Virus genome (UHGV): UHGV-0084588
Direction: 5' to 3' (one strand)
Length of the DNA stretch: 64,000 nt
From: a virus
Below, piece by piece: positions 1 through 64,000 of this stretch (positions within the stretch are counted from its first letter, which is position 1; every line of letters starts with the position of its first letter). The translations under genes were made by a program, and so were the position numbers. Below the pieces are notes generated by a model that was given only the letters and a program-made list of their open reading frames with translations, had not been told where the DNA came from and ran no database searches.

Positions 1-848
1 GCTCTGACCCCCAGCGAGGGGGTGGGGATCGGTGAGCGGTATTTTCCGGAAAAACCGAAATTCGTACCCGGGGTATTTCACCAGGGTAAAATCCCCACCT
101 GGGGGATCGGGTAGGGGTGTACCCGACCGGGGGTAAAACCCCATTCCCCTTTTTCGAACGTTAAAACCCTATGGTATGTTCGGAGGATTTGCGTGGGGTG
201 ATTTACAAATCCGACCACGAAGATTTTTCGGAGTTCAGGAGTTTACTGCTCACAGCTCAAACACGATTTCTGTCTGCGAAGATTCAGCAGAGCTCGAAGC
301 CCCCTGACCGGGTGTTGGTTTGGGGGTTGTTTTTTCGAGTGCATGGAATTTATTTCACCGTGTACTGGGAAAAACAAAACGTTCAGCCTAACACTGGAGT
401 TTGTTTTACTATGGGGTTTGAAAATCGATTTGCGAATCGAATTTACCCCGAGGGATTTTTGGAATCCCCAGAGTTCAGGTGCTCGGTACCGTTCCCCGAC
501 TTACGAGTGTTGGGGAGCCCGCGCTATCAGTGACGCGTGGACCACATGAGAAAATCCGAGTGAACCGTGGCAGCCTCTGGGAGCGACGTTGGCGAAAGGT
601 CCGTAGAACTTACCTGCGGGCAGCCGACGGTGGGATACGCTCCCAGAGGTGCGGCCAGAATGCGAATTACGACGTTGCGTCGAATGACCCTGCTCCAGGT
701 AGCGCTGGCAGTGTGATGTCCTCTAGCTTGACGGCTCGCAAAGACGAGAGGGGTGCGTACTCCCGTTGAGAAACGCCGGTACGCAGCTGAATTATTTTTT
801 ACGGAGTTTCCTGTTGGTGTGACACAAATCACGGCAGGAGATTTTAAT
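1..848. other. GC-rich non-coding region with G/C-tract repeats and a 12-bp inverted repeat (574-585 / 638-649); no convincing CDS
   Basis: Only short ORFs without RBS; repeated units such as gtacccggggta...aaatcccc and gtacccgaccgggggtaaaacccc in 1-170; perfect inverted repeat cctctgggagcg / cgctcccagagg. Confidence 0.4.
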
Positions 849-1166
849 ATGACTTTGAATAATACGTCCAACTTGTATCTGGTGCATTCCTCAGACGGCA
901 AGCGAACCATTCTGGTTCATGCTGAATCGCATCGCGAGGCTGGCGAGCTTTGGGATGGCGACGAACAAGTTACGTTGCAAGTCGATCGACTTCTGGGCGG
1001 TACTTACCAGTTCACAGGCTCTCCGGTAATCTTGGCTGAAGTTGATGGGGCTGTAGCCACTGCTGGTGTTATCAGCACGCAGTTTTTCGTGTATGTCCCT
1101 GACGGGAAAACGCCCACAGCAGACGGCTTATCGCTGCTACAGCAGGCCGATGTAGGAATTCTGTGA
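849..1166 (+). CDS. hypothetical protein (105 aa)
   Basis: ATG at 849 preceded by aggag RBS; stop overlaps start of next gene (TGATG). Confidence 0.5.
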   Translation: MTLNNTSNLYLVHSSDGKRTILVHAESHREAGELWDGDEQVTLQVDRLLGGTYQFTGSPVILAEVDGAVATAGVISTQFFVYVPDGKTPTADGLSLLQQADVGIL

Positions 1167-1666
1167 TGACCACGATTGTTTTTGACGGAAAGACGTTAGC
1201 TTGTGATGGCCAAGTCACCGTGGAAGACCGAAGCGCTGCCACGCAATACCGTAAGATTCACACGCCGCCTGAGGGTACGACGTGGAAGCTTTTGGGTGAA
1301 GACGTGAAAGCGATTGGTTTGGCAGGTGATGTCGCCGCATTGCAATCCGTGCGTCAAGAACTCACGCTTGAACGTTTCGGCGGCATCGAACGGGGTGGGG
1401 TTCGTTTTGAAACGACGTATCCCGAACAGATTGAATTTATCGTACTTGCTGTTTTGACAGACGGGCGTGTTATCGACGCCTCGAAGTGCAAAGACAACAA
1501 ATACGCCAGCTACGTGTTTGTAGAACCGCCGTATGCGATAGGCTCAGGTGCTCACTATGCCCTGGGTGCATTAGGCGCTGGCGTTGACGCCCCCACTGCG
1601 GTGGAAGTGGCGAAACGTTACGACCTGTACAGCGGTGGTCAAACGCAAACACTTAAGCTGTTTTGA
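1166..1666 (+). CDS. HslV-like / proteasome beta-type Ntn-hydrolase peptidase
   Basis: N-terminus M-TTIV...DGQ(V)T matches HslV TTIVSV...GDGQAT; Lys near position 30; AIGSGA motif matches HslV AIGSGG; about 166 aa, similar to HslV length. Confidence 0.7.
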   Translation: MTTIVFDGKTLACDGQVTVEDRSAATQYRKIHTPPEGTTWKLLGEDVKAIGLAGDVAALQSVRQELTLERFGGIERGGVRFETTYPEQIEFIVLAVLTDGRVIDASKCKDNKYASYVFVEPPYAIGSGAHYALGALGAGVDAPTAVEVAKRYDLYSGGQTQTLKLF

Positions 1667-1675
1667 TGTATAAAG

Positions 1676-1748
1676 ACCATTGAAGTTAGAGGAATTAACA
1701 CCCGACTAATAATCGGTTATTTCGCAGGTTCGAATCCTGTCATTGGTC
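1676..1748 (+). tRNA. tRNA-like element (73 nt), anticodon loop cu-AAU-aa, identity uncertain
   Basis: Canonical T-arm gcagg-TTCGAAT-cctgt, 7-bp acceptor stem with one U-U mismatch, D-stem gtta/taac with GG in loop; atypical A8 and weak anticodon stem. Confidence 0.45.
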
Positions 1749-2384
1749 TCCCGAATTAGAGCAGTCGTACAGTGGGTAGATTTTCCCGTCAGCCTTCAAC
1801 TGAGATACGTCTGCTCTGATAACTTCTGCTCTTGCTCACGGGTAGAAAGCTCCTTAAAAACGTGTAAACACCTACCGATTAAGTTCGGACTTACGTTTAG
1901 GGCCGTAGGGTCCTGGTAGCACGACTACCGAAACGGTTGTACGGTGGGAGGATATCCTCCCACCTGCATCCATCAAGAATTTAATTATTGGGTTTTCCCC
2001 TAAGTGTAACGTGAATACCCTGTAATGTGAATTGAGAGTTACGTGTTAACTCGACGGTACCGGTCGTTGATTTTTTAGTAAACCTTCATCGTCCCATGTC
2101 TGCTGCATTTGGCTGGTACTGAACTTTGTCGCTAAGCCTGGTGAGGTGGCTACACACCGAGGCTGGGGCTCGACACCCGTTAGCGGCACCCTTTTTGCGT
2201 TATTGTCAGTATTCTGAAGCTGTGTTCAGTGACAATAGCGTTTTTTATTCGCGTTGGCGTTTGTACCATTGCTGCCACTGCCTGCTGCGCCTCAACAAAC
2301 GGTCAACGCGTCCCACTAACCCACACGTCGGGGTATAGCGACGTACAACAGAACGAGTAGTAGTAACAGAACGAGGTAACAGAA
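1749..2384 (+). other. structured non-coding region with multiple hairpins
   Basis: No ORF with RBS; perfect hairpin ggtgggagg-atat-cctcccacc (1945-1966); tattgtcag...ctgacaata stem (2201-2238). Confidence 0.35.
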
Positions 2385-3032
2385 ATGCTTACAGTAAAAC
2401 GCATCATTAACGGCGACCGTGTCATCACTGTTCACGAACGTGTACGTTTAGGTGACAAAATGTCCCGTGTTTACAAAGAAGCACTTAAAATCGTTAACGG
2501 CGAAGATAATGAATTGTGTTTTGATAACGCGATTGATTTGCCGAGAAAACCGAAACAGGTAGGTTATACAGCTTTAACTGATATGTCCGTAGAGGAACAG
2601 AAAAGCACCTTGGCCAACCTGCATCCGTTTTTGCACAATGTGTCAGATTGGACCGTTGTCATTGGAGGTCGACCTATTCCAGAGGATGTACCACGTGTGG
2701 TGATCGTTAACCCACGTATGCCGTCCTTCGAAGAAAAGAATTCGCCAGTCGACGAAATTTATATTCCTGGCAATAATTTCTATTGCCGGTTTTGTGGCTT
2801 TACACAGCGTGAAATGACGTATGTGATGCCAGCTCAAGAAATCCAATTAGTCCGCGAGCTGATTAACGAAGATGGTGATACCTTCTATCAGAATCAGCTC
2901 CGTAGCGGTAAGCACTCGGTTGACGAGGCGATTGGCGTTTTACTCGTCGACGATGCTTACGAATTTTTCTATCCAGGGGATGTGGTTTACATCATGAACA
3001 ATGAAGGTAAAACCATTGATACCCTGCGATAA
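2385..3032 (+). CDS. hypothetical protein (215 aa)
   Basis: ATG with RBS cgaggtaacagaa; followed by terminator-like hairpins. Confidence 0.6.
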   Translation: MLTVKRIINGDRVITVHERVRLGDKMSRVYKEALKIVNGEDNELCFDNAIDLPRKPKQVGYTALTDMSVEEQKSTLANLHPFLHNVSDWTVVIGGRPIPEDVPRVVIVNPRMPSFEEKNSPVDEIYIPGNNFYCRFCGFTQREMTYVMPAQEIQLVRELINEDGDTFYQNQLRSGKHSVDEAIGVLLVDDAYEFFYPGDVVYIMNNEGKTIDTLR

Positions 3033-3135
3033 CCAGTTTAGCTCCGCCGAAAGCTAAAAGCCCACCCTTCGAGAACGCCCATTCTCATGCCCTGAAGGGT
3101 TTTAATCCTGTAGTTTCATTGCCGATGACAGGGAA

Positions 3136-3176
3136 CGTACCTACCTCCGAAAGGGGGTAGGTATATTCTTTTTTAT
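3136..3176 (+). terminator. rho-independent terminator
   Basis: hairpin cctacc-tccgaaaggg-ggtagg followed by T-run. Confidence 0.55.
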
Positions 3177-3187
3177 CGCAAATTTTT

Positions 3188-3205
3188 AGAGATAGATGTT
3201 ACCTG
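3188..3205 (+). promoter_or_regulatory. candidate phage promoter, ATATATTACCT-family variant (agagatagatgttacctg)
   Basis: Resembles the 27-mer at 54336 and 62590; about 50 bp upstream of CDS 3257. Confidence 0.35.
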
Positions 3206-3256
3206 TATGAACGTTGGTACTAAGCGTTTTAATTCGACTTTTTAGGAGCAGGTAAA

Positions 3257-3697
3257 ATGAAAATAGATGCCATTGAAGGTTTGATGTGTTTGGGGTATTC
3301 GTTTGATGAAGCGGCTGTTATTCGACCGTTTTTGTCACGCCATTTCTCAGTGTGGCAAGCATTACCCAATGATGGTCCGACTGGTAAATTAGTAGAACGA
3401 TTTGTTGAGCGGGTGTTGAATCGTAATCGGAATGAATTTAGTTTACGGTGGGCGGATGGGAAAGAACGCAAGCACTTAAACCCAAGCCCTTGGTGTATGT
3501 TGGTGTTTCGTTGTGATGACGAAGAATTTACGTTCCCAGCTATTGAATTTGTAAGGCGGTACGGGTTAGCAATTTACACAGAGTTAGGAACAAACGGCGC
3601 AGGTCGGGTATTAGTTTACGACCGAGGCGAGCTACGGATTAAAACGAAACAGTTGGCGGAGCTTTACCACGAGCGTCACGCCGTAGAATTAGTATAA
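3257..3697 (+). CDS. hypothetical protein (146 aa)
   Basis: ATG with RBS aggagcaggtaaa; terminator downstream. Confidence 0.6.
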   Translation: MKIDAIEGLMCLGYSFDEAAVIRPFLSRHFSVWQALPNDGPTGKLVERFVERVLNRNRNEFSLRWADGKERKHLNPSPWCMLVFRCDDEEFTFPAIEFVRRYGLAIYTELGTNGAGRVLVYDRGELRIKTKQLAELYHERHAVELV

Positions 3698-3723
3698 CTA
3701 TAAATCAGCTATAGAGGGTGATT

Positions 3724-3750
3724 AGGGGACTATACGTCCCCTTTTTTTTG
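3724..3750 (+). terminator. rho-independent terminator
   Basis: hairpin ggggac-tata-cgtcccc followed by TTTTTTTT. Confidence 0.65.
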
Positions 3751-3790
3751 ATTTTTACGGTACTGGTATGTATTTATAGGAGGTGGTACC

Positions 3791-4195
3791 GTGAACGTCG
3801 AAGAACCACATTACGATTTTTATAGTTTGTTAGAGAACAACATCTTTCCAGAACGGATTTTAGTTCGCAGTCGTTTAGACGATTTGATTCTGTATACGCT
3901 CTTGCCTATACTGGCAAATCACCCTGAGTTTAAAGCATGGCTTACTGAAATGAAATCCATTGACGAACCTGCTTTGCTACTAAACGATGAGGTTCCGGTA
4001 ATACGCACGAATTACCACCTTACGCGAACGGAGGTCCATGCGATTACCCCGAAACTAGTTAATTCGTTTATGTGTGAATTAGCCAACGGGATAAAACGTC
4101 AACAGATACCGTTAGTTGAAGCTTTCTCTGTGTTATTGGATGCGGTATACAGTTTCCAGTACCAGGCAACCAATAAGCTGTCAAATATCCATTGA
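3791..4195 (+). CDS. hypothetical protein (134 aa), GTG start
   Basis: GTG preceded by ataggaggtggtacc RBS. Confidence 0.55.
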   Translation: MNVEEPHYDFYSLLENNIFPERILVRSRLDDLILYTLLPILANHPEFKAWLTEMKSIDEPALLLNDEVPVIRTNYHLTRTEVHAITPKLVNSFMCELANGIKRQQIPLVEAFSVLLDAVYSFQYQATNKLSNIH

Positions 4196-4214
4196 GTTAT
4201 AGTGGGAGAGAAAA

Positions 4215-4595
4215 ATGAATACTACACTGCGTCCACTGGACGTGATTTTGGTGCATCCGGACGCATTGAGTAAAATTAAGATTCGGAGCCAGCTCGACGA
4301 GAAGCTGCTTTCGTCTTTGGAATGGGGTTTTGTAATGCACCCCGGTGAGTATAAAAACACGCGATACAATGATGTTCCAGAAGGTAGCGTGATAGATTGG
4401 TCTGTGCCGGAAGGGTTTGAAGATGTCGTTCAGTACATGGCTGAAATGACGGTGCCCTACACGTTACCGATTGCGGGACCTGCGGAGAATATCATTAGCC
4501 TACGCAGATTGGTGAATGCACAACCTGAAAACATCCGTAATGGGGTGGCGTGGACGACAGGAACGGCATGTCATTTGAAGAATATGTTGCAGTGA
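4215..4595 (+). CDS. hypothetical protein (126 aa)
   Basis: ATG with RBS gggagagaaaa. Confidence 0.6.
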   Translation: MNTTLRPLDVILVHPDALSKIKIRSQLDEKLLSSLEWGFVMHPGEYKNTRYNDVPEGSVIDWSVPEGFEDVVQYMAEMTVPYTLPIAGPAENIISLRRLVNAQPENIRNGVAWTTGTACHLKNMLQ

Positions 4596-4602
4596 AAGAA
4601 TA

Positions 4603-4649
4603 GTACCCACTACTCGTTTCGGAGTAGTGGGTAGGTTTTCTTTTTTTTT
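4603..4649 (+). terminator. rho-independent terminator
   Basis: hairpin acccactactc-gtttcg-gagtagtgggt followed by a long T-run. Confidence 0.7.
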
Positions 4650-4650
4650 G

Positions 4651-5463
4651 TTACGATTTGAAACGACCGCCTGACATGTAGTTGTAACGGTTGCCCGAGT
4701 CGTCGTTGTGCACCATCGCACGTTGCAGACGTGGTAAATTGTCGTTGAACATTTCACCCGCATCGGAATAGCCTTCGATGACATTTTTAAACGCACCGAA
4801 TTCCATACCATTTTCGAGACGACCAGAATCCATGTCGAAAATCATTTTGTTGTAGATATACTGTTTTGTGGCGTAAAGTGCCATATCCGCAACAACCGGA
4901 TAGAAAGCCGGTTTGATTTCGTTTAAGTCTTCGGACATTTCGAATTTAACCTGGAGTTTGGTCGCATAAACGAACATGCCGGGGTCTTTGATTTTAATAG
5001 TGTTAGGTCCAAGCTTTTTCACCTCAGGTGAAGAAATGCGCGGCATTGCGGATTGACTATCCACCACCTGTTGAGTGGAGGCTAGTACACCAGACGTTGC
5101 ACCATCTAGATAAGACCCGGCAGGTGGTAAGGTATAGGCTTGTCCTGCCACTGGCGTGACGGCCATATGGACATCAAGTATTGGACGCCCGCCGGTTTTC
5201 ATATCGTCCAGGTAATAGATACGTGAGTAATAGTCCTGGGTGTCGTTTTCAAAAGGGAGACCCTGTAAATCGATCTCAGTATACTGACCTAAACGAGAGA
5301 CTTCTGGAATTAAGTATTCTCGAAAAACCTTTTGAGTGATTTCATTATCCAACGAACTGGCAACACCAAAGTTGCGAAGATTTTGAGGTACAAAAGCCGC
5401 ACGAAGAATCGGTTCGGGAATTTCACGACGTATTCTCCGTAGACAGTAGTCGATGACGCTCAT
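4651..5463 (-). CDS. hypothetical protein (270 aa)
   Basis: Minus-strand ORF with aggag RBS upstream of ATG (reverse complement of 5464-5480). Confidence 0.55.
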   Translation of the reverse strand: MSVIDYCLRRIRREIPEPILRAAFVPQNLRNFGVASSLDNEITQKVFREYLIPEVSRLGQYTEIDLQGLPFENDTQDYYSRIYYLDDMKTGGRPILDVHMAVTPVAGQAYTLPPAGSYLDGATSGVLASTQQVVDSQSAMPRISSPEVKKLGPNTIKIKDPGMFVYATKLQVKFEMSEDLNEIKPAFYPVVADMALYATKQYIYNKMIFDMDSGRLENGMEFGAFKNVIEGYSDAGEMFNDNLPRLQRAMVHNDDSGNRYNYMSGGRFKS

Positions 5464-5584
5464 TGCGTGCTCCTAATAGGCTCTGTAAAACGGTTCATAG
5501 GATCGGGTAATAGTCCAACCCTGCCTTACTAAAAAATACACTCTGTGCCCTTCCTGTGCGCACTATACTCGAATAATTTTTGTA

Positions 5585-5597
5585 TAGATATTATCTT
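5585..5597 (+). promoter_or_regulatory. palindromic TAGATATTATCT motif (candidate promoter/operator)
   Basis: Same motif family as 13388, 13468 and 27097; 33 bp upstream of CDS 5630. Confidence 0.4.
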
Positions 5598-5629
5598 AAT
5601 GATGTTCCCTTAAAGGAGTATTAACGTTA

Positions 5630-5953
5630 ATGACGCGCGTGCTATTTGGTTTTCTGCTAGACTCTAGCCATTCAGTTCGCTATCGTCCTGAGGAGATTTT
5701 AGAAGCGATACAAGAACTGATTTTTCCGGGTGTTCACAATTTACCTGGAGATCGCTTGAAGGTGGCAGAAAGATATTTTGGTTCGGATGCGTGGTTTATG
5801 ATCAGTGCGTTGGGTCGTGACCACAATAGTCCTTTCTCTTATAAAAATGGAGTTGTGCAAACGTGGTCAAAATACACTTCAATCCAGCTACAGTTTATCA
5901 TAACTTCTGGACAGCGATGGAAAAAACATCCTACGCTTCCGCTTTGCGGATGA
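5630..5953 (+). CDS. hypothetical protein (107 aa)
   Basis: ATG preceded by conserved taaaggagtatta RBS context; stop overlaps next start (ATGA). Confidence 0.55.
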   Translation: MTRVLFGFLLDSSHSVRYRPEEILEAIQELIFPGVHNLPGDRLKVAERYFGSDAWFMISALGRDHNSPFSYKNGVVQTWSKYTSIQLQFIITSGQRWKKHPTLPLCG

Positions 5954-6489
5954 CAGTAAAAGAAAAACAGGCCGTTACTGTACAACTGATACACACAGCA
6001 TTAGAGGATATTTTTCACTCAATCCCCAGAATGCCGAATAGTCGGCTGCCGGATTTTTTAGACCAGTTCACGGATGCTTACACCCTAACGAATTTACTGG
6101 TTGCAGATGGTCGTGTAAAACCACCTAAAACAGTGAAGTGTCGTCAGGTTCTTGTCCATCGTTCAGCGTTTGGTGAAGTTGCAACAGAACAAGAGCGTGA
6201 GGTTTGTGTGCTACGTTCGAAAACATATCTCTTGGGATTGGCGTTTGATGACTGCTACGACGTTTTGTTGTGTGAGGTCGAATCTTTAGTTAGGGAAGGG
6301 TTTGAGGCTGTCGGGGAAGTTTTCAATCCTTATTTAACGGTTGAGATTGAACCACACCTTACGCCGAGAGGTCAAATTGCGATGATGGAGCTTCGTCTTG
6401 GAGAAGATATCCGATTTATCCACTACCGGAACTGTTTCCCGGATAAAAGATACGATCCGGATTACCTTACTCGATCACGTGACGTATAA
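5950..6489 (+). CDS. hypothetical protein (about 179 aa); start chosen at the ATGA overlap rather than ORF-track start 5863
   Basis: In-frame ATG at 5950 overlapping upstream stop; translational coupling pattern. Confidence 0.5.
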   Translation: MTVKEKQAVTVQLIHTALEDIFHSIPRMPNSRLPDFLDQFTDAYTLTNLLVADGRVKPPKTVKCRQVLVHRSAFGEVATEQEREVCVLRSKTYLLGLAFDDCYDVLLCEVESLVREGFEAVGEVFNPYLTVEIEPHLTPRGQIAMMELRLGEDIRFIHYRNCFPDKRYDPDYLTRSRDV

Positions 6490-6829
6490 GGCGTATCAAC
6501 GTATACTCGCGGACGAAAGGTTGTCATCGTATTCAGGGACAGATGCTGAACAGTTAAAATATGTCATACTGTCCCTACTGGAGTATCTCATTCCTAATTT
6601 TACGGAATCGGGAATGTGGGATGCTAACTGTGCTGCAACGATAGTACGGTCTTATCGACCTCGGTCTACAGAGGAAGATGTTCGTCTGATAACGTCTTAC
6701 GTCCGTGGTGCACTGTGTGAGGAAATGGGCATTCCTCCCAAAGGGTGGCGTTTTTATTATCGGATAGACGGACATTTTCTTCGTTTTATTCCAAAGAAGG
6801 TAACGGATATTTATGACGATCTTTATTGA
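6398..6829 (+). CDS. hypothetical protein; true start uncertain (possible GTG near 6479)
   Basis: ORF overlaps upstream gene by about 90 nt if started at 6398. Confidence 0.4.
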   Translation: MEKISDLSTTGTVSRIKDTIRITLLDHVTYKAYQRILADERLSSYSGTDAEQLKYVILSLLEYLIPNFTESGMWDANCAATIVRSYRPRSTEEDVRLITSYVRGALCEEMGIPPKGWRFYYRIDGHFLRFIPKKVTDIYDDLY

Positions 6830-7214
6830 GTTTCCGTGGACAACCGCAGAAATTCTGAAGGTAGTAAAACGAGCCGCCTATCTTCAATACCTGGATGTTT
6901 CGGATACAGTAGATTATTACGTAGAACAGCTCGTTAGGCTGGAGGTGTTACGTCGAAAGTATTGCATCGACGAACTTACAGTACGTGAGCTGTTTGCTGA
7001 TATTATTCGTCGGTATCCGATTGTAGAATCGGAGAGTCCGAACAGTTACTGTATTAATCAAGTTATTGAAGTTGAGCTTCTGAATTCAGTGTCGTTATGG
7101 GCGCGACTTGAAGAGGAAGTGGTCGTTTTACCGAATGAAGGTTTTCTTCTGTTCCACACAGGTTCTGGCGTTTGGCGAATGTTTACAACAGGAGGGGTAG
7201 CGTATGGGGCGTGA
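6813..7214 (+). CDS. hypothetical protein (133 aa)
   Basis: ATG overlapping upstream stop; part of a run of coupled small genes. Confidence 0.5.
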   Translation: MTIFIEFPWTTAEILKVVKRAAYLQYLDVSDTVDYYVEQLVRLEVLRRKYCIDELTVRELFADIIRRYPIVESESPNSYCINQVIEVELLNSVSLWARLEEEVVVLPNEGFLLFHTGSGVWRMFTTGGVAYGA

Positions 7215-7713
7215 GAGCTATTTTATCATACCTGACTACCAATTTATTTGCGGACCGCTGACGGAGTTTGATCCGAACGCGATATTGCGCGAAATCTGTA
7301 CCGATTTAAATACGGTACTGAATTATGTTTGGGAGTATGCGTTAACGGGGCACTTCCCGGAGTTAAATCGTTACGCGTTACAAGGAACGTTTGATTTTAT
7401 TGGACGGGAACTTAACAGCCATGGCGTTTTGTTGGAGGGTGAGCGTGCGCTGGAATATGTAAGAGCGACGCAGGAGGTAGCGAAGGCTTTTGTGACAGCG
7501 GTGTCGACGGAGCCGTACTGGTTTACACGATACGGCCAGTGGGTAGGTGCACGTTATTGTGCACAAAAGCCTGGCGCGGTAGAGTTCCTTGTAAGGTATG
7601 AACAGGTGAAGTATCCGGAATACGAGGAACCCGCTTTGTTACAACAAATGACCCCAAAATTGCAAACGCTTACAGAAATGTTGCTGGGTAATCTGGCTGG
7701 GAAGGTCTTATAA
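7204..7713 (+). CDS. hypothetical protein (169 aa)
   Basis: ATG with RBS ggagggg; stop overlaps next start (TAATG). Confidence 0.55.
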   Translation: MGRESYFIIPDYQFICGPLTEFDPNAILREICTDLNTVLNYVWEYALTGHFPELNRYALQGTFDFIGRELNSHGVLLEGERALEYVRATQEVAKAFVTAVSTEPYWFTRYGQWVGARYCAQKPGAVEFLVRYEQVKYPEYEEPALLQQMTPKLQTLTEMLLGNLAGKVL

Positions 7714-8219
7714 TGCAGTATGTTTATTACGTCGCACAAGAGGTACAAAGTTACGGCAGAACCCGTTTTTACGAAGCAGTACGGGACGTGTTAGTGGACG
7801 TTTTAGAAACGAATCGTTTAGACGTTTTCGAGCACGATATTCGGCGACTCTATGAGGATTTCGGTACCGCATACATCATTGCGGCGAAGTCCTATAATCC
7901 TGAGTTGTTAAAAGAACTGCTTACCGTCACTGCATACGACGAAAATGTTATTCCTGGCGAAACCGTAGAAAGTATCACGTTTCTTTCTACGATAGGTGAT
8001 GAAGATAGCCATCTTGCGGCAATTTGTCACGCGGCGGATATTCTACAGCGTGAGCTCCAGTCGCAGACAGGATTGGCTGCGTTAATTAATTCTATGTTTC
8101 CTGGTTCACTGACGCGTTGGATTGGGGAAACATTCAGCGATCTGGTGTTGGTCTGCTATGAAACTGTTTATGGAAATTTCGGAAGTGTATCTCCCGGAAC
8201 GCCTACATTCGCGGGTTGA
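7713..8219 (+). CDS. hypothetical protein (168 aa)
   Basis: ATG at TAATG junction. Confidence 0.55.
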   Translation: MQYVYYVAQEVQSYGRTRFYEAVRDVLVDVLETNRLDVFEHDIRRLYEDFGTAYIIAAKSYNPELLKELLTVTAYDENVIPGETVESITFLSTIGDEDSHLAAICHAADILQRELQSQTGLAALINSMFPGSLTRWIGETFSDLVLVCYETVYGNFGSVSPGTPTFAG

Positions 8220-8589
8220 GAATGCGGATATTGGTTCGGTAGCACCATATATGGCGTATTGGTTCCTGGCGAAGTACGCAGAGGAATCTGTACGTTCAGT
8301 GGTACGTCGTTTGGGTGAGGGTGAAACGTTTCTGACGTTCATCCCACCCAATCACCAATTTATTTTCACACAACTAGCACAACTGTTCTCAGTCGATGAA
8401 GTGCGTATATTCTCCCATTCTTTGTTGCAGTTTGAAATAGAAAAGGATGTGGACTATTTTCGTATCCGTAATCTGGTCGAATCACTCTGGCAACAGTCTG
8501 GGTTAACGCTGGAAGAAGGATCGAAGAAAACCAAAGTATCTTTGTTTATGAATGAGATTGGGAGTGGTTTTATTTGCATAGAGGTTTGA
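8158..8589 (+). CDS. hypothetical protein; start uncertain (8122 or 8158)
   Basis: ORF overlapping the 3' end of the upstream gene. Confidence 0.4.
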   Translation: MKLFMEISEVYLPERLHSRVENADIGSVAPYMAYWFLAKYAEESVRSVVRRLGEGETFLTFIPPNHQFIFTQLAQLFSVDEVRIFSHSLLQFEIEKDVDYFRIRNLVESLWQQSGLTLEEGSKKTKVSLFMNEIGSGFICIEV

Positions 8590-9204
8590 ATGTACAAAGT
8601 ACGGGGTGATCACTTCATCCGTCCGAACTTAGGGTTACTGGAATACGCCACAGATGGCGATTTCTATAAAGATAAGTTAGTAAGAACCCTAATGCGCTTT
8701 CGCTGTATGCGAGTGTCTTTTCCTACAACGATAGAGACGGCGGATGAAGCAACGCGGTATATCAATACCGCGATTAGCGAGTTATCGAAAGCGTGTAACT
8801 TTCCTGGCAATAAAAGGGAACTGAAAGAGTTAGACAGTTACCTGAAACGGTTAAACGATGAATACCGGCAGTGGAAATTTAACTCAATGATGGAAACCAG
8901 TTATACGGAAGACATGATTGAGGATATGCGTCCCCTTCTGGAAATCTATGAGTTATGTAAAATACAAGGCGGGTCTTCTTGGGATGTGTTGCGTGAACAC
9001 GCGATAGAAATTCTTCGCGATAATATTCTCCAGATTTACGAGAATGATTGTCTACCCGCTATCCAGCTCTTTCGTGCCGCACACAAATGTGGTATTGAGA
9101 GCCTGTGTTTAAACTTATCGTTACACGATGACCTAGGTACCGTTTCAGGCGTTTACGTTACGTTCCATCTGGACATCACAATGTTGAGGAGTGATAATGT
9201 TTGA
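8590..9204 (+). CDS. hypothetical protein (204 aa)
   Basis: ATG immediately after upstream stop (TGAATG). Confidence 0.55.
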   Translation: MYKVRGDHFIRPNLGLLEYATDGDFYKDKLVRTLMRFRCMRVSFPTTIETADEATRYINTAISELSKACNFPGNKRELKELDSYLKRLNDEYRQWKFNSMMETSYTEDMIEDMRPLLEIYELCKIQGGSSWDVLREHAIEILRDNILQIYENDCLPAIQLFRAAHKCGIESLCLNLSLHDDLGTVSGVYVTFHLDITMLRSDNV

Positions 9205-9610
9205 TTTTAGTAACATTGAACCAGGGTCTATCGTAAATATTGTTTACGATACTCCGTTAAAAGGTAATGAAACGCGAGTGCGTGTACTCGCGTCTAAAGT
9301 CGGCTATGAGTTTGCAAAAACCGCAGGCGAAGACCTGGCTGCTATCCAGAAGAACATTTATTCGTCATTAGTAGCACAACCTTCAAATGACCTCACTGCG
9401 TATAACTATATGCTGTTCCGCGACTCTACAGGTAAGGTAGGCGTTGCGGCAGATGCGTGGGTGCGCGAAGTAAGGGTAATTACCAGTTTGACAGCACGTT
9501 TTGTTGTACAGCTCGATAACAAGCAAGAGAAAGAAGACCTGGAAGCTGCGTTGGCAGCACGTGGGTTTAATGATGTGGAAATCGAGATCATTGAAAACGC
9601 TGCGGGTTAA
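9197..9610 (+). CDS. hypothetical protein (about 137 aa)
   Basis: ATG at 9197 with gaggag RBS; terminator follows. Confidence 0.55.
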   Translation: MFDFSNIEPGSIVNIVYDTPLKGNETRVRVLASKVGYEFAKTAGEDLAAIQKNIYSSLVAQPSNDLTAYNYMLFRDSTGKVGVAADAWVREVRVITSLTARFVVQLDNKQEKEDLEAALAARGFNDVEIEIIENAAG

Positions 9611-9616
9611 TCGAAA

Positions 9617-9659
9617 AATGTCCTCTCTTCGGAGAGGACATACTTCTTTCTTTTTTTTT
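9617..9659 (+). terminator. rho-independent terminator
   Basis: hairpin tgtcctctc-ttcg-gagaggaca followed by T-run. Confidence 0.7.
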
Positions 9660-9713
9660 CACGTTACCCACCCTCCTTATAGCCGAGTTAAACTGCCTTT
9701 TTAGAGGTCAGCC

Positions 9714-12026
9714 GTGGAATACATTTCTCCTTTTCGTTTAACGGTAGATGAATACCATCGTGATATTGATGTCAATGATGCCTACCGCGAACAGGTCGCG
9801 TTATACATTCATAACGTGACAGCACAAAAATACCCTTTAGAATTTTGTCGTCAGGAAGTCGATGCTCTTATTGCTCCTGGCGGTGAGTTAGCAACCGAAT
9901 CACCCGTGTGTAAGATGTGGGTGCGAAATCAGAAAACGGGCGATCGTGAGGAAAAATACACTACCGTCGATAAGCTATTTAAAACCGTCATTGACAAACA
10001 GATTATCTCCGCACCTTCGTTAACTTTTTATTTGCCCGAACACGTCAAACGTTCTAAGTTGTCTGAATTCACAGCAGCTAACGTAGCGAAACGTGCTGCG
10101 GTAAAAAAGGAAATGTTTGCAGCAGCAGCAGCGGGCAATGAAGTATTAAAGATCAACAAAAAGAACGAACAGAATGCGGTCAAGACGCTGAACAACGGTA
10201 TGTCTGGTGCATTCTCCTCTCCGTACACGATTATTTTCAACCAGTCTTCACACTCCGTACTGACGTCCACTTGCCGTACTGCAACTTCGTTCGGCAATGC
10301 TGGAAACGAACGTTTATTAGGAGGTAATCGTCATTACGATACCCCGTCACGCATTATTGATCATTTCTTATCTATCGGTACTTTAACCGATTGGAATAGC
10401 TTTAAGAAATGTATGGAGACGTATGAGCTTCATTACCCGTCGGTAGAAGAGGTGATGGAAGTTATTCACTATTCTGCTGATTTCTACTTTAAGAACGAAG
10501 AGGGGATGGAGTTCGTTGAGCATTACGTTAGTAATGTATCACCGTTGACGCGTGCCGCGTTTGTTTACATGGGTGATTTTTTCCACCTGGCTAAATACAA
10601 CGATAAGTTCATGCGCGACTTTATTGGTGCATTAATTACCCCTGAAGCGCGAGTTGATACTGAGGGCTGGACTGATACGGACTGGGTTGCTGCTGAGAAG
10701 ACCATCGATGGTGATATGCAGATTATTATCTCACAGTTCCGTACCGACGTAGTACCGATGGGTAAAGCGTTCAGTGACGTTAAGAAACTTGACGGTAATA
10801 AAAAACCCTTGCCGTGGGATCAGCAGGATGGCTATAAAGAACTAATTCGTTCCGCGCTGTTCTTACAGAAAACGATCGGTAAATACGCACTACTGATTCG
10901 TAATATTCTTACCACGAAAAACTTACCAATCAACATTGCTCGAATGCCGGATGTGGTTCGTCGTGTAGGCGTAGTATCTGATACTGACTCTACAATGATG
11001 ACTGCGCAATGGTGGGCAATCTGGTACACCGGTAAACATTACGGTGAGATAGCGACCCGCGTTTCCAATGCGATGATCTATATTGCGACACAGCACTTAC
11101 GGCATTTGATGGCGAGTATGTCAGCAAACATCGGCGTGGCGAAGGAGCGCTTGTTCCTGTATGCAATGAAGAACGAATTTAAGTTTGATTCGTTTGCATT
11201 GACTACCAAAGCAAAACATTACTTCTCACTGATTACCGGTCAGGAAGGCCAGCTGAAAAAAGATCCCGAGCTGGAAGTAAAAGGTGTGTCTTTACGCACA
11301 TCTAACATTCCTCCGATTATCATGAAGGAATTTAAGAACACTATCAAAGGGCTATGTGAAGTTGTTGCCCGTGGTGATCAGATCGAAATCATTCCGTTAC
11401 TGGAAAAGGTTGCCCAAATCGAACACACGATTATGGATTCTATTCGTTCTGGAAATCCAGGGTATTTGAAAACGACGAACATCAAGGAACGTAGCGCTTA
11501 TAACGAGAAGGATGAGAAGAACTACCATTACCATCGAATGTATAATGCTATCTTTGGTCCGAAGTTTGGTTATTTGGAAGAACCGCCGTACGATGCTGTG
11601 AAACTTCCGGTAACACTGGAAAACAAAACGAAGATTAAAGAATGGATTGACGGTATCGAAGATCCGATCATCAAGAACGGCGCATCGGCGTGGTTTGAGG
11701 AGACAAACTTCCGTAAATATAAAACATTGATTCTACCAGAACACTTGGTGGAAAACTACGGTATCCCTAAAGAGCTTATCGATATCGCAGATATCCGTCG
11801 TACTGCTTTCTCTACGGTTGAACCGTACTATCACATTCTCGAATGCTTAGGTGTGTTCATGATGGATAAAAACAGGATGAGGTTGTTGTCAGATTTCTAC
11901 GATAAAACCGAGGAGAAAGACGAACTGTATAAGGAATTAGCGGAAGTACAATACGTTAAGAAATCGGAGAGGGCAGGGGATGACGAAGAAGACGATGACG
12001 AAGAAGAGGTTTTTGACGACGAATGA
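9714..12026 (+). CDS. putative family-B DNA polymerase, C-terminal (polymerase) fragment, with acidic C-terminal tail
   Basis: Motif B-like KTLNNGMSGAF, motif C VVSDTDS, KKRY-like KAKHY; no exonuclease motifs or motif A in this ORF; GTG start with agagg RBS; B-to-C spacing is unusually long. Confidence 0.45.
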   Translation: MEYISPFRLTVDEYHRDIDVNDAYREQVALYIHNVTAQKYPLEFCRQEVDALIAPGGELATESPVCKMWVRNQKTGDREEKYTTVDKLFKTVIDKQIISAPSLTFYLPEHVKRSKLSEFTAANVAKRAAVKKEMFAAAAAGNEVLKINKKNEQNAVKTLNNGMSGAFSSPYTIIFNQSSHSVLTSTCRTATSFGNAGNERLLGGNRHYDTPSRIIDHFLSIGTLTDWNSFKKCMETYELHYPSVEEVMEVIHYSADFYFKNEEGMEFVEHYVSNVSPLTRAAFVYMGDFFHLAKYNDKFMRDFIGALITPEARVDTEGWTDTDWVAAEKTIDGDMQIIISQFRTDVVPMGKAFSDVKKLDGNKKPLPWDQQDGYKELIRSALFLQKTIGKYALLIRNILTTKNLPINIARMPDVVRRVGVVSDTDSTMMTAQWWAIWYTGKHYGEIATRVSNAMIYIATQHLRHLMASMSANIGVAKERLFLYAMKNEFKFDSFALTTKAKHYFSLITGQEGQLKKDPELEVKGVSLRTSNIPPIIMKEFKNTIKGLCEVVARGDQIEIIPLLEKVAQIEHTIMDSIRSGNPGYLKTTNIKERSAYNEKDEKNYHYHRMYNAIFGPKFGYLEEPPYDAVKLPVTLENKTKIKEWIDGIEDPIIKNGASAWFEETNFRKYKTLILPEHLVENYGIPKELIDIADIRRTAFSTVEPYYHILECLGVFMMDKNRMRLLSDFYDKTEEKDELYKELAEVQYVKKSERAGDDEEDDDEEEVFDDE

Positions 12027-12171
12027 GATTAATTCGATCCCGTGTAACGAGCGTTGGTTCCGACTGAAGCCCGTTGTCAATTTCGAAATCTATTACGATG
12101 ATCCGTTAAACGGGTGGTTAGCACACGTAACCGGACAGAATGTTTTTGTCATGGGATACGAATTACGGTAA
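11980..12171 (+). CDS. small hypothetical ORF (63 aa), doubtful
   Basis: Overlaps the acidic tail coding region of the upstream gene; no clear RBS. Confidence 0.2.
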   Translation: MTKKTMTKKRFLTTNEINSIPCNERWFRLKPVVNFEIYYDDPLNGWLAHVTGQNVFVMGYELR

Positions 12172-12258
12172 AAAGAAAGTAAACGTTGCACCAAAGTGCA
12201 ACGTTTTAACTCTATTATATGGGGATTCGAAAGAATCCTCAGCGGGGGAGAGTAAGTC

Positions 12259-13320
12259 TTAATTTTCTAATGCTTGATATAATGGTAAAATTAACTCGTG
12301 TCGGTAATAGTTTCTAGCCGACCGTGTAAGTTTTTCCAATATCTTCGCATCTTCGAATCTGGCTATACGCACCATTAAATTGGATTTGTATTTGCTCATG
12401 CTCGAGTTGTCGAACTGTAAGCAGAACAACGCCCAATACCAGTTCACGATGTTTCGATGCCAACTACCTTGAATGGTTGAGCCTGGGTCTTTAAAAAGGA
12501 TACGGTCTACCGCAGTGGTAGGGTGTGTCGGATCATCAAAGAACTGTGGAATGTGTGCCATGACCACACCAGGTAAAGGTTTACCTGCACGGAGTGCTTT
12601 ACAAACTTGCGTTGCGTGTTTAATTGAAAGTTCACGCAAAGGCGGTGTAGGAACAACACGAAGTGGCGTTTCGGGTTCGACTTCTTTACCTGTTGCGACA
12701 GCGCGATGAATATTTAAAAAAGCGATATTCATGTAGCTAGGTAGCATACGGTAAATGATGTGTCGTTGCGCGTAAACTACACGGTTAATCGGTTCGGGTT
12801 GTGTTCTGTAATATTGTTCTGCAAGAACATATTGCCAAAGTAACGCAACCAGATTGATTTCGATAATACTGATGCCTCGGGGTTTGCCGTTCCCGAGACC
12901 CCAGTTAAGATTCGTGTACTCGTGATAAAGATAAACTGCAGGTGTGTAGTCACGAAAAGACAGTTCAGGATCAATAGGACGTGCGACGAGTGAAATAATC
13001 TCATCTTGCCCTTCGATAAAGATCCCGTTGAAAACTTGACCATACTCCCCCACAGAAGTTAGGTGTAGCGCATTACCGATATCGGAAAGCTTGCGTCGAC
13101 ATGCCCACTCGATCTCTTCGTAGCTGGGTTCACCCGCATATCCGATAGCCGCTAAGATTTTGAGTACCAGATGGCCTGAAACAACACGGGTTTGAATGGA
13201 CTCTAAATAGTTGCGAATGCGCTGATTATTATTTTTTACGGCACTGACCAATTGTATAGCGGAAGGGTCTTCGAATTTACCCTTTATGGCTGCTTGGTTT
13301 AACTCGGCTTGACTGAACAT
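12259..13320 (-). CDS. hypothetical protein (353 aa)
   Basis: Minus-strand ORF with aaggag RBS; divergent from the 13529 gene. Confidence 0.6.
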   Translation of the reverse strand: MFSQAELNQAAIKGKFEDPSAIQLVSAVKNNNQRIRNYLESIQTRVVSGHLVLKILAAIGYAGEPSYEEIEWACRRKLSDIGNALHLTSVGEYGQVFNGIFIEGQDEIISLVARPIDPELSFRDYTPAVYLYHEYTNLNWGLGNGKPRGISIIEINLVALLWQYVLAEQYYRTQPEPINRVVYAQRHIIYRMLPSYMNIAFLNIHRAVATGKEVEPETPLRVVPTPPLRELSIKHATQVCKALRAGKPLPGVVMAHIPQFFDDPTHPTTAVDRILFKDPGSTIQGSWHRNIVNWYWALFCLQFDNSSMSKYKSNLMVRIARFEDAKILEKLTRSARNYYRHELILPLYQALEN

Positions 13321-13374
13321 GACTTACTCCTTGGGGTTACACATAGGAAACGGTCACAGTCTAACTCACATTGA

Positions 13375-13405
13375 AAAATATCTTAGCTAGATATTATCTA
13401 TGTGA
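13375..13405 (+). repeat. 31-bp direct repeat copy 1 containing palindromic TAGATATTATCTA
   Basis: aaaatatcttagctagatattatctatgtga, near-identical to 13455-13485. Confidence 0.8.
13388..13400. promoter_or_regulatory. candidate promoter/operator TAGATATTATCTA (perfect 6-bp inverted repeat with 1-bp spacer)
   Basis: Palindrome TAGATA-T-TATCTA in divergent intergenic region. Confidence 0.45.
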
Positions 13406-13454
13406 TGGTTCGGTAGTTAATCATTTTAAGCTATGTGTGTTTTACGTGTATTCT

Positions 13455-13485
13455 AAAATATCTTAGCTAGATATTATCTACGTGA
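13455..13485 (+). repeat. 31-bp direct repeat copy 2 containing palindromic TAGATATTATCTA
   Basis: aaaatatcttagctagatattatctacgtga, one mismatch to copy 1; 44 bp upstream of ATG 13529. Confidence 0.8.
13468..13480. promoter_or_regulatory. candidate promoter/operator TAGATATTATCTA, second copy
   Basis: Identical palindrome about 48 bp upstream of the codon-optimised gene 13529. Confidence 0.45.
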
Positions 13486-13528
13486 ACCAACACTACAATT
13501 GTATTAAACCTTATAAGGATTAAGTAAA

Positions 13529-15376
13529 ATGGCTAAAGAGTTTATTGACAATCAAAACGACGTTGTGACTGGTGCTGCTGGTTCTGCTGCAGATCCAATT
13601 CCGTCTTTCGGTGGCGCGGGAGCTGCTACTGTGGATAATACCAATGCGGCCAACGCTTTTGGTGGGATGTCTAAAAACATCTCCACTTTCGATAAAGCTT
13701 TCGGATACATGTCTTTCGTGTCCACTGCTTCTCAGTTCACTAGCCTGATTGAGAAGATGGCGGAGAAGAACACATACCTGCGTAACTTCCGTTGGGGTGT
13801 CATTGACGGCATCAACTCTGAAATGGGTTCTGCTGCATACGTGGCTGGTCCGTCCGGCGATAACCATAACGAATGGCTCTACGGCATCCTGTTCTTTGAA
13901 CATGGCCAGTCCATCCGTTTCTACGAAATCAACGGTAAAGAAAACTACTACACCCTGGCGCAGCTGTTCAGTCAAGAAGGTGTGATGAACAACATCACTA
14001 ACCAGATTGCAACTCAACACAATCTGCCGAGCGTACAGTTCATGGTAATGAACTGCGTACCGGAACTGGGTAAAACCATGAACGAAGAATGGGCTAACCA
14101 GCTCATGGGCCAGATTGCACTGGGTATCTTCGGTCGTCATTCTGGCTACCTGGGCTACCTGAAAATGACCCGTTCTGATCGCTTCACCGCGCAAGTTAGC
14201 GTAGTTGAAGAAGGTTCTGTAACTGACGTTAACGGTTCCGCACAGCGTGCTGACCTGATGGTTGTGGTTGACCATACTCGTACCGGCAACAACGATAATA
14301 ACCCGACGCTGTTCTCTTCTGAACGCCTCCAGAATTATCCGAGCGTTGCAGGTGTTGGTTACATCAACCTCCGCCATAAAGGTAAACCTCAGACTCTGAC
14401 CAACGGTACTCAGGACCTGCGTCAGCTGGAAGCCGAAGTGGTTGTTTCCCTGATGGATTCTCAGTCCTCTGGGGCAATGGCACCTATCGAGCGTCAGCTG
14501 ATTGAACTGGCCGCGTTCGCACAAATCGCCACTATCGGTGGCTGGCGTGAACGTTTCATGCAGTCGCTGAACAAAACCGATCGCCGCTTCTCCCGCGTTC
14601 TGGAGTATGTAGAATGGGGCAGCGAAAAACCTGACCTGAGCAAAATCGACGGTAACCGTGAAGTTATCGAGAAATGCCTGGACACCTTCGCTAACCCGAC
14701 TGCAGCTCTGGTGGTGAACCATCGTGCAGGTAACGGTATCGGTGGTCTGTCTACTCTCCTGAGCGAAATCGGGATGGGTAACACCAACGCACTGTACACC
14801 CTGTTCAACATCCTGGATAACATGGCCAGCAACGGTGCGACTAAGTTCAGCACTCGCTTCAAAGCACTGCTGGGCAATGTCACCAACTTCGAGTGCAAAC
14901 ACGTTGTTATTGCCGGTTGCCCGACCATCTCTGGCCAGTATTTCAGCAACAGCCAGAAACGTAGCTTCCAGGATATGGACTTGGTTTCCGCTCTGACTAA
15001 AGTGGGTGACAACCAACGCGATGCGATCGACTACATCAGTGCACAGTCCTACTCTCACCGCTATCTGAATGCGCGTGACCAGCGTCTGTACCTGCTGAAA
15101 ATGGCTGCGTCCATGTTCGGTAGCAAACAGCCGCAGGTAACGGGTGAAGCGTCTGACCTGGCGATCAATCCGTTGTTTGGTAAGGCACTGGTGGAATACA
15201 TCACCGAAAACTGCAACTTCCAGGTGAACGGTGTTACCGCAGCGAACAGCCTCACTCACTCTGTGTTTGTTAACACGGGTAATGAGAACTTCGCTCTGTC
15301 TGGTAGCGGTCCTAACGCATTTGGTAGCGATTTCGGTATGTCCTTCGCTGCAACTGACTGGCGTCCGACTTTCTAA
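13529..15376 (+). CDS. abundant 615-aa protein; candidate phage nuclear-shell (chimallin-like) protein, alternatively a major capsid protein
   Basis: Strong bias to E. coli-type optimal codons; tandem promoter repeats upstream; strong terminator downstream; lies directly upstream of the RNAP beta-prime N-terminal gene, which from memory matches the phiKZ gp54-gp55 arrangement. Confidence 0.45.
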   Translation: MAKEFIDNQNDVVTGAAGSAADPIPSFGGAGAATVDNTNAANAFGGMSKNISTFDKAFGYMSFVSTASQFTSLIEKMAEKNTYLRNFRWGVIDGINSEMGSAAYVAGPSGDNHNEWLYGILFFEHGQSIRFYEINGKENYYTLAQLFSQEGVMNNITNQIATQHNLPSVQFMVMNCVPELGKTMNEEWANQLMGQIALGIFGRHSGYLGYLKMTRSDRFTAQVSVVEEGSVTDVNGSAQRADLMVVVDHTRTGNNDNNPTLFSSERLQNYPSVAGVGYINLRHKGKPQTLTNGTQDLRQLEAEVVVSLMDSQSSGAMAPIERQLIELAAFAQIATIGGWRERFMQSLNKTDRRFSRVLEYVEWGSEKPDLSKIDGNREVIEKCLDTFANPTAALVVNHRAGNGIGGLSTLLSEIGMGNTNALYTLFNILDNMASNGATKFSTRFKALLGNVTNFECKHVVIAGCPTISGQYFSNSQKRSFQDMDLVSALTKVGDNQRDAIDYISAQSYSHRYLNARDQRLYLLKMAASMFGSKQPQVTGEASDLAINPLFGKALVEYITENCNFQVNGVTAANSLTHSVFVNTGNENFALSGSGPNAFGSDFGMSFAATDWRPTF

Positions 15377-15403
15377 TAAGTTGGTAAGTAGTAAGCAGTA
15401 GTT

Positions 15404-15447
15404 GAGGGACAGGGGAAAACCCCCTGTCCCTTCCCTCTCTTTTTTTG
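15404..15447 (+). terminator. rho-independent terminator
   Basis: hairpin gagggacagggg-aaaa-cccctgtccc followed by T-run. Confidence 0.7.
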
Positions 15448-15460
15448 TTGAGGATTCGGC

Positions 15461-16828
15461 GTGGAACATAAACTAGAATATTACGGGATTTCAGGGCGAC
15501 TAATTAGTCACGATAAAATGCTACGTGACTGTATACAAGAAGCGGAGGAAAAAGGCTACAAACCCCCGATTATTATCAATGACGTTGCTGCAACGATGGA
15601 TACCATCGAAGCGTCAGAGATGATTAACCAAATACTTCAAAACCGAATCGTTGATGAAACACTCAACTCGGCTCCTATTTGCAGTCTGACCTGCGAATCA
15701 CCTATTACCCATCGTTATAATCTTGGGTTACGTTGCCCACATTGTGGTCATGTTGTTTCTGAACATCGGATTACGTCCGAAGTTTGGCTACGTGCACCCG
15801 ATGAGATAGGTAACTTTATCAATCCACGTTTTTGGTCTCTCTTTAATGCTTTCTTTGGCTCTAAGCTGAAAAAATTTAATCGTAACAAAGTGACGGTAGA
15901 GCGTGGTTCTGATTTGCTGCTATGGCTAATCGATCCGTACTACCATCCAGAAAAGGACGAAGGAACACGTGCTCGTGTGGTGAAAAGAATCCTCAGCGAA
16001 CATGGTTTCGAACGGGGAATTCGAAACTTTATCGACCACCATCGAACCGTCTTTAATATCCTTACGTCCCCGGAAGCTTGGAAGGAGATTTATCCACCGA
16101 CGAAAAACAACCGTTATGAGAGTGAACGCGTACGCTTAGAATGGCGTGAGTTCTTTCAGGAACAATCGTTCTCATTCTTTCCAAGACACCTTCCGATTAT
16201 TTCATCGAAACTGATCGTTACAGAGGAGCGCCGACAAGGTATCTTTATCGATCCCGTTTACACCAGTGCCATCGATGCAGTAAAAAATGTGGCGTTGTTG
16301 TACACGAATGCACGTCGTATCGAACCACGATTTATTATTCGTCGCGCGATCAAAGCGAATCGACAACTTGCGTATTTCTATATTGACCATCGTCAGGAAG
16401 TGATGGAAGGTAAACCTGGGTTCTATCGGGCAAAACTCGGGTCAACGCACGTACCGTGGGGCGGACGTGTGACTATCTCTCCTATCTCTGAACCTCACGA
16501 TGCGTTGAAAGTTATTGCGCCTTGGCGTTGGTTAGTTCCGTTGGCGAGTGTTCACATTGAGAACAAGTTAGGTCGACGTGACTACACACCTCGACAGTGT
16601 GAACGAATTATTGCATTCGCGGCAATGCAGTATGTACCGTTGGTACATGAAATTATTAATGAGCTGATTAAAGAATCCCCCGGCGGATTCGGTTTAATGT
16701 TGGAAGTTCTACGTAACCCAACATTGGTTCAGCTTTCTATTCAGACATTGTTTATCTCGGCGGTACTGACAGATGTAACACAATGTTCTCTGCGTATTTC
16801 TGATCGCGTCATCAAAGCACCTAATGCT
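15461..16828 (+). CDS. RNA polymerase beta-prime-like subunit, N-terminal fragment, exon 1
   Basis: Zn-ribbon C-x4-C...C-x2-CG; GKPGFYRAKLG...GGRVTISP matches [41 protein letters not shown] matches NRAPTLHRLGIQAF; ends ...KAPNA where bacterial beta-prime has YNA|DFDGD; GTG start. Confidence 0.75.
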
Positions 16829-17178
16829 AAATACTGGCCCACTAGACGGGAAACCTCTAGTGCGTATCCCTCGAATTGCTGGGAACTCCTAAAGCTTACG
16901 ATCCCGACAGGGTGGCGAAAGTCAGAAACAATTCGTAAGATAGCCTATGCTAACCAATAATGCTAAGGGTTGAGATAATGGATAACCAGCAGCGATGAAA
17001 ATCGTTCAACGACTATCGAAAGGGTAAAACCGAGTAGAGTAGCTGCTTAGTTTAGCGGCGAAGTGGGGGAGACCTACGGGTAGCAATACCTACGGTTATG
17101 ATATAGTCTGTGCCCATGTGAAAGCATGGGAGGGTGTCATTGCACACCTGCTCCAAAAGGAATGGGGTGGACAAACAG
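16829..17178 (+). ncRNA. group I self-splicing intron (350 nt, no internal ORF) interrupting the NADFDGD motif
   Basis: Exon 1 ends in U and intron ends in G; joining gives ...APNA-DFDGDQ...; core-like elements (consensus from memory): P aattgctgggaa (16874-16885), Q aaccagcagc (16984-16993), R gttcaacgacta (17004-17015), S gatatagtc (about 17100-17108). Confidence 0.75.
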
Positions 17179-17418
17179 GATTTCGATGGCGATCAGTTAC
17201 AATGCAGATTGGCAATCGACCAGATTGAAATGGAACTGGGCATGGCTTATCGTCCAGACAACGGGTTTATGTCAAGCACGAATGTGGATGAGGTTTCGAG
17301 CTGCATGATTCTCCATAACGAGAACATCAGCAACATAAACCGTTTCTTCCAGGATACTGAAGAGGACCTGGAGGCCGGTATCGCGCTTGACTCGGAATTA
17401 TTAAAAATGGCGGGGTAA
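17179..17418 (+). CDS. RNA polymerase beta-prime-like subunit, N-terminal fragment, exon 2
   Basis: Begins DFDGDQ...; ...MSSTN matches bacterial ...MMSTNN; same frame as ORF 17134..17418, whose apparent GTG start has no spaced RBS. Confidence 0.7.
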   Translation, partial: DFDGDQLQCRLAIDQIEMELGMAYRPDNGFMSSTNVDEVSSCMILHNENISNINRFFQDTEEDLEAGIALDSELLKMAG

Positions 17419-17424
17419 TGAAAC

Positions 17425-18012
17425 ATGGGCATGTGGAACTTAGGCGGAACCATCTGGACGCGACAAACTGAAAATAGTGGGATGTATCGCTATTTCAGAG
17501 ACAATTTCGATATTAACGCCTTTGCTCCTGACATGATCGAAAGCGTTAAACGAAAATGTAATGAGTTAATTTCATTAGAGCGTTTCCGTGAGATGTATGC
17601 AGCCGCACGCAAAGTACAGCACAGCGATGCGACTGACGTTGTACGACAATTGGAGAAGATAGGACAATTCCAGTTTGCAAACGCAACCTTACAGCCGTTG
17701 CTAATGGCAATGCCGGAATATCGACAATTGTACAATAACAACATGGCGACCGGTTATGAAAACGGGTATTCGAAAATCGATAACTTCCGTGGTTCGGCGT
17801 ATATGCATACGGACGATAACTTCCGCGAAGTAACGTCGGGTATGTCCAACGAGTACGATGAAGATCGTATTTGGAACTGGGTATCCAACGAAGATCGATC
17901 CAACAAACTCACTCGTGTAGAGCAAGTTGACATGCAAATCAACTGGGCACGTATGCGGAATTTTGATTGGGAAGACGAAGATCCGTGTTCTGAACTCGGC
18001 GCTTCGTGTTAA
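17425..18012 (+). CDS. hypothetical protein (195 aa)
   Basis: ATG 6 nt after upstream stop; terminator downstream. Confidence 0.55.
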   Translation: MGMWNLGGTIWTRQTENSGMYRYFRDNFDINAFAPDMIESVKRKCNELISLERFREMYAAARKVQHSDATDVVRQLEKIGQFQFANATLQPLLMAMPEYRQLYNNNMATGYENGYSKIDNFRGSAYMHTDDNFREVTSGMSNEYDEDRIWNWVSNEDRSNKLTRVEQVDMQINWARMRNFDWEDEDPCSELGASC

Positions 18013-18018
18013 TCGAAA

Positions 18019-18050
18019 AGAAGGGGATTGGGCACCCCCTTCTTTTTTCT
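18019..18050 (+). terminator. rho-independent terminator
   Basis: hairpin gaagggg-attgggcac-ccccttc followed by TTTTTT. Confidence 0.6.
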
Positions 18051-18089
18051 TATTTACAGCAGCAGCTATCAATGTGATAGGAGTAGTAA

Positions 18090-18473
18090 ATGGCGATTGC
18101 AGTAGGCACGGTTTCTACACGCGGCTGGGCAAAAACGCCCCGCGAACGTATTCGTGAGATGATGAATCATTACACGGAAGCAGGGTATAGCCAATCGCAA
18201 ATTTATCAAGGTAATGTCCGGTCACTTGCGAAAGCGAAGCAAATGTTTGCTCAAGATCCCGACGGCTTAGCCAATCGGGTGAAAACAGACTTAACTACGC
18301 TTTACGAACATATTTTTCCTGAAGGGGTTGAAGTAGAGACAACCTGGGAATATTTACCGGATACCGATGTACGCTATCGTATCATTATCCAAGCTCGCGT
18401 TATGTCGGGTGGGGTGTGGTATGATGTGGAACGATATGTTGAAACTGAAACATCAGTTATTGAGGATGAGTAA
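18090..18473 (+). CDS. hypothetical protein (127 aa)
   Basis: ATG with taggag RBS. Confidence 0.6.
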   Translation: MAIAVGTVSTRGWAKTPRERIREMMNHYTEAGYSQSQIYQGNVRSLAKAKQMFAQDPDGLANRVKTDLTTLYEHIFPEGVEVETTWEYLPDTDVRYRIIIQARVMSGGVWYDVERYVETETSVIEDE

Positions 18474-18475
18474 GG

Positions 18476-19144
18476 ATGGATCAAGAACCGGGAAAATTTA
18501 ATGGGGTGCCCATTGAAGAACTTTCTGGCCGTGCTAAGTTTGAGTTTGAGAAACTTCTTGAAATGGAAGAGATGCTTAAACAGGGCCAGGGTGTGTGCAG
18601 CGTGTTTACTGAATCGATGTTCCGTCGACAAGGTTTACCGCTGTTGTCGGGGATGCTGGATGGTACGTTTAACGAAGATACCTGGACGGATTATGTAGGG
18701 AGCGCTTTCGTTCCGTTACAGATTGTTTCGGATTCGGATAATTCAAAACTGCTCTTTACGATCCCGCCTCTGCTTAATACCGGTCGGTCACTTCAACATG
18801 TTGACGGTCAGCCATCGCTCACCGAAGAAACAGAGATGATTCGCCAGCAAGCCGATATCATTTCCGAGGTCGGTGAACGGCAGATGTATCAGATGATCGA
18901 TTATACGCTGGATGGTATCGAACAGTTATCGTACGAAGAAAATGCACTTCGTGCAAAACAGGTTATCGATCTGTTAAACTGGATCTTCCGTCGTTATAAC
19001 GTATCAGGGCAATTACCTTATCCTGAAGGACTTGAAGAATTGTGCAACCGTATCCAAGGACGAAAGAAACCTGCAACGGCGGCACAACCTGAACAGTCCT
19101 CCCCTGCTAAGGGAAGAAGAATCATCGATGAAGAGGATTACTAA
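18476..19144 (+). CDS. hypothetical protein (222 aa)
   Basis: ATG with taagg RBS immediately after upstream stop. Confidence 0.55.
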   Translation: MDQEPGKFNGVPIEELSGRAKFEFEKLLEMEEMLKQGQGVCSVFTESMFRRQGLPLLSGMLDGTFNEDTWTDYVGSAFVPLQIVSDSDNSKLLFTIPPLLNTGRSLQHVDGQPSLTEETEMIRQQADIISEVGERQMYQMIDYTLDGIEQLSYEENALRAKQVIDLLNWIFRRYNVSGQLPYPEGLEELCNRIQGRKKPATAAQPEQSSPAKGRRIIDEEDY

Positions 19145-20276
19145 TCCGCCACCGAAACCAGTTGGCGTCAAACGCATTTTCTCAACGGGCGATGTACATT
19201 TACTGCACCGTCGTGTACCGACGTGGCATATTGTTAACGTGCTCAAGGAAACCTTAGAACGGTTCGATAATACGATTGACGCTATTTATATAGCTGGCGA
19301 TTTATTTGATGATTCCCGGCATTTGCGGCAAGAAGATTCTCAAGAAGCCATAGGGTTTTTAACCTGGTTATTGCTCTGGGCCAAACAGACGAATACCGCT
19401 ATTCGTGTCTTGGAAGGAACACCCTCCCACGATCATAAACAATCGAAAATCGTTGAAGAGTTAAATCAGGCGGTGAGTGCAGATTGTTTGTATCTGGATA
19501 AGATTGGGGTGTTTTACGACGAGGCGTTAGGAGCGACTATCGGTTGGGTCCAGGACGAGTATAAAGCCCTGGGTTCTGAGTCTATTGATGCTGCCGCAAC
19601 AGAACAGGAAATGGCTGAATTATTAGCCACGCGCGGTATACAGCAGATGGATTTCTGCTTTATGCATGGCTGCTTTCAGTTCCAAGTTCCCGTTGAGTCT
19701 ACCCGCTTTTTCCATACAGATTTTTGGGAACCGTTAGTCAAGCATTTGATTATCATCCACCACGATCATCGTAGGAAACAATTGGGTAAGATTCGTGTAC
19801 CAGGCAGCCCCGATCGCCTGGCAATGGGTGAAGAAGAGGACAAAGGCTTTGCTATTGTCGATTTCACTCCTGATTTAGCCAGGGATTATTTCTTGGTTAA
19901 TGAACGCGCTTGCCCGCAGGTTAAAATTGCTGCGGAGGAGGACTACGAATCGCAGTACGCGAAATGTCTCTCTGCGCTTGAGTATATTGATACTCATCCG
20001 TCCTCGGTAATAGGACGATTGGAAATTGAATATTATCCCGATTCTCCATTGGCGGAAGCCATTACTCGGTGGAAATCGCAATATTCATTCCATATTTCAG
20101 GTACGCGTATACGTACGCCTGAAGAGGAGCAAATTCTCGCAGCCGGTTTTGCTATCGACGCAGAGGTCGAGGAAACCATCTCTGAAGAGAATGTTGAAGC
20201 GATTTTGTTAGAAGCATTAGTGCCGTTTAAATACGATGCACAAATTGTCACTGACATTATCAGGAGCATCAAATGA
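19128..20276 (+). CDS. calcineurin-like metallophosphoesterase, Mre11/SbcD-like nuclease candidate
   Basis: Motifs GDVHLL (D-x-H), AGDLFDD (GDxxD), GTPSHD (GNHD-like) in canonical order; start taken at in-frame ATG 19128. Confidence 0.5.
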   Translation: MKRITNPPPKPVGVKRIFSTGDVHLLHRRVPTWHIVNVLKETLERFDNTIDAIYIAGDLFDDSRHLRQEDSQEAIGFLTWLLLWAKQTNTAIRVLEGTPSHDHKQSKIVEELNQAVSADCLYLDKIGVFYDEALGATIGWVQDEYKALGSESIDAAATEQEMAELLATRGIQQMDFCFMHGCFQFQVPVESTRFFHTDFWEPLVKHLIIIHHDHRRKQLGKIRVPGSPDRLAMGEEEDKGFAIVDFTPDLARDYFLVNERACPQVKIAAEEDYESQYAKCLSALEYIDTHPSSVIGRLEIEYYPDSPLAEAITRWKSQYSFHISGTRIRTPEEEQILAAGFAIDAEVEETISEENVEAILLEALVPFKYDAQIVTDIIRSIK

Positions 20277-21109
20277 CCCCAATCAGTGTTGATCGCACGT
20301 TTGGGTTTTATCAAATGTCAATTGCTACATCGTTGGCTTTTGAAGGGCTTCTCCATGAAGGAGAATATGCCGATTGGAAGGGTCCTGTCCCTATCCACAA
20401 GTATCAGGATATTTACCTGAATCTACGGACGTTGTTCCGTAACGCGTTTTACGCGTTTGAAACGAATCGTGAACGATTAACACCTGAAGTGTTGCTGGCA
20501 TCGATTGAAGAAGATATTGCTTCTATTAACGCTACCGCGAAAGCGGTAGCGCCTTCGGTGCTATGTGTCCCCTATATCTGTACGTATAAAAGTGCGAACA
20601 GAGTCTTTCCAGAAGCAGCGTTCCGTACGATCGCAGGCGGGCAGGAAAAGATGACACCTAACCAGCATCACTTTAATGCGTTAGAACACGATACGTTAAA
20701 GTTATACGGTGAAAAATATCCTGAACAATTCAAAAGCTTTGATGTGTTTCCGAAAGGACAGCACGACACGTTGATTTTAACCCATTACCCTGCCGATCTG
20801 CTGGCCTACAAAGATTTCCCGCTGTTGAATTTGTTAGAATCACACACGGGGAAAATTAAAGGTCGGTTAGAATGGTACACGAAGCTTTACGGTAAACCCG
20901 AACAGATCCCGTTTAACAAAGCGTTCCTAACGCTATTTGGCGATGGGTATATGTTCTCCCCACTTGACAGAAAGGTTCGTAAGGTGGTGTTGAATACTGC
21001 CGAGAAATACCACTGGCGACAAGATACGACCATGGATCGTATTTACAGTTGCTTGAAGTTGGTTAACGAACCCTTTGTCATTGAGTTCCTTCGTAGATTG
21101 TCTCGCTAA
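20273..21109 (+). CDS. hypothetical protein (278 aa)
   Basis: ATGA overlap with upstream gene; caggag RBS. Confidence 0.55.
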   Translation: MTPISVDRTFGFYQMSIATSLAFEGLLHEGEYADWKGPVPIHKYQDIYLNLRTLFRNAFYAFETNRERLTPEVLLASIEEDIASINATAKAVAPSVLCVPYICTYKSANRVFPEAAFRTIAGGQEKMTPNQHHFNALEHDTLKLYGEKYPEQFKSFDVFPKGQHDTLILTHYPADLLAYKDFPLLNLLESHTGKIKGRLEWYTKLYGKPEQIPFNKAFLTLFGDGYMFSPLDRKVRKVVLNTAEKYHWRQDTTMDRIYSCLKLVNEPFVIEFLRRLSR

Positions 21110-21167
21110 TTTTACAGATCGTTTTGTTAGTTTGAGCACTCCGAAAATGTAAAAATAGGATAAGTAA

Positions 21168-21812
21168 ATGGTCAATAAAAACTTCCTTAAAGAGAAATGG
21201 CTTTACCCACAGACTGAGCCGGATCAACAGGGCCGTACCCGTAAACTGGGCATTGAATTGAACGAATTCAATGGTGATGTGGAACTGATGAAATTCCACT
21301 ACTCCTTTGGTAAAGGCGAAGGTCTTTATTTCACCGCAGGCTATACTGTTTGCGTTGATATCTTTGAAACCCTGCGTACGGTGATGCAGAAACCCGAAAA
21401 AGTCGTTTTCAAATGGGAAGATGCAAAAGGTAAGAAGGCACCGGTTAGCTTACACGTAGGTCGTGATGAAAACCTGACACCGTTCTTTGCACTGAGCGGC
21501 GAGATCCCAGGGGTTGGTGCGCGTCAGAAGAAATTCTATTTCACTTATCCGAAAGGTTATCGTGTTTTCCGTAATGGACAACTGGTCTCCGATCTGGAAC
21601 TGGCAGAGCGTCAACTACGCGCGTTCCTGAAAAATGCGGATGTATTCCTGGAAGATTTCCGTGACAACTACAAACCGCGCGAGTTTAATAACGCGGGTGG
21701 TGGTAGTTACGGTCGCGGAGGTTACAATAACGGCGGCAATGGCGGCGGTTATAACAACCAGTCTGGTGCAAAAGCCCCAACACCAACTAACGATTTTGAC
21801 GATATTATTTAA
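21168..21812 (+). CDS. putative ssDNA-binding protein, or nucleic-acid-binding protein with an RGG/Gly-Tyr low-complexity linker
   Basis: C-terminal Gly-rich linker GGGSYGRGGYNNGGNGGGYNN and acidic tip NDFDDII resembling E. coli SSB tail DFDDDIPF; strongly optimised codons. Confidence 0.4.
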   Translation: MVNKNFLKEKWLYPQTEPDQQGRTRKLGIELNEFNGDVELMKFHYSFGKGEGLYFTAGYTVCVDIFETLRTVMQKPEKVVFKWEDAKGKKAPVSLHVGRDENLTPFFALSGEIPGVGARQKKFYFTYPKGYRVFRNGQLVSDLELAERQLRAFLKNADVFLEDFRDNYKPREFNNAGGGSYGRGGYNNGGNGGGYNNQSGAKAPTPTNDFDDII

Positions 21813-21831
21813 ATAACGTAAAACTATAACA

Positions 21832-21862
21832 TAGCCCCAGGATATCCTGGGGCTCTTTATCG
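21832..21862 (+). terminator. terminator-like hairpin
   Basis: agccccagg-atat-cctggggct followed by a short T-rich stretch. Confidence 0.5.
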
Positions 21863-21894
21863 TGTATGTGTGTAGAATACAGTCGAAGTTATCT

Positions 21895-21911
21895 GAGATA
21901 GATTTTATCTT
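21895..21911 (+). promoter_or_regulatory. candidate promoter/operator, TAGAT-TTT-ATCT palindromic variant
   Basis: gagatagattttatctt about 35 bp upstream of ATG 21946. Confidence 0.3.
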
Positions 21912-21945
21912 AGTGCACGACTATGCTATTCCTGGAGATTTTAAA

Positions 21946-23574
21946 ATGCGTATTGAAAAGAATCGTGACCGTTTAGTGATAAAATACGGTGAAAAGGAGG
22001 TCGCGTTTAATGGTTTCCGAAACGGACGTAAAGACGTGAATGTGCCAGACGTACGCGATAGTTTCGGACAGATCGTAACGCATGATAAAATCATGTTCAT
22101 GGAAATCGATCGTTATTGGTCAACTTTAACGCCCGAAGAGAAAAGCGAACTGTTTTCAGTTTACGAAGAATTAGAGTTGTTAGCTAATGAACCCCCAGAA
22201 GTTATTCGTGAACACGTTCCCACACTCGTCGCGAGAATTGCTAAATTTCATCACGCAGATAGATTCCGCCAGCTTTATCCACACGGCTCGGTGTGGATTC
22301 CTCAAAACGTCCACGAAACGTACGAAGAGATGTCGTCGAATTATCCAAAAGAGATGACGTATATTGTACAAGATTATTACGAACTGGTGATTTTGTCTTT
22401 GATGACAAAACCGTTTATTCCAGTATTCTTGATTTTGGACGCTTTTCCTGCAACACGTGCTTCTGTTGAGTCGAAGCGCAAAAGTGTTTATAACCTGACC
22501 TACTGCATGGAGCTATTGTCGGATACCGAGATTGCCACGCTGCCTGCCATTACAAAGTTGCGTGAGTTTTTAGTGTCGGTGATTTCGAAAGTTCAAGACG
22601 GGGGCAGTAAAGGACCCAATACTGCAAATCTTACCGTCCTGGCATCTATCTGCGGCTACGGCACGGATATGGTAGAGGAATACATCGTAGCGTTCGCTGT
22701 TATCCGTTTAATTGCGATGAAGTTAATCGGTGCCGAGCTACCACCGGGTACGATGGTTGAAAACAACATCGTGGCGGGAATGTATTTCAATATTCGACAA
22801 GAAATTGAAACTGGCTTCGCGGGAAAAATTTCCGGTCAAAACGTGATGCTAAAAGCGAATCCTGAGAAAATCATGTTCAACGGCGAGAAGGGGAAAACTT
22901 CGTCGATTGACTTGGTTCAGGCTCGGACTAAAGCACCGATGAAAGAATTCGTTCGTACCCAAGAATTCTTTAATGACTACCGTCGTGCGGTGCGTGCTTT
23001 GAATCTCGATATTGCTCCCGCAGATGTGAAAGTGCTGATAGATTCTATCAACATTAATCATCAGTATCCGTTCTACGAACTCTACGAATGGTTGGTGGCG
23101 GCAGTGATGCACCGATTTGCAGATCGTCGTACATACAAGGAAATCGACTCGGAAGCATTTAAGAACGCGATGGGTATATCCCAAGCCGTTTACATCTATT
23201 ACGGAATGCCTGAGATTGCGCAGCTGTTAAGTTGTGAGATGATCCGGGCACCGCTAAATGGCGGGTATCCTATCGAACCGATCGATAATGAGATTAAAAT
23301 AAAAACGGATAGATATTATCCACAGGCATACCGTAAGCATCGTAATACTTACGAACAGTCAACGTTGAAGGATTCTCTCAGCTTGTTGGTTCGTGAGCAT
23401 ATTGCACCGTTCAACTTCAATCTCAGGGCAACACCGGAAGCAGCCAGAATGTTACGGTGTGGGACAGTGATGTTGGACTATTCGCCTCATCCGCGACTTC
23501 AGAACATGTTAGCAGAATTTCTGTTAATTCAAAACAGAAAGAAATGTGAAGAAGTGGCATGGTTTAATCAATAA
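21946..23574 (+). CDS. hypothetical protein (about 542 aa)
   Basis: ATG at 21946 with ggag RBS, chosen over ORF-track start 21862. Confidence 0.5.
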   Translation: MRIEKNRDRLVIKYGEKEVAFNGFRNGRKDVNVPDVRDSFGQIVTHDKIMFMEIDRYWSTLTPEEKSELFSVYEELELLANEPPEVIREHVPTLVARIAKFHHADRFRQLYPHGSVWIPQNVHETYEEMSSNYPKEMTYIVQDYYELVILSLMTKPFIPVFLILDAFPATRASVESKRKSVYNLTYCMELLSDTEIATLPAITKLREFLVSVISKVQDGGSKGPNTANLTVLASICGYGTDMVEEYIVAFAVIRLIAMKLIGAELPPGTMVENNIVAGMYFNIRQEIETGFAGKISGQNVMLKANPEKIMFNGEKGKTSSIDLVQARTKAPMKEFVRTQEFFNDYRRAVRALNLDIAPADVKVLIDSININHQYPFYELYEWLVAAVMHRFADRRTYKEIDSEAFKNAMGISQAVYIYYGMPEIAQLLSCEMIRAPLNGGYPIEPIDNEIKIKTDRYYPQAYRKHRNTYEQSTLKDSLSLLVREHIAPFNFNLRATPEAARMLRCGTVMLDYSPHPRLQNMLAEFLLIQNRKKCEEVAWFNQ

Positions 23575-23604
23575 TTTTCGGCTTGACCTAAAGGAGTATT
23601 TACA

Positions 23605-25311
23605 ATGGCAATGAAACTTTTGAAACTGCAAATGTATCCGGTGTACGAAATCCCAGAGCAGATTCGTCGTCGTATCGGGTTCTTTGAATCGCAGCACGCT
23701 TTGGATGAGTTAGTGGATGTGGTCGCAGAGCACGGTGATAAAGCAACAGGTTCTCGGGCTTATCAAGAAGCCCTGGGTCAGATTGTGGGCTTCGATAATA
23801 CTCCAACCGGTATTGAACGCCCATTCATTAACGTGAGCGATAATGAATCACAGCCAATCCACTTTGCGTATAACTCTCGCGATACGGGTGTGTATAACTT
23901 CGTGGCGATTATTGTTTCGAACTCGTTAAATGACACACGGACTCAAGAAACGCGTTATGTTGTTTCTGGGTATACATCTCAGGCAGAGCGGTCTATGTTT
24001 AATCACCTGCCGGATGACATGGTTCTGTATATCAACGAAATATACGGATTACAATGTACGTATATCACCGATGCGTTTGGTGGGCGTCGTATCAACCCGG
24101 ATTCTTTCCGTCTGATAGACAACTATGTGTTGTCCAAGACACTAACTGCGGACAGTTATGTGGAACACACCATCGACGTTATTTCTACCGCGAAAGCGGC
24201 TGATATGGTACGTAAAGTGGTGAAGGCAGGCGAACAGATTGAGCTGGATAATAACACGGTTATCTCCGCTAATTGCCAGCGTGCGCCACAGTTGATGTCT
24301 AGTCAATTAACCCGACCGGAATCTTTCGTGACGGCAATCTCCAATTCCTTTATTAACACCATGGGGATTGAAACGGAGCTGAGCGCAGTAGATAGTTTCT
24401 TCGCAGGAGATCATTCTCTTGGGGTAGAATCTGAACTTAGTCAGATCGGCGTGATGCGTAACTTCAATAGTTACGAATTGGTGAAGGCGTTTAGAACAGC
24501 CATATCCAACGCCACGTCAGATATGACTAGTGGTTGGAACGTTGCGAACCGTGCAGCATTTAAACTGTGTGACTTGCGTAATGCGGTGGTTAATCCCGAA
24601 GATGTGGATGCTGCAATTGCGCACTCGCTGGCTGTCGCGGCCCGTCGTGGTTTTGGTGAAATTGAACGCACCGATGATTGGGTAGGGCGTAATAACTATT
24701 CTACTCAGGGTTCATTAGTGGCGTTTGATTTAGCCATGTTACTGGGGCCTGTGGTCACCCGTAATCTTATCGGTGAAGTGACTTTCTTCTACGATAACCG
24801 TATGGCGGATATTGCAACACCTCCTCTGCTGCAAGTGTCAAAACACAACGTTGGGGCATTAACTGAAGACGGATTACCGGATGTGTTAGCACGTCGCTTC
24901 TTAAGTGACTTACAAGGCGTATTCTTGCAAGTGACTAAACATAACCGTATTCGTTGTAAGATGACTGTAACGTGTATCGTTGGGGTGGTTTCGCGTATTG
25001 AAATCGAAATCGATGGCGAGCTGCCTGAGTATTATACACATGCGTCGTTCATGAAAGCACGTCTGCATTGCGGTACAACAACTGACCTTCAGTACACGAA
25101 CCAGTTAGCTGCAGAAACAGCACAGCTGATGAATAAAGTGGAAGAAGGGTACCAAGAATTCAACCGTGGTCAGAACCGTTCGAATATCCTGTCGAATATT
25201 CCAACTGCCCCTGTGTCTGCGCCTACAAGCCTGGGTAGTTTCGGTAGCTTTGGCGGCAGCGATATGTCAACGCCTGTGCCAGTGTCTGGCTTTGGTGCAT
25301 TCGGCGAGTAA
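23605..25311 (+). CDS. hypothetical protein (568 aa) with C-terminal FG-repeat tail
   Basis: Conserved RBS context ctaaaggagtattta; C-terminus SLGSFGSFGGSDMSTPVPVSGFGAFGE. Confidence 0.6.
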   Translation: MAMKLLKLQMYPVYEIPEQIRRRIGFFESQHALDELVDVVAEHGDKATGSRAYQEALGQIVGFDNTPTGIERPFINVSDNESQPIHFAYNSRDTGVYNFVAIIVSNSLNDTRTQETRYVVSGYTSQAERSMFNHLPDDMVLYINEIYGLQCTYITDAFGGRRINPDSFRLIDNYVLSKTLTADSYVEHTIDVISTAKAADMVRKVVKAGEQIELDNNTVISANCQRAPQLMSSQLTRPESFVTAISNSFINTMGIETELSAVDSFFAGDHSLGVESELSQIGVMRNFNSYELVKAFRTAISNATSDMTSGWNVANRAAFKLCDLRNAVVNPEDVDAAIAHSLAVAARRGFGEIERTDDWVGRNNYSTQGSLVAFDLAMLLGPVVTRNLIGEVTFFYDNRMADIATPPLLQVSKHNVGALTEDGLPDVLARRFLSDLQGVFLQVTKHNRIRCKMTVTCIVGVVSRIEIEIDGELPEYYTHASFMKARLHCGTTTDLQYTNQLAAETAQLMNKVEEGYQEFNRGQNRSNILSNIPTAPVSAPTSLGSFGSFGGSDMSTPVPVSGFGAFGE

Positions 25312-25333
25312 AAGATTAATCAAGGACTCTTAA

Positions 25334-26713
25334 ATGAAAATTATTGAATTCTATAAATCGTTTCTTAAATCACAAGGATTCGATTTTGAAAACGATTTAC
25401 TCACTCGTGACGGTGGTGAACCGGCAGAGTTTACGTACAACAAAGTGAAGCGCCGTTTGGCGCTTCCTACCCCAGCGATGATTAAGCGCGGTATGGAAGA
25501 CGATGATGGGCGTGAATGTCAGGCTTTTCATCCGCTGTGCGAATCGGTGCTGGCAGGCGAATCAGGGACAATTCGTTTTCTGAAGAAATCCATTAATGCG
25601 AACCTGTTCATTCGTTCCTTTGCATTAATCGACGCGATTCTGGAAACGGGGGCAAGTGGCAAAGCAGTACGTTCAGCTTCCTACAAGAAGTTCTTAACAG
25701 AACAGATTTGCGAAGGGATGAAAGATCCGACGTTCGACGAACGTTTGGTGAAATCCTGGGAAGCGGTGAAAGCGTTCGTCTATGGGCAATTGGAAAAAGA
25801 TAAAAAGCACAAGATCACCCAGCTTTTTATTGCATCTGATTTAGTTATCGACGGCGTGAAGTTTAACCGTGTAGCTAATTATCGGAATATGTTCGAAGAA
25901 GAATCGTTAGATGGTACTGCAATGTACTTCTCTGCGAAGCTTCAACGTAAACAAGACAAAATCATTATCCATCGTTTATTGACCACTGTGTTCGGTTGGT
26001 ATCCGAGCGTAACGGGGTCTAATGATTCGCGTCCGTATTTCGGTTGCTTAGCACGTGGTTGGGCGCAGTACGTTGTGAATTATAACAACGTCGTTAAGGG
26101 ATTGCGCGACCACACATCTTTACGTCCGTTGGAAGATGAATGGATTTCTCAGCTGGACAATATGGATATTTACGATAACGTCATTCAGACTTTACCGTAT
26201 AACACCGGCCCACGTTCTGACAGCCCTGAACGTGATACCACGGCGCATGATTTCCGTATCGATCGTGCGCAGGCTCCGCAGCAGATTCCACAAAAACGTG
26301 CGTCGGATGCAGATAAAGCGGATAAGTCCGATCCGATGGAATTCTTCCGTGCTCGTGAACGTAACATGGCCACGCATAGTCCTTATGGGAATTTGACGCC
26401 AGCGATGCAACGTTACGCCGAGCAGCACGGAACAACTAACCCTGCCAACGGTATGGTAAGTCGAATTTCTGTTGTGGATGCGTTTGGTGGAGAGCGCAAG
26501 GTGTCACCTTTCGGTGGTCAGAGTAACTTCGGTGTAGGGAATACCGGAGGTTCTTTGGCAAGTACCTTTGGCGGAGGGAATAATTCTTTCAGCGGGAATG
26601 TAGGAGGGACTAGCGCGTTTAGCACGAGTTCAGCATTTGCAACGAATAGCAGTTTTGGCGGGCAGCCGCAAAGCAGCTTCGGTGGATTTGCAACTTCGCC
26701 ATTTACGCGCTAA
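25334..26713 (+). CDS. hypothetical protein (459 aa) with about 110-aa C-terminal FG/GFG-repeat low-complexity tail
   Basis: Tail: AFGG, PFGG, NFGV, TFGGG, SFSG, SSFGG, SFGGF separated by Ser/Thr/Asn/Gly spacers. Confidence 0.6.
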   Translation: MKIIEFYKSFLKSQGFDFENDLLTRDGGEPAEFTYNKVKRRLALPTPAMIKRGMEDDDGRECQAFHPLCESVLAGESGTIRFLKKSINANLFIRSFALIDAILETGASGKAVRSASYKKFLTEQICEGMKDPTFDERLVKSWEAVKAFVYGQLEKDKKHKITQLFIASDLVIDGVKFNRVANYRNMFEEESLDGTAMYFSAKLQRKQDKIIIHRLLTTVFGWYPSVTGSNDSRPYFGCLARGWAQYVVNYNNVVKGLRDHTSLRPLEDEWISQLDNMDIYDNVIQTLPYNTGPRSDSPERDTTAHDFRIDRAQAPQQIPQKRASDADKADKSDPMEFFRARERNMATHSPYGNLTPAMQRYAEQHGTTNPANGMVSRISVVDAFGGERKVSPFGGQSNFGVGNTGGSLASTFGGGNNSFSGNVGGTSAFSTSSAFATNSSFGGQPQSSFGGFATSPFTR

Positions 26714-26719
26714 GTGAAG

Positions 26720-26752
26720 TAAAAAGAAGGGACCGAGTCCCTTCTTTTTTTA
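26720..26752. terminator. bidirectional terminator between convergent genes
   Basis: hairpin aagaagggac-cgag-tcccttctt flanked by A-run and T-run. Confidence 0.65.
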
Positions 26753-27073
26753 ATCATTACCGATGGTGCTAATAATCTCACTAACCGTTCCGACGTCGGG
26801 TACGATTAGTTGCGTGATTTCAGGGGTGAAATTCATGGGGTCTTCTAGCCCGTTTAATAGCATCATTGGATAGATAATGATATCGGCGTAACCTTTGAGT
26901 TTACAGTAGGCGTAGAAATTGTGGACCTCAGGCCAACTGTAGCGTGGGTCAACATTTTCTATTTTAGTTTTCGGGTGTTTACGCAGATAGTCTGTGTAAT
27001 CGTGCATCACTTTCCACGTCGTGGTGTAAGGCGCAGGTATGAATTCTTCTAGGGTAATAAAATTGTCTAACAT
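26750..27073 (-). CDS. hypothetical protein (107 aa), lone minus-strand gene
   Basis: Minus-strand ORF with aggaa RBS. Confidence 0.5.
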   Translation of the reverse strand: MLDNFITLEEFIPAPYTTTWKVMHDYTDYLRKHPKTKIENVDPRYSWPEVHNFYAYCKLKGYADIIIYPMMLLNGLEDPMNFTPEITQLIVPDVGTVSEIISTIGND

Positions 27074-27096
27074 AATCGTTCCTAAAATAAGTGAGA

Positions 27097-27108
27097 TAGA
27101 TATTATCC
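27097..27108 (+). promoter_or_regulatory. TAGATATTATCC motif (candidate promoter/operator)
   Basis: Same family as 5585, 13388 and 13468; about 30 bp upstream of ATG 27137. Confidence 0.4.
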
Positions 27109-27136
27109 TACTGATTCAACCTAAAGGAGTATTAAA

Positions 27137-29374
27137 ATGAAAACGCCAGTAGAGCTAATGAGCAGTGTGGCTGACCGTGAGATTAATATCACCGAAGTAT
27201 CAGGTGCAAGGGCATCGATGGTAGGCAACCATATGAAGTCTGCGGTCCCTATCGACAATCCTGAACCATCGCCACATTTTACAGGGGCAGATATAAACTA
27301 CCACGATTTTCTGTTCAATGACGTTGTAGAAGATCCCGGTAGCATCTGCCACTATATGACCAAAGACGGTCGTCAGCGCCGTGCGACATTTACACGTTAT
27401 GGTCGTCGTGGGGATTCTAAAGCGTTGGAACATGCTATCTTCTTCCGCCGTGCAGAAATGAAGGGCGGTAAAACCATGATAGATGTGTTGGAGATTAACT
27501 TCTATACTAACCACGACAACATCTTCTCATCTGAGAAACGTGAGTCGATGAAACTGCGTAGTATTTTACGTGGTGAAACCGATCAGTTGGAAAAGGATGA
27601 AATTCTTACAACAATGTCGTGTATGGTGGAAGGTGAGTACGCTGATAGCGTCGTGCTACCAACCGTTACGATTTCGCATCCTGATATTATCGAGGATTCT
27701 TACACCATCTCTGAGTACGCCGCCCAAAAGCTCCACGGCTACGGTTTGAAAATCGTTGAAAAGACGCTACGCGAAGACGAGTTTTTACTGGATACTTACG
27801 GTTATATCGATCCGAATGGTAATCGTGTCCCACGCTATTTCCCGGATGTGGGGGAAGCTATTCGTGATGATGGGCTGGTCATTGCATCACGTCGTTTCGA
27901 TGAGCTTTACGGTGCGATTGATGCGTCGCTTGGGGAAACCCAACACGTCTCCCCGTTCTTTGATAGTTGCGAATATGTGGATGCCGATCCCGTCCATTAT
28001 AAAGCACGCCTTGCGGGCGACAAAGAACTGATGGAGAGTAGCGGTACACGCATCGTCGATATCCAGGTGTGGCGTGATGAAACGTCTTGCGCGAATGGTA
28101 CCAACAATATTTCTTGTACCGAAGAGAACAAACGAGAACTGGATAAATACGCATTAGCATTGAAAGACTATTACAATGCCATTGTACGTTTCTATTTCTC
28201 GATGTCTCGTGACAAAAATATTATCTGGTCACCGAAGGCGTGTGTGCTGTTGGAAAAAGCCTTCGCTTCCGAAACGTACGAAGTCTATCACGAGTTTCGT
28301 GAAGAGATTCGCGTAGTGATTGATGAAGCGATTCGTCGTGGTGAATATGGTAAAGAAAATGTCAGTCAGCAAATTCTTTCTAAGTTGACCGCACCAGTAC
28401 AGCGTGGACTCAGCGATCCCATCAACACGTATACCATTCGTATTGCTGTTCGTTATCCGATCCCGGTAACGGTGTCGTCTAAGATTACTGACCGTTCGGG
28501 TACGAAAGGGATTGTTGGACGCGTGTTACCCGTTGAACAGATGCCGATTAACGAATTCGGTGAACGTGTTCACGTTTTACGTTCGATGAACGCTGTAATT
28601 CGTCGCTCGACTTATGCAGCACTATTCCACATGTATTGGTCAGCTGCGTCTGAGCAGTTGAAGATGCGTCTTAAACCAATGCTGGACGAAGGCCGTATCA
28701 GTGAATGTTGGGAAATCCTGATGGATTATCTGTCACGTTATAATCCTGAATGGGCCAACACACTACAGGTAACACATCCTACGGAGGATTTACAACGCGA
28801 ACTCTTTAAAGAGATTTACGATTTTACAATACGTATTTACTTGCCACATGAACTTGACGACACGCCAGTCGATATCAGTGAACGGTTGGGTGAATTTAAA
28901 CCACGTAAATCAAAACTTCTACTTACTAACTTCGACGGTAAGCAGGAATGGACAAAAGATGAATTTTACGTAGGTGGTGTGGAAACATTGCGTCTGGATA
29001 AAACAGGTCGTGAGTTTTCCAGTATCTCGTCAATGTATCTGAATTATCTGGGTACGATAGACGCATCTAACCAAGGTCGTGGCTCGTATCCGATAAACTA
29101 TAAAACGCTAAAATGGGCTGGTCCTTCGGAAGAACGACTGTTAGCGGGTTATGGTCCAGGTAACTACGAAGAAGTTCACGATAGGGCAAATAACCCTGCG
29201 GTACATCGTGAGATTTTAGTAGGGCTTTATCGATCTCAAACCCCATCTAATCCGGGTCCATTAGTAGACCGGAATAAATTCCCGTTAGGGGATTCGCAGA
29301 TTGACAGGATGATGAAAAACATCCACAACTGTGAAGGGTTTGAATTGGTGAAAATGAAAAGGGGCGATGAATAA
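27137..29374 (+). CDS. RNA polymerase beta-like subunit, C-terminal fragment
   Basis: ARASMVGNHMKSAVP matches ANRALMGANMQRQAVP; IIEDSYTISE matches YNFEDSILVSE; GTRIVDIQVWRDE matches GTVIDVQVFTRDG; DRSGTKGIVGRVLPVEQMP...SMN matches GRHGNKGVISKINPIEDMP...SRMN. Confidence 0.75.
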   Translation: MKTPVELMSSVADREINITEVSGARASMVGNHMKSAVPIDNPEPSPHFTGADINYHDFLFNDVVEDPGSICHYMTKDGRQRRATFTRYGRRGDSKALEHAIFFRRAEMKGGKTMIDVLEINFYTNHDNIFSSEKRESMKLRSILRGETDQLEKDEILTTMSCMVEGEYADSVVLPTVTISHPDIIEDSYTISEYAAQKLHGYGLKIVEKTLREDEFLLDTYGYIDPNGNRVPRYFPDVGEAIRDDGLVIASRRFDELYGAIDASLGETQHVSPFFDSCEYVDADPVHYKARLAGDKELMESSGTRIVDIQVWRDETSCANGTNNISCTEENKRELDKYALALKDYYNAIVRFYFSMSRDKNIIWSPKACVLLEKAFASETYEVYHEFREEIRVVIDEAIRRGEYGKENVSQQILSKLTAPVQRGLSDPINTYTIRIAVRYPIPVTVSSKITDRSGTKGIVGRVLPVEQMPINEFGERVHVLRSMNAVIRRSTYAALFHMYWSAASEQLKMRLKPMLDEGRISECWEILMDYLSRYNPEWANTLQVTHPTEDLQRELFKEIYDFTIRIYLPHELDDTPVDISERLGEFKPRKSKLLLTNFDGKQEWTKDEFYVGGVETLRLDKTGREFSSISSMYLNYLGTIDASNQGRGSYPINYKTLKWAGPSEERLLAGYGPGNYEEVHDRANNPAVHREILVGLYRSQTPSNPGPLVDRNKFPLGDSQIDRMMKNIHNCEGFELVKMKRGDE

Positions 29375-31473
29375 TGAAGGGCACTCCAGTTCACGTGCGT
29401 GATCTGTGTAAACTGAACTCGGATCAGGTGTGGCTATTGCGCGGCAGATATGAAGTGACGTTTGATGACGGGGTAACCTTAAACATGTCAGGACGTCACA
29501 TTAAAATCAGTTGGCCTTATTGGGGGCTAACACGATTTTATCCGCAGATCCCAATCAGTTCGCAAATGGCGTATAAACATGGCGATACCGCTACAGACGA
29601 CGCACATCTGAAGTTTATGTCATTGGCAGCTGTAGCGGCTCGTAAAGCGGGTGTGGATTTAGCAGACACCCGTTATTTATTACAGCAGCACGTTTATGCG
29701 GATGCGTTTAATTTATCGGTGAAAAATCTGTTATCGTATTGCGTCACGATTGACTACGATACGATGATGGAAATTTACCAACACCGAAACTTTACGCAGA
29801 TTCATCAGTGGGCACAAATGTATCCTACTGGGTACGACGAAGAAGGTCGGGATATGGTTGAGGAAGCGTATCTTCTTATCGAAGATATCTTCAAAGACCC
29901 ACAACTTTGTTTAAACCCCGTGGTGATGTCGGTCTTGGATAAGACCATCAAAATGAACCAGGTTCTTCAGGCGTATATACGCGGGAAAACATCGGAGATT
30001 GATTCTCGTGTTTATTCTAACCAGGTATGGGAAGGTTTCTTCACGGGCCTACATTCTGTAATTAGCCGTCTGAAAGAAGCAGGTGCAACGTCACGTTCTC
30101 ACCTGTATAACACCGATAAAATCGCTGATGCGGAATATGCGTCACGTAAGCTACAGTTAGCAGCTAACGTGTTAATGTATTTCGAATACGACGATTGTGG
30201 TACGCATCACGTTCATCGTCACACGTTTACAGAAAGTAAACTGGAGCGTAAGAAGTACGATGCGATGGTGGGAATGCGTTATCGTTTTGAAGGTGTGGGT
30301 GGCCCGTGGCTACGATTCGAGAAAGGGGAGTTTGAGAAAGTCTTAGGCAAACCTATTGAGTTTCGTACCGCGATGTGTTGTAAGGGGATGGCACGTCAAA
30401 GCATTTGTGCAACCTGCATGGGTGATTTGATTTATAACCTTTCGCCGGGAACGTCCCCAGGTCACTTGGCCTCAACCTCGATATCTGAAAAGGGTACACA
30501 GGGGATTCTCTCAACGAAACACTTGGACTTCTTACGCTATCTGCTGAATCTGGTGCTGACTCCAAGAATGCGGGATTATCTTGGTGAGTATAAACACAAC
30601 TCCGTAAAAGGATTGAGTTTACGGGAGAAACCGCAGTACGGTAATTGGGATGAATACCAACTCGTTATTTCTGATGAAGTTTATTCTGAAATCAGCCAAA
30701 TCGCGTATCATGACGATTTGGAAGTGATCGACGAAACGGCATTGCCGGAGATTAACGAACTGACCTTTTTGCGGTTGGATGAAGCTGGGAATGTGTTGGC
30801 TGAAGATCCCATTGACGTCCGTATGGGGGTTTGTGGTAACTTCTCGAAAGCCTTCTTGCATTTCTTCTTGAAGCAGCGTGATAACATTACATTCCCGTCG
30901 AAGAAACTGGTACGGATTCCCCTGAAAGGATGGAAACCGAGTTGGCCGATACTAATTTATACGAATCGGTCTGAATCTATGGCGGAGTTTGTAGCAGGGT
31001 TAGAATTGAAACTTCGTTCGGTTGCGTCTGATAAATCGGATACTTTCGAACAGTTCTCTGATGACTCAATGCGTTTGAGCAAGAAGTCGGGTAAGGTAAA
31101 ACCAACGACACTGGTTCAGATGCGCGGTGCTACGGAGAAACAATGTACGCACGCGTTATTTGATGTGTTTAAATATATCCAACGTAAGCTCGGTGGTATT
31201 CCGATGACACACATCGCGATTATGCTGGCGATATCACGCGTTGAATCACCGACCAATCCTTTCCCGGCGGTTGGGTTTGATAGTGAAGATGCTGATGTGA
31301 TGGATGGCAAACGTTTCGAGGATCACAACACGTTGATTGCGATGCGTTCAGCTGTACCGATGTTGTTATTCGAAGGCCAACAGAAAAACCTGGACAACGT
31401 GCGTTTCTACACGTCGCGTAAACGTCCGGCGTCGTTATACGACAATACGGTGGCCGCGACTATCATTGAGTAA
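29374..31473 (+). CDS. RNA polymerase beta-prime-like subunit, C-terminal fragment
   Basis: FEYDDCGTHH matches VTEDDCGTHEG; CATCMGDL...SISEKGTQGILSTKHL matches CAHCYGRDL...SIGEPGTQLTMRTFH; TAATG overlap with the beta gene. Confidence 0.7.
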   Translation: MKGTPVHVRDLCKLNSDQVWLLRGRYEVTFDDGVTLNMSGRHIKISWPYWGLTRFYPQIPISSQMAYKHGDTATDDAHLKFMSLAAVAARKAGVDLADTRYLLQQHVYADAFNLSVKNLLSYCVTIDYDTMMEIYQHRNFTQIHQWAQMYPTGYDEEGRDMVEEAYLLIEDIFKDPQLCLNPVVMSVLDKTIKMNQVLQAYIRGKTSEIDSRVYSNQVWEGFFTGLHSVISRLKEAGATSRSHLYNTDKIADAEYASRKLQLAANVLMYFEYDDCGTHHVHRHTFTESKLERKKYDAMVGMRYRFEGVGGPWLRFEKGEFEKVLGKPIEFRTAMCCKGMARQSICATCMGDLIYNLSPGTSPGHLASTSISEKGTQGILSTKHLDFLRYLLNLVLTPRMRDYLGEYKHNSVKGLSLREKPQYGNWDEYQLVISDEVYSEISQIAYHDDLEVIDETALPEINELTFLRLDEAGNVLAEDPIDVRMGVCGNFSKAFLHFFLKQRDNITFPSKKLVRIPLKGWKPSWPILIYTNRSESMAEFVAGLELKLRSVASDKSDTFEQFSDDSMRLSKKSGKVKPTTLVQMRGATEKQCTHALFDVFKYIQRKLGGIPMTHIAIMLAISRVESPTNPFPAVGFDSEDADVMDGKRFEDHNTLIAMRSAVPMLLFEGQQKNLDNVRFYTSRKRPASLYDNTVAATIIE

Positions 31474-31475
31474 AC

Positions 31476-31503
31476 GAGAGGGGCCTGCGCCCCTCTTTTT
31501 TTG
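31476..31503 (+). terminator. rho-independent terminator
   Basis: hairpin gagaggggc-ctgc-gcccctct followed by T-run. Confidence 0.7.
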
Positions 31504-31515
31504 TAAGAGGGGAGC

Positions 31516-33225
31516 ATGTACGAATTCCACATGACCTTTACGAGTATGGGCGTGAGGGTCGAAGTCCCTTGTCGGCCCATAGAGTCGGCAATTTTAAAGT
31601 GGGCAGAAGAGAATATGCACGCCCCGAAAATGGGCAAACAATACGGAAGAATCATCACCGAACGTGGCGATCCGTATTACGCACATATTCCTTCTATCCG
31701 TACCTTTATATTCCACCGGAATTTTTCCGAACGTTTACGAATCATTATTAACCGAACGGCCGCTGAGTTTGCAATTGACTTCAAACTCTACGAGCACCAC
31801 TTAACCCAGGGAACACCTTACCGTTGTACGTTTGAAAACTATGGCTTTAAGATGATAGAAGAAGATGAATCGTCGCGCTTCTTTTATCAGAACGGCGTTG
31901 TAGAAACGGCGTGCCAGCCGAACCGGCTGCAAACCATCTTTGAGATTGGTACAGGGATGGGTAAGTCGAAGACGAACATGAAAGTGATGGTTCGTAAAGG
32001 GGTAAGAACGTTATTGATCCATCGACCCACGTACATTTCTAAATGGTTATTCGACTTAACGGAAGATCCCACCGGACTTCGTGAATCGAAAGAAGACGTC
32101 TTGGTTATACAGGGCGTACAAGCGGTCTACGAAGCGCTAGAAATGGGTGAAAGTGGTGAGTTGGATAAACGTGGCATCAAAGTTATTATCGTCTCTACAG
32201 TGACGCTACAGCGGTTTTTGAAAGAGTATATCAATACCGCCGCGACTAATCCGGTGAATATCGACGATTTCTATAACACGTTAGGTGTTGGGTTTTTATC
32301 GATGGATGAAGTGCATGAACATTTCCACTTGGTGTACATGGCTGGAATTATGTTGAATCCGCCACCCTCTGTTGAAATGTCGGCTACACTCCAACCGGGT
32401 GAATCGAAAGCGTTCTTGGCAGAACGGTATAAAGAACGTTTCCCACAAGAGGCACGTATCACCATTCCGATTATTCCTGCGGTACACGTGAAAGCGTTGT
32501 ATTACCGGATTGAGAATAAACGGTTTGCGTGGTGGGCATCGAAAATGACCCCGTACAACCACAAACTATTTGAAGGGAAGTTGATTAGCGAAAACCTTCA
32601 TCAGTCGTACGCGGATATGGTCTGGGATGTAATAGAACGCACGTATCTGGCAGGGTATCAACCTGGTCAGAAAGTGTTGGTGTTGTTTGCAACTGTCGCG
32701 ATGTGCGAGTTCTTTACGGAGTATGTGCGAGAGAAGCTTGCACAATCCGATAAGTTCCACGCTTTGATGGTTGCGAAATATAACGCAGGAGATTCGTATG
32801 ACGACTTCATTCAAGCGGATTTCTCTATTTCAACACCAGGGAAAGCGGGTACTGCGGTTGACAAACCGGGGTTGGTTCACATGTACATTACCACCCCTGT
32901 GGAAGACCAGCAGTTAAACCGTCAGATGGCCGGACGCCCACGTAAGATCCTCCACAACGACTGGGGTGAACTCGATCCCGTTGTGTGGTTATTCCATTCT
33001 TACTCGATACCGAAGCATTGTAATTACTTGAATGCGCGTCAAAAATCACTGAGTGATTCTGTGTTGTCGTTTAAGATAGCCACCTCACCGTATATTGTAA
33101 GGAAAGCTGATGTTACTACCGCCGCAGCCAACAGAGCCAACCGCGCCGTATGCCGGTCTGAACTTAGCAAGTTTTCTCGAAAAAGTTTTAAAGGCGTATC
33201 CCGACGTTTTAGACGTCGTAAATAA
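31516..33225 (+). CDS. SF2 (DEAH-type) helicase/ATPase
   Basis: Walker A GTGMGKSKT, Walker B/motif II DEVH, motif III SAT, motif VI QMAGRPRK in canonical order; 3' end overlaps next ORF so true stop region is uncertain. Confidence 0.65.
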   Translation: MYEFHMTFTSMGVRVEVPCRPIESAILKWAEENMHAPKMGKQYGRIITERGDPYYAHIPSIRTFIFHRNFSERLRIIINRTAAEFAIDFKLYEHHLTQGTPYRCTFENYGFKMIEEDESSRFFYQNGVVETACQPNRLQTIFEIGTGMGKSKTNMKVMVRKGVRTLLIHRPTYISKWLFDLTEDPTGLRESKEDVLVIQGVQAVYEALEMGESGELDKRGIKVIIVSTVTLQRFLKEYINTAATNPVNIDDFYNTLGVGFLSMDEVHEHFHLVYMAGIMLNPPPSVEMSATLQPGESKAFLAERYKERFPQEARITIPIIPAVHVKALYYRIENKRFAWWASKMTPYNHKLFEGKLISENLHQSYADMVWDVIERTYLAGYQPGQKVLVLFATVAMCEFFTEYVREKLAQSDKFHALMVAKYNAGDSYDDFIQADFSISTPGKAGTAVDKPGLVHMYITTPVEDQQLNRQMAGRPRKILHNDWGELDPVVWLFHSYSIPKHCNYLNARQKSLSDSVLSFKIATSPYIVRKADVTTAAANRANRAVCRSELSKFSRKSFKGVSRRFRRRK

Positions 33226-33493
33226 ACTCTGCACTGATCCTGTAATGGGTGGCGCATTTCACTATTACATGGTGAATGAACACTTCGCAGGAATGCAGAT
33301 TTTCCAACGTGGTAAATGTTATTACATCACACGTAACTCCAGTATTCGTAATACCTCGTCTTATGAATTGTACAGCTGGGTTCTGTGGTCTGAAAACCCC
33401 GCAGGTAACGTAGACCAAAACCCGAAAGTGGCTTATCGGTTATACTCCGAGAAATGGCACAGTTGGGTAACCGTTCCTCATGATAACGGTTAA
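33110..33493 (+). CDS. hypothetical protein (127 aa)
   Basis: ATG with aagga RBS; overlaps the helicase 3' end by about 115 nt. Confidence 0.45.
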   Translation: MLLPPQPTEPTAPYAGLNLASFLEKVLKAYPDVLDVVNKLCTDPVMGGAFHYYMVNEHFAGMQIFQRGKCYYITRNSSIRNTSSYELYSWVLWSENPAGNVDQNPKVAYRLYSEKWHSWVTVPHDNG

Positions 33494-33504
33494 AAAGAAC
33501 AGAA

Positions 33505-33538
33505 CGGGTGTATAATGTGTACACCCTTTCTTTTTTTG
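33505..33538 (+). terminator. rho-independent terminator
   Basis: hairpin gggtgta-taatgt-gtacaccc followed by T-run. Confidence 0.65.
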
Positions 33539-33555
33539 CTAAAGGAATATAAAAA

Positions 33556-34128
33556 ATGTCACGTCGTAAAAAGAAACCCGCTTATAACCCACGTGCTCTG
33601 GCGAAGAAAACCCTTCGTGAAAGCGTGAAGAACGTGTATAAACTGGTCATTCTGTTCGAAGACCAAATGAAAATTTTGGCTGAGCGTATCGACAAAGAAC
33701 GCGAGATTCTGGACGCGCTGCAAGAACCAGAATATAAAGAATTTGCCATTAACGCGTTAGATGAAGCGAAAGCGGCTTTCGTGGGTCTGATGGCAGAGGG
33801 GAAAGAAAAGCTGGGTGCCAAATTGATTGCGATCGATGAAGTGGCAACCAAAACCAAAACGATGTTGGAAAGCACGAATTGGTCCAACGTCAAAGAGCAA
33901 TATGAACTGGATACTTTGCTGGTGACTAACCTGGAAACTGATGCGATGTTCCTGGGTAAAGATATCCAGGGTGCCGCGATTGAGATCTTGTCACTGTACA
34001 ATAGTCGCGCCGATTTCGTAAAACGTGCAATGCAGCAAGGTAGCACGTTCGCTGAAGCGTACGAACTTCTACAGCAGGCCGAGCAGGCTGTAAAACAACC
34101 AGACACCGTCGTTGAAGCAGAGGGTTAA
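33556..34128 (+). CDS. hypothetical coiled-coil protein (190 aa), basic N-terminus
   Basis: ATG with aaagga RBS; Lys/Glu/Ala-rich heptad-like sequence. Confidence 0.55.
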   Translation: MSRRKKKPAYNPRALAKKTLRESVKNVYKLVILFEDQMKILAERIDKEREILDALQEPEYKEFAINALDEAKAAFVGLMAEGKEKLGAKLIAIDEVATKTKTMLESTNWSNVKEQYELDTLLVTNLETDAMFLGKDIQGAAIEILSLYNSRADFVKRAMQQGSTFAEAYELLQQAEQAVKQPDTVVEAEG

Positions 34129-34131
34129 TTA

Positions 34132-36090
34132 ATGTCAGATACTTTAGACCAACGCCCAGGCAATGGGCGTCGTCGGGCTCAGGAAGACGCACCTCATGTC
34201 GTCGTGCCCGAGGTTGACTTGTCTACGATGTCCGCCGACGATGGGATTATGGCAATCAAGCGCAGTAATCCCCAATTTTCATTCGCTCAAGCAGAAGAGA
34301 TGTATCACAATCTCGTAAAAGCGAAACCTGCTGAAGAACCCGTTCTACCTAAACCGGTTTATGAAGAAGAACCTGCTCCGGTAGTGACAATTACCGAGCC
34401 TGAACCCGTTGTCGTTGAGCCAGTTATTCAGCAAACTGGTGCTGCCCCTGCCGCACACAAACCTGAGCCTGCGGTAGAAAAGAAAGTCGAAGAACCTTAC
34501 GTTCCTCAGGCGATTGAAGGTTCGCAGATTGCCGCTGATCACGAACCTGAAGCGTCACCGGCAGTGAAAGAACAACCGGCTGAACACCATGTGAATTTCG
34601 GTACGCAAGCACCGCACGAAGAGATCAGTGAATTGCCCGAAGACGACCCAGGTCGGGTTCTGACAGAGTTCAATACACTGATTGGTTTACGTGAAGACCC
34701 TAATCTCATCGGTAGCGAGCTGAAGAAATTCTTTTCCAGCGTTCCGCGTGGTAATGACGGTCGACTCCTGTTTAAATCGGAAGAACAGCGTGACCTGTAC
34801 GAGCGTTTGTATCGTGCATTGAACATGATGCCGCCGCGTTTACAAAACCAACAGCAAGCGTTCGATGGTGCATTGTCTCGTGAAGATACCGCCTGGGAAC
34901 AGCGTGTGCAGTTGCCGGGAATGTCTAAGCCGGTCGGCTTCATTACACCGCGTAACAGCCAGCACACTGGTGCTATTGCGGCACTTCGTCGTCGCCGTAA
35001 ATCAGGTATCCCTAACTGGGTATGGCTACCCGCAACAGGCATCTTTGTAGGTTTCCGTGCACCATTAGAACGCGAAATCTGCGATTTTGATATTCAGCTG
35101 ACCCTGGAAACTGCAAAAATCGGTATGCAGACTTACGGCCTGATGTTATCCGCGTCTTCAGGTATCTATTTAAGCCATATGGTTGAATTTGCGTTACGCT
35201 TCGTCACCGACTGCACGTTGGATTGCGAAGGGAACGACATGAAGACCGTGCTGTTGGATACTATCGATCTTGCGGATTATTGGCTGTTGCTGATTGGCGT
35301 GATGCAAGCGAAATATCCGGGTGGTTTGCCGTGGACGTTAATCTGTGGTCATGAGGGTTGCGGCTATCAGGAAGATATTCGCCTGAACCTGGCCCGTTGT
35401 ATCCGCATGGGTACGTCACTTTACACAGATATGCAGCGTAGCCTGTGGGCCCAGCAGCGTGGTAAAGAAGACGTTACGATCAGTCGTTTGGAACAACGTA
35501 AGTTTGTTGAAGAACATCTGAAAGATCCGTCTGCGACATTCGTAAGCGACGGCATTACCGTTAAATTCGGTCGTTCGACGTTAGGCAAGTTCTTTGACAA
35601 TACGGAACGTTGGGTCGAAGAGAACAACACCGCGTCCACATCTGCGTTGGCTGAGAAAGGTACCGAACGCGAGCGTGAAGATCATCTCCGTCTCATTACC
35701 GAAGCACGTCGCCTAACACGTTATGCGTATATGGTGGAATCCATTACAGTAACTGAAGAAGTTGTGCAGGACGATGAAGTTCGTGAGGTAAGCACCACAG
35801 AAACGGATACCGATAAGATTATCCAGATTCTGGAGGAGCTGTCTTCCGATCGTCATTATGTGTATGAGTTTGAGGCGGCTGCGGCGAACTATAACGAACG
35901 TAGTCGTTTGGCGGTGTTCGGATATATGGGACAGAAATGTCCGTCGTGCGGCAAAACGCATGAAGGCGAGAAAGAAGGCACTTACCGTGGTATCGTGACG
36001 ATCTCACCGGACCGCGTTTTTTTCGAGCTATCTCGAGTGGTGTCCGAGATTCAGCGGTATCTGAGGGATCAATACGCCGTTATTGGCTAG
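34132..36090 (+). CDS. hypothetical protein (652 aa) with Pro/Glu-rich low-complexity N-terminal region and C-terminal CxxC cluster
   Basis: PEPVVVEPV / EEPAPVV repeats; C-terminal CPSCGKTHEG. Confidence 0.55.
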   Translation: MSDTLDQRPGNGRRRAQEDAPHVVVPEVDLSTMSADDGIMAIKRSNPQFSFAQAEEMYHNLVKAKPAEEPVLPKPVYEEEPAPVVTITEPEPVVVEPVIQQTGAAPAAHKPEPAVEKKVEEPYVPQAIEGSQIAADHEPEASPAVKEQPAEHHVNFGTQAPHEEISELPEDDPGRVLTEFNTLIGLREDPNLIGSELKKFFSSVPRGNDGRLLFKSEEQRDLYERLYRALNMMPPRLQNQQQAFDGALSREDTAWEQRVQLPGMSKPVGFITPRNSQHTGAIAALRRRRKSGIPNWVWLPATGIFVGFRAPLEREICDFDIQLTLETAKIGMQTYGLMLSASSGIYLSHMVEFALRFVTDCTLDCEGNDMKTVLLDTIDLADYWLLLIGVMQAKYPGGLPWTLICGHEGCGYQEDIRLNLARCIRMGTSLYTDMQRSLWAQQRGKEDVTISRLEQRKFVEEHLKDPSATFVSDGITVKFGRSTLGKFFDNTERWVEENNTASTSALAEKGTEREREDHLRLITEARRLTRYAYMVESITVTEEVVQDDEVREVSTTETDTDKIIQILEELSSDRHYVYEFEAAAANYNERSRLAVFGYMGQKCPSCGKTHEGEKEGTYRGIVTISPDRVFFELSRVVSEIQRYLRDQYAVIG

Positions 36091-36206
36091 ACCCGAACGA
36101 GATTCCTTCGGATCACGTCATTAATACGCTTAAGCTTGATACCACCTCACTGTTCAAACAACGTAGCACGCGCCCGATAACTTATCAGGAAGCCCACGAT
36201 GAGCTT

Positions 36207-36512
36207 TTGGGTGCGTACGATTTATCGGTCGGACTAGATACCGGGACGAGACATGTTGGCTTATCAGATTTCGAAAACCCCGAATATGGGAGTTTGTATG
36301 AAATCTGGATGGAAGTGTATCTGCGCGAGCAGATAGGTGAGCATTTCAGAATGACCTTCGACGAGTGGTTAAATCGACCACGGTGGGAGATTTTGATGAT
36401 GCTCCGTGTGCTTAATCGTCGTAAAGCTGCGATTAAGAAAGTCATGAGTGACGTTACTGCCGGTGATCCAGAGCTACAAGGTTTGGAGAAAGAACTTAAG
36501 CTGAAAAATTAA
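36207..36512 (+). CDS. small hypothetical ORF, TTG start or later start; doubtful
   Basis: No ATG with good RBS at the 5' end. Confidence 0.3.
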   Translation: MGAYDLSVGLDTGTRHVGLSDFENPEYGSLYEIWMEVYLREQIGEHFRMTFDEWLNRPRWEILMMLRVLNRRKAAIKKVMSDVTAGDPELQGLEKELKLKN

Positions 36513-36514
36513 GT

Positions 36515-36558
36515 ATAAGGGAGTCGTAAAGACTCCCTTAGCTTTTTCTTTTTTTTTC
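36515..36558 (+). terminator. rho-independent terminator
   Basis: hairpin taagggagtc-gtaaa-gactccctta followed by a long T-run. Confidence 0.7.
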
Positions 36559-36593
36559 GCTTTTGGTATGAACCCCTTGTATTGGAAAAGGCT

Positions 36594-37448
36594 ATGATTG
36601 ACATTTATACCGATTACGCCGCCGTTCTTACCGTCAATCGTGCGGAAGAACGTGCTGCGCCTTTCCTGGACTTAGTAACGCTGTGCATGGATTACGGTTA
36701 CGATGTTGCGTTAAGCGATGTGTATTGGCAACCGTCGTCTGATCCTGCCGACGAAACCGTAAGACTGGAAGGGATTATTGTAAAATGCGCAGTGGCGTTA
36801 GGTAACCGTTTAGGCGTTGCTTTAAACCCACAAGAAGTTTTCCGTAAACCGAAAGAGACCGTACGTATTCTAGACGGCATTACGTCTAAATTCGAAGAGT
36901 TCGAAGACACCGATACGTTATACGGTCTTGTGATGTCTGGAGAAACGCCAGAGTTTATCCTGGAAAGTATCTGCCGTTACGTGTACGGTGACGATAATAT
37001 CCATTTTGAAGATTTGGTCATTCGTGTTTCACCCCGTGTAATGACAGTGATGCGTAATTATCTCTCAGCTATGGTTGTGGATGAGCAACTCGCTGTAGGT
37101 AACGATGTACGTCTGACGCGTATTGCAGAATACTTGCGTCTTTATCCGCAAAATCCCTCTGCGTTCGTATTCTTAAACTTACCTGAAGATCCTGATTTGA
37201 CGGTTGTCCAACAATCGTTAGTCTTTGACGTCGAGGATTACAGCGAAACAGAATTGCTCGAGATGTATACGGTAGGACTTTCGATTATCGATAACGATGA
37301 CTTCGATGACGCGTATGCTGATCTTTCGACGAACTTAGAGAAACTTAATAATGATGGGTTACAACCCATTACTGTTTTACAACCTGCTTTAAAAAGCCTA
37401 CGGGTGATTTATCGGGTTGAGGAGGCAGAGCACGATGACGAGGTTTGA
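36594..37448 (+). CDS. hypothetical protein (about 284 aa)
   Basis: ATG at 36594 with ggaaaagg RBS (ORF track begins at TTG 36582). Confidence 0.5.
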   Translation: MIDIYTDYAAVLTVNRAEERAAPFLDLVTLCMDYGYDVALSDVYWQPSSDPADETVRLEGIIVKCAVALGNRLGVALNPQEVFRKPKETVRILDGITSKFEEFEDTDTLYGLVMSGETPEFILESICRYVYGDDNIHFEDLVIRVSPRVMTVMRNYLSAMVVDEQLAVGNDVRLTRIAEYLRLYPQNPSAFVFLNLPEDPDLTVVQQSLVFDVEDYSETELLEMYTVGLSIIDNDDFDDAYADLSTNLEKLNNDGLQPITVLQPALKSLRVIYRVEEAEHDDEV

Positions 37449-38736
37449 GTTCTTAGTAGCGGCATGTAAAGCCGAAGCATGGCGTCGCTTGGTTTGGCGC
37501 ATTGCTATCTTTAACATGTCGGTGTTTCCAACTGGGCGTGAAGAACCCGAAGCGTTTGATATTACGTACATTGACGGCTTACCGCATTATTACGCTGTAG
37601 AAGACGGCAAGGGCAGTTGGGAACCGATTACCGACGGTGTAAAGGATCAGGAGCTGTTTATCCCTGAAGAACAGTTCGAACTCCGTCCCGACGACTATCC
37701 CGGTCTAGAAGGTCCTATCCCCACGACAGTAGGGCGATACGTTTTTAACTGGATTGTTATCTGGTATGCTTTTGGTACACGTTTACCTTATCTGGCGATT
37801 TCACAAAACCCGTTGGAATACCGCAAAGAGATGCATCGGCGCTGTTTAGACCATGAATCCGATGAGCCAGAAAACGAAGGTGCGATTCGTCCGAGTATGA
37901 TTGAACGCTTTGTAAGCGGCTTACACGAACTCGCTCCTCTCACGTCAGGTATTGCACCAACCGGTACGTTACGAAGCCTTACGGTGCATCCTGATGCGTA
38001 TAAAATTCGCGATGCGTTGCTGTTGAAGCATAAGGATGAATTAGACGATCCTGCCGTTATCGTTAAGATTGAAAAAGCGTTGGATGAGTTAGACAAAGAG
38101 TGGTTGTCAGGTGACCAATCTATTGAGTTTTATAACTCGCCGAAATCACGGATGCGTCGTCGTAAATTAATGTTGATGTACGGTATTGAGTCGTCTTTTC
38201 AGGAAGGGGGACATTACACGCTCATTCCGAACGCGTTAGTTGAAGTTGATAAGGCGGGGATGGAAAACCTGGTTGCGAAATTCAACTCTATCCGTGAAGG
38301 TTCATTCTCTCGTGGTGCAGAAACAGCGAAAGGGGGTGAGCAGGTACGTATTATCCAGATGATTTTCCAGAACCATCGAATCGTCCCTGGTGACTGTGGA
38401 ACGAAACTAACGTATCCGGTTGTGATTACCGAAGATAACGTAAAACGTTACGTTGGGATGAATGCGATGGTTAATGGTAAACTGACGCCACTGACTGAGG
38501 AATATTTAAAGCAGCAGTTAGGTAAGGTGGTGCGGTTACGCCGACCCATCTTATGTCAGTATGGCCACATCGACACCTGCACAGCGTGTTCGTCAGCGAA
38601 TAAAGGGGAAGAACCTCGTGCAATCGCTGCGGATATATCCTCGGCGTTCTCTAACGTTATGTCCGTGGCAATGGCCGCGATGCACGGTAAAGAGACTGTG
38701 GTACACGAATTTAATCCATCGATCCACATTACGTAA
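37435..38736 (+). CDS. second RNA polymerase beta-prime-like C-terminal fragment (paralog of 29374-31473)
   Basis: SFQEG...REGSFSRGAETAKGG matches NFREG...HGARKGLADTALKTANSG; IVPGDCGT matches VVTEDDCGT; CTACSSANKGEEPRAIAADISSAF matches CAHCYG...NKGEAIGVIAAQSIGE; same 65-aa DCGT-to-CxxC spacing as 29374. Confidence 0.55.
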   Translation: MTRFEFLVAACKAEAWRRLVWRIAIFNMSVFPTGREEPEAFDITYIDGLPHYYAVEDGKGSWEPITDGVKDQELFIPEEQFELRPDDYPGLEGPIPTTVGRYVFNWIVIWYAFGTRLPYLAISQNPLEYRKEMHRRCLDHESDEPENEGAIRPSMIERFVSGLHELAPLTSGIAPTGTLRSLTVHPDAYKIRDALLLKHKDELDDPAVIVKIEKALDELDKEWLSGDQSIEFYNSPKSRMRRRKLMLMYGIESSFQEGGHYTLIPNALVEVDKAGMENLVAKFNSIREGSFSRGAETAKGGEQVRIIQMIFQNHRIVPGDCGTKLTYPVVITEDNVKRYVGMNAMVNGKLTPLTEEYLKQQLGKVVRLRRPILCQYGHIDTCTACSSANKGEEPRAIAADISSAFSNVMSVAMAAMHGKETVVHEFNPSIHIT

Positions 38737-38749
38737 GGATTATTAGCCA

Positions 38750-39259
38750 ATGGCAACTAAAGATATTACGACACAAGACGAGCGTACGTCAGCTGTAAGA
38801 CGTGCTGAGGAAAATACGGTAAATTACAGCCAAGATGACGCGTACCAGGTGCGACTTATTGCTACTCAGCTCGATGAGGCTGGCGCGGCAATTAGCCAAA
38901 ATAAACCGAAAGATACTCCAGAAGCTGACGATGCTTTCCGTAAGCTGCATCAATCGTTCCGTTCGTTATTTGAACTACGCGGTCAGGCGTTCATTGATGC
39001 TTTCAACGTGTTCGTTGAAGCTGCAATTAAACACAAGCGCGGTATCTTCTACTATCCGAATGTAAACTACCATTTAGATTGGTTTTACGATTCCGCCGAA
39101 CGTGAAACATACGTCGTGTTCATCAATATGTTAGTACGTTTCGCAAATTCCCAGGATAAAGCAAATTTCGCTCAGCGTGACAACGTTGGACGTTTGGTAC
39201 AACGTGTGACCGATCCAGAGCTGCAACACTTACTGGCTTACTGCTTCAACGCGGCATAA
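38750..39259 (+). CDS. hypothetical protein (169 aa)
   Basis: ATG with aagga RBS. Confidence 0.55.
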   Translation: MATKDITTQDERTSAVRRAEENTVNYSQDDAYQVRLIATQLDEAGAAISQNKPKDTPEADDAFRKLHQSFRSLFELRGQAFIDAFNVFVEAAIKHKRGIFYYPNVNYHLDWFYDSAERETYVVFINMLVRFANSQDKANFAQRDNVGRLVQRVTDPELQHLLAYCFNAA

Positions 39260-39261
39260 AA

Positions 39262-39309
39262 GTATTACCCTACTCCCATCGGGAGTAGGGTAACGTTTAT
39301 TTTTTTTTA
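39262..39309. terminator. bidirectional terminator; hairpin nearly identical to 44622-44669
   Basis: ttaccctactccc-atc-gggagtagggtaa flanked by A/T runs, between convergent genes. Confidence 0.7.
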
Positions 39310-41088
39310 CTTTGCGGCTTTGATGTATTCAAAAGGATCGGTAATTGCTTCTCCTTGTCGACGTAGAAAGGCTTCTAAGACGTCGTTTTTATCGGGTAAT
39401 AGGAAGAAATCTGTCGCGATCTCCATTGCGTTAACGCGACCTGCAGTAAGGTTAATACCGACGCGACGCCGTACTTCTTCAGGAACACCGTGAATGCTTA
39501 ATAACTCGATTAACGTCGTCTCACGAGACTGGTTCATCATGTTTGTTGCGGATGGGTATGCCTGGGTTAAGTCAGCATCTGCGGTTTGACCACGGAAAGC
39601 CGTGTAGAAATCATCAACCTCCTTGATGATGTTTCGTAGGCCATTCTCTGCGTTCATACACGCGGTCAATGTAACAATCCAACCGTCTGTCCCAATGACT
39701 TCATTGTCAAAATCGTTACGCATCGCGCTACCCACACAGCCGATAACCAGACCTTGTTCGTAGAGGTAGTACGTGTACGCAATACAGATTCGCTTCGGCA
39801 GTGAAGGGAAGATATCGTACATCGAATAACCTGCCAACACTGAAATAGCAGAAGACAGATCGTTCGTCTTTTTATCAAGCAGAACAATCATCAGGTTATC
39901 GAAGATGTTATAAACGCAGTATTCTAACGGGAAATCTTTCTGTGCCTTTAAGTGCCATTCCAATTTTTCCTCGTAGGGTAAATCCGGTAAGTCTAACTTG
40001 TTTAAACCCAACTCGGTTTCCAGTATCGCGTTAAGTTTGTAAGAAGGACGTTGCCCTTCGTGTACACGCAATGAACGGAATAGACACATCGCATCTACAC
40101 AGTAGAATGACGCCGTACAATAAAGAATGTGCCACTGCTGTGAAGGTGCTTTTGTTAGTGACTTTGATTCCGTTTTCTTCGATGCTTCGTCTTTCTTAAA
40201 GTAGACACGACGGTACTGTTTCGGCACGTCTGGATGACAGAAGACGTCTTCCGGTGGAATGCCCGCTGCTTCTAAAGCTTCTAACATACGTGAAATATCG
40301 AACTCGTGGTTCCATGCGACAAGTAAGTCAGGGAGACGAGGGTGAATTTCCTCAAACATCCGTTGAATACAACAGCCCGAATTGAGACATTCGTAAACGA
40401 AGATTTTGTAACCGTCGATAACGTTTTTGTATTTAACGATAGGATTGTCGTTCTCGTCTTTTCCACGAAAAGCGATTTTAGAAAGCAATTCCTGAGCACG
40501 ATTGACGAGTCGCGCTTCAAAGTTTTCGCGTCCGCAGCGTGTGACGTAGTCTTTCGTAGCAAAGAAATGAATCTCGTCGTCTAAAACAAAACTCATAATC
40601 CAGGGGTCTCGAGATTTGTCTTCTTCTCGAGTTTCCACGTCGTATACACAGATGCGGTTGGGTGAAACAGCATTAGGCCATTTACGCATGTACTTTTCTT
40701 TAATCCAGCTCGTAATGGGCAAATCGGCCCAGTAAACAAACGGTGAAGTACAAACTTGGCGGAGTGGTTTCTTTTTGTCGGGAAAACGAATCCCCAAACC
40801 CATCTGTATGGTTGAGGACATCATTACATCCGTTGTTAAATATTCCTGACACTTACTACGTTCCTCGTATTCCTTCTTTTCCTTGTGGTTACGATGTTGT
40901 GGTAAAGTAATGTAGATGGGACGTTTCAGATTTTCACGCATGACAATTCGTGGGATATATCTGCCATCTTTAGTATGGACGACCTCCTTTATGAGCACGA
41001 AGTCGTTTTCTTTCTGCTGATCGGTTGCGTAAGAAACAAACTTGCACTCCTTGGCAATAACGTCTTCCGGTGCGTAATAGTTATTCAT
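39307..41088 (-). CDS. putative family-B DNA polymerase, N-terminal fragment (3'-5' exonuclease domain plus motif A)
   Basis: Exo I YDVETRE, Exo II AWNHEFD, Exo III-like FYCVDA, motif A-like DLTQAYPSA in canonical order; start at internal ATG 41088 with RBS. Confidence 0.45.
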   Translation of the reverse strand: MNNYYAPEDVIAKECKFVSYATDQQKENDFVLIKEVVHTKDGRYIPRIVMRENLKRPIYITLPQHRNHKEKKEYEERSKCQEYLTTDVMMSSTIQMGLGIRFPDKKKPLRQVCTSPFVYWADLPITSWIKEKYMRKWPNAVSPNRICVYDVETREEDKSRDPWIMSFVLDDEIHFFATKDYVTRCGRENFEARLVNRAQELLSKIAFRGKDENDNPIVKYKNVIDGYKIFVYECLNSGCCIQRMFEEIHPRLPDLLVAWNHEFDISRMLEALEAAGIPPEDVFCHPDVPKQYRRVYFKKDEASKKTESKSLTKAPSQQWHILYCTASFYCVDAMCLFRSLRVHEGQRPSYKLNAILETELGLNKLDLPDLPYEEKLEWHLKAQKDFPLEYCVYNIFDNLMIVLLDKKTNDLSSAISVLAGYSMYDIFPSLPKRICIAYTYYLYEQGLVIGCVGSAMRNDFDNEVIGTDGWIVTLTACMNAENGLRNIIKEVDDFYTAFRGQTADADLTQAYPSATNMMNQSRETTLIELLSIHGVPEEVRRRVGINLTAGRVNAMEIATDFFLLPDKNDVLEAFLRRQGEAITDPFEYIKAAK

Positions 41089-41159
41089 GATTTCACTCTC
41101 AAATCTAGCGGCTGCTATACTGATTTGTGGGTAATGTAATTTCTCAAAAGGAAACACAA

Positions 41160-42494
41160 ATGGGATATTGGCAAAATCACATTGCATCAGTTGCGGATGC
41201 AAAGGTTGTAGCCGCAGAATCGATTAAATTCCAAGACAAAAAGAAGCTGGCAGAATTGGCTGATGTTATTGCTAAGTTTCGTGGGGCAGGCGATTTCAGT
41301 CCTGCGGGCTACGAAAGTGCCGGGGTTTCGGATTGGGTATTTAAGAATATCGGCATTACGATTCACTTTAAGAACGGTGGCGAACTGGGTCTTGCTGACG
41401 TTGCTTTTGCAGGTGTAGAACCACCGAAATTGGATGCAAACAGCCCAATCATCGCATCGATGACTCGTGCACTGTACGCAGGTAACAAAGACCTGGATAT
41501 GTACAGTAAGTTCATCAAAGAAAACGAGTTAAACACAACAATCGATGACAGCAGTGCAAAAATCAGTGGTGACCTGAGCAAAGTGGGTTCTCCGCTTTAC
41601 CTTACCCCGGTGCTGCTGGAAAAACTAAACTTGACCGATTTGGAGATCGCTTCGGTGATTCTTCACGAGGTGGGTCACATCTACTATTATTTCCGTACGC
41701 TGATGCGCACTGTAGTGACTGATTTGCTGGCAGATGCTGCGGCTAACCGCATTATGGAAACGGAAGACCAAACTGTCCGCCTGCGTATCGTTAAAGACGT
41801 GGAAAAGATGCTGAACACGAAAGTGAATCAGCCGGAAACGATTTGTACTGAGTACAAAAAAGAAAACGTCTATATGCACTTAGTCACACAGCTGTTATTA
41901 GATCGTCCGTACATTAGCGGCAGTCAAGGTTTTGCTAACAGGACATGGGAACGTGCTGCGGATGATTTTGCTTCCCGCTTTGGCGGCGCTCCTTATCTGG
42001 CCTCGGCACTGTATAAAATGGAAACCAGCCCGTTCTATTTGCTGCGGAACTCAGCGTATATGAACATGGGTGTCCATTTGACACTAGAGCTTTTCCGCGT
42101 GACCGCACTGATAGTTTCTTCTACGATTCCAATTATTCCAGTGATCTCTGTGACATTCGGAATGATCTTAAATGACCCGGATAACACCATTTACGATCCG
42201 CCGCAGCAGCGTTTTGAGGCGATGCGTCGTACACTCGTTGAAGAACTCAATACGATTAAAGACAAGAATACGAAAGCTGCTAACGAACAACGTAAACGTA
42301 TTCTGGATGGTATTGCGGTTATCGACAAGTTGTTAGAAACGGTAAAAGACAAAGATAATCTGTATCAGTTTATCTGGAATACCTTGACGCCGAAGGGTCG
42401 TCGTTCACGTGCTGCTGTGGACTATCAGCGTGCAATCGGGAAGTACATGTCGAATGACCTTCGTATTGCTTCAGCCATGTTTAATGTCGAATAA
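41160..42494 (+). CDS. hypothetical protein with HExxH zinc-metallopeptidase-like motif
   Basis: ILHEVGHIYYY; ATG at 41160 with aaagga RBS. Confidence 0.4.
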   Translation: MGYWQNHIASVADAKVVAAESIKFQDKKKLAELADVIAKFRGAGDFSPAGYESAGVSDWVFKNIGITIHFKNGGELGLADVAFAGVEPPKLDANSPIIASMTRALYAGNKDLDMYSKFIKENELNTTIDDSSAKISGDLSKVGSPLYLTPVLLEKLNLTDLEIASVILHEVGHIYYYFRTLMRTVVTDLLADAAANRIMETEDQTVRLRIVKDVEKMLNTKVNQPETICTEYKKENVYMHLVTQLLLDRPYISGSQGFANRTWERAADDFASRFGGAPYLASALYKMETSPFYLLRNSAYMNMGVHLTLELFRVTALIVSSTIPIIPVISVTFGMILNDPDNTIYDPPQQRFEAMRRTLVEELNTIKDKNTKAANEQRKRILDGIAVIDKLLETVKDKDNLYQFIWNTLTPKGRRSRAAVDYQRAIGKYMSNDLRIASAMFNVE

Positions 42495-42508
42495 GTAAAG
42501 GTAAAATC

Positions 42509-42952
42509 ATGACGCATAAAGTTTCTTTAAACTCCTTAGTTCTGGACTTTAAACGTACGAACGAGGGTAAGGGAGTACAGGCACAGCGTGCTCTGACTGG
42601 CCTGGTTGCATTCACACTGGCGTATAACGCCGATATGCCCGATAATGGACCGCTGGGAGCGAATGAGGTAGCACAACTTAAACTTCGTCCGCTGATGAAA
42701 AACGTTGTGTCCGATGTGAATGAACTCTATTGTGTCGACCTGGGCAGCATCGAAGATTTGACCGTTGGGCTATTCTGCAACCGTTACGACAGTGCTTGGG
42801 GCGGTCGTCGCGCTATTGAGAATTTCTCTGTTCGTGAGATTTTCAATGAAGCGCTGGGCGATGATGTATGGGATACCGTTAACCTGTGGCTGGAACGCTT
42901 CATGGAAACGGTGAAATTCTATATGGATGAAACGCGAGGCAAACTGGTATGA
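42509..42952 (+). CDS. hypothetical protein (147 aa)
   Basis: ATG with RBS; ATGA overlap with next gene. Confidence 0.55.
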   Translation: MTHKVSLNSLVLDFKRTNEGKGVQAQRALTGLVAFTLAYNADMPDNGPLGANEVAQLKLRPLMKNVVSDVNELYCVDLGSIEDLTVGLFCNRYDSAWGGRRAIENFSVREIFNEALGDDVWDTVNLWLERFMETVKFYMDETRGKLV

Positions 42953-44619
42953 GCATGGAGATGATGGCAAACATTGCGCAACCGCAGTGGAAACTCGATG
43001 AACTTCCTGCGTTATTAGAACAACGTATGGAAGAACGAATCGATTCTGTTAGCCAACTCAATCTCTACATGCAGCGTAATGAAGCAGACCTGATCTACGG
43101 TTCTCGTCTTATCGCACAGATTGAAGCGATTCTGCGTGAAATCCGTAAAGCAGGATTGAACCGTGATGTTGCTGTAGCGACTGAATCTTTGCGTCCTGGC
43201 ACGATCCCGAAGGCTGTACAAAGTGTACTGACGTCGAATTATTCCAAAACACACCAGAAAGAAACGGTGGTGGCGTTAGAGTCTTACGCTAATTTCGGTA
43301 AGATTAGCCTTATCGTGATGGTGATGATGGGGATAATGAAAATCCTCAGTTGGATTATCAGCAACGCTGTTCCTTTTGCGGGCGCTGCGAACATTGACGG
43401 GAACGACTATCGCGAGAAACTGGAAGAGAAGTTGGCCGATGTTCCTTTCACAGAGCGCTTGAAAACTACTGTACTGAAAGAAGTTTATCTGGTACTGTCA
43501 AAAGGTTTGAAAGACAGCGAGTTAAGCAACCTGGAGTTATCTCTTTCACTGGCCGACGATGTTTTCGTGAACATGGAAGCTGAAGAGTTTCTAAATAAAC
43601 TCGCCGCCGCGTTAGGGAAATCGCCGTTTATCGATACGTTTAAGAACCACCTTAAACGACGTCAGAATGAGCTGCAGGTTATTCAGGATCTGCTAGATAC
43701 GCTGCTACGGACGAACATCGGTTACGGTGTATTTGACTTCGGGGTTGCTGAGGAAGTCTATAATGGCTTGCCACCTGATGTGAAACGTGCTGGGGTGAAC
43801 ATTCCGTCAGATATTCAGTTCAACTTAATGAGCACGATTCTTGACAGTTTTGGCGGCGCGCTTCAGGACTTAGACCAGTCGCTGAAAGACATCAAAACTT
43901 ACTACCTGTCAAATAACCCGAAGGTAGGGACGTCGCAAGAGAACCAAGTTGCTGCGGTGCATCTGGTCCGTGCGTTAGGTGAGATCAACGGTCGAATCGA
44001 ATATTCTGCTACGGAGTTCGGTCGACAGAAAGGTAGCCCGGGCCCAATTTTGCGTGTGAAAGACAAGGTTGAGCTTCTCGGTTATACCACACGTGAATTA
44101 GACAACGGTTGGATGATTGCATCAATCGGCGCTAACTCTTTCTTTGGCTCCACAACAAACCTGGAGATGATGCGCCAGGAGTTGAGCTTAAGTAACGGCG
44201 ACTATCGTGAGCTGTTAGCATGTCTGATTACGCTGGCACGTAGTGGTATCTCGGACGGTGTGGCGAATACTGCGCTGGACAAGTATAAGGTGTTGGAAAA
44301 ACGTGTCGATCAGGTTGTAAAAACGCTGAAAGAGATGGCGCGTCAGTCACGTTCTGGTGTTGACACTGAGAAATGGCAGGCGATGGAACAGGCGTTTAAA
44401 GACCAGGTGACGCGAGGGGAAAATTTTAACCTTCACGGTCGTGAATTGACCACGATGATGGTGTTAAACCCTGACCGTAATGTCTGGGATTCTGTTGCGC
44501 ACAGTGCAAACATGATTAACATGTGGTGCAAGGCTGCAGGGTCTATGGCAACGGTGTTGAAACGCGCCAAGTCCAACCCACTTGTAAAAGGCGGGAAGTT
44601 CAATAAATTAGTTGATTAA
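42949..44619 (+). CDS. hypothetical protein (556 aa) with one predicted transmembrane segment
   Basis: Hydrophobic stretch ISLIVMVMMGIMKILSWIISNAVPFAGAA. Confidence 0.5.
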   Translation: MSMEMMANIAQPQWKLDELPALLEQRMEERIDSVSQLNLYMQRNEADLIYGSRLIAQIEAILREIRKAGLNRDVAVATESLRPGTIPKAVQSVLTSNYSKTHQKETVVALESYANFGKISLIVMVMMGIMKILSWIISNAVPFAGAANIDGNDYREKLEEKLADVPFTERLKTTVLKEVYLVLSKGLKDSELSNLELSLSLADDVFVNMEAEEFLNKLAAALGKSPFIDTFKNHLKRRQNELQVIQDLLDTLLRTNIGYGVFDFGVAEEVYNGLPPDVKRAGVNIPSDIQFNLMSTILDSFGGALQDLDQSLKDIKTYYLSNNPKVGTSQENQVAAVHLVRALGEINGRIEYSATEFGRQKGSPGPILRVKDKVELLGYTTRELDNGWMIASIGANSFFGSTTNLEMMRQELSLSNGDYRELLACLITLARSGISDGVANTALDKYKVLEKRVDQVVKTLKEMARQSRSGVDTEKWQAMEQAFKDQVTRGENFNLHGRELTTMMVLNPDRNVWDSVAHSANMINMWCKAAGSMATVLKRAKSNPLVKGGKFNKLVD

Positions 44620-44621
44620 AA

Positions 44622-44669
44622 AAGATTACCCTACTCCTCCGGGAGTAGGGTAACTTTTATTATTTTTTC
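44622..44669. terminator. bidirectional terminator; hairpin nearly identical to 39262-39309
   Basis: ttaccctactcc-tcc-gggagtagggtaa flanked by A/T runs. Confidence 0.7.
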
Positions 44670-47624
44670 TTAATCGGCGGTAGTATCGTGGCGGTTATAA
44701 ACAATAACGATATCGTCTTTAAGCCCGATGTCGCCGCTGGCCTCAATGTCCAGCTTTTTACCTATAGTTGCTCTTGATGCTTCTGAGACAACGGTAAAGA
44801 GACGCATGTCTTTATCTGGCCCCATAGCATCGAGTTCAACACCGATAATAGACGCATCGAGGGTTTCACTCAACGCATTACCGATTTCTGTTGCAGAGAT
44901 TGTTAGATGGCTACCCAAGTAATCGTTGATAACCTGAGAAGTTTTCTTACGAATCTGCGTTAAGAGCTCGGTGTTATTGCGGTTAGCAGCTGTTAGGTAA
45001 TAGCGTACTGTGAATTGGTTTTCCGCAGGGACAGGTGTTACTACCCCGTCCTCTGTACGAGCGTCGATATACCCCATTGTTGTAATCGGCACAAAGTAAC
45101 CTTCGGTGCGTTCTAACAACATAGGCTTCAAAGTCGGGAGTATTACCGTGACGTAGTTAACGATGTTTTCGATAACTTCATTCAGATACGATTTTGCAGA
45201 AGGTGTCGTCGCGAATTTATATCGCGCATCGAACACTGCCATCTCACTCCGGAATTTGATAGAACGTGACTTCGCAATTTTCGGATTACCAAACTCGTCT
45301 TTAACTAAGTCGCCTTCACGATGTAGGACGATCTGTTCTCCAGCTTCGTCGAGTTTAGGATCGCCTTTACGATGCTCGTACGTAATCTGAAGTGGTGGAG
45401 TGCGGCCTGCATCGTAAGTATAGATTGGTACACCATTCTCATCGCGTTTAACAACATCGATCTCCCACGTTGCCATCACGTCTTGTTCGTAATACTGGTA
45501 GTTAATGCTGTCAGTAACAGCACGCGCTTTACGCCAGTAGTACGTCATTGCCTTACCCAATTCGATTTTGAAAATTTCATGGGTAATACCAATCGCGTCA
45601 CGTGATGGGGCAGTGATTAACGCATCCATTTCCGCACGTTCGTAATTGCCAGGGTAGTAACCCGTGCAGCCGTAGAACAGGTTGAAATCTGTTGTCAGTG
45701 GTACAGGCGTTTCCGTTGGCGTGCTACTACTAATACGCGTATTCGTTAGTACCAATTCGTCATTACGGTCAACGTCCAGGTTGGTTTCCAGTAGGAACTC
45801 CCATACACGTTCGCTACCCTGCTTACCGACTAACGTACCGTTGATGTACGCTAAAGTATTGTCTGCGTTACGCGGACGGAACGATAGCTGCGCAAAAACT
45901 TGGTCGTCAGTCAGTGCTTGATAAGGTGCCTCCGACTTCGTTACGGTACGCAAAACATAACCGGCTTCGGTCTTTTCGATAGTGTAGTCAGCCGTTACCA
46001 CACTGAGTTCCGTACTTACGTTAGTAGCAATAAAGCGTTTGGAGTTTAACGTCGGTTTATCTAATTGATAAATACGAACGTCGATGGCTTTATTGTTGAT
46101 ATCCACAACGTAATGGAATGGCGTAAAGAGATAACGATTAGCGTTGGCCGCGTTAATCAAATCTTCTTTACGCATGGTTTTTGCTAAGACCGTCATTTCA
46201 GCATCAACCGTCAGGCTGGTGTCGGTGAATCGATAAAGCGTATCAGGAAGAATCGTCAAGCGATTACCGTTAACCTTTACCGTCGGCAGATTAACCAATT
46301 CATTCCAGGAGAAATAGAACGGTGCCGTGATTGTCCCGATGGGAGAACTGACATTGGGAATTGTCGAATCGAGCATCGGTGCCGTTAAGAAGTATGTACG
46401 GCTAGTAACATAGTCGTTTGGTTTCGACAACGTTAGGCCGTAATCGGAAACCGTTGCTTCTAATTGCTTCTCCGTAACAGGGAGTTTTCGTGCACCTACA
46501 GCGTTATTGACCACACGTGTACGCAAGTCTTCGAACGTGAGCTGGCTACGACCACCTGATAACATTTTACCCGCTTTTGCAGCCATCTGTTTGATGGAAA
46601 AACTCTTAATCGGGTTAACGTAGTTTTCGTCGTACTCACCGTTTAAATCACGCAATGTGAACGTGTACTCATCAGACGGATAAGCCGAGATATCGACACT
46701 CAAAGGCCCTAAGGTCGTGTAGATATCCATACGAATTTCGCCACTTACCAAATTCTTCGCCATGTAGATCGAAGGGATGGTACACCGTATAACACCGTCA
46801 CCGACCTGAATCAACGCCGTTGGGGTGTTGGGGTCGTAAACGTCACGACTGTGCGTATGTTGAATTTCAACCCACTTGTTATCGTTGGTTGATTTCATCC
46901 ACACCCTTACGTAGAAAAATTTGTTAGTGTAGTGGCGGGTCATGACAAAGGTATTTTTCCCCGCAACGGTGTCACTTTCGTTCTTCACCGCATACTGCAT
47001 GACGGGGATATGGATTGCCAGCAGTTGTGAAGCCGTGGTGTTAGACGATGTCAATTCCCAGTCCAGTGCATTCGTCGAGACAGGAGAAATAGGTGACTGT
47101 GTTTCGGTAATCCATAGAACCTGAAAAGCTGGGTTTTCATTGGTGCCGTAAGGAAGTACCCTGATTTCAATCGGGTATTGGATGGCGAAGGTGTAACCTG
47201 AAACCGTGAAAATTGTGTCTCGTGGGATAACAACCTTACGCACACCCGCTATTTGCAAAGGGTACGCCTTGGAGATTAAACTGTCAACATCGATTAATAA
47301 CAACAACTCGGTGGTCGAAGGTTGGGCGAACACATCAACATAGTCTACATCGGACATATGTCGGAACAGGTCATCGTACGTTTGCGCCATCGATGGAAAA
47401 GTCTTTGGTACCGATTCTTGCAAACCCATGAGCGTCGCATGACCTAACATTGTCCCCATTTCCGCCAAGTAAACAACAGGGTCTGTTGGGTCACGTAACA
47501 GTATTTGGCCTTCGGCGTCTTCTACATCCAGAAGCTGATTCAAGAGCAGTGTTTGCATCGCTGCCGGATGGTGGGCAAACAACAGTATGTTCTTTGCCAA
47601 AGTATCGTAAGTCGTAGAACTCAT
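44670..47624 (-). CDS. large hypothetical protein (984 aa); possibly a virion structural protein
   Basis: Long minus-strand ORF, ATGA-coupled to the upstream minus gene; no recognisable enzymatic motifs. Confidence 0.55.
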   Translation of the reverse strand: MSSTTYDTLAKNILLFAHHPAAMQTLLLNQLLDVEDAEGQILLRDPTDPVVYLAEMGTMLGHATLMGLQESVPKTFPSMAQTYDDLFRHMSDVDYVDVFAQPSTTELLLLIDVDSLISKAYPLQIAGVRKVVIPRDTIFTVSGYTFAIQYPIEIRVLPYGTNENPAFQVLWITETQSPISPVSTNALDWELTSSNTTASQLLAIHIPVMQYAVKNESDTVAGKNTFVMTRHYTNKFFYVRVWMKSTNDNKWVEIQHTHSRDVYDPNTPTALIQVGDGVIRCTIPSIYMAKNLVSGEIRMDIYTTLGPLSVDISAYPSDEYTFTLRDLNGEYDENYVNPIKSFSIKQMAAKAGKMLSGGRSQLTFEDLRTRVVNNAVGARKLPVTEKQLEATVSDYGLTLSKPNDYVTSRTYFLTAPMLDSTIPNVSSPIGTITAPFYFSWNELVNLPTVKVNGNRLTILPDTLYRFTDTSLTVDAEMTVLAKTMRKEDLINAANANRYLFTPFHYVVDINNKAIDVRIYQLDKPTLNSKRFIATNVSTELSVVTADYTIEKTEAGYVLRTVTKSEAPYQALTDDQVFAQLSFRPRNADNTLAYINGTLVGKQGSERVWEFLLETNLDVDRNDELVLTNTRISSSTPTETPVPLTTDFNLFYGCTGYYPGNYERAEMDALITAPSRDAIGITHEIFKIELGKAMTYYWRKARAVTDSINYQYYEQDVMATWEIDVVKRDENGVPIYTYDAGRTPPLQITYEHRKGDPKLDEAGEQIVLHREGDLVKDEFGNPKIAKSRSIKFRSEMAVFDARYKFATTPSAKSYLNEVIENIVNYVTVILPTLKPMLLERTEGYFVPITTMGYIDARTEDGVVTPVPAENQFTVRYYLTAANRNNTELLTQIRKKTSQVINDYLGSHLTISATEIGNALSETLDASIIGVELDAMGPDKDMRLFTVVSEASRATIGKKLDIEASGDIGLKDDIVIVYNRHDTTAD

Positions 47625-48922
47625 CAGTTATTACCCGTCGGTAGTGAAGCGGCATTAGCGTTATCTAGTAATCCCGCTTTCTTGAGAATATGTTGGTAGT
47701 CTGCTTGGTAAACATACCAGGTAAGTTTGCGTCGTACGGAATCGATGTGTGGATAACCGTAATAGTTGAATAACGGCAGTAGTTGTGGCGCGATGGGCAC
47801 TAATTGATCACTGGCAATCGGGATAAAGTTGCCCGACTGGATAGAACCAGGTTGCGGTAACATATCCGGATTAAAAATGGAGACGGTGCGGTTAAACATT
47901 TCCATGTATAACGGATCGTTAAACCGCGCACCGATAGCTTGCCAGTTAATAGTAATCGTAACGTCATCGTTTAACTGCGGTTTGGAGTTATCAACGTTCG
48001 CCATTTGACCCGCGTTATCGTTCATTGGCCACGCGACACAAATCGTCCAGAAACGGGTGATGTTTCCCAGAGCATCGTAACGCATCCCGTAAATTCGTGA
48101 CTGATAATCGATTCTGCGTTGAATGGAGTTGCGCATCTTCGGACGGAATTTACCCATCTTCACGCCAGACATATACTCTAGCCACACGCCCATCATTTTC
48201 ATTAACGGGTCACCATAAGGGTTGTTTAATGACATGCTGATGGAAAAGCTATTGTTAACTTCGTGGGTAGAGTCAACCATCCCCCATTGTTCACGCATTA
48301 AACCTTCACTTGCCATCCAGTTATCAATCGATTGATCGGGTGCACCACTAAGGCTGATCAGTTGCGTACTGAGTATTGGTATGAACGCTTGTAGATTATC
48401 GAATTTTACTTGAGGCATAAACGGCGTACCTAAGCGATTCTTTCGTCTACCGTTTTCCATAGGTGCGTCTGTAAACCCGAGTTCAAAATCAGGGTCAAGC
48501 GCAGCTAAAATCGAATAATCTATGGAGTCCTTTGGCTGCATTGCCATGTTCGACATTTTACGTGACTTAGCAATGTTGTCGTAGCACAGGTTAAAATCGG
48601 GCCGGGTAATAAAAGTTAGTCCACCATATTCTCGGTTGATTGGCGTGGGGTTAGACGCCATCATATGGTTGAACCCCATGTAGGGGTTGGTCAAACGCTG
48701 CGCAGCAAGACCCAAACCTACAGTAAGACGGATACGATCGTTCCATGCCGTAAGTTCAGTATTAGCGTCGTAAGGCGTCGGAGGGTTAGCATTACTAATC
48801 CGTCCGTCGAAATATCCTGCGACCGAAGGCACCGCGTCCGCGTTATTCGGATTGTGGAGAGAATCGTCGTAGTCAGTATTCGGGTCATACCCCGGATCGT
48901 TCTTATCTGTCTCGTCACTCAT
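47624..48922 (-). CDS. hypothetical protein (432 aa), first gene of a minus-strand pair
   Basis: ATG with ggag RBS (reverse complement), divergent from 48949. Confidence 0.55.
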   Translation of the reverse strand: MSDETDKNDPGYDPNTDYDDSLHNPNNADAVPSVAGYFDGRISNANPPTPYDANTELTAWNDRIRLTVGLGLAAQRLTNPYMGFNHMMASNPTPINREYGGLTFITRPDFNLCYDNIAKSRKMSNMAMQPKDSIDYSILAALDPDFELGFTDAPMENGRRKNRLGTPFMPQVKFDNLQAFIPILSTQLISLSGAPDQSIDNWMASEGLMREQWGMVDSTHEVNNSFSISMSLNNPYGDPLMKMMGVWLEYMSGVKMGKFRPKMRNSIQRRIDYQSRIYGMRYDALGNITRFWTICVAWPMNDNAGQMANVDNSKPQLNDDVTITINWQAIGARFNDPLYMEMFNRTVSIFNPDMLPQPGSIQSGNFIPIASDQLVPIAPQLLPLFNYYGYPHIDSVRRKLTWYVYQADYQHILKKAGLLDNANAASLPTGNN

Positions 48923-48948
48923 CTTTAACTCCGGAGTTCATTAGGAAA

Positions 48949-50055
48949 ATGTTAGAAAAAACGTTTGAGACAAGCGTTGTCTCTTTCCTCTCCAGACTTC
49001 CCATGCTGTTTCGTTCGCGTGCGGAGTCGATGGAGGAATTTAACTCAGTGCTCTATAACGAGCACATTACCTTAGTCGAACAAAGCCTGCTGGGTTTAGA
49101 TTACCTTCCGGGAATTCTGGAGAAAATCCAAATTTTGCTGGCAGGAAACCAATTAACGGCTATCTCACTGTTAACCGGTGTACCGGATGTTGACATTATC
49201 GGTACCCTGGATCAGGTCAGCACACGTCGTAGTGCGCTTGATAACGCAGTCCGCACCGGTTCCCGCTTAGCAGCGCTTGCAGTCGGCGAATCTGCCCGTT
49301 ATGGTTTACCATCATACGATAAAATCGGCATTGCAGTCGGCGAATCTGCCCGACGGGTCGCCCAGGAATCAAAAGGTTCGGTCAGTGGCGGGAAAGGTGA
49401 TCCGATTAAACAGCTTTTCGATCAAGAAGGGTTGTCCAACGGGAAGATGTTCTCAGTAACATTCGAACGTGACGGTAATAAAGTCGAACTCCCAATGCGC
49501 CTACGTTTGGATGTGAAATCCTTACCGACCGAACAAATTGAAACGCTGATTGCGTTCAGTGACCAGACGAAAACATTCTGGGAACGCTGGCTGCGTGCAC
49601 GTGTTGGCGCGTTGAGTTACGTAAAAGACATCGCGTTCTGTAACGACCTGGTAGAAGAATATCGTAAGAACCGTTATCGCGATAAGTCCGGTTATTACCG
49701 TAAGATGATGGAGAAGAAGAACGGTAACTGGTTGTCTGGTTTGCTGTCTCTGGCACCGTCTATCAATAACGCTTCTTCCGTCATGGTGGTCTCTCAAGAC
49801 ACAATCGACGGCTTGACCGCACAGCTAGGTGGCGAATTCGACGATTTCAATATTCGTCAACGTGTATTCAAAGACACCCTGACTGTCTACTATGTTGTTG
49901 TGGACACCACCTGGAATCGTGTCACTATTTATACCCGTGGTCAGAATGGCTCTCAGGAACTCGATAAATCTGACTTTAGTAAATCGAAGTCTGGTAGCGC
50001 CGATGTGAATAAAATCATCGAAGCGTATCGCTCTGGCGCTCAGCCAGTTCTTTAA
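48949..50055 (+). CDS. hypothetical protein (368 aa) with internal AVGESAR direct repeat
   Basis: ATG with agga RBS; 21-bp direct repeat gcagtcggcgaatctgcccg at about 49277 and 49331. Confidence 0.55.
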   Translation: MLEKTFETSVVSFLSRLPMLFRSRAESMEEFNSVLYNEHITLVEQSLLGLDYLPGILEKIQILLAGNQLTAISLLTGVPDVDIIGTLDQVSTRRSALDNAVRTGSRLAALAVGESARYGLPSYDKIGIAVGESARRVAQESKGSVSGGKGDPIKQLFDQEGLSNGKMFSVTFERDGNKVELPMRLRLDVKSLPTEQIETLIAFSDQTKTFWERWLRARVGALSYVKDIAFCNDLVEEYRKNRYRDKSGYYRKMMEKKNGNWLSGLLSLAPSINNASSVMVVSQDTIDGLTAQLGGEFDDFNIRQRVFKDTLTVYYVVVDTTWNRVTIYTRGQNGSQELDKSDFSKSKSGSADVNKIIEAYRSGAQPVL

Positions 50056-50065
50056 GGGGTAAGGC

Positions 50066-51001
50066 ATGGCAATCCCGAATATGCTCGCTATGTTGTTGCC
50101 GAGCTTTGAAGCAACAAACTTGAAAAACCAGCTCTCATCAAACTGTGATGCGATTGGTGAACAACTTTTACCGCGTTTCCAGTCTCTGCAAGAGCTGGTA
50201 GCGTCGAAAGAAGGCAAGCCGTTTAAATCGAAAACGGTGCAGGACATGTCGGATGATTTGGTTAAGTACCTGCGGAATTCCGGTCTGGAAGCCAAAGGTC
50301 TCCGTAATCCTTCGATGCTGGAATACATCGTTGCCTCGATGGAAAACACGCTACAATTGCGTTCTTTCTTAGACCAATGTATTACACGTGACATTGGTAA
50401 AGCGTTAGTCACGTCTTCAATGACGTTTAATAAATTAACGGTGCTCAGACTGCTTGACCTGATTGATTTCTTTACAGGCTACAGTGCCACCTTACTTAAC
50501 TACGTAACCGCAGAAGAAATAGCCGCCGTAGAAGGCTCGAATATTGAAGTAAAAGGCGTCGGTCCGAATGACCTTCAATACCTCAATACTCGTTCTATTT
50601 CTTACTGCATTGCTGTCCGTGTGCTGGCAACGCCGCTGAATAAACTGAAAGCGGATTATGCGGAAATTCCTGAAGCGATCTTTAACGACGAAACTTACGG
50701 TGAGTTGGCGCAACAGTTCGGTTCGAGCTCCGTTGACCCACTGGGAATGAGCAGTGTACCGTTCCCAATCTCACTGATACTGCGCGTACGTTTAAATATC
50801 GCTGAACGGCAGATGGATAAGTACGACGAGTGTGTAGAAGCGGCGAAAGCGGCGGAACTGCGTATCTTACTTTACAAAAAGCAAGTCGCAGAAGGTAAGG
50901 GTGATGCCCACATTGAGAAACTGATTGAAATCAGTGAAAAGCATCTGATGGAACTCAAGCACAAGCGTGAGCGTCTTGAAAAGAAATACGGTTTAGCGTA
51001 A
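50066..51001 (+). CDS. hypothetical protein (311 aa)
   Basis: ATG with taagg RBS. Confidence 0.55.
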   Translation: MAIPNMLAMLLPSFEATNLKNQLSSNCDAIGEQLLPRFQSLQELVASKEGKPFKSKTVQDMSDDLVKYLRNSGLEAKGLRNPSMLEYIVASMENTLQLRSFLDQCITRDIGKALVTSSMTFNKLTVLRLLDLIDFFTGYSATLLNYVTAEEIAAVEGSNIEVKGVGPNDLQYLNTRSISYCIAVRVLATPLNKLKADYAEIPEAIFNDETYGELAQQFGSSSVDPLGMSSVPFPISLILRVRLNIAERQMDKYDECVEAAKAAELRILLYKKQVAEGKGDAHIEKLIEISEKHLMELKHKRERLEKKYGLA

Positions 51002-51018
51002 ACCGTTAGGAGAGGCGA

Positions 51019-51579
51019 ATGTTTGAGCACGATAGTCCAGAATTTAATGTTGCTGTAGAGCGCATTAAATCCTACATGTCGATTTTATCGAAAAACCCAA
51101 TCGACACACACGATGACGAAGTTATTCACAAAACGCTGGAAGCCGCCGCCGTTGTTTTACCGTATTTTCGTCTGATGGCTGCGGATTCTTTGCAGCAAGT
51201 ATTATATGACGAATATCCGCAGGTCGGATTTACCTTTAATACGTTTTATAACGAAAGCGTAGCCTTCCTGCTGGATGGTAAGCGACGTAATGTGACGTTA
51301 GGGCAGTGGTCGACTTTGCTGTCGTCGTATATGAACGATGTTCGTAACACGAAGAATGTTGAACAGACGGGTGCATTAGGCTCGCGTCTGTTAGCTGCTG
51401 CGTTTGGTCGCCGAGGTACTGTACGTAATATGGGCTCCGCTCACCAATCCATTGAGTGTAGCAAACGTCTTTTATCTTATGCAGACCATGAACTGCTGGC
51501 ACGCTGGATGACACGCCCGAACGGGTTGTCCGACATGATCTCGTCGTTAGCAGTGTTTTTGAAAATCGCACGTCCCTAA
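51019..51579 (+). CDS. hypothetical protein (186 aa)
   Basis: ATG with aggagagg RBS. Confidence 0.55.
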   Translation: MFEHDSPEFNVAVERIKSYMSILSKNPIDTHDDEVIHKTLEAAAVVLPYFRLMAADSLQQVLYDEYPQVGFTFNTFYNESVAFLLDGKRRNVTLGQWSTLLSSYMNDVRNTKNVEQTGALGSRLLAAAFGRRGTVRNMGSAHQSIECSKRLLSYADHELLARWMTRPNGLSDMISSLAVFLKIARP

Positions 51580-51610
51580 GGGGGCCCCTCATTCTAGGGG
51601 CGTGTAATTG

Positions 51611-51622
51611 GGTTATATAACC
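51611..51622. promoter_or_regulatory. perfect 12-bp palindrome GGTTATATAACC (candidate promoter/operator)
   Basis: 17 bp upstream of ATG 51639; AT core TATATAAC resembles the TATATTAC element. Confidence 0.3.
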
Positions 51623-51638
51623 AAAGGAAATAAACGAA

Positions 51639-52910
51639 ATGGCAAATTTCGCAAAAACTCGCGCCGCTCGTGAATCGATGGAAGCGGCCGATGAAGTAAT
51701 CGACGGTATCAGCAACGTTGAACCGGCAGAAGAGAACCTGGACGTCCAACTTGCGGACGTTGCATCTATCGACGGTCAGCTCGATCAGCTGGAAACCGAC
51801 GGTGAAACCCTGGCTGCCGATACCGAGCGTACTGAAGACGCTATCGAACAGGCGGAAGAAGCCGTTGCTAACGGTGAAGAAATGCCGGAAGAAGCGGTTG
51901 CCCTGCACGAAGTGGCACAGGAATCCATCGCACGTCGTTGGTGCCTGGAACGTACTAAACTGGCTCGCGAATCCTATCGTCGTGGTCGTGGTATGACTGC
52001 TGCTGCCCAGGAAGGTTGGAAAGAAACCCTGAAAGATCTTTACGATCGTTTCATTCAGTTCTGTAAAGAAGTGATTGCGAAGATCAAAGACCTGAAACTG
52101 AAATATTTCAACGTCGGTAAGACTGCACAGAAACGTGCGAAGAAATATCAGGAAATGCTGCGTAAGCTGGGCAAACAGAAGAAAGATGAGATCTCCGGTG
52201 GCTTTATCACCAAGCTGTCCATCGAAGGTAAATTCGATGCTGCTGGCTCCATCGCTATTGCGAAAGAAGTTACCGCTGGTAAAGCTAAAGGTTCCATCAG
52301 TGTTCTGGAAAAACAAGCTGGCGAAGCTGTAACTGCTGTTGCCAAAGGTGACGATGACGCATTCAAAGCGATGCGTGGCGATCAGCCGGTAGAACTGTTT
52401 GGTAAAGCTGCGTCTAAACTGCGCTCTCTGCCGAACTTTGAAAAAGGTGATGCGTCTAAACTGCTGGCTCTGCCGGGTAACGCATACGTCCAGGCTGGTA
52501 CTAAAGAACTGGCTGGCGGCCACAAGTTCACCGCAATTGCATTCATGAGCACTGGCGACGCTTCTGACGATAAAGACGTGAAAACTCCGTCTGTTTCTGA
52601 AATGGCTGGTGCTGCTTCTGCTCTGGAAGCGATCGGTAAAGGCTTCGAAGCTGTACTGAAAGATTTCCGTGCTTATGACGCCGAAATCGTGAAGCTGCAA
52701 CAGGCTGCTGAGAAAGCTGCTAACGCGCTGAACAACGAAAAAGACGAAAGCAAATGGGATGGCCTGCGTAACGCACGTCAAGCTGCTGATTGGTCTGTTA
52801 AGAACTACCAGACCCTGAACCGCGCCGTTAGCTATGTTGCTAACACCGTTATTAGCGGTCTGAACGGCTACCTGGGTGCTGGTATCGGTGCTTACGAAAA
52901 GTCTAAATAA
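51639..52910 (+). CDS. abundant acidic protein, paralog A (423 aa); function unknown
   Basis: Strongly optimised codons; shares N-terminus MANF..ARESME, internal RKLGKQKKDEISGGFI and C-terminus GLNGYLGAGIGAYEKSK with 52993. Confidence 0.65.
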   Translation: MANFAKTRAARESMEAADEVIDGISNVEPAEENLDVQLADVASIDGQLDQLETDGETLAADTERTEDAIEQAEEAVANGEEMPEEAVALHEVAQESIARRWCLERTKLARESYRRGRGMTAAAQEGWKETLKDLYDRFIQFCKEVIAKIKDLKLKYFNVGKTAQKRAKKYQEMLRKLGKQKKDEISGGFITKLSIEGKFDAAGSIAIAKEVTAGKAKGSISVLEKQAGEAVTAVAKGDDDAFKAMRGDQPVELFGKAASKLRSLPNFEKGDASKLLALPGNAYVQAGTKELAGGHKFTAIAFMSTGDASDDKDVKTPSVSEMAGAASALEAIGKGFEAVLKDFRAYDAEIVKLQQAAEKAANALNNEKDESKWDGLRNARQAADWSVKNYQTLNRAVSYVANTVISGLNGYLGAGIGAYEKSK

Positions 52911-52992
52911 TAATTTAGATTCGTAGTTCCGTACAGTTCTTGAAATAAATCATCAGGGGAACAACGCGTTCCCCTTAGAGGAAAAGCTTAAA

Positions 52993-54258
52993 ATGGCGAA
53001 TTTCTACAAAAACAAAATTGCTCGTGAGTCTATGGAGTCTACCGCTACTGTAGTTCCAGACGGCATCGAACTGCCAGCAGAATCCGTAGAAGGTACTCTG
53101 GCCGATATCGAGCATGACACCAAACCGATCGAAGCCCTGGACGCTGACGCTGAACTGCTGGCAGAAGACGGCGACGAAACTGACGCTCAGCTGGATGTTC
53201 TGGATGAAGCTCAGGCCGCTGCTGACGGTGAAGGTGCTGGCGAAGACGGCGAAGACCCGATGGACGCCGAAGAAGATATGCCGGACGACGCTGCGACCGC
53301 GCTGGACGTTGCTCAGGAATCTATCCGTTCTCGTTGGAACTTCGAACACCGTTCTTCTGTTGCTCACGAATCTTACGGTTCTCGTAACCGTCGCCAGGTG
53401 GCTCGTGAATCCCTGTGGGAAGACATTAAAGCCTTCCTGGGCCGTATTCTCGATTGGCTGAAAGAACAAGGCCGTAAACTGAAAGATCGCTGGCTGAAAT
53501 TCCACAACCAGGGTAAATCTATCCAGGCGCGTGCTAAGAAATACGATGAAGTTATTCGTAAGCTGGGCAAACAGAAGAAAGATGAGATCTCTGGTGGCTT
53601 CATCAAGTCTCTGTCTATCGATGGCAAGTTCGTCGGTGATAATATTCCGAAACTGAAAGGTATCCTTAACCAGGTTTCCACATTCTATAGCGCTAAGATG
53701 CCTGCCATGGCCTCTAAAGCTGCTGAAGTGGTTTCCGATGTTACCAAAGGTAACGGTGTTAAAGTTGAAAAACTGAAAGCCGACTTTACCGAACTGTCCA
53801 AACAAGACAGTCTCCAAAACTTCAAACTCGGTAACATGGCAGTGAAAACCGAGTATGACAACGAAGGCGGCTTCAGCTCCACTTTTGTTGAAGCTGAAAA
53901 TAGCGTTGAAACTAGCGTGAAAACTCCGTCTGTTGGCGAACTGGCTAAAATCAATGCTCTCTTCAACGAAGTGGGTAAACAGATCGAGAAGAACGTTCAG
54001 GATTATCGTAAAGTCGAAAGCGCGCGGAAAACTTTTGAAGATAATATCGATAAGCTCCTGAAAGAAGTCGATAAAGTTAAGATCGACGAAAAACCGGAAC
54101 TGACCGAAGGTGTACGTGCTGCCCGTCGTTTCATCACCAGCGTTAACCAGGGCCTGTCTCTGGGTGAGAAGGTTATTGCTTCTACTCAGAAACACCTGGC
54201 CGGTGGTCTGAACGGCTACCTGAGTGCTGGTATCGGCGCTTACGAAAAATCTAAATAA
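52993..54258 (+). CDS. abundant acidic protein, paralog B (421 aa); function unknown
   Basis: Same conserved blocks as paralog A; acidic D/E-rich N-terminal region. Confidence 0.65.
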   Translation: MANFYKNKIARESMESTATVVPDGIELPAESVEGTLADIEHDTKPIEALDADAELLAEDGDETDAQLDVLDEAQAAADGEGAGEDGEDPMDAEEDMPDDAATALDVAQESIRSRWNFEHRSSVAHESYGSRNRRQVARESLWEDIKAFLGRILDWLKEQGRKLKDRWLKFHNQGKSIQARAKKYDEVIRKLGKQKKDEISGGFIKSLSIDGKFVGDNIPKLKGILNQVSTFYSAKMPAMASKAAEVVSDVTKGNGVKVEKLKADFTELSKQDSLQNFKLGNMAVKTEYDNEGGFSSTFVEAENSVETSVKTPSVGELAKINALFNEVGKQIEKNVQDYRKVESARKTFEDNIDKLLKEVDKVKIDEKPELTEGVRAARRFITSVNQGLSLGEKVIASTQKHLAGGLNGYLSAGIGAYEKSK

Positions 54259-54275
54259 TCTCTGATTGTTTAGTA

Positions 54276-54323
54276 AGAGAACCACCCTGTAATGGGGTGG
54301 TTCTCTCTTTTCTTTTTTTTTTC
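54276..54323 (+). terminator. rho-independent terminator
   Basis: hairpin gagaaccaccc-tgtaat-ggggtggttctc followed by a long T-run. Confidence 0.75.
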
Positions 54324-54335
54324 GATTAAAAACAA

Positions 54336-54362
54336 TTTCAGATATATATTACCTAGGTGAGA
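54336..54362 (+). promoter_or_regulatory. candidate strong phage promoter, 27-mer TTTCAGATATATATTACCTAGGTGAGA
   Basis: Identical 27-mer at 62590-62616; contains TATATTAC; about 50 bp upstream of ATG 54413. Confidence 0.55.
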
Positions 54363-54412
54363 TTACACAGTAATCTCTTTACGACTTGTTTATTACGTTT
54401 AGGAGAAATATC

Positions 54413-55054
54413 ATGAGCCGCATTAATTTAACTGATTTCGTTGATGGTGTTGTGTCTATGGAGAAAGGCACCGTTACGATGGTGGCACCGAATAGTAAAG
54501 TTGTTATTTTAAATCCGGTAGAACTGATTTCTATTTCTACCTGGTTGCGTTTACTTTCTGATAAGAAACCTAAAGACCAAGCGAAGGGCGGGTTGTTAGT
54601 AGGTCCACGCGAGTTTGTTTTCAAAGACATAACCCAAGATAAACTGGACAGTATTGCTAAAGAACTGAACGGCAAGCATAAAACCCGCGACATCGGGAGT
54701 ACCGAACATGACGGTGTAACGTACCATGCATTTCTTGATAGTCACGTAGCATTGCGTGAAAAAGAAAATGGGGTGTACGAATCAGTTTGTTTCTTTCATT
54801 TAATCGCACCAACAGAAAACGATGCTGTGTATGGCACTGTTGAAAAATCGGCGGAAGCTGTTATGGAAACGGTGTCAGAACTTGTAGAAGGGATGAAAAG
54901 AATCCCACGTGTGTTGAAGGTTACTGATGGTGCTATCGATTGTTTTAAATTATTGCCCTTAATAGCTAGTAAAGAATACGAAGTTGAGAACACGTTTGGG
55001 CTATTCGAAATTAGTCTTTCGGAAGCAGTTGTTACTTTCTTCGAAGCTTTATAA
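54413..55054 (+). CDS. hypothetical protein (213 aa)
   Basis: ATG at 54413 with aggag RBS downstream of the conserved 27-mer. Confidence 0.55.
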   Translation: MSRINLTDFVDGVVSMEKGTVTMVAPNSKVVILNPVELISISTWLRLLSDKKPKDQAKGGLLVGPREFVFKDITQDKLDSIAKELNGKHKTRDIGSTEHDGVTYHAFLDSHVALREKENGVYESVCFFHLIAPTENDAVYGTVEKSAEAVMETVSELVEGMKRIPRVLKVTDGAIDCFKLLPLIASKEYEVENTFGLFEISLSEAVVTFFEAL

Positions 55055-55055
55055 T

Positions 55056-55089
55056 CAGAAAGCCCTCCGTAGAGGGCTTTATTTTTTCG
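55056..55089 (+). terminator. rho-independent terminator
   Basis: hairpin agaaagccctc-cgta-gagggcttt followed by T-run. Confidence 0.6.
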
Positions 55090-55107
55090 ACCTTTAGGAG
55101 AATAGAA

Positions 55108-55659
55108 ATGAACAAATTTAATATCTTAGACGCTGAAGTCGTATCTGAAACCAGCCTACAGCAGGAAATTTTCCGCATTCAGTTTGGCGATAAAACCCTT
55201 ATCGTCCCACGACCGGTAATGATTGGACTGGCTATTTTTATTAACTGCGCGCATTGTAATGGTTCTCAACTTTCCACGCTCACTTACGGCAATTACGAAT
55301 TCTATATTCCAGAGCACCTGGAATATAATCGTTTCATCGCTTTACGTCCGTTCTACAAGTTTATGTTAGACGCAGGTTATTCTACACTGACGAAAACATA
55401 CATTCGTGATTATTCGAAGCTGGAAACGTTCTATCGTCGTCGTAGTTATCGTGTTCCTGAGCCTATTGACGGTTTTCAAACCCGTGTTGTATTACTTAAA
55501 CCGCTAGAAAAAGAACTGGCTTGCTATAAACTTGATATTGAGCAGAAGTTACTGCGTGAGGATTTGTTGAATTTATACAACCAACTTTCAGTTGTACCGA
55601 AAGCCACAGTAGAAAACATTCTACCTGATTACGGAATTAGACAATATCAGGAAGGTTAA
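55108..55659 (+). CDS. hypothetical protein (183 aa)
   Basis: ATG with taggag RBS. Confidence 0.55.
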   Translation: MNKFNILDAEVVSETSLQQEIFRIQFGDKTLIVPRPVMIGLAIFINCAHCNGSQLSTLTYGNYEFYIPEHLEYNRFIALRPFYKFMLDAGYSTLTKTYIRDYSKLETFYRRRSYRVPEPIDGFQTRVVLLKPLEKELACYKLDIEQKLLREDLLNLYNQLSVVPKATVENILPDYGIRQYQEG

Positions 55660-55660
55660 A

Positions 55661-55966
55661 ATGAAACTCAAAGCCGATGCGATATGTGTTGTTAAGTTGC
55701 CGGAAAGTAATGTGGTGTACTGCGTAAAACGGCTGGACATCCGATTACTGATACCGAGACTTAATGAACCTGGTTGGAATGGGGATTTGATGATTCCACT
55801 GATCAGACCACTTCCTACGAACGATGGTAATATAACGCATTTGCACATGGAAGCCAAAGGGCGGTACATCACCGTTTACCATTTGGCCGATCAGTACAAA
55901 ACGAGTCGGTATACCCGAAGGGATTTTATACGGCATTTAAGGGGCTCACTGGAGATAGAGAAATGA
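55661..55966 (+). CDS. hypothetical protein (101 aa)
   Basis: ATG 2 nt after upstream stop; ATGA overlap with DHFR gene. Confidence 0.5.
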   Translation: MKLKADAICVVKLPESNVVYCVKRLDIRLLIPRLNEPGWNGDLMIPLIRPLPTNDGNITHLHMEAKGRYITVYHLADQYKTSRYTRRDFIRHLRGSLEIEK

Positions 55967-56499
55967 CAATTACAGTTTCGATGATAGCTGCTGCTGGGTT
56001 GAATAACGAAATTGGGAAAGACAATAAACTACCGTGGCGTATTCCCGACGACTTAAAGAATTTTAAGGCACTTACATCAGGTAAAGTTATCGTGATGGGA
56101 AGCAAGACATGGGAATCGTTAGGGTATAAACCCCTACCCAATCGTCACCACGTTGTGTTAACGAGAAGACCTGGTGGTGTGCCAGAAATCGATGGGGTGC
56201 TTAACCTTAAGGGTGAAATGGGTTCGATTATTGAATTCCTCAAAACCGAGGTTGAGAAAAAGGGTTATCCTAAGGAAATCTTTATTATCGGTGGCGCAGA
56301 AATTTACCATCAGGCGTTACCTTACGTGGATAAGATTTACTTGTCACGTGTGGAGGTTAAAGTTGATGGTGCAGATGCGTTCTTTCCTGAAATCGATCGT
56401 AGCAAGTTTGGACTGGTTTATAACTTAACACACGCTTCCAAACCGGATAGCGATGTTCCACGTTGGCATTATCAGATTTGGAAAAGAGATGGGCACTGA
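55963..56499 (+). CDS. folA: dihydrofolate reductase
   Basis: SMIAAAGLNNEIGKDNKLPWRIPDDLKNFKALTSGKVIVMGSKTWESLGYKPLPNRHHVVLTR matches the DHFR N-terminal signature; 178 aa. Confidence 0.9.
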   Translation: MTITVSMIAAAGLNNEIGKDNKLPWRIPDDLKNFKALTSGKVIVMGSKTWESLGYKPLPNRHHVVLTRRPGGVPEIDGVLNLKGEMGSIIEFLKTEVEKKGYPKEIFIIGGAEIYHQALPYVDKIYLSRVEVKVDGADAFFPEIDRSKFGLVYNLTHASKPDSDVPRWHYQIWKRDGH

Positions 56500-56785
56500 G
56501 TTTGCAACCTTAGAAAAGCTCTTTTTAGGTAGCGTTGCGAAAAGGAAAATAGCGCGCTTCTCTTGGTATCCTTCCCCTGCAAAACACGCGTTCATACGTC
56601 GTTTACATCAAGAGAAAAGTGTCAGGCTGGTCTTGATAGTGTTGTTCGAAAACAGCCGTGGGTTGTTGATTAACAACCACCGTTTTGCGGCAGAGATTTG
56701 GGCAACCACATCTGGGGGCGAGGAAGCGTCTGTTGGCTTCGCTAACGACGAGATTATCTTTGAAGGTATACCTTATCTGTTATAG
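56489..56785 (+). CDS. hypothetical protein (about 98 aa)
   Basis: ATG at 56489 with RBS, overlapping the DHFR stop. Confidence 0.4.
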   Translation: MGTEFATLEKLFLGSVAKRKIARFSWYPSPAKHAFIRRLHQEKSVRLVLIVLFENSRGLLINNHRFAAEIWATTSGGEEASVGFANDEIIFEGIPYLL

Positions 56786-56798
56786 GTAGTTTAAACGT

Positions 56799-56833
56799 AA
56801 AAGGGGACTTCGGTTCCCTTTTATTTTTTTTTC
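56799..56833 (+). terminator. rho-independent terminator
   Basis: hairpin aaggggac-ttcg-gttccctt followed by a long T-run. Confidence 0.65.
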
Positions 56834-56874
56834 ATTTCGCGCCTGTGATATGACTATAACGAAGGAACAAGCCA

Positions 56875-58383
56875 ATGCAACAGTATTTTGAAATTCCGTC
56901 GTTAGACGCGACCATTCGCAAACCAATAATCGATGGTGTTATACAACGTGTACTTAATGAGTCTGGTATCGATACAGCAGCGGTTGTTTTCCTCGATGAA
57001 TTCAATAGCGCCCATCAACCAGATTCCACGTTAGGTGACGGTACTGATGTAGAGTACAGTTCACCTGAAAAGGTTTACGTTGAAGTAGAAGAAGAACGCG
57101 ATGAGTGGGCAAGAATCAACCGTCAGGTTGGTCAGCAGGCTGAACCGTACTTCTTTGAGAACCATGTCGATCAGGTACGCGCCTGGCCCGTTAGAACGAT
57201 GTATAACGTAACAGTAACGTTACGACGTACCAGTGCCTCACGTGATGAGTTATTGCGCTGGACGAACCGTTTAGACTCGTTAGTGGACATGGGTCGTTAT
57301 TCGACCATGACGGAGTCAGAAGCGTTCTATTATATCCCTAAACCTGCTTTAAAATTGTTGAATGCCTGCTACGTTGCTGCGGGAACGCGAGTACCAACGT
57401 TTGGCGATTTTAAAGCCTATTTGAAAGCGTATTTTACGCCCGATGTATTTCGCGCAGCTAATGTTGCTGGCGGTCAGGAAACCATTGCGGTACGTTACGC
57501 ACCTACGCGTTTAGAAACGGTATATGATGTTCAAACACCGGCCTGGGATAAAGATGAAAACCGCTGGGAAGCAACGTTCGTTATCCGTTTCTCTTATCAG
57601 CGTCCTGAGGAGATTGTGGTTTCGTATCCGTATATCATCAATCAGACACCACTGCCTGATGAATATTGGCCGGAGATAGATCCTCCGTGGGTATCTAACG
57701 AGGAGTTAGTTTACCGCCATCCTCAGCAACGCAATCTGGATTCGACCTGGTGGATTAACGAAACTCGTCAGTATATTCGTCTCCCGTATTTGTTATCCCC
57801 CACGGAACAGTTCCATCGTACACACTCTCCGCTTAAAGATAAACTCTTACCGATTTTTGGTACAGATGTTGTTTTTGAACCGGACAACATGTTATCGCCG
57901 AAGGTGATGTCTACGGAAGATTTACCCTACGAGTGGAACGAAGCGTTGCTGCCGTATATCGAACATTGTCGTGCGATAGACCCGACAGGACAGACGGGCG
58001 TATTCCGTGTCGAGCTGTTCGAAGAGGGACAGATTATCGAACCGCGTTTCTACCATTGGGAAGGAAATACGTTTTCGCTTAAAGGTCGTGACCTGAAAGT
58101 AAATAAGGGTTATTACTTAACCGAATCGGTTATGTTTGACTGGCGTGGAATGAACCTCTGGCCATTACAGTTATATCCGCAGGCAGCGAAAGTGTTAATT
58201 GAATGGTTGTTCCCGAAATGGGACGTTCCTGATTGGTGGTGGGATAAGCCGGTGTTACCGCCGAGTGTTATCGATGACATTAATAAACTGATTCCGAACG
58301 TAGAAGCCCGTGTGTTACTGACGATGCTGAACTCGACCATTATTACCATGCGAGGAACAGAGAATGCTCAAAGCGAAGCGTGA
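56875..58383 (+). CDS. hypothetical protein (502 aa)
   Basis: ATG with gaagga RBS; first of a run of coupled genes. Confidence 0.6.
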   Translation: MQQYFEIPSLDATIRKPIIDGVIQRVLNESGIDTAAVVFLDEFNSAHQPDSTLGDGTDVEYSSPEKVYVEVEEERDEWARINRQVGQQAEPYFFENHVDQVRAWPVRTMYNVTVTLRRTSASRDELLRWTNRLDSLVDMGRYSTMTESEAFYYIPKPALKLLNACYVAAGTRVPTFGDFKAYLKAYFTPDVFRAANVAGGQETIAVRYAPTRLETVYDVQTPAWDKDENRWEATFVIRFSYQRPEEIVVSYPYIINQTPLPDEYWPEIDPPWVSNEELVYRHPQQRNLDSTWWINETRQYIRLPYLLSPTEQFHRTHSPLKDKLLPIFGTDVVFEPDNMLSPKVMSTEDLPYEWNEALLPYIEHCRAIDPTGQTGVFRVELFEEGQIIEPRFYHWEGNTFSLKGRDLKVNKGYYLTESVMFDWRGMNLWPLQLYPQAAKVLIEWLFPKWDVPDWWWDKPVLPPSVIDDINKLIPNVEARVLLTMLNSTIITMRGTENAQSEA

Positions 58384-59734
58384 TAAACCGTCTTCTTTCG
58401 AACCGGTGGAACGCCCGATACCTGAGTTGAATAAACCGCAAGACGGCGTGAAGGAAACCACGAACGTGGTGACACAGCCGACCCGTACAACGGTGACGGA
58501 TTTAGAGCGTATACCGAAGCAGTACCTGATGAAATACCTGGAAGGGTCTTCCTGGACTGTTGATTTCTTTAACTTCTTGAAAGGACGTAACGACGCGAAG
58601 AAATTCTTCGATTCGAAGGTGCTTACGCCTGACCAACAAGTAGAGAAAATCATCGGGTTAGAATTGCGTGTCACTACACCGTTAGATCGTTCTCAGGACA
58701 CAACAAACAAAACGTTCACCATGTCCGGTGCCGCAACAATGGCGAACTCGGTGATTCCCAATGAAGGGTGTTTTTTCGTTGCCCCGATTGGAGACGGACG
58801 GTTTGCGTTGTTCAACGTCACTAACGTCGTGCGGATGTCCAATAACAAAATTGCAACGTATAACATCGAGTATACATTGCTGTTTGAAGTTGATCCGGGC
58901 GTTGCAGAAACCATTCGTCGCTGTACGGTTCGTGAGTATTATTACGTTTCTGAACGTGCCTGGACGGGCGGTGATACGTTACTGACACCGAAAGAATACC
59001 GTGCGTTTTTGAAAGTTGTTGATGCTATTGCGGATATTGAACAGACTTACGTAAAACGGTTTTACGATGGGGAAACGGCAACGTTGCTTTTCCCCCACGA
59101 TCGTCACAGCGATGGGTTGCGTAGTCGCGCGTATTACGATGTGTTCTTGGCACAGTTTGTACGCTCTGTAGGCTTACGGACCGTCGGTAAAGATATTCAA
59201 ATCTACCCGCACCCACCAATGCGTGTGGAAGATATTGAAACGGTCTGGACAGCATTGTTAAATCAATCGCCAACGTTCTTAGCGGATTACAAACGTGATT
59301 CCAGTGTCTGGCAGGTAAAAACCTTCCGCACGATGCAGCATCGGAATTCTGTGACCTGGTCATTAATTTCGGATACCCGATTCTTTACCGATGAATTAAA
59401 ACCGGGTTATGGGATGGCACAACGTTTTCCTGGACAGTGGCCGAAGTGGACGGAGTTTGAACCGGTTGAAGTGGAGAACTATCGGGGTAACGAAGGCGAA
59501 TCGATCCCTGCGTTTTTACCGCTGACCTACAAGCCGTATTTGTTAAGCCCAACGTTTTACGAGGGCTCGTACAGTTCGTTATTAGAATACGGTTTATATC
59601 TCTATCTGAATAAGCGACCACTGTCGACGGTAATTGCGTTGCGGTTGTTTGAAGAAGTTTACCGTTTGCCGAAGGATGCGCAATTCTATTACATCCCGAT
59701 GGTGTATTTGTTGTTACGGTATGCGAGGGATTAA
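58364..59734 (+). CDS. hypothetical protein (456 aa)
   Basis: ATG with gaggaacagag RBS, overlapping upstream gene by 20 nt. Confidence 0.55.
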   Translation: MLKAKRDKPSSFEPVERPIPELNKPQDGVKETTNVVTQPTRTTVTDLERIPKQYLMKYLEGSSWTVDFFNFLKGRNDAKKFFDSKVLTPDQQVEKIIGLELRVTTPLDRSQDTTNKTFTMSGAATMANSVIPNEGCFFVAPIGDGRFALFNVTNVVRMSNNKIATYNIEYTLLFEVDPGVAETIRRCTVREYYYVSERAWTGGDTLLTPKEYRAFLKVVDAIADIEQTYVKRFYDGETATLLFPHDRHSDGLRSRAYYDVFLAQFVRSVGLRTVGKDIQIYPHPPMRVEDIETVWTALLNQSPTFLADYKRDSSVWQVKTFRTMQHRNSVTWSLISDTRFFTDELKPGYGMAQRFPGQWPKWTEFEPVEVENYRGNEGESIPAFLPLTYKPYLLSPTFYEGSYSSLLEYGLYLYLNKRPLSTVIALRLFEEVYRLPKDAQFYYIPMVYLLLRYARD

Positions 59735-59735
59735 C

Positions 59736-60275
59736 GTGGCTGAAAAACGTAGCGCAGCATTTATGCTGTTTCACAAGTGGGTAGGATGGCGTGTTCCTGA
59801 ATGGACGACGATTTCAACGTATATGTCTCAGGAACATGGGTTGTTCTTACCGGAAGACGAGAAAAAAGCACGCGCGATACTGCTAAATAAAAAGACCGTA
59901 TACATGCGACCTTTCGAAGTTGCGGTTTATGCAGAAACGGGTGCGGCATTAGACGTCCACGACCCACATGACGGGATTATCGTGTACGGGTATATCATGG
60001 AGCACTTAGCCGATTGGCTAAACTACATGCAGACCCCACACTTAACAACACGTAAAGTCCCTATGGAGGGCTTACGTCAGTTTAATGCGTTAGCGCGTAA
60101 ACTGTTCCCGGTAGCGAACCGTTACGGTTACTTTAAGAAACCTGAAGTAACCATGGTGGTTTCCGTACAAGCGTTATTTGGCGAAGTCCGATTGGAAACA
60201 GAACGGCATCAGTTCAACGATACGATTATGCACCGTATTGAACAGATATACCGTAGACGTGGAGGAATTCTGTAA
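59736..60275 (+). CDS. hypothetical protein (about 180 aa), GTG start
   Basis: In-frame GTG directly after upstream stop with gagg RBS; ORF-track start 59634 would overlap by 100 nt. Confidence 0.45.
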   Translation: MAEKRSAAFMLFHKWVGWRVPEWTTISTYMSQEHGLFLPEDEKKARAILLNKKTVYMRPFEVAVYAETGAALDVHDPHDGIIVYGYIMEHLADWLNYMQTPHLTTRKVPMEGLRQFNALARKLFPVANRYGYFKKPEVTMVVSVQALFGEVRLETERHQFNDTIMHRIEQIYRRRGGIL

Positions 60276-61594
60276 TGTCGTTTGGTCGGTTACAGAACAT
60301 AGCAAACGTGCACATTGCACAAGCGGCGGGATTACCGGCCATCGACTACGTACCCCTTATTACAGTTCGTGGGGTGACGATCGACGTTTACAAAACCATG
60401 TCGATAATCCATGCCAGTAATTTCGCTCAGGATTTAACGACTATCACACATCTCAGTGTGGTAATTCCACTGAGCCAGCAACGTATTCTTACGTCGTCGG
60501 CAGAAGGGGATTTATCAGTTAAAATCCTGATGCGGACAATGAACAAGAAAACCATTGCTCAACTGAACTACCGAGGAATCGTGGTTAACAATCACGATCC
60601 CGATATGGAATCGCCCACGATGTTCTTGGGTGAGTCTGACCAAAAAGGGTTGGGCGTGGTGACGTTGGAACTGATGGACGAATCGATGTGGTTCCTTCGC
60701 TGTCGGCAGGTAGGAGGGATTTACCACGAAACAGACGGATTAAGTGTCGTTCGTGCATTGCTTGCTGATACGTTACCTACTGGGGATGCACCAGAAGGTC
60801 AGTTGGTTGGTGTGGAATACGAGGAAGAAGAACAACAGCCTTATCGTGACATTTTGATTCCCGATTCGCAAAGTTTTCTTTCGGTTTTCGATTTCATTCA
60901 GAACCGTTACGGTGTGTATAGCCAAGGATTAGGTGTCTTCTTGTATAAACACCGTTGGCATATCTTTCAACCGTGGGATTCTAAGAAATTCTCTACGGCG
61001 AAAAAGAAACTGGTGGTAATTAACCTTCCAAGAGAGAAAGTTGCCTATTTAGATAAAACGTGCCACATTGCAGGTGACGTCATTTATCTGATTTGTGGTG
61101 GCGATGTTCACACCTTCGAAGACAAAGACGCCCTTGCGCTAAATCAGGGAACGGGTTACCGCGTGGGTTCAATCCGTGCCTTAGATGGACGTGCAAGTTC
61201 TTTCTCTCCAGGCGATGTTTCGGCAACGACGTCAGATTCGTTTGTTTCAGCAGCAGACCCTACACAGTACCCTGGTGGTGTTGTTAATGCGCCTATTGAT
61301 CCAAACGAGCACTTCAGCGACACGGATAAGCCCCGTCGTTCTAAGTTGGCTGCCGCCAGAGGGACACTGACCGCAACGACCTGGAACCGTTCAGCGTATG
61401 GCTTATTGCAGCCGGGTATGGCAGTAAAATATCTGTATGCGAATAATTACGGTGTATACACTCGTTATGGGACGTTGGTTGGTGAAGTTTTCCAAGCTGC
61501 TGTTGATGGCGGTTCGATGGCGTCCCCACAATTCAATACCATTAGTCAATTGACGTTGTGGTTGACTAATGAAAAATTTACAACCGCTACGTAA
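60275..61594 (+). CDS. hypothetical protein (439 aa)
   Basis: TAATG junction; ggagg RBS. Confidence 0.6.
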   Translation: MSFGRLQNIANVHIAQAAGLPAIDYVPLITVRGVTIDVYKTMSIIHASNFAQDLTTITHLSVVIPLSQQRILTSSAEGDLSVKILMRTMNKKTIAQLNYRGIVVNNHDPDMESPTMFLGESDQKGLGVVTLELMDESMWFLRCRQVGGIYHETDGLSVVRALLADTLPTGDAPEGQLVGVEYEEEEQQPYRDILIPDSQSFLSVFDFIQNRYGVYSQGLGVFLYKHRWHIFQPWDSKKFSTAKKKLVVINLPREKVAYLDKTCHIAGDVIYLICGGDVHTFEDKDALALNQGTGYRVGSIRALDGRASSFSPGDVSATTSDSFVSAADPTQYPGGVVNAPIDPNEHFSDTDKPRRSKLAAARGTLTATTWNRSAYGLLQPGMAVKYLYANNYGVYTRYGTLVGEVFQAAVDGGSMASPQFNTISQLTLWLTNEKFTTAT

Positions 61595-61626
61595 ATTATG
61601 TTGTCCGTAACCTAAAGGATTTGTTA

Positions 61627-62427
61627 ATGAGTAATCTACTTACTTTCAGAATGTCTGGCCAAACGTTAATCCAAATCGACAAGTTCGAAGAAGAGAATTT
61701 TTCGAAACCGTCGAAGTTGTTAGAACGTTGCCTTAATGTTATTCCTGGTGGCGAACAACGCCAGTTGGATTACATCATGGCGTCCAGTGCTGACAAAACG
61801 ATTTCTGTTATTTATACCGTAGACGGTGTACAGAATTGTCGCTTATTACCAATCGAAGAAAAAGGGACGTTAGGTCACTTGTTGTTCCTGCACGCGATCA
61901 CAACTGCTGTGGTGTCTGGTGCTTTAGAAGCGCAATACGGCTTTGCTTATTGTTACTTCTATGCTCAGAAATTGGCTGCAGCGGTTACCCCAGGGCAACA
62001 GGAAACCTATCCTCAGTATATTGAACGTATTCTCCCTTCACACTTTAGTGAGTCGGAAGACTATGACTTCAATGCGTTTCGTTTTACCGTAGTGGGTGAA
62101 GCCCGCGATCCTGAATACACAACAGCGGTTCGTGCGGTGGTGCGCTATTCTGTGATTTCTACAGACAGCGGTACATCAAATAACTTTAATGAAGTGTACC
62201 CGGTCTTGCAGTTAGGTCCTTATGTGACTTTCAACAGCTACGTACCATTCAGTTGCCAGCTTGTGGGTCCGCAGGATAACGATTCTATTCTCCCTGTTGC
62301 GGAAGAAAAGTCATTGTTTATTCGCGAATCTGTAGAAGCTATTAGCGATAAGCGCTTTATGATTTCTTCGAAGACGGGCATTAGCGATCCTGAAATCGCT
62401 GTAATGGATAAGATGCAAGGTCTGTAA
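61627..62427 (+). CDS. hypothetical protein (about 267 aa)
   Basis: ATG at 61627 with aaagga RBS. Confidence 0.55.
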   Translation: MSNLLTFRMSGQTLIQIDKFEEENFSKPSKLLERCLNVIPGGEQRQLDYIMASSADKTISVIYTVDGVQNCRLLPIEEKGTLGHLLFLHAITTAVVSGALEAQYGFAYCYFYAQKLAAAVTPGQQETYPQYIERILPSHFSESEDYDFNAFRFTVVGEARDPEYTTAVRAVVRYSVISTDSGTSNNFNEVYPVLQLGPYVTFNSYVPFSCQLVGPQDNDSILPVAEEKSLFIRESVEAISDKRFMISSKTGISDPEIAVMDKMQGL

Positions 62428-62429
62428 AA

Positions 62430-62472
62430 ACTTCCCGTTACCTCTGTGGGTAACGGGAATACCTTTTATTTA
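62430..62472 (+). terminator. terminator-like hairpin
   Basis: cttcccgttacc-tctgtg-ggtaacgggaa followed by a T-rich stretch. Confidence 0.55.
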
Positions 62473-62589
62473 TCGCTAAACGCCACGCAGAAGTCATTTC
62501 ACCATTAAGGCGACTAATTACCCTTTAAAAAGAAAATCGCGTTAGAATGCGTTTTAGAGCGTTCTAGAGGGTATATGGATTCAAAAAGA

Positions 62590-62616
62590 TTTCAGATATA
62601 TATTACCTAGGTGAGA
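62590..62616 (+). promoter_or_regulatory. candidate strong phage promoter, 27-mer TTTCAGATATATATTACCTAGGTGAGA (second copy)
   Basis: Identical to 54336-54362; about 47 bp upstream of ATG 62663. Confidence 0.55.
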
Positions 62617-62662
62617 GTTTACGTAATACTCATTTATCGAATACCTAATTAGGAGTTATATC

Positions 62663-62806
62663 ATGATTTCTGTAAAACACAAAAAAGCTATCTTCGCTGT
62701 TGTTATCGCTGTTGTTCTGGGTTGCCTGTACCTGGACATCGACAAAGGCTACGACACTTGCATCGACAACGGTAATTCCGTTGCACAGTGCACTGGTCGT
62801 GGTTAA
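62663..62806 (+). CDS. small membrane protein (47 aa), not in the ORF track
   Basis: taggag RBS 7 nt upstream of ATG; MISVKHKKAIFAVVIAVVLGCLYLDIDKGYDTCIDNGNSVAQCTGRG; optimised codons; own promoter and terminator. Confidence 0.6.
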   Translation: MISVKHKKAIFAVVIAVVLGCLYLDIDKGYDTCIDNGNSVAQCTGRG

Positions 62807-62810
62807 TGTA

Positions 62811-62843
62811 TAAGGCACCTTCGGGTGCCCTTAATTTTTTTAT
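62811..62843 (+). terminator. rho-independent terminator
   Basis: hairpin aaggcacc-ttcg-ggtgcctt followed by TTTTTTT. Confidence 0.7.
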
Positions 62844-62860
62844 TAATTGGAGCATAAAAG

Positions 62861-63676
62861 ATGATTACTATTAAAGATTATTTTCCGCGTGGGCTGAGCA
62901 ATGAAAACTTCGTTCCAACTGAAGACATTGCCATCGTTGCAGAGTCTAACGATAAGTCTTTTAAACTCTACTTGAGTACAGCAGCAGGAAAATCTACTCT
63001 TATCCTTCGTGAACCTGAAGTGATAAGCATCTGCTCGTTTGGGGGCGGTGTAGAAGGAACGATTAACTGGTTGAAATCCAGAATGCATCGTTTACTTATC
63101 GTGAATACCGATCCTACGATTCGATTACAGCAATTGAAATCGTTGAATGAAGTTATCGTCGGATTATTGGAACACGAAACGTTCGGTAGTGCTGAGATTG
63201 CGGAAGCGATTAAATCTGTAGAACTGATCGAGTGGAGTGATATCGAATACGAACGTGCTGCGTTATTCGCAATGTACGGTGACGATAATCCCGTTGTGTT
63301 TGCACAAACGTTGGATAATGTTACCGTGACGGCGCGCGTATTGTTCGGCTTGCAACGTGTTGAGTTTGAACTGAAACACGTTTATGTAAGTAATACTCCA
63401 GAGATGGTGGAAACGTTGACTCGTGCGTTCGCTTACCCGTTAGACGGAGAATGGGAACAGCAGATTAATGAAGCGTTAGGCGCAATGCTGTTCTTAGCAG
63501 GCACACTAAGGAAAGAAGAGAAATTAGAAGGTCGTGTCTACCCAGAATACGATTTTGTTTGTGAAGAATGTGGAGCACAGTATCAAATACGTGTTCCTTT
63601 AACCGGCCTGACAATCCCGAAAGCCAACGTGGAATGTAAAGAATGTGGCCATGTTCAATACGTAGCGACTAAATAA
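62861..63676 (+). CDS. hypothetical protein (271 aa) with C-terminal zinc-ribbon
   Basis: CEECG...x17...CKECG; ATG with ggagcataaaag RBS. Confidence 0.6.
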   Translation: MITIKDYFPRGLSNENFVPTEDIAIVAESNDKSFKLYLSTAAGKSTLILREPEVISICSFGGGVEGTINWLKSRMHRLLIVNTDPTIRLQQLKSLNEVIVGLLEHETFGSAEIAEAIKSVELIEWSDIEYERAALFAMYGDDNPVVFAQTLDNVTVTARVLFGLQRVEFELKHVYVSNTPEMVETLTRAFAYPLDGEWEQQINEALGAMLFLAGTLRKEEKLEGRVYPEYDFVCEECGAQYQIRVPLTGLTIPKANVECKECGHVQYVATK

Positions 63677-63679
63677 AAG

Positions 63680-63730
63680 CAACCCCTAATCCCGAAAAGG
63701 ATTAGGGGTACACTTTATTTATTTTCGCAA
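63680..63730 (+). terminator. rho-independent terminator
   Basis: hairpin acccctaatcc-cgaaaa-ggattaggggt followed by a T-rich stretch. Confidence 0.65.
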
Positions 63731-63769
63731 ATTTCACTGAAAAGAGGAGTGAACACTACTAACTAATAA

Positions 63770-63885
63770 AGGAGGGGCTGTTCCAGCAGCCCCTCCTCCT
63801 CGCTTTAACTTTTCGAAAGAGAAGTTAAAGCAGTAGGGACTGTATAGGCAGTCCCTACTTAGGCGGCTAACGAACTGTTAGCCTA
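63770..63885 (+). other. cluster of four consecutive stable hairpins in an intergenic region
   Basis: aggaggggctg/cagcccctcct; gctttaactt/aagttaaagc (10 bp); gtagggactg/cagtccctac; ggctaac/gttagcc. Confidence 0.4.
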
Positions 63886-63913
63886 ACATTAAGACACTAA
63901 GTGAGGTATCAAA

Positions 63914-64000
63914 ATGCCTGATTTACGTAAGGAAGTTTTAAAGCAAACGAAATTATCACAGCTTAGGGAAAGTGAGTTCAAGGCACACATAAACGACTAT
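63914..64000 (+). CDS. hypothetical protein, 5' partial (continues beyond window)
   Basis: ATG with gtgagg RBS; open to window end. Confidence 0.45.
   Translation, partial: MPDLRKEVLKQTKLSQLRESEFKAHINDY

Follow-up and report, generated by a model that had tools for sequence, protein, structure and literature searches.

A candidate large structured RNA conserved among SPN3US-like nucleus-forming jumbo phages

We analyzed a stretch of 64,000 nucleotides (the window) from a jumbo phage, a relative of Salmonella phage SPN3US, and found that positions 296-792 very probably hold a conserved structured RNA element on the + strand. Comparison with related phages points to a gene for a previously undescribed large RNA that, among nucleus-forming jumbo phages, would be restricted to the SPN3US-like clade. 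Its multi-helix architecture (P1-P6, P8, and P9) is kept by compensatory substitutions across genera, as the alignments show, and the RNA may begin as early as approximately position 178. The transcript itself, its start site, and its 3′ end are predictions from the DNA sequence. The original prediction had treated the first 848 positions as one GC-rich, repeat-containing region that could be a structured non-coding RNA, a replication or packaging cis-element, or a genome terminus. Instead, the region comprises at least two objects, the structured RNA stretch and a separate G/C-tract DNA feature at 1-160. The first of the three proposals is strongly supported for 296-792, where conservation, compensatory changes, strand asymmetry, and the lack of a coding signal all speak for an RNA. 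The features are listed in Table 1.

The unusual composition of the region was as first described. Its GC content is 0.527, compared with a window mean of 0.458, and only 1.1% of the 848-nt segments of the 64 kb reach this value; by part, it is 0.588 at 1-160, 0.452 at 161-295, 0.545 at 296-792, and 0.375 at 793-848. The repeated G-tracts and C-tracts are equally real, with 19 G or C runs of at least four nucleotides against 2.4 per 848 nt elsewhere, the top value among all 848-nt segments; 10 of the 19 fall in 1-160. The perfect 12-bp inverted repeat that had been noticed (CCTCTGGGAGCG at 574-585 and CGCTCCCAGAGG at 638-649, separated by 52 nt) is helix P4a of the large RNA; no other perfect 12-mer inverted repeat of the 64 kb has more than 7 nt between its arms.

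Table 1 Features of positions 1-848 of the window
Feature	Position	Strand	Basis or remark
G/C-tract hairpins and two GGGGATCGG boxes	1-160; boxes 24-32, 102-110		Repeat family; G/C runs
Conserved non-coding stretch 5′ of P1	161-295	+	Divergence 1.5% from L004, 6.7% from L008
TATGTTCGG motif, TATG	175-178	+	TATGTTC(G/T/A)G recurs in other lineages
Hairpin P1a, then GCUCG	273-277 / 287-291	+	P1a-like hairpin and GCUCC before P1 in SPN3US, Asesino
Conserved large structured RNA	296-792	+	Homologs of 400-536 nt, 16 genomes; folding compared with shuffles
RNA element order	296-792	+	P1, P2, CCUAACAC box, expansion hairpins, P3, P4 domain, P5, P6, core and P8, P9, GCUGAA
P1, GC-rich hairpin	299-327 (GCCCCC 299-304 / GGGGGU 322-327)	+	Hairpin predicted there in 16/16, arm sequences unrelated
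P2, long hairpin, 5′ arm is the U-run	328-346 / 358-376	+	Inverted repeat; RNAalifold
UUCAGC, possible 5′ strand of closing helix P0	382-387	+	Pairs with GCUGAA 786-791 in MFE
Single-stranded box CCUAACAC	387-394	+	Kept in 13/16 lineages
Expansion hairpins, lineage-specific	413-469	+	Block alignment; MFE
UUCAGGU, conserved	474-480	+	Block 474-566
P3	GGUGCUCGG 478-486 / CCGAGU-GA-ACC 556-566	+	Closes variable insert, 0-2 hairpins
P4	UGGC 568-571 / GCCA 654-657	+	RNAalifold
P4a	574-585 / 638-649	+	RNAalifold
P4b	587-593 / 623-629	+	In P4 domain 568-657
P4c	599-606 / 614-621	+	Capped by conserved loop AACUUAC 607-613
P5	CGACG 670-674 / CGUCG 678-682	+	RNAalifold
P6, loop with GUAG	690-698 / 705-711	+	RNAalifold
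GUGAU box	711-718	+	In most other lineages GGAGGUGAUCC, complement of 16S rRNA 3′ end
Near-invariant 27-nt core CUUGaCGGCUCG-loop-GACGAGAGGGG	727-753	+	16-sequence alignment
P8, within core	CUCG 735-738 / CGAG 745-748	+	100% paired, never varies
P9	Lower stem 754-761 / 778-785; internal loop; upper stem 764-767 / 772-775	+	Covariation
GNRA tetraloop of P9, GAGA	768-771	+	Caps P9
Invariant GCUGAA	786-791	+	Directly after P9
U-run	792-800	+	Directly after GCUGAA
Promoter-like motif TTTACG-N13-TGTG	798-803, 817-820	+	Comparison with relatives
Shine-Dalgarno GGAG	837-840	+	Before ATG at 849

The strand on which 296-792 folds best points to an RNA. The + strand has a minimum free energy (MFE) of -209.2 kcal/mol (z -4.87, with none of 100 shuffles as good), and the - strand one of -163.8 kcal/mol (z -2.27). 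The covarying helices hold numerous G-U cells, which become A-C mismatches on the opposite strand and therefore make a poor DNA hairpin. The long-range helices, the many G-U pairs, and the strand asymmetry of 45 kcal/mol thus indicate an RNA and do not favor a replication or packaging cis-element at 296-792. The same observations make it very unlikely that the whole 848 bp acts at the DNA level as an origin, a pac site, or a physical end whose repeats serve as DNA hairpins or protein sites. An AT-rich, GATC-dense block does precede the region in relatives, GGATCGG-type boxes follow this block in all lineages, and many database records begin or end here. However, record starts vary by depositor and are not mapped termini, and the element is found at many internal coordinates. 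As for a genome terminus, the relatives L004 and L236 run on continuously across the window start, directly after the AT block; the start has the look of a limit set by assembly or by the record, and not of a physical end that has been mapped.

Positions 1-160 appear to be a separate DNA-level element at the edge of this origin-like block, and for these positions a replication or packaging role is a reasonable idea. They continue the AT-rich, GATC-dense sequence found just 5′ of the window start in relatives, where the block is 150-210 bp long, contains A/T-only runs of 51-119 bp, and is flanked by alternating purine-pyrimidine GC tracts. GATC occurs there 13 times in 600 bp, approximately 20 per kb compared with a background of approximately 3 per kb (about 7-fold), and the GGATCGG-type boxes were seen after the block in SPN3US, Huxley, L012, and L029. 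Among close relatives, 1-160 is the least conserved part of the region, with 8% substitutions and 23-27 indel columns relative to L004 and L008. The AT/GATC block next to the RNA is a candidate origin.

The RNA occurs in approximately 60 GenBank records of the genera Seoulvirus, Machinavirus, Erskinevirus, and Wellingtonvirus, and in several IMG/VR contigs. In the matched records, it is always unannotated or overlapped solely by “hypothetical protein” calls. These relatives were found solely by blastn with short words, the 3′ domain matching 35-61 phage records, and a megablast search of positions 1-1200 against phages gave no match. Conservation in related genomes, whose absence would have refuted the original prediction, is evident from the full-length homologs (400-536 nt) recovered from 16 representative genomes of the four genera and the IMG/VR contigs. 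All 16 lie in the same gene-free gap of 1.2-1.7 kb and on the strand of the flanking genes; in SPN3US, the element occupies 597-1132 and its invariant core 1067-1094. Downstream of the gap come a small gene that varies, an HslV-like gene, and tRNA genes. In the window, SPN3US, SPAsTU, pEa29, and pEa9, the tRNA genes are co-oriented with the element at a distance of 0.9-1.3 kb; L012 has about ten tRNA genes, starting approximately 2.2 kb 3′ of the element. When a covariance model of the 3′ domain was run on the window and on 77 loci encoding HslV-like proteins in other phages, the matches were confined to the same clade, with a single copy in the window (713-791, 90.5 bits). Among the at least 120 matches listed in a metagenome pattern scan, all were chance matches after filtering. 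The pattern scan of genome contigs gave one match, a window-like phage contig binned as a Bacillota metagenome-assembled genome, and no bacterial homolog.

Folding and covariation in related phages, which had been suggested as a check, revealed a conserved architecture with compensatory substitutions across genera. In P9, 9 of 12 pairs are compensatory, 97.9% of the cells are paired (32-48% when the partner strand is slid), and the covariation score was reached by none of 500 shuffles. RNAalifold predicted 12 pairs in P4 and P4a, eight of them compensatory (the first pair is UA/CG and the fourth CG/UA), and L008 carries the compensatory changes A582G and U641C in P4a. By inspection, the P4c stem also covaries (CCGUAG/CUGCGG, CCAUGG/CCGUGG, GCCGGUG/CACUGGC). 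Compensatory changes were further seen in 8 of the 15 pairs predicted by RNAalifold for P2, including the three basal pairs flanking the U-run and the A-run, and in 5 of the 16 predicted for P5 and P6 from 13 sequences; P5 and P6 are missing or replaced in L012 and the Wellington-like lineages. P3 is present in the individual MFE structures of all 16 sequences, with at least six different complementary arm pairs. P8 and the proposed P0 never covary; the P0 complementarity is conserved with no compensatory change and is missing in the L012/Wellington group. About nine independent lineages underlie these counts, which limits the power of the covariation analysis, the energy that RNAalifold credits to covariation is low (-0.2 to -2.6 kcal/mol), and some helices rest on anchored block alignments cut by hand.

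Other parts of the structure are lineage-specific. The expansion hairpins, preceded by UUUUACUAUG with TATG at 410-413, were found in the window and in the SPN3US and Erskinevirus lineages; Machinavirus and Wellington-like lineages have none. A possible pseudoknot, in which the AACUUACC loop would pair with the GGAGGUGA box, is predicted at -12.5 to -13.4 kcal/mol in five lineages, with at most 3% of shuffles as good, and is weak or absent in the Machinavirus lineages. At the other extreme is the 3′ core, of which alignment columns 15-41 are invariant in the 16 sequences, except for column 19 and the P8 loop, whose length differs by 1-2 nt between lineages. As an RNA with this core is kept across at least four genera while the neighboring proteins are only 32-40% identical, the RNA must be under strong selection and probably does something central.

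We consider it barely conceivable that the region codes for protein, as annotated in some relatives (HUXLEY_278, ASESINO_288/289, and small CDSs in phiEaH2 and SPFM8). Open reading frames of 96-127 aa can be called mechanically (171-533 and 479-769 on the + strand, 527-910 on the - strand), and some depositors have annotated hypothetical proteins over the element. However, these frames had no Pfam match above threshold and show no third-position bias. Compared with a close relative, the substitutions in 296-792 are distributed 21/17/18 by phase, whereas 14 of 16 and 24 of 26 substitutions in the adjacent HslV-like gene are at third positions. In addition, indels between lineages are not multiples of three and break the frame, the annotated frames vary in position and extent among genomes, and the core is invariant at all three codon positions even where the neighboring protein has diverged. 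These results agree with the absence of a credible coding sequence reported at the outset. Relative to L004, the element (296-792) differs by 1.2% and the HslV gene by 5.2%. A short reading frame within the core, starting at a conserved UUG, was also considered and was ruled out by the 1-2-nt loop indels and the lack of synonymous variation.

The flanks of the element carry signals that could be read as promoters and terminators. Positions 161-295 may belong to the RNA as its 5′ part or else serve as its promoter region; in phiKZ, the late promoter is TATG, with G as the start site (PMC5312081). P1 stands directly before the U-run that opens P2, which gives it the look of an intrinsic terminator, and such a GC-rich hairpin with a U-run (299-337 in the window) is present in 16/16 sequences. 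A simple terminator scan did not list it, as its loop exceeds the limit of the scan, and the scan for sigma-70 promoters and terminators gave nothing convincing. The region could accordingly be seen as a string of short transcription units, with real terminators of the P1/U-run type and two or more small RNAs. Indeed, a hairpin followed by TTTTTCGA is found at 129-158 and 299-337 and repeatedly in SPN3US, Caitlin, and L029, TATG-type motifs lie in between (175-178 and 410-413), and the terminator-shaped P1 and U-run could end an upstream transcript. We nevertheless judge this arrangement unlikely. The U-run is also the covarying 5′ arm of P2: together with the three bases that precede it, it pairs and covaries with the downstream A-run, so transcripts must read through P1. 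Moreover, UUCAGC at 382-387 is complementary to the 3′-terminal GCUGAA, and the internal TATG motif is lacking in the Machinavirus and Wellington-like lineages. CTAACAC, for its part, is not enriched in the window and is therefore not a general promoter motif.

On the 3′ side, the U-run after GCUGAA is found in some lineages and not in others. A motif of the TTTACG/TGTG type also precedes the first gene in SPN3US, Asesino, L012, L009, Caitlin, and L025; it is missing in Huxley, pEa10, pEa9, pEa4, SPAsTU, and pEa29, where GCUGAA abuts the ribosome-binding site of the next gene. TTACR-N14-TRTG has 8 matches in the window compared with 2.55 expected, a number reached by 2 of 100 shuffles, and this enrichment is too weak for a genome-wide promoter.

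The position of the element also raises the possibility, which we regard as the lesser likelihood, that it is a cis-acting 5′ leader, either riboswitch-like or a translational operator, controlling the operon just downstream. A distance of 26-57 nt always separates the end of the element from the next start codon, and its near-invariant core lies in internal loops, like that of an aptamer. In most lineages, the Shine-Dalgarno-like GGAGGUGAUCC is half-sequestered in a hairpin, P7. Six lineages have neither a terminator nor a promoter between the RNA and the next ribosome-binding site, an arrangement that fits a stand-alone RNA equally. However, the gene to be controlled is not conserved, and different lineages, even close relatives, carry unrelated genes at this place: it encodes a phrog_20200 protein in Huxley and another protein in SPAsTU, is the HslV gene itself in SPN3US, and was assigned to no family in the window. 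The U-run and the promoter-like motif intervene in the window, SPN3US, Erskinevirus, Wellington-like, and several other lineages. At 400-536 nt, the element is far above the size of known riboswitches, and neither an expression platform covarying with the aptamer nor an alternative pairing was found.

Some genomes interrupt the RNA. In Kwan, Wellington, and L007/L016, an HNH gene (phrog_1492, E 1e-29) inside the element parts the middle domain from the 3′ domain, as might be expected if the element were a group I intron or another mobile ribozyme. This is hardly credible, because the RNA is common to these phages and to their close relatives L009, L015, and L017, which lack the HNH gene; only the endonuclease cassette is mobile. 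There are no flanking exons, no open reading frame or RNA gene is split by the element, and the locus of the element is the same in every genome. No Rfam intron (Intron_gpI) matched at E<=10 in any of ten genomes, the HNH-carrying Kwan among them. Taken with a natural deletion of P4a-P6 in Erwinia phage pEa_SNUABM_6, the HNH insertion in Kwan and Wellington indicates that the middle of the RNA is dispensable or tolerant.

Weighing these readings, we favor a stable, probably processed, trans-acting RNA or RNP component, analogous to the large phage-borne RNAs GOLLD and ROOL, and we give an even chance to the RNA standing alone and acting in trans. In the mechanism that we propose, a phage RNA polymerase would use a promoter situated immediately 3′ of the AT-rich block, and the RNA would form the 5′ end of the left-most transcription unit, followed by the small gene, the HslV-like peptidase gene, and the tRNA genes. 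The invariant 3′ core would then bind a protein, the ribosome, or a ligand, acting at the RNA level and not as a switch for one particular gene. A more speculative proposal, to which we lend limited credence, is that the RNA belongs to a novel class of large ornate RNAs confined to nucleus-forming jumbo phages, and that it is active in its own right instead of being a passive leader. In one version, it could be directed at the ribosome and capture or tune 30S subunits early in infection. The GGAGGUGAUCC of most lineages is a perfect complement of the 16S rRNA 3′ tail, and in the Seoulvirus and Erskinevirus lineages the P4c loop is ACCUCC-rich and complementary to GGAGGUGAUCC. In another version, it could be an RNA-only multimeric scaffold or a ribozyme built around the invariant CUUGGCGGCUCG...GACGAGAGGGG core.

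From a biological perspective, phages of the SPN3US type serve as models of nucleus-forming jumbo phages and are candidate agents for therapy and biocontrol (Salmonella, E. coli, and Erwinia amylovora), and their non-coding content is essentially unannotated. The RNA corrects spurious “hypothetical protein” annotations in several GenBank records. Large structured RNAs of unassigned function are rare, and several have proved structurally unprecedented. As this one sits in genetically tractable phage-host systems, its function is directly testable. In phiKZ, antisense oligomers have been used for knockdown (PMC12571901).

Finally, the RNA appears to match no catalogued family. With Rfam 15, the only match in positions 1-3000 of the window at E<=1 was a tRNA (1676-1748) and nothing fell on the element; at E<=10, eight other lineages gave only the downstream tRNAs and sub-threshold noise outside the element, and Kwan gave nothing on it. 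We found no description of the element in the literature on SPN3US and jumbo-phage non-coding RNAs and on new large RNAs. It resembles riboswitches and structured leaders in lying directly 5′ of an open reading frame and in having variable helices around a highly conserved core of loops and junctions, but it is 3-5 times the size of a typical aptamer, its downstream gene is not conserved, and a promoter-like motif intervenes in many lineages. The known system closest to the packaging idea of the original prediction is the phi29 pRNA (RF00044), a structured phage RNA that is transcribed early and, like the element, is encoded beside the conventional left end of the genome map; however, the pRNA is approximately 174 nt long and belongs to the protein-primed phi29-like phages, and the element has no Rfam match and nothing that ties it to a packaging motor. 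The tRNA cluster of T4 encodes the stable RNAs species 1 and 2 (rnaC/rnaD), of approximately 120-140 nt and unassigned function. They too are phage-encoded structured non-coding RNAs co-located and co-oriented with tRNA genes, but the present RNA is 400-536 nt long, and one or two protein genes lie between it and the tRNAs. GOLLD (RF01998) and ROOL (RF03087), which gave no match at E<=10, typically adjoin tRNA genes. The element is, like them, phage-borne and near tRNA genes (0.9-1.3 kb downstream); GOLLD and ROOL likewise span several hundred nucleotides, have many covarying helices and no assigned function, and are carried by phages or prophages. According to a cryo-EM report (PMC12286853), GOLLD, ROOL, and OLE form homo-oligomeric RNA-only complexes. 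Unlike GOLLD and ROOL, which come from Firmicutes, rumen, or lake sequences, the RNA described here is smaller (400-536 nt) and is carried by enterobacterial jumbo phages.

The main object at the start of the window is a large structured RNA that is strongly conserved in SPN3US-like jumbo phages and previously undescribed; its structure is well supported. Megablast with window 1-1200 as the query gave no match. With short words, blastn matched window 724-805 at 79-87% identity to 35 phage records, those of Salmonella phage SPN3US and its relatives and of Erwinia phages Kwan and Wellington, in which the matched stretch is almost never annotated. A second blastn query, drawn from an IMG/VR relative, gave 61 records covering Seoulvirus, Machinavirus, Erskinevirus, and Wellingtonvirus. 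Because of these relatives and of its first genes (the first real gene, an HslV-family peptidase gene, and a tRNA; see table), the window represents the "left end" of the genome in a jumbo phage of the SPN3US type. Homologous regions were taken from SPN3US, Proteus phage 7, and Kwan, from IMG/VR contigs picked up by patterns of the core sequence, and from 11 further GenBank phages. The element is kept in these relatives, its conserved blocks spanning 400-536 nt, far beyond the blast match. It always lies within a 1.2-1.7-kb gene-free gap, on the same strand as the flanking genes, and is followed 3′ by zero to two small genes and then by the HslV-like gene and tRNA genes. P1, P2, P3, P4/P4a, the core with P8, and P9 are universal among the lineages.

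Features of the window start and conserved blocks of the RNA element, in order
Feature	Position	Description
Conserved block 1		GC-rich hairpin, then UUUUUCGAG
Conserved block 2		box (G)CCUAACAC
Conserved block 3		UUCAGGU
Conserved block 4		ACCG(U/C)GG(C/U)AGC
Conserved block 5		AACUUAC as hairpin loop
Conserved block 6		GAAUUCGGCGUUGCGUCGA
Conserved block 7		GUGAUCC
Conserved block 8		CUUGGCGGCUCG-loop-GACGAGAGGGG, almost invariant
Conserved block 9		long hairpin capped by GAGA, GUGA, GCGA, or GGGA
Conserved block 10		GCUGAA, last of the ordered blocks
First real gene	849-1166	without family
HslV-family peptidase gene	1163-1666	phrog_1040, E 5e-36
tRNA	1675-1751	
A/T block	L004 7950-8148; L236 2830-3080; L001 (SPN3US) 60-260	

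The original prediction had described window 1-848 as a GC-rich, repeat-containing non-coding region. These observations held, and the interpretation offered for them was right in part. GC content is 0.527 compared with 0.458 for the window (top 1.1% of 848-nt windows), 19 G or C runs of at least 4 occur where 2.4 are expected per 848 nt, and none of the ORFs has family support. The perfect 12-bp inverted repeat that it noted (574-585/638-649, 52 nt between arms), the sole long-spacer perfect 12-mer inverted repeat in the 64 kb, is helix P4a, within which the close relative L008 has A582G paired with U641C. Structure prediction and covariation in related phages, proposed as a check, revealed compensatory changes in P2, P4/P4a, P5/P6, and P9, and the suggestion of a structured noncoding RNA stands, with a covarying RNA as the main object. 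In a 16-sequence alignment of the 3′ domain, the P9 and P8 pairs were formed in 97.9% of cells, versus 32-48% when the partner strand was slid by 1-3 columns. P9 has both-side changes in 9/12 pairs and a covariation score reached by 0/500 shuffles; P8 is paired in every sequence of this alignment, yet invariant. From the MAFFT block alignment, RNAalifold predicted 15 pairs in P2 (8/15 compensatory), and it also predicted 12 in P4 and P4a (8/12; for example, UGGC/GCCA, UGGU/ACCA, and CGGU/ACCG) and 16 in P5 and P6 (5/16). P1 and P3 appear in the individual minimum-energy folds of 16/16 sequences, with unrelated arm sequences. The + strand of the window element folds at -209.2 kcal/mol (z -4.87; 0/100 shuffles as good), the - strand at -163.8 kcal/mol (z -2.27). 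Because of this strand asymmetry and of the many G-U cells in the covarying helices, the data speak for a + strand RNA and against DNA hairpins.

A protein-coding reading of the element was ruled out. In comparisons with close relatives, changes in the HslV gene are almost confined to third codon positions (24/26 and 14/16); those in the element (296-792) are spread 21/17/18 over the phases. Divergence from the close relative L004 is 1.2% for the element versus 5.2% for the HslV gene, and no core position differs among phages that share 32-40% identity in their HslV proteins. The P8 loop varies by 1-2 nt in length among lineages, and a Pfam search of the ORFs over the element gave no match above threshold. 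"Hypothetical protein" CDSs nevertheless overlie it in Huxley, Asesino, phiEaH2, and some SPFM records (KX397368, HUXLEY_278; KX397364, ASESINO_288/289; JX316028; LR535906/LR535917/LR535913). Given the covariation and the absent coding signal, these are probably spurious mis-annotations.

Natural variants interrupt or shorten the RNA. Kwan, Wellington, and two IMG/VR contigs carry an HNH endonuclease gene between the middle and 3′ domains. It is missing from the close relatives L009, L015, and L017, so the endonuclease cassette alone is mobile. The Kwan cassette occupies 1875-2469, inside the RNA element, and its 5′ untranslated part has a near-threshold match to the int-alpA RNA motif (Rfam 31 bits, gathering threshold 35.8, E 0.001). 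In Erwinia phage pEa_SNUABM_6 (~1470-1500), P4a-P6 have been deleted, seemingly through recombination of two AGCCCC repeats; P1-P3 and P7-P9 are kept, so that the 5′ and 3′ domains are intact. The L012 and Wellington-like lineages lack P5 and P6 or have replaced them, and two expansion hairpins (window 413-469) are absent from Machinavirus.

Window 1-160 contains the majority of the G/C runs, together with two GGGGATCGG boxes; it is less conserved among close relatives than any other part and is a separate thing from the RNA element. As to a genome terminus, also offered in the original prediction, the relatives L004 and L236 have continuous sequence before window position 1, reading CGCGCGCGATCCTTATTATGAGATCTGATCTC. 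Upstream of CGCGCGCGATCCTTATTATGAGATCTGATCTC lies a conserved block of 150-210 bp, 170-210 bp in L004 and L236, which consists almost entirely of A and T and contains CCTTTAGG palindromes; GC tracts of alternating purines and pyrimidines (ACGCGTGTGCGCACGCACACGT / CGCGCGCG) border it on either side. GATC occurs 13 times in the 600 bp around it, ~7-fold the local background, and the first 260 bp of SPN3US have the same A/T and GATC arrangement. This region looks like a candidate origin or early control/early-promoter region. The window starts exactly at the downstream edge of the A/T block, and this start is most simply an assembly or record break rather than a demonstrated terminus.

Downstream, the first real gene is swapped for unrelated sequence (57% mismatches) in L004 and L008, relatives otherwise 95-99% identical, which makes this a gene-replacement hot spot directly beside the conserved RNA. 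The tRNA, which ARAGORN calls tRNA-Ile with the unusual anticodon AAT, scores 38 bits (Rfam tRNA) versus 64-71 bits for tRNA-Trp at the same position in relatives, and may be diverged or non-standard. A second gene-free stretch of ~630 nt after it (1752-2384) folds at -214.4 kcal/mol (z -4.0) and, by eye, differs compensatorily from L004 (GGGCC..GGUCC vs GGGUC..GACCC; GGUAG..CUACC vs GGUGG..CCACC). It had no Rfam match and no blastn match among GenBank phages, and may be another structured RNA. Elsewhere, long ORFs share coordinates on both strands at 13520-15469, 33556-36090, and 51594-54285, the first two in locally GC-rich 1-kb bins (0.52).

Judging from ends inferred from the sequence, the RNA could be a leader, a processed product, or a stand-alone species. 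In six lineages, GCUGAA is followed at once by the ribosome-binding site of the next gene; in the remaining lineages, a U-run and a promoter-like motif lie between it and the next gene. The gene 3′ of the RNA differs even among close relatives, which argues against a gene-specific switch. At the 5′ side, P1 and its U-run resemble a terminator, but a functional transcript would have to read through them, because the U-run and the bases next to it form the 5′ arm of P2, which covaries. A TTTACA-N14-T(A/G)TG motif lies upstream of the first gene in several lineages (window 798-820, with a spacer shorter by one base), ~22 nt upstream of P1 in Huxley, and also upstream of the RNA in SPN3US, Asesino, and Caitlin. 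In phiKZ, the late promoter reads TATG, and transcription starts at G (PMC5312081). A related promoter-like pattern is weakly enriched in the window (8 matches versus 2.55 expected).

Judged by its GNRA loop and by the loop and junction nucleotides that never vary, the RNA may pack into a tertiary structure and have a core for binding or catalysis. Directly upstream of the core, most lineages have GGAGGUGAUCC or a near variant (the window has GUGAU only), which is exactly complementary to the 3′ end of 16S rRNA and is partly hidden by pairing in hairpin P7. The P4c loop AACUUACCUCC is able to pair with this motif in the Seoulvirus and Erskinevirus lineages (predicted -12.5 to -13.4 kcal/mol, equaled by no more than 3% of shuffles), and does so weakly or not at all in Machinavirus.

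The family seems confined to this clade in the collections searched. In ten genomes, no Rfam 15 family matched the element. Searched with a covariance model built from the 3′ domain, the window gave a single copy (713-791, 90.5 bits), and 77 other loci, all encoding HslV-like proteins in other phages, gave nothing beyond clade members. Pattern scans, which demand an exact core match and so possibly missed divergent relatives, gave only chance matches among those listed for metagenomes and, in 185,579 species-representative genomes, one contig, a window-like phage within a Bacillota MAG. This contig, L236 (JAEWFE010000254.1), is 13.7 kb long, was deposited within a "Bacillota bacterium" MAG, and is closely related to this enterobacterial-type jumbo phage; its 3′ domain scores 90.5 bits, equal to the window copy, and its placement is probably a binning error. 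In the literature on noncoding RNAs of SPN3US and jumbo phages and on new large RNAs, we found no description of the element. With phage-host systems already established, this large RNA is directly testable.

Follow-up and report, generated by a model that had tools for sequence, protein, structure and literature searches.

The tRNA cluster of phage T4 encodes the stable RNAs known as species 1 and species 2. ROOL and GOLLD are phage or prophage RNAs that often lie near tRNA islands (PMC12286853). In the giant phage 201phi2-1, small RNAs derived from 5'UTRs by premature termination have been reported, one of which adjoins a tRNA, and a further small RNA of this phage has a counterpart in phiKZ (PMC11512511). 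Among the tRNAs of SPN3US-like phages, one with anticodon CAT has been labelled tRNA-Ile, tRNA-Met or tRNA-OTHER, or left unannotated (Proteus phage 7, pSal-SNUABM-04, Asesino, SPN3US). The tRNA-Ile2 of bacteria bears a CAU anticodon whose C34 is turned into lysidine by TilS (PMC11947777, PMC3919564). More recently, every ANN tRNA has been engineered into E. coli; those tested were matured and translationally active, an A-to-I change was inferred for an example from a two-codon box, and overexpressed Ile-tRNA(AAU) did no harm and led to faster growth and a higher final density in at least two media (preprint, doi 10.64898/2026.05.15.725136). The same preprint describes ANN tRNAs as nearly absent from prokaryotic genomes and calls this absence a paradox.

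The window analyzed here, which is the whole 64,000-nt stretch of virus genome UHGV-0084588, carries most of its ORFs on the + strand, with PHROG matches to an HslV-like peptidase (1163-1666), a DNA polymerase (9714-12026) and split RNA-polymerase beta subunits. A megablast search of positions 1-6000 against the phage collection gave no match, no phage record being close at the DNA level, and the relationship was therefore traced at the protein level. The DNA polymerase shares 80% identity with its homologue in Salmonella phage SPN3US, and the gene order at the left end is common to both; from this identity, the shared order and the lack of a close phage DNA record, the window is judged to be the left end of a new SPN3US-like jumbo phage. 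When IMG/VR, metagenomes, GTDB genomes and RefSeq E. coli were searched, 12 further members emerged (those named are L004-L006, L013-L018, L028 and L035), giving a clade of 13 genomes of about 222-228 kb. L028 is NZ_CP173450.1, a 221,873-bp circular "plasmid" deposited from a urinary E. coli isolate, and E. coli is therefore the probable host. The locus occupies the slot between the HslV-like gene and a gp262-like gene (ATG at 2385). A host origin of the tRNA or of the block downstream of it was dropped, as E. coli chromosomes held no similarity to either; domains in the flanking proteins were also sought as a functional hint, and Pfam returned none.

On balance, we favor reading the locus as a working isoleucine-type tRNA gene and a separate structured trailer/leader RNA, transcribed on the + strand. 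Its parts, with the hairpins as predicted, are as follows.

1675-1752, + strand: tRNA gene, anticodon AAT at 1708-1710 (ARAGORN, Rfam, family parse, covariation, PGAP label of the orthologue)
1755-1820, + strand: H1, a predicted 14-bp stem closing two small hairpins (three-way junction), the first element of the block (RNAalifold)
1824-1899, + strand: the most conserved core, with a weak hairpin H2 (1824-1847) and a nearly invariant, mostly unpaired stretch (1848-1899) that includes a small hairpin H3 (1875-1888)
1899-2121, + strand: hairpins H4 (1899-1914), H5 (1915-1929), H6 (1935-1971), H7 (1978-2033), H8 (2036-2052) and H9 (2055-2121, variable tip)
2127-2196, + strand: H10, Y-shaped, with an 8-bp closing stem and two arms (2127-2188), then CCC and TTTTT; a conserved block and the first terminator-like site
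2197-2246, + strand: H11, a long hairpin (2197-2240) then TTTTTT; the second terminator-like site
2250-2310, + strand: H12, a stem of about 15 bp around a variable loop with a 17/18-nt indel, pairing kept through one-sided changes
2325-2384, + strand: H13, a hairpin (2325-2344, loop GGGTATAG) and a purine-rich leader with Shine-Dalgarno GAGG at 2373-2376 and ATG at 2385; the 5' leader of the gp262-like gene

An earlier note on this DNA had described a 73-nt tRNA-like element followed by a long non-coding region and had suggested that tRNAscan-SE or ARAGORN be run on 1600-2400. A tRNA is indeed predicted there: ARAGORN calls tRNA-Ile(aat) at 1675-1751 on the + strand, and in agreement with this call Rfam RF00005 covers the 73-nt cloverleaf span 1676-1748 with 38.3 bits, above its gathering score of 29 (E = 1.6e-05). 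The orthologue in NZ_CP173450.1 is labelled tRNA-Ile by PGAP. Every detail given of the element in that note (canonical T arm, acceptor and D stems, A8, weak anticodon stem, AAU) is present in the sequence. The T arm is GCAGG-TTCGAAT-CCTGT, which includes GGTTCGAATCC, the D stem is GTTA/TAAC, the acceptor strands are ACCATTG/CATTGGT with one U-U mismatch in the window clade, position 8 is A, the anticodon stem has four pairs and a C27-U43 mismatch, and the anticodon loop is CTAATAA. At 1675, a conserved G(-1) forms a pair with C73 (1748) and extends the acceptor stem to 8 bp, and the tail is TCCC (1749-1752), CCA not being encoded. Compared with a canonical bacterial elongator modelled on the other tRNAs of SPN3US-like phages (U8, 7-bp acceptor, 5-bp anticodon stem, encoded CCA), the window tRNA thus differs by its A8, the extra G(-1):C73 pair, the C27-U43 mismatch and the TCCC tail. 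The anticodon loop keeps the canonical C32-U33-NNN-A37-A38, and the T and D loops keep the tertiary partners GG and TTCGA. The acceptor U-U mismatch, A8, C73 and the absence of an encoded CCA in the window clade count against a working tRNA gene.

Relatives carry a tRNA array between the HslV-like and gp262-like genes. Two tRNAs are annotated in this slot in SPN3US and three in Proteus phage 7, and it holds 7-12 tRNAs in SPAsTU, pSal-SNUABM-04, Stratton, Asesino and one metagenomic relative, with the homologue of the window tRNA as the last or second-last gene of the array. The window tRNA is 89% identical over 65 nt to the SPN3US-type copy, and in SPN3US-type homologues the anticodon is CAT, within the loop CTCATAA. 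An arm-by-arm parse of 13 family members gave 7 distinct acceptor sequences, every one pairing, along with two types of D stem and five of T stem. All 13 have the invariant G(-1):C73 pair and a mismatch at 27:43; position 8 is A or C in 11 and U in two, and 10 of the 13 end in N-CCC, whereas the other tRNAs of SPN3US-like phages encode CCA. In the Seoulvirus and Asesino copies, one base bulges out of the 3' acceptor strand; this fits the failure of ARAGORN to call the Seoulvirus copies, yet the Asesino copy is called. Counted over the eight unbulged sequences, compensatory changes occur in 9 of the 22 cloverleaf pairs, compared with 3.1 +/- 1.2 after shuffling and 0-2 in slid controls, and the arms that covary are the acceptor, D and T stems. 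By these comparisons, the tRNA is taken to be a member of a covarying family and not degenerate, and its A34 form is a variant of a phage tRNA family that is already annotated but undescribed. The "degenerate" tRNA suggested in the earlier note is at odds with this covariation and with an AAT anticodon that is unchanged in at least 7 genomes.

The anticodon AAT is present in all 7 clade members that have the tRNA (the window, L005, L006, L016, L018, L028 and L035) and also in Proteus phage 10. In the D arm and positions 8-9, the Proteus phage 10 copy groups with the CAT-bearing copy of Asesino and the window copy with that of SPN3US; since the two AAT copies group differently, the simplest reading would be that C34 changed to A twice independently, in the window clade and in Proteus phage 10, with recombination as the alternative. 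The tRNA is optional, being missing from 5 of 12 members; in its place, four carry a tRNA-Trp with a small ORF, and L015 has neither. In the complete genome NZ_CP173450.1 (221,873 bp), neither PGAP nor ARAGORN finds an RNA gene other than the AAT tRNA, and an Rfam search of its tRNA-bearing 50-kb segment likewise returned the AAT tRNA only. Isoleucine codon use in the 34 window ORFs (ATT 30.3, ATC 25.8 and ATA 4.6 per 1000) is close to the E. coli values, so no need for codon supply is evident that would explain why the AAT tRNA is kept.

A tRNA-Ile2 with anticodon CAU requires TilS both to read AUA and to be charged by IleRS, and an A34 version would not. The window tRNA, with its loop CTAATAA, is without the C34 of this lysidine type, and its relatives have CTCATAA. 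Bacterial tRNAs with an 8-bp acceptor stem are tRNA-His and tRNA-Sec, and G(-1):C73 is a hallmark of tRNA-His, while E. coli tRNA-Ile has A73; in the present family, G(-1):C73 is found in 13/13 members together with the anticodon AAU or CAU, not GUG. The most likely role of the tRNA, judged from its anticodon, would be that of an isoleucine tRNA that reads AUU and AUC (and AUA if A34 is deaminated) independently of TilS. It might instead be a non-decoding tRNA, that is, a decoy or substitute against a host tRNA-targeting nuclease, or one that is mischarged by way of its His-like G(-1):C73. Such a role would account for the invariant G(-1):C73, the A or C at position 8 in 11/13 members, the universal 27:43 mismatch, the N-CCC tail instead of CCA and the absence of an evident codon-supply need, but the anticodon loop is canonical, the GG and TTCGA tertiary partners are kept, and a change that is limited to position 34 and recurrent points to selection on decoding. 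We consider a non-decoding role improbable and retain the reading of a decoding isoleucine tRNA.

Downstream of the tRNA, the earlier note had noticed about 630 bp of hairpin-rich sequence without a CDS, and both observations hold. No ORF of at least 20 aa in 1749-2384 is intact in all relatives (best 5/9), and the variable columns of this stretch have no third-position excess, which leaves 1752-2384 with no conserved ORF and no codon-position bias. A 43-aa hydrophobic ORF on the + strand (2229-2360) and a 16-aa ORF on the - strand behind TAAGGAG were rejected as candidates, neither being intact across the clade nor showing a codon-position bias. Folding of 1749-2250 gave a minimum free energy of -172.9 kcal/mol. 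Relative to shuffled sequence, the + strand has z = -4.86 and the - strand z = -2.72, so that the hairpins exceed chance, and the stems are retained by compensatory changes.

RNAalifold on ten sequences predicted a chain of about 13 local hairpins. Counted after the removal of one unsupported long-range helix, this structure has 126 pairs in 17 helices, with 98.1% of cells paired versus 95.4 +/- 0.3 after shuffling; two-sided changes occur in 14 pairs versus 8.6 +/- 1.5 after shuffling and 0-4 in slid controls, and this covariation comes from only two or three haplotype groups, which recombine, so few independent events are represented. Long-range helices proposed by RNAalifold (the block start with the leader; an A run with a terminator U run) were dropped as unsupported. 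Within the helices, G-U cells outnumber A-C cells 120 to 6, and the same helices on the - strand or as DNA are only 88.8% paired, a strand asymmetry that is to be read with the caveat that the structure itself was predicted on the + strand. With compensatory change, strand asymmetry and no conserved ORF over two or three independent haplotype groups, the block has the generic marks of structured non-coding RNA, and it is best described as a new, narrowly distributed RNA of this known general kind.

These counts also bear on whether the block acts as DNA, through cruciforms or protein-binding sites that form, e.g., a replication origin, a packaging site or a partition site. Its place near the left end of the genome, its many inverted repeats and a perfect 22-bp palindrome (1943-1964) would suit such an element. 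However, a G-U to A-C ratio of 120 to 6 fits one-strand RNA and not DNA, the palindrome is not preserved as such in relatives, where its loop varies in length, and no iterons were found. A DNA-level element is thus extremely improbable, and the block is treated below as RNA.

All clade loci aligned across the block contain it, whichever cassette lies upstream, and regardless of that cassette it begins with a conserved ATT(A/G)GA(A/G)CA at window position 1755. Its divergence of 8-10% (20% versus L015) equals the third-codon-position divergence of the flanking genes, so selection appears to act on pairing and a few cores and not on the whole block sequence. The conserved cores are 1787-1804, 1812-1895 and 2125-2195, and hairpin tips are nearly saturated with change. 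A natural deletion variant, L017, is without window positions 2073-2232, so at least one assembled genome does without H10 and H11; given this deletion and the absence of the tRNA from 5/12 members, neither the deleted segment nor the tRNA is essential.

Several of these features might be expected if the whole locus were decaying, with the tRNA as a dying pseudogene and the 630 nt as the remnant of the 7-12-gene array of relatives, both functionless. The slot holds 7-12 tRNAs in relatives and one or none in the clade, the tRNA is low-scoring (38 bits) and optional, the block diverges at about the synonymous rate, and L017 carries a natural deletion. Nevertheless, the arms of the tRNA covary and at least 7 genomes keep its AAT unchanged; the block is found beyond the last position of the array, on the downstream side, and does not replace the array; it gives no tRNA-model match at E ≤ 10, and the similarity of H1 to tRNA-Asn is inconsistent. 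Moreover, 98% paired cells and 14 compensatory pairs are unexpected from neutral decay, and stretches of about 85 nt are nearly invariant. Decay is unlikely to explain the locus, and a working tRNA gene with a separate structured RNA is preferred. The same absence of tRNA-model matches, the inconsistent tRNA-Asn similarity and the presence of the block in genomes without the tRNA tell against a "tRNA-derived" region. From the overall interpretation in the earlier note, an atypical tRNA and a non-coding RNA locus can be retained, while the degeneracy of the tRNA and a detectable derivation of the block from tRNA cannot.

Searches with described RNA families returned little. In region 1-6000 at E ≤ 1, the only Rfam match besides the tRNA was Plastid-ycf2 (E 0.16) on the opposite strand of the tRNA, and in 1749-2390 at E ≤ 10 there were just two chance-level terminator-like matches and no match to a tRNA model. 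Covariance models of ROOL, GOLLD, T-box and OLE gave no Rfam match in either search (1-6000 at E ≤ 1; 1749-2390 at E ≤ 10). Blastn and nhmmer found no sequence match between the block and the loci of Seoulvirus, Machinavirus, Erskinevirus and Proteus phages. A repeated motif or a promoter inside the block was also considered and dropped: 12-mers of the block with at most 1 mismatch occur elsewhere in the window at chance level, without a repeated motif, and the promoter-like consensus TAGATATTAYCT..GTGA, of which seven copies lie elsewhere in the window, has none in 1-2600.

At the 5' end of the block, H1 has compensatory changes in four pairs of its long stem and two of its first inner hairpin. 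H1 was considered as a relic of tRNA-Asn and rejected, as its local alignment was not consistently above shuffles: only the window sequence, and only against 2/4 relatives, exceeded them, and other H1 alleles did not. In SPAsTU, moreover, the analogous element comes after an intact tRNA-Asn. Decayed tRNA genes would be expected to keep traces recognizable by tRNA models or alignable with the tRNAs of relatives; the block gave no hit with the models, and H1 showed no consistent likeness to tRNA-Asn. A covarying element with a 13-14-bp stem follows directly after the last tRNA in Seoulvirus, Machinavirus and Erskinevirus, and a covariance model, R1, was built in the present analysis from an alignment of this post-array element (A7). 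Its own members score 72-85 bits with this model, and a second copy in pSal-SNUABM-04 scores 48 bits; at E ≤ 10 the model found no match at H1 in the window or the clade loci, with one chance-level match elsewhere in L005. Membership of H1 in this family was therefore rejected; under the R1 model, H1 is regarded as an analogue of the post-array stem element in place and build, not demonstrably a homologue. The internal region of about 40 nt in the post-array element forms small hairpins in some single-sequence folds and in folds of the Seoulvirus alignment.

The core that follows (1824-1899) has about 8 variable columns in some 85, while neighboring blocks vary in 25-90% of columns. Its conservation could mean that the block is a trans-acting small RNA, in which the unpaired core at 1848-1899, with a CUCCUUA complementary to Shine-Dalgarno sequences, pairs with mRNAs of the host or the phage and the hairpins provide a scaffold and a terminator. 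In favor of such an RNA are a core that varies far less than the sequence around it and is largely unpaired in the prediction, terminator-like hairpins downstream, and the small RNAs reported in related giant phages (PMC11512511). On the other hand, no promoter of one recognizable class lies in 1-2600, no target was identified, 12-mer matches elsewhere in the window are at chance level, the seed rests on one 7-mer, and about 450 nt is long for a base-pairing small RNA. A trans-acting small RNA is unlikely, and the trailer/leader reading is kept.

Compensatory pairs are also found in H4, H5, H6 and H9, the changes in H8 being confined to the loop, and H6 includes the 22-bp palindrome mentioned above. 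Toward the 3' end, H10 is wholly missing from L017, and the stem of H11 is retained through UA/UG/CG changes even though its loop is fully replaced in L013, L014 and L015. In H10, a 3-nt spacer (CCC) precedes the U run, and in H11 the U run follows the hairpin; both arrangements are conserved. A simple terminator scan listed neither, as their loops and stems exceed its limits. That scan flagged another terminator-like site at 2051-2070, which was rejected, its T run being unconserved in relatives. Equivalents of the long-range stem of H12 occur upstream of the homologous gene in Seoulvirus and Machinavirus, and the layout of H12, H13 and leader recurs there as well, that is, in three genera including that of the window. 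Across genera, the H13 loop reads GGGNANAG, and 6/6 stem pairs covary with 100% of cells paired, in an alignment that was hand-picked by structure; within the window, the H13 motif has one intergenic occurrence only.

Taken together, the tRNA at 1675-1752 would be a working gene from the CAU (Ile2/Met type) family in which C34 became A34 in the E. coli-associated clade, a dispensable cassette and the sole tRNA kept by the phage. The stretch 1755-2384 would be transcribed on the + strand with or after the tRNA cassette, with H1 as a boundary or processing structure, and might be at once the trailer of the tRNA transcription unit and a long leader of the gp262-like gene. Most transcripts would terminate at the tandem H10/H11, yielding a stable structured RNA of about 450-500 nt, and polymerases that read through would carry H12, H13 and the leader into the gp262-like gene, so that downstream expression would depend on read-through. 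The analysis shows the tRNA call, its family membership, the covariation, the strandedness, the lack of ORFs and the distribution among genomes, whereas transcription, termination, the attached amino acid, decoding and any regulatory role are inferred. The released RNA may function in trans via its invariant core, may act only as an insulator or attenuator, or may be ROOL/GOLLD-like. As an analogy, the proposed termination scheme matches the transcript-mapping result for 201phi2-1.

The last of these options would make the block an ornate RNA of the ROOL/GOLLD kind, i.e., a tRNA-island-linked phage RNA that forms an RNA-only assembly. The block is about 500 nt long, phage-encoded, highly structured and adjoins a tRNA, as would be expected. 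Yet it matches no Rfam family at E ≤ 10, local hairpins line up one after another in its predicted fold, in which long-range helices and pseudoknots find no support, most of its loops vary freely, and its distribution is narrow (one clade of 13 genomes). We regard this kind of RNA as highly unlikely here, and termination at H10/H11 within a trailer/leader remains the preferred account.

A more specific and speculative proposal, which has a small chance of being correct, extends this account. A tRNA-Ile(AAU) with an 8-bp acceptor might have been selected twice in jumbo phages as a TilS-independent or nuclease-resistant decoder, and might be coupled here to an undescribed RNA of about 450 nt whose conserved H10, with its stacked stem of 12 bp, UCGA loop and CCC tail, would be a minihelix that resembles tRNA and is recognized by tRNA-processing enzymes.

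The window tRNA is a natural, conserved, phage-borne A34 tRNA in an E. coli setting that has apparently arisen twice from a CAU tRNA. It could offer a concrete system for the in vivo role of A34, for its deamination, and for the retention of such a tRNA after the loss of all others. In addition, the block would be a new candidate for the short list of structured RNAs beside phage tRNA genes, and its layout suggests control of an early gene in jumbo phages of the nucleus-forming type, where RNA-level regulation is little known.

Among the described systems, the post-array stem element resembles H1 in that both directly follow the last tRNA and have a covarying 13-14-bp stem around an internal region of about 40 nt; unlike that element, H1 is not recognized by R1. 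The 5'UTR small RNAs of 201phi2-1 and phiKZ are, like the block, non-coding and delimited by a terminator that precedes a gene, and one has a tRNA as its neighbor (PMC11512511). They differ in being shorter than 250 nt and defined by transcript ends, whereas the block is about 450-630 nt, has comparative structure only, and shares no sequence with them. ROOL, GOLLD and the RNAs of the T4 tRNA cluster are, as the block would be, phage RNAs of unassigned function beside tRNA genes, but the block has no Rfam match, no sign of ornate long-range structure and a very narrow distribution.

For the tRNA, the closest relative is the CAT family of SPN3US-like phages, with which it has in common the slot at the array end ahead of the gp262-like gene, G(-1):C73, the 27:43 mismatch, the anticodon stem CCGA/TCGG and the N-CCC tail; it differs in its anticodon AAT, in a different acceptor sequence with a U-U mismatch, and in being the only tRNA that remains in the genome. 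Likeness to tRNA-Ile2 lies in the anticodon arm of the CAT relatives, which is close to ...CGACUCAUAAUCG..., and in their tRNAscan-based labels as tRNA-Ile; the window A34, on the other hand, is not convertible to lysidine, and the window tRNA has C73, an 8-bp acceptor stem and no U8. As in tRNA-His and tRNA-Sec, an additional G:C pair sits atop a 7-bp acceptor stem, but the window tRNA has an anticodon other than GUG or UCA and lacks a long variable arm, and one more nucleotide precedes its CC tail. Finally, the engineered A34 tRNAs of E. coli (doi 10.64898/2026.05.15.725136) are likewise ANN tRNAs in an E. coli setting, from which the window tRNA differs in being natural, phage-encoded and conserved.

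The structured block downstream of the tRNA varies among members of the window clade. One member, L017, has a natural 160-nt deletion corresponding to window 2073-2232, and the deletion site is filled by about 30 nt of unrelated sequence (L017 3302-3332). Of the predicted hairpins, H10 is lost entirely, whereas H9 loses its 3' half and H11 its 5' half. In addition, a 17/18-nt indel of CATTGCTGCC-like repeats in the loop of hairpin H12 (window 2263) separates the haplotypes, and the window carries the short form. As a separate observation, the gp262-like gene has ATT at its start codon in L005 (2537), while ATG is present in all others.

NZ_CP173450.1 (L028-L033) was deposited as a complete 'plasmid' from a urinary E. 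coli isolate from Egypt, strain 98232. The sequence is in fact the genome of a 222-kb jumbo phage belonging to the window clade, with genes for a family B DNA polymerase and a morphogenetic protease as well as for tail fibres. JAEWFE010000254.1 (L035), a 13.7-kb contig assigned to a 'Bacillota bacterium' MAG, contains the present phage locus with an identity of about 92%, and is probably mis-binned phage DNA.

At the left end of the genome, 848 nt (window 1-848) lack a convincing gene. GC content is raised there (0.515), many GGGG/CCCC hairpins are present, and identity to L035 is 86.5%; the counterpart in NZ_CP173450.1, about 2.1 kb, carries no annotation. Next to it, the small ORF 5' of the HslV-like gene (window 849-1166) is replaced in L035 (3940-4282) by unrelated sequence of similar length, which makes it a further variable cassette at the left genome end.

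Elsewhere in the window, a promoter-like consensus, in which an A-rich stretch is followed by TT..AG.TAGATATTAYCT and then ..GTGA, occurs in seven copies, each 5' of a + strand gene, with none within window 1-2600. A relaxed version of the pattern has 10 matches in the window versus 2.8 +/- 1.8 in shuffles.

Promoter-like consensus copies (window, + strand)
3193
5585
13388
13468
21899
54343
62597

Several further gaps of 375-490 nt separate ORFs of at least 120 aa.

Inter-ORF gaps (window)
16961-17424
26714-27136
36091-36581
56500-56874
62428-62860

In relatives outside the clade, a tRNA-like gene of 70-120 nt with an aberrant anticodon arm lies immediately 5' of the CAT tRNA, the homologue of the window tRNA; it is variously labelled tRNA-OTHER, Asp, Pro or a 120-nt 'Ile(aat)', and is absent from the window clade.

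tRNA-like gene 5' of the CAT tRNA
L001 2933-3002
L002 3624-3694
L003 4903-4981
L021 1652-1745
L024 4290-4409
L025 4360-4480

In Seoulvirus, Machinavirus and Erskinevirus, the last tRNA is directly followed by an element with a covarying stem of 13-14 bp, the interior of which is conserved and reads TCCCGAAGRCATTC ... GGTC.

Post-array stem element
L002 3774-3850
L027 3163-3236
L003 5141-5213 and 3916-3985
L024 4641-4709
L025 4647-4716

Of these loci, L002 and L003 were scanned against Rfam, and in neither did a family match the element. In pSal-SNUABM-04, an additional copy of it lies immediately 5' of tRNA-Asp.

Follow-up and report, generated by a model that had tools for sequence, protein, structure and literature searches.

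A recurrent palindromic element before chimallin and RNA polymerase operons of an SPN3US-like jumbo phage as a probable phiKZ-type early promoter

The palindrome TAGATATTATCTA, which recurs upstream of genes in the 64,000-nt stretch of viral DNA that was analyzed (the window), very probably belongs to a phiKZ-type early promoter, from which the virion RNA polymerase (vRNAP) would begin transcription at a conserved G at position 17 of the motif (G17). The early phiKZ-type promoter is a known kind of element. The earlier note had offered a promoter element as one possibility, and this was supported by a strand-specific motif that stands before operons and whose position is conserved in SPN3US, Asesino, and phiKZ. 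Judging from its sequence, the window is from a jumbo phage, an SPN3US/Asesino-like relative of phiKZ. The analysis yields an early-transcription map of the left 64 kb of such a phage with nine predicted starts, among them those of the tandem promoters that precede the nuclear-shell gene and of promoters for every nvRNAP operon.

The palindrome and the full motif in the window

Exact matches to TAGATATTATCTA were found in the window at 13388-13400 and 13468-13480 only, and there were none in 100 dinucleotide-preserving shuffles. With up to two mismatches allowed there were 13 matches on both strands, compared to 1.04 expected, and no shuffle reached 13. Near matches included 5585 (one mismatch) and 27097 (two mismatches). 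The two perfect copies lie in a direct repeat, 13375-13405 and 13455-13485, that was identical at 30 of 31 positions. Measured from the first base of the 13-mer, the start codon was 45 nt away at 5585, 141 nt at 13388, 61 nt at 13468, and 40 nt at 27097. The earlier note had reported the exact pair in a 31-bp direct repeat, the near-identical forms at 5585 and 27097, and a distance of 30-130 bp to the start codon; the first two were confirmed, the distance was essentially right, and enrichment within the window was above chance. Further copies, which that note did not list, were present at 21899 and 23310, together with two "27-mer" sites at 54343 and 62597, and a weaker copy at 3193 was detected by a matrix built from the window. 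The most repeated 11-mer of the window was TAGATATTATC, with 5 copies.

The palindrome forms the center of a motif that is asymmetric and about 36 nt long, made up of an A-tract, AGA, TAGATATTATCTA, and then nGTG. The upstream part opens with an invariant A that leads into an A-rich tract, at 13 to 9 nt before the 13-mer. Across a family of 31 sites, the AGA directly preceding the 13-mer was conserved and had no symmetric partner, and A at -13, A4, T5, T7, A9, and G17 were invariant (31 of 31). There were nine copies in the window, all on the + strand, eight of them between ORFs and 40-141 nt before a start codon. In the matrix scan all nine scored at least 16 bits, compared to a shuffle maximum of 12.3. 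The sites and their predicted starts (+1) were as follows.

3177..3212, + strand: weaker hybrid copy TAGATGTTACCTG (G3/C10), 19.6 bits; predicted +1 G3209, leader 48 nt to the 3257 gene, predicted transcript beginning with a hairpin (-5.0 kcal/mol); orthologs SPN3US 4430, Asesino 5030
5569..5604, + strand: predicted early-promoter copy TAGATATTATCTT, 37.6 bits; predicted +1 G5601, leader 29 nt to the 5630 gene; orthologs SPN3US 7393, Asesino 8013
13372..13407, + strand: predicted distal early-promoter copy before chimallin, core 13388-13400 (exact match), 46.3 bits; predicted +1 G13404, leader 125 nt; orthologs SPN3US 15617, Asesino 16340
13452..13487, + strand: predicted proximal early-promoter copy before chimallin, core 13468-13480 (exact match), 47.5 bits; predicted +1 G13484, leader 45 nt; orthologs SPN3US 15710, Asesino 16432
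21883..21918, + strand: predicted early-promoter copy TAGATTTTATCTT, 40.9 bits; predicted +1 G21915, leader 31 nt to the PHIKZ068 homolog; orthologs SPN3US 23813, Asesino 24559, and the phiKZ site before PHIKZ068
23294..23329, + strand: weaker copy TAGATATTATCCA inside the gp68-homolog ORF, candidate internal promoter, 16.0 bits (shuffle maximum 12.3); predicted +1 G23326, 279 nt before the 23605 gene
27081..27116, + strand: predicted early-promoter copy TAGATATTATCCT, 38.5 bits; predicted +1 G27113, leader 24 nt to the nvRNAP gp71-73/gp74 homolog operon (27137-31473); orthologs SPN3US 28972, Asesino 29798
54327..54362, + strand: "27-mer" sub-type copy TATATATTACCTA, directly 3' of a terminator, 41.9 bits; predicted +1 G54359, leader 54 nt to the 54413 gene, predicted 5'-terminal hairpin GAGATTAC...GTAATCTC (-8.2 kcal/mol)
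62581..62616, + strand: second "27-mer" sub-type copy, 45.4 bits; predicted +1 G62613, leader 50 nt to a small ORF at 62663; ortholog SPN3US 65416

Motif copies precede chimallin and homologs of the nvRNAP subunits gp55, gp68, and gp71-74, as well as a replication operon, which is headed by the 5630 gene and extends to a DNA polymerase gene at 9714. Two genes share the operon behind the tandem copies.

13529..15376, + strand: chimallin (phage-nucleus shell protein), served by the predicted tandem promoters; assigned by identity, structure, and synteny
15461..16960, + strand: phiKZ gp55 homolog (nvRNAP subunit); PDB 7ogp_A, E = 1.1e-32

The 13529 protein was 51% identical to SPN3US ACQ60_gp244, which has been named as a chimallin homolog (PMC9365700). 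When an AF2 model of it was searched with Foldseek, the top 9 PDB matches were all chimallin/PhuN (E 1e-16 to 6e-13), and the gene was syntenic with PHIKZ054. The gene at 21946-23574 was a homolog of PHIKZ068 (PDB 7ogp_B, E = 1.9e-10). A virion-packaged multisubunit RNA polymerase besides the nvRNAP was represented by a homolog of the vRNAP beta'M subunit at 37435-38736, 74% identical to the 431-aa SPN3US subunit, the assignment of which was made previously (PMC5105663); the window does not include the remaining vRNAP genes.

A phiKZ-type early promoter is defined by a highly conserved AT-rich core of about 10 nt (PMC7598289). A repeated AT-rich core in a single register was found at the nine window sites and at 22 SPN3US sites, and the element was upstream of, and co-oriented with, presumed early operons rather than structural genes. 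The matrix scan found no copy in the divergent regions leading into the virion structural genes (~41.1 kb and ~48.9 kb).

Conservation in relatives and comparison with mapped early promoters

The matrix built from the window sites was applied to SPN3US, the first 50 kb of Asesino, and phiKZ. On the + strand it identified 22 sites in SPN3US and 7 in the Asesino stretch, and all but one per genome were upstream of non-structural genes. All nine window sites had positional orthologs in SPN3US, and seven had them within the fetched Asesino stretch. The tandem pair before chimallin was conserved across genera, and the copy inside the gp68-homolog ORF was also kept at the orthologous position (SPN3US 25229, Asesino 25975), with identical codons GAT AGA TAT TAT. 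In phiKZ, sites were found directly before PHIKZ054 (24.4 bits) and PHIKZ068 (20.5 bits), compared to a shuffle maximum of 19.9, and the primary TSS of PHIKZ054 carries the phiKZ early motif (PMC8244752). The window sites were in this way homologous, in sequence as well as position, to experimentally mapped early promoters, and positional conservation of the predicted promoters before chimallin and gp68 spans phiKZ to the enterobacterial jumbo phages.

The 28-32 AT-rich early (vRNAP) promoters of phiKZ have been mapped by primer extension, dRNA-seq, and ONT-cappable-seq. They have in common with the window element an A-tract, (T)TTnAGA, and then an AT-rich TATATTAC-type core in the same register, along with orientation, distance to the gene, and the positions before chimallin (PHIKZ054) and PHIKZ068. 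However, the phiKZ cores that were compared read TyTATATTACTAA (T3/C10/T11), while the G3/T10/C11 core of the window, TAGATATTATCTA, is derived and palindromic. PHIKZ054 has a pair consisting of an early and a middle-type promoter, while both tandem copies before the window chimallin gene are of the early type.

The AR9 early consensus is AAATATATATTAT-(6N)-G(+1) (PMC5312081). Its ATATTAT core was identical to that of the window and is followed, after the same 6 nt, by a conserved G at which AR9 transcription was mapped to start, such that AR9 ATATTAT-6N-G superimposes on window ATATTAT-CTAnGT-G. In both cases the phage has two multisubunit RNA polymerases, and the element stands in front of early operons. 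AR9 differs in its uracil-containing genome, its Bacillus host, and the upstream part of the promoter (AAATAT, compared to AGA-TAG in the window), and a split into sub-types has not been described for it. The nvRNAP genes of phiKZ and AR9 are early genes, and the vRNAP transcribes them (PMC7598289).

The polymerase, the timing, and the start site were assigned by homology with these phages. On this basis TAGATATTATCTA would be the core, at roughly -16 to -4, of a phiKZ-type early promoter, recognized by a multisubunit vRNAP injected with the DNA, recognition that is putative in the model phages as well. Transcription would begin at the invariant G, 16 nt from the beginning of the motif; independent support for G17 as the predicted +1 came from the conserved hairpins of the sister sub-type, which show compensatory changes and begin exactly at that G. 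Early transcription would be independent of both host RNA polymerase and new protein synthesis, and would proceed rightward into the first genes: chimallin and the gp55 homolog, the gp68 homolog, the gp71-74 homologs, and the replication operon. The chimallin gene would be served by two tandem early-promoter copies.

Two linked sub-types

It had been proposed that the palindromic element was distinct from the 27-mer class, and this held in part. The 27-mer TTTCAGATATATATTACCTAGGTGAGA aligned in register with the palindromic element on a common skeleton, with the same invariant positions and predicted +1, which places both in one family. Within that family, however, there were linked sub-types, G3/T10 for the palindromic element and T3/C10 for the 27-mer, with 20 G/T, 8 T/C, and 3 hybrids among the 31 sites (Fisher p = 4.7e-5). 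A hairpin at the 5' end of the predicted transcript was found in 18 of 24 sequences of the 27-mer sub-type, compared to 3 of 30 of the palindromic sub-type. The 27-mer sub-type also differed in leaders of ~50-55 nt and in exact conservation of its 27 nt across genera, including SPN3US, a 244,840-nt IMG/VR contig, and others. Linked promoter sub-types, only one of which has a 5'-terminal transcript hairpin, may be the sole observation here that is new.

A tentative extension of the early-promoter reading, possible but on balance doubtful, is that in SPN3US-like phages an ancestral early promoter of the phiKZ type was split into two conserved sub-classes with different expression or regulation. 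The C10 or "27-mer" type would be the one with nearly invariant 27 nt, a ~52-nt leader, and a 5' hairpin, before small accessory genes, and the G3/T10 type would be the one with a short leader and no hairpin, before chimallin, nvRNAP, and replication operons, its AGATA-T-TATCT dyad possibly being read by a second, dimeric factor. If there are two such sub-classes, they would imply a two-tier early program, immediate-early and delayed-early, inside vRNAP transcription.

The tight G3-T10 linkage creates the dyad and is kept at orthologous sites, a pattern that a plain strength-tuning model leaves unexplained.

The dyad and alternative readings

The dyad is incidental, and its symmetry would be a by-product of the G3/T10 core variant. 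The suggestion in the earlier note that dyad symmetry marks the site of a dimeric regulator was not supported, as the motif is asymmetric, perfect palindromes make up only 4 of the 31 sites in the family, and relatives do not keep the arms intact. Symmetry was not kept by compensation: complementarity was seen in 15 of the 31 sites for the outer pair, 1-13, in 20 for pair 3-11, and in 21 for pair 4-10. Nor did the site appear to be orientation-independent, for all copies were on the + strand, the flanks were asymmetrically conserved, and the reverse strand of the perfect palindromes scored at most 1.3 bits with the matrix, compared to 46-47 bits forward. Matrix scans of the window, SPN3US, and the Asesino stretch found no sites in the opposite orientation.

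It is unlikely, though less so than the readings below, that the G3/T10 early promoter is at the same time an operator, with its dyad also binding a dimeric phage regulator, such as an early HTH protein, which would set the timing or shut-off of the chimallin, nvRNAP, and replication operons apart from that of the 27-mer sub-type. The linkage of G3 and T10, which together lift the symmetry from 4/6 to 6/6 pairs, is consistent with this, as are the retention of the sub-type at orthologous promoters in three genera, its different gene set without the other sub-type's hairpin, and the presence of SPN3US gp165, annotated as an HTH DNA-binding protein, directly downstream of a 27-mer-type promoter. 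However, besides the orientation, flanks, and outer pair described above, A6 was changed to G in five sites, with the matching position-8 change in only one. At the chimallin copies the 96% and 71% relatives read AAGATATTATCTA and TATATGTTATCTA, the latter at the proximal position in the 71% relative, with the arms broken and the core kept, and at the same chimallin position SPN3US and Asesino read TTGATATTATCTA/CAT. The full conserved footprint should be examined before a short palindrome is called an operator.

A host sigma-70 promoter, in which the AT-rich core would be the -10 element for bacterial RNA polymerase at the start of infection, is very improbable. The hexamer TATATT/GATATT, found at positions 3-8, agrees with TATAAT in 4-5 of 6 bases, including the critical A2 and T6, it lies ~7-12 nt upstream of the predicted start, the TSS predicted from it coincides with the invariant G17, and independence from host RNA polymerase was demonstrated in phiKZ and AR9 rather than in SPN3US-like phages. 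Yet there was no conserved -35 element or TG extension, and a sigma-70 scan of 13250-13600 and 54150-54450, for -35/-10 pairs spaced 16-18 nt apart or a TG-extended -10, detected no promoter on the + strand at the sites. Sigma-70 promoters do not have the flanks that are conserved here (A at -13, AGA, nGTG), phages of Salmonella and of Erwinia carry an identical 27-mer, and the element agrees in both sequence and position with the sites before PHIKZ054 and PHIKZ068, of a promoter class that phiKZ uses independently of host RNA polymerase.

Chance, or recent local duplication without function, has next to no likelihood: both perfect copies are only 80 nt apart and were homogenized recently, but no shuffle gave an exact match, the copies are scattered over 60 kb, and conservation of orthologous positions in phages of other genera that share only ~50% protein identity already refutes it. 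Compared to the 96% relative, 3 clustered substitutions made the distal chimallin copy identical to the proximal one, and a short gene conversion in the lineage of the window would have produced this second perfect palindrome.

Occurrence and anatomy of the palindromic element

The palindrome TAGATATTATCTA occurs exactly twice in the window, at 13388 and 13468, as the earlier note had reported, and no exact copy was present in any of 100 dinucleotide-preserving shuffles of the window. With up to two mismatches allowed, there were 13 matches on both strands, compared to 1.04 expected. These matches included the near-identical copies already described at 5585 and 27097, and also copies at 21899, 23310, 54343, and 62597, which had not been tied to the palindromic element. 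The two perfect copies do lie within a 31-nt direct repeat (30 of 31 positions identical), and the 11-mer with the highest repeat count in the window is TAGATATTATC. Hairpin formation by the palindrome itself was ruled out, because a 1-nt spacer is too short to make a loop. A scan of IMG/VR with AGNTAGATATTATCT (14 specified bases) was too unspecific, with mostly unrelated contigs among the matches listed. Text searches of the literature for the core sequences or an SPN3US promoter motif returned nothing relevant.

A position matrix spanning -16 to +20 around the start of the 13-mer was built from the aligned window sites, which scored 37-47 bits with their own matrix. It added two + strand sites, of which 3193 scored 19.6 bits and 23310 scored 16.0 bits; no shuffled sequence scored above 12.3 bits. 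Read on the reverse strand, the perfect palindromes scored at most 1.3 bits, indicating that the conserved element is asymmetric. When the nine window sites were pooled with 22 from SPN3US, the invariant positions among the 31 were an A located 13 nt before the 13-mer and, numbered from its first base, A4, T5, T7, A9, and G17. The AGA directly upstream of the 13-mer was well conserved in this set and had no symmetric partner downstream. Only four of the 31 sites were perfect palindromes, and the outermost pair was complementary in 15.

Gene context and conservation in related phages

The phage is a phiKZ-related jumbo phage, collinear with both SPN3US (a Salmonella phage) and Asesino (an Erwinia phage). 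Several genes in the window encode homologs of subunits of the virion (vRNAP) and non-virion (nvRNAP) RNA polymerases.

Genes near the element and polymerase genes
13529-15376, chimallin, the phage-nucleus shell protein, by homology to SPN3US ACQ60_gp244 and by Foldseek
15461-16960, phiKZ gp55 homolog, nvRNAP subunit in PDB 7OGP
21946-23574, phiKZ gp68 homolog, nvRNAP subunit in PDB 7OGP
27137-29374, phiKZ gp71-73 homolog, nvRNAP subunit in PDB 7OGP
29374-31473, phiKZ gp74 homolog, nvRNAP subunit in PDB 7OGP
37435-38736, vRNAP beta'M homolog

By sequence alone, the 13529 protein could not be identified against PDB, Pfam, or phiKZ gp54 (BLASTP), and it is only ~51-53% identical to its SPN3US and Asesino counterparts. 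The former (51%) is ACQ60_gp244, a diverged chimallin according to Laughlin et al. (PMC9365700). The identity of 13529-15376 as chimallin was settled by structure prediction: the AlphaFold model (pLDDT 61.5, pTM 0.62) matched only chimallin/PhuN structures in Foldseek (E 1e-16 to 6e-13; next match, E = 0.1). A PF25677 label precomputed on some homologs was not reproduced by a Pfam search and was set aside. A 100% identical chimallin is recorded in an ENA assembly (P0001), and IMGVR_UViG_3300029126_000001 (225 kb; loci L003, L009, and L015) is 96-97% identical to this phage, which, apart from these two records, was not found in the GenBank phage collection.

Eight of the nine copies lie between ORFs. 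Those at 5585, 13388/13468, and 27097 each come just behind a minus-strand gene, in a divergent intergenic region, where an operon reading rightward needs its own promoter. The matrix scan found no copy in two divergent regions leading to virion structural genes (~41.1 kb and ~48.9 kb). The single ORF-internal copy (23294-23329, within the gp68 homolog) is 279 nt before the next gene and is a candidate internal promoter. It is found at the same place in SPN3US and Asesino, where the codons GAT AGA TAT TAT are identical, including the rare AGA.

In the complete SPN3US genome, the window-derived matrix identified 22 + strand sites (18.5-43.9 bits; shuffle maximum 15.1 bits), and the minus-strand matches were only reverse reads of two of these. 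Of the 22, all but one preceded non-structural genes by 40-250 nt. SPN3US has a positional ortholog for each of the nine window sites, and the seven sites found in the first 50 kb of Asesino are likewise all orthologous in position to window sites.

Positional orthologs (window; SPN3US; Asesino)
3193; 4430; 5030
5585; 7393; 8013
13388 / 13468; 15617 / 15710; 16340 / 16432
21899; 23813; 24559
23310; 25229; 25975
27097; 28972; 29798
54343; 56297; beyond the 50-kb stretch compared
62597; 65416; beyond the 50-kb stretch compared

A 12-nt block with a ribosome-binding site, TAAAGGAGTATT, is found in identical form at 5611, 23589, and 27122, each time before a start codon; two of these start codons are directly downstream of palindromic-type promoters.

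The early-promoter reading and its alternatives

The restriction of the motif to one strand, its gene context, and its cross-genus positional conservation bear out the suggestion that this is a promoter element. Very probably, the palindrome is the core of an early promoter used by the injected vRNAP. The anatomy of the motif, its orientation, its gene context, and its conservation are observed directly, and homology is the basis for assigning the polymerase, its timing, and the start site. An AT-rich motif centred near -10 precedes early operons in every RNAP-encoding jumbo phage, and early genes encode the nvRNAP, as reviewed by Sokolova et al. (PMC7598289). In phiKZ, the window matrix picked TGAAAAAAATTTGAGATTTATATTACTAAATTGAAT directly before PHIKZ054 (chimallin), whose primary transcription start site carries the phiKZ early-promoter motif (Wicke et al., PMC8244752), and also a site before PHIKZ068 that is near-identical to it. 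The early consensus of AR9, AAATATATATTAT-(6N)-G(+1) (PMC5312081), superimposes on ATATTAT-CTAnGT-G of the window, which places +1 at the invariant G17. Injected vRNAP would recognise the element as an early promoter and initiate 16 nt beyond the first base of the 13-mer, with predicted starts at 5601, 13404, 13484, 21915, and 27113; the distal chimallin copy would give a leader of 125 nt, and the others leaders of 24-45 nt. The palindrome was correctly observed, and as an element it is ordinary, of a kind already known.

Both SPN3US and Asesino keep the tandem promoters before the chimallin gene, as do two relatives closer to this phage, and the arrangement echoes the two start sites of PHIKZ054 (PMC8244752). 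The palindromic form is not consistently kept with them. The IMG/VR relative at 96% identity has AAGATATTATCTA as its distal copy, in a 71%-identical relative the copies are AAGATATTATCTA and TATATGTTATCTA, and those in SPN3US and Asesino are TTGATATTATCTA, CAGATATTATCTC, TTGATATTATCAT, and CAGATATTATTAC. The 211-nt intergenic region differs from that of the 96% relative at four positions, three of them clustered in the distal copy (window 13380-13400, L015 3496-3516), and all three make it match the proximal copy. The pattern suggests that gene conversion over a short tract between the tandem promoters produced the second perfect palindrome. Because the relatives' copies differ and the second perfect copy appears recent, the dyad symmetry is judged to be incidental. 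A dimeric regulator of the kind that the earlier note had proposed from the dyad, reading it in addition to the polymerase, is improbable, as the symmetry is neither conserved nor compensated. A host sigma-70 promoter is disfavoured and slightly less likely still, since there is no -35 or TG element, the flanks are not of the sigma-70 type, and the element is homologous to the early promoters of phiKZ, a class that does not depend on host RNAP. Chance or functionless duplication is excluded by the conservation of the copies' positions across genera.

Two sub-types of the probable promoter and a predicted transcript hairpin

The only part worth following up is the dichotomy between sub-types of the early-promoter element. 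The sequence TTTCAGATATATATTACCTAGGTGAGA, at 54337 and 62591, was aligned in register with the palindromic copies by the repeat finder. The stretch shared measures exactly 27 nt, which makes it almost certain that this is the 27-mer class from which the palindrome had been held distinct. The distinction holds at the level of the sub-type, and both belong to one family. The 27-mer is identical in SPN3US, a 244,840-nt IMG/VR contig, and several other jumbo-phage contigs. Positions 3 and 10 were tightly linked, with 20 G/T sites (the palindromic sub-type, G3/T10), 8 T/C sites (the 27-mer sub-type, C10), and 3 hybrids (Fisher p = 4.7e-5; 31 sites, orthologs counted). The counts for SPN3US alone were 14/6/1/1, and the sub-type was kept at orthologous sites.

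Of 24 unique C10 sequences, 18 gave a predicted transcript with a hairpin beginning at nt 1-3, compared to 2.4 ± 1.5 expected from shuffled tails; 18 was reached in none of 300 shuffles. There was no enrichment among predicted G3/T10 transcripts (3 of 30, 1.55 expected).

Predicted C10 5'-terminal hairpins
Window, 54359-54378 and 62613-62631
SPN3US, 56313, 65432, 94258, 114005, 165706, and 223296
IMG/VR, loci L003-L014

The stems vary between orthologs and stay paired (GAGATTAC/GTAATCTC, GATAGA/TCTATC, GAGCGTTA/TAACGCTT). Hairpins that start at the predicted +1 independently support G17 as the start. They may stabilise early mRNAs, and a functional split between the C10 and G3/T10 sub-types is a tentative possibility. 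Of the phiKZ early leaders compared, that of PHIKZ054 has a 5' hairpin and four others lack one.

The 27-mer sub-type also contains an 8-bp palindrome, ACCTAGGT, which occupies positions 9-16 (54351-54358 and 62605-62612) shortly before the predicted start. In three SPN3US copies this palindrome has decayed to ACTTAGGT, and so it, too, is probably incidental. A terminator made of a 14-pair hairpin and a T-run (54276-54320) directly precedes the 27-mer promoter at 54337, and together they form a unit boundary. The preceding genes, 51639-52910 and 52993-54258, are tandem paralogs with stretches at 76-95% DNA identity, and their SPN3US counterparts are the pair of internal head proteins.

On the minus strand at 13336-13362, a block kept in four phages, CCACATAGGAA.ACGGTCACAGTC, contains TATG, the phiKZ late-promoter core, ~20-25 nt upstream of a minus-strand PHIKZ052-like head-protein gene (12259-13320), making it a candidate late (nvRNAP) promoter. 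Near-identical terminators, each a hairpin (TTACCCTACTCC-nnnn-GGGAGTAGGGTAA) with a T-run after it, are found at two different convergent gene junctions, 39266-39309 and 44626-44669. The 11-mer AACGTGCTGCG has four + strand copies, at 10090, 36649, 41950, and 63252.
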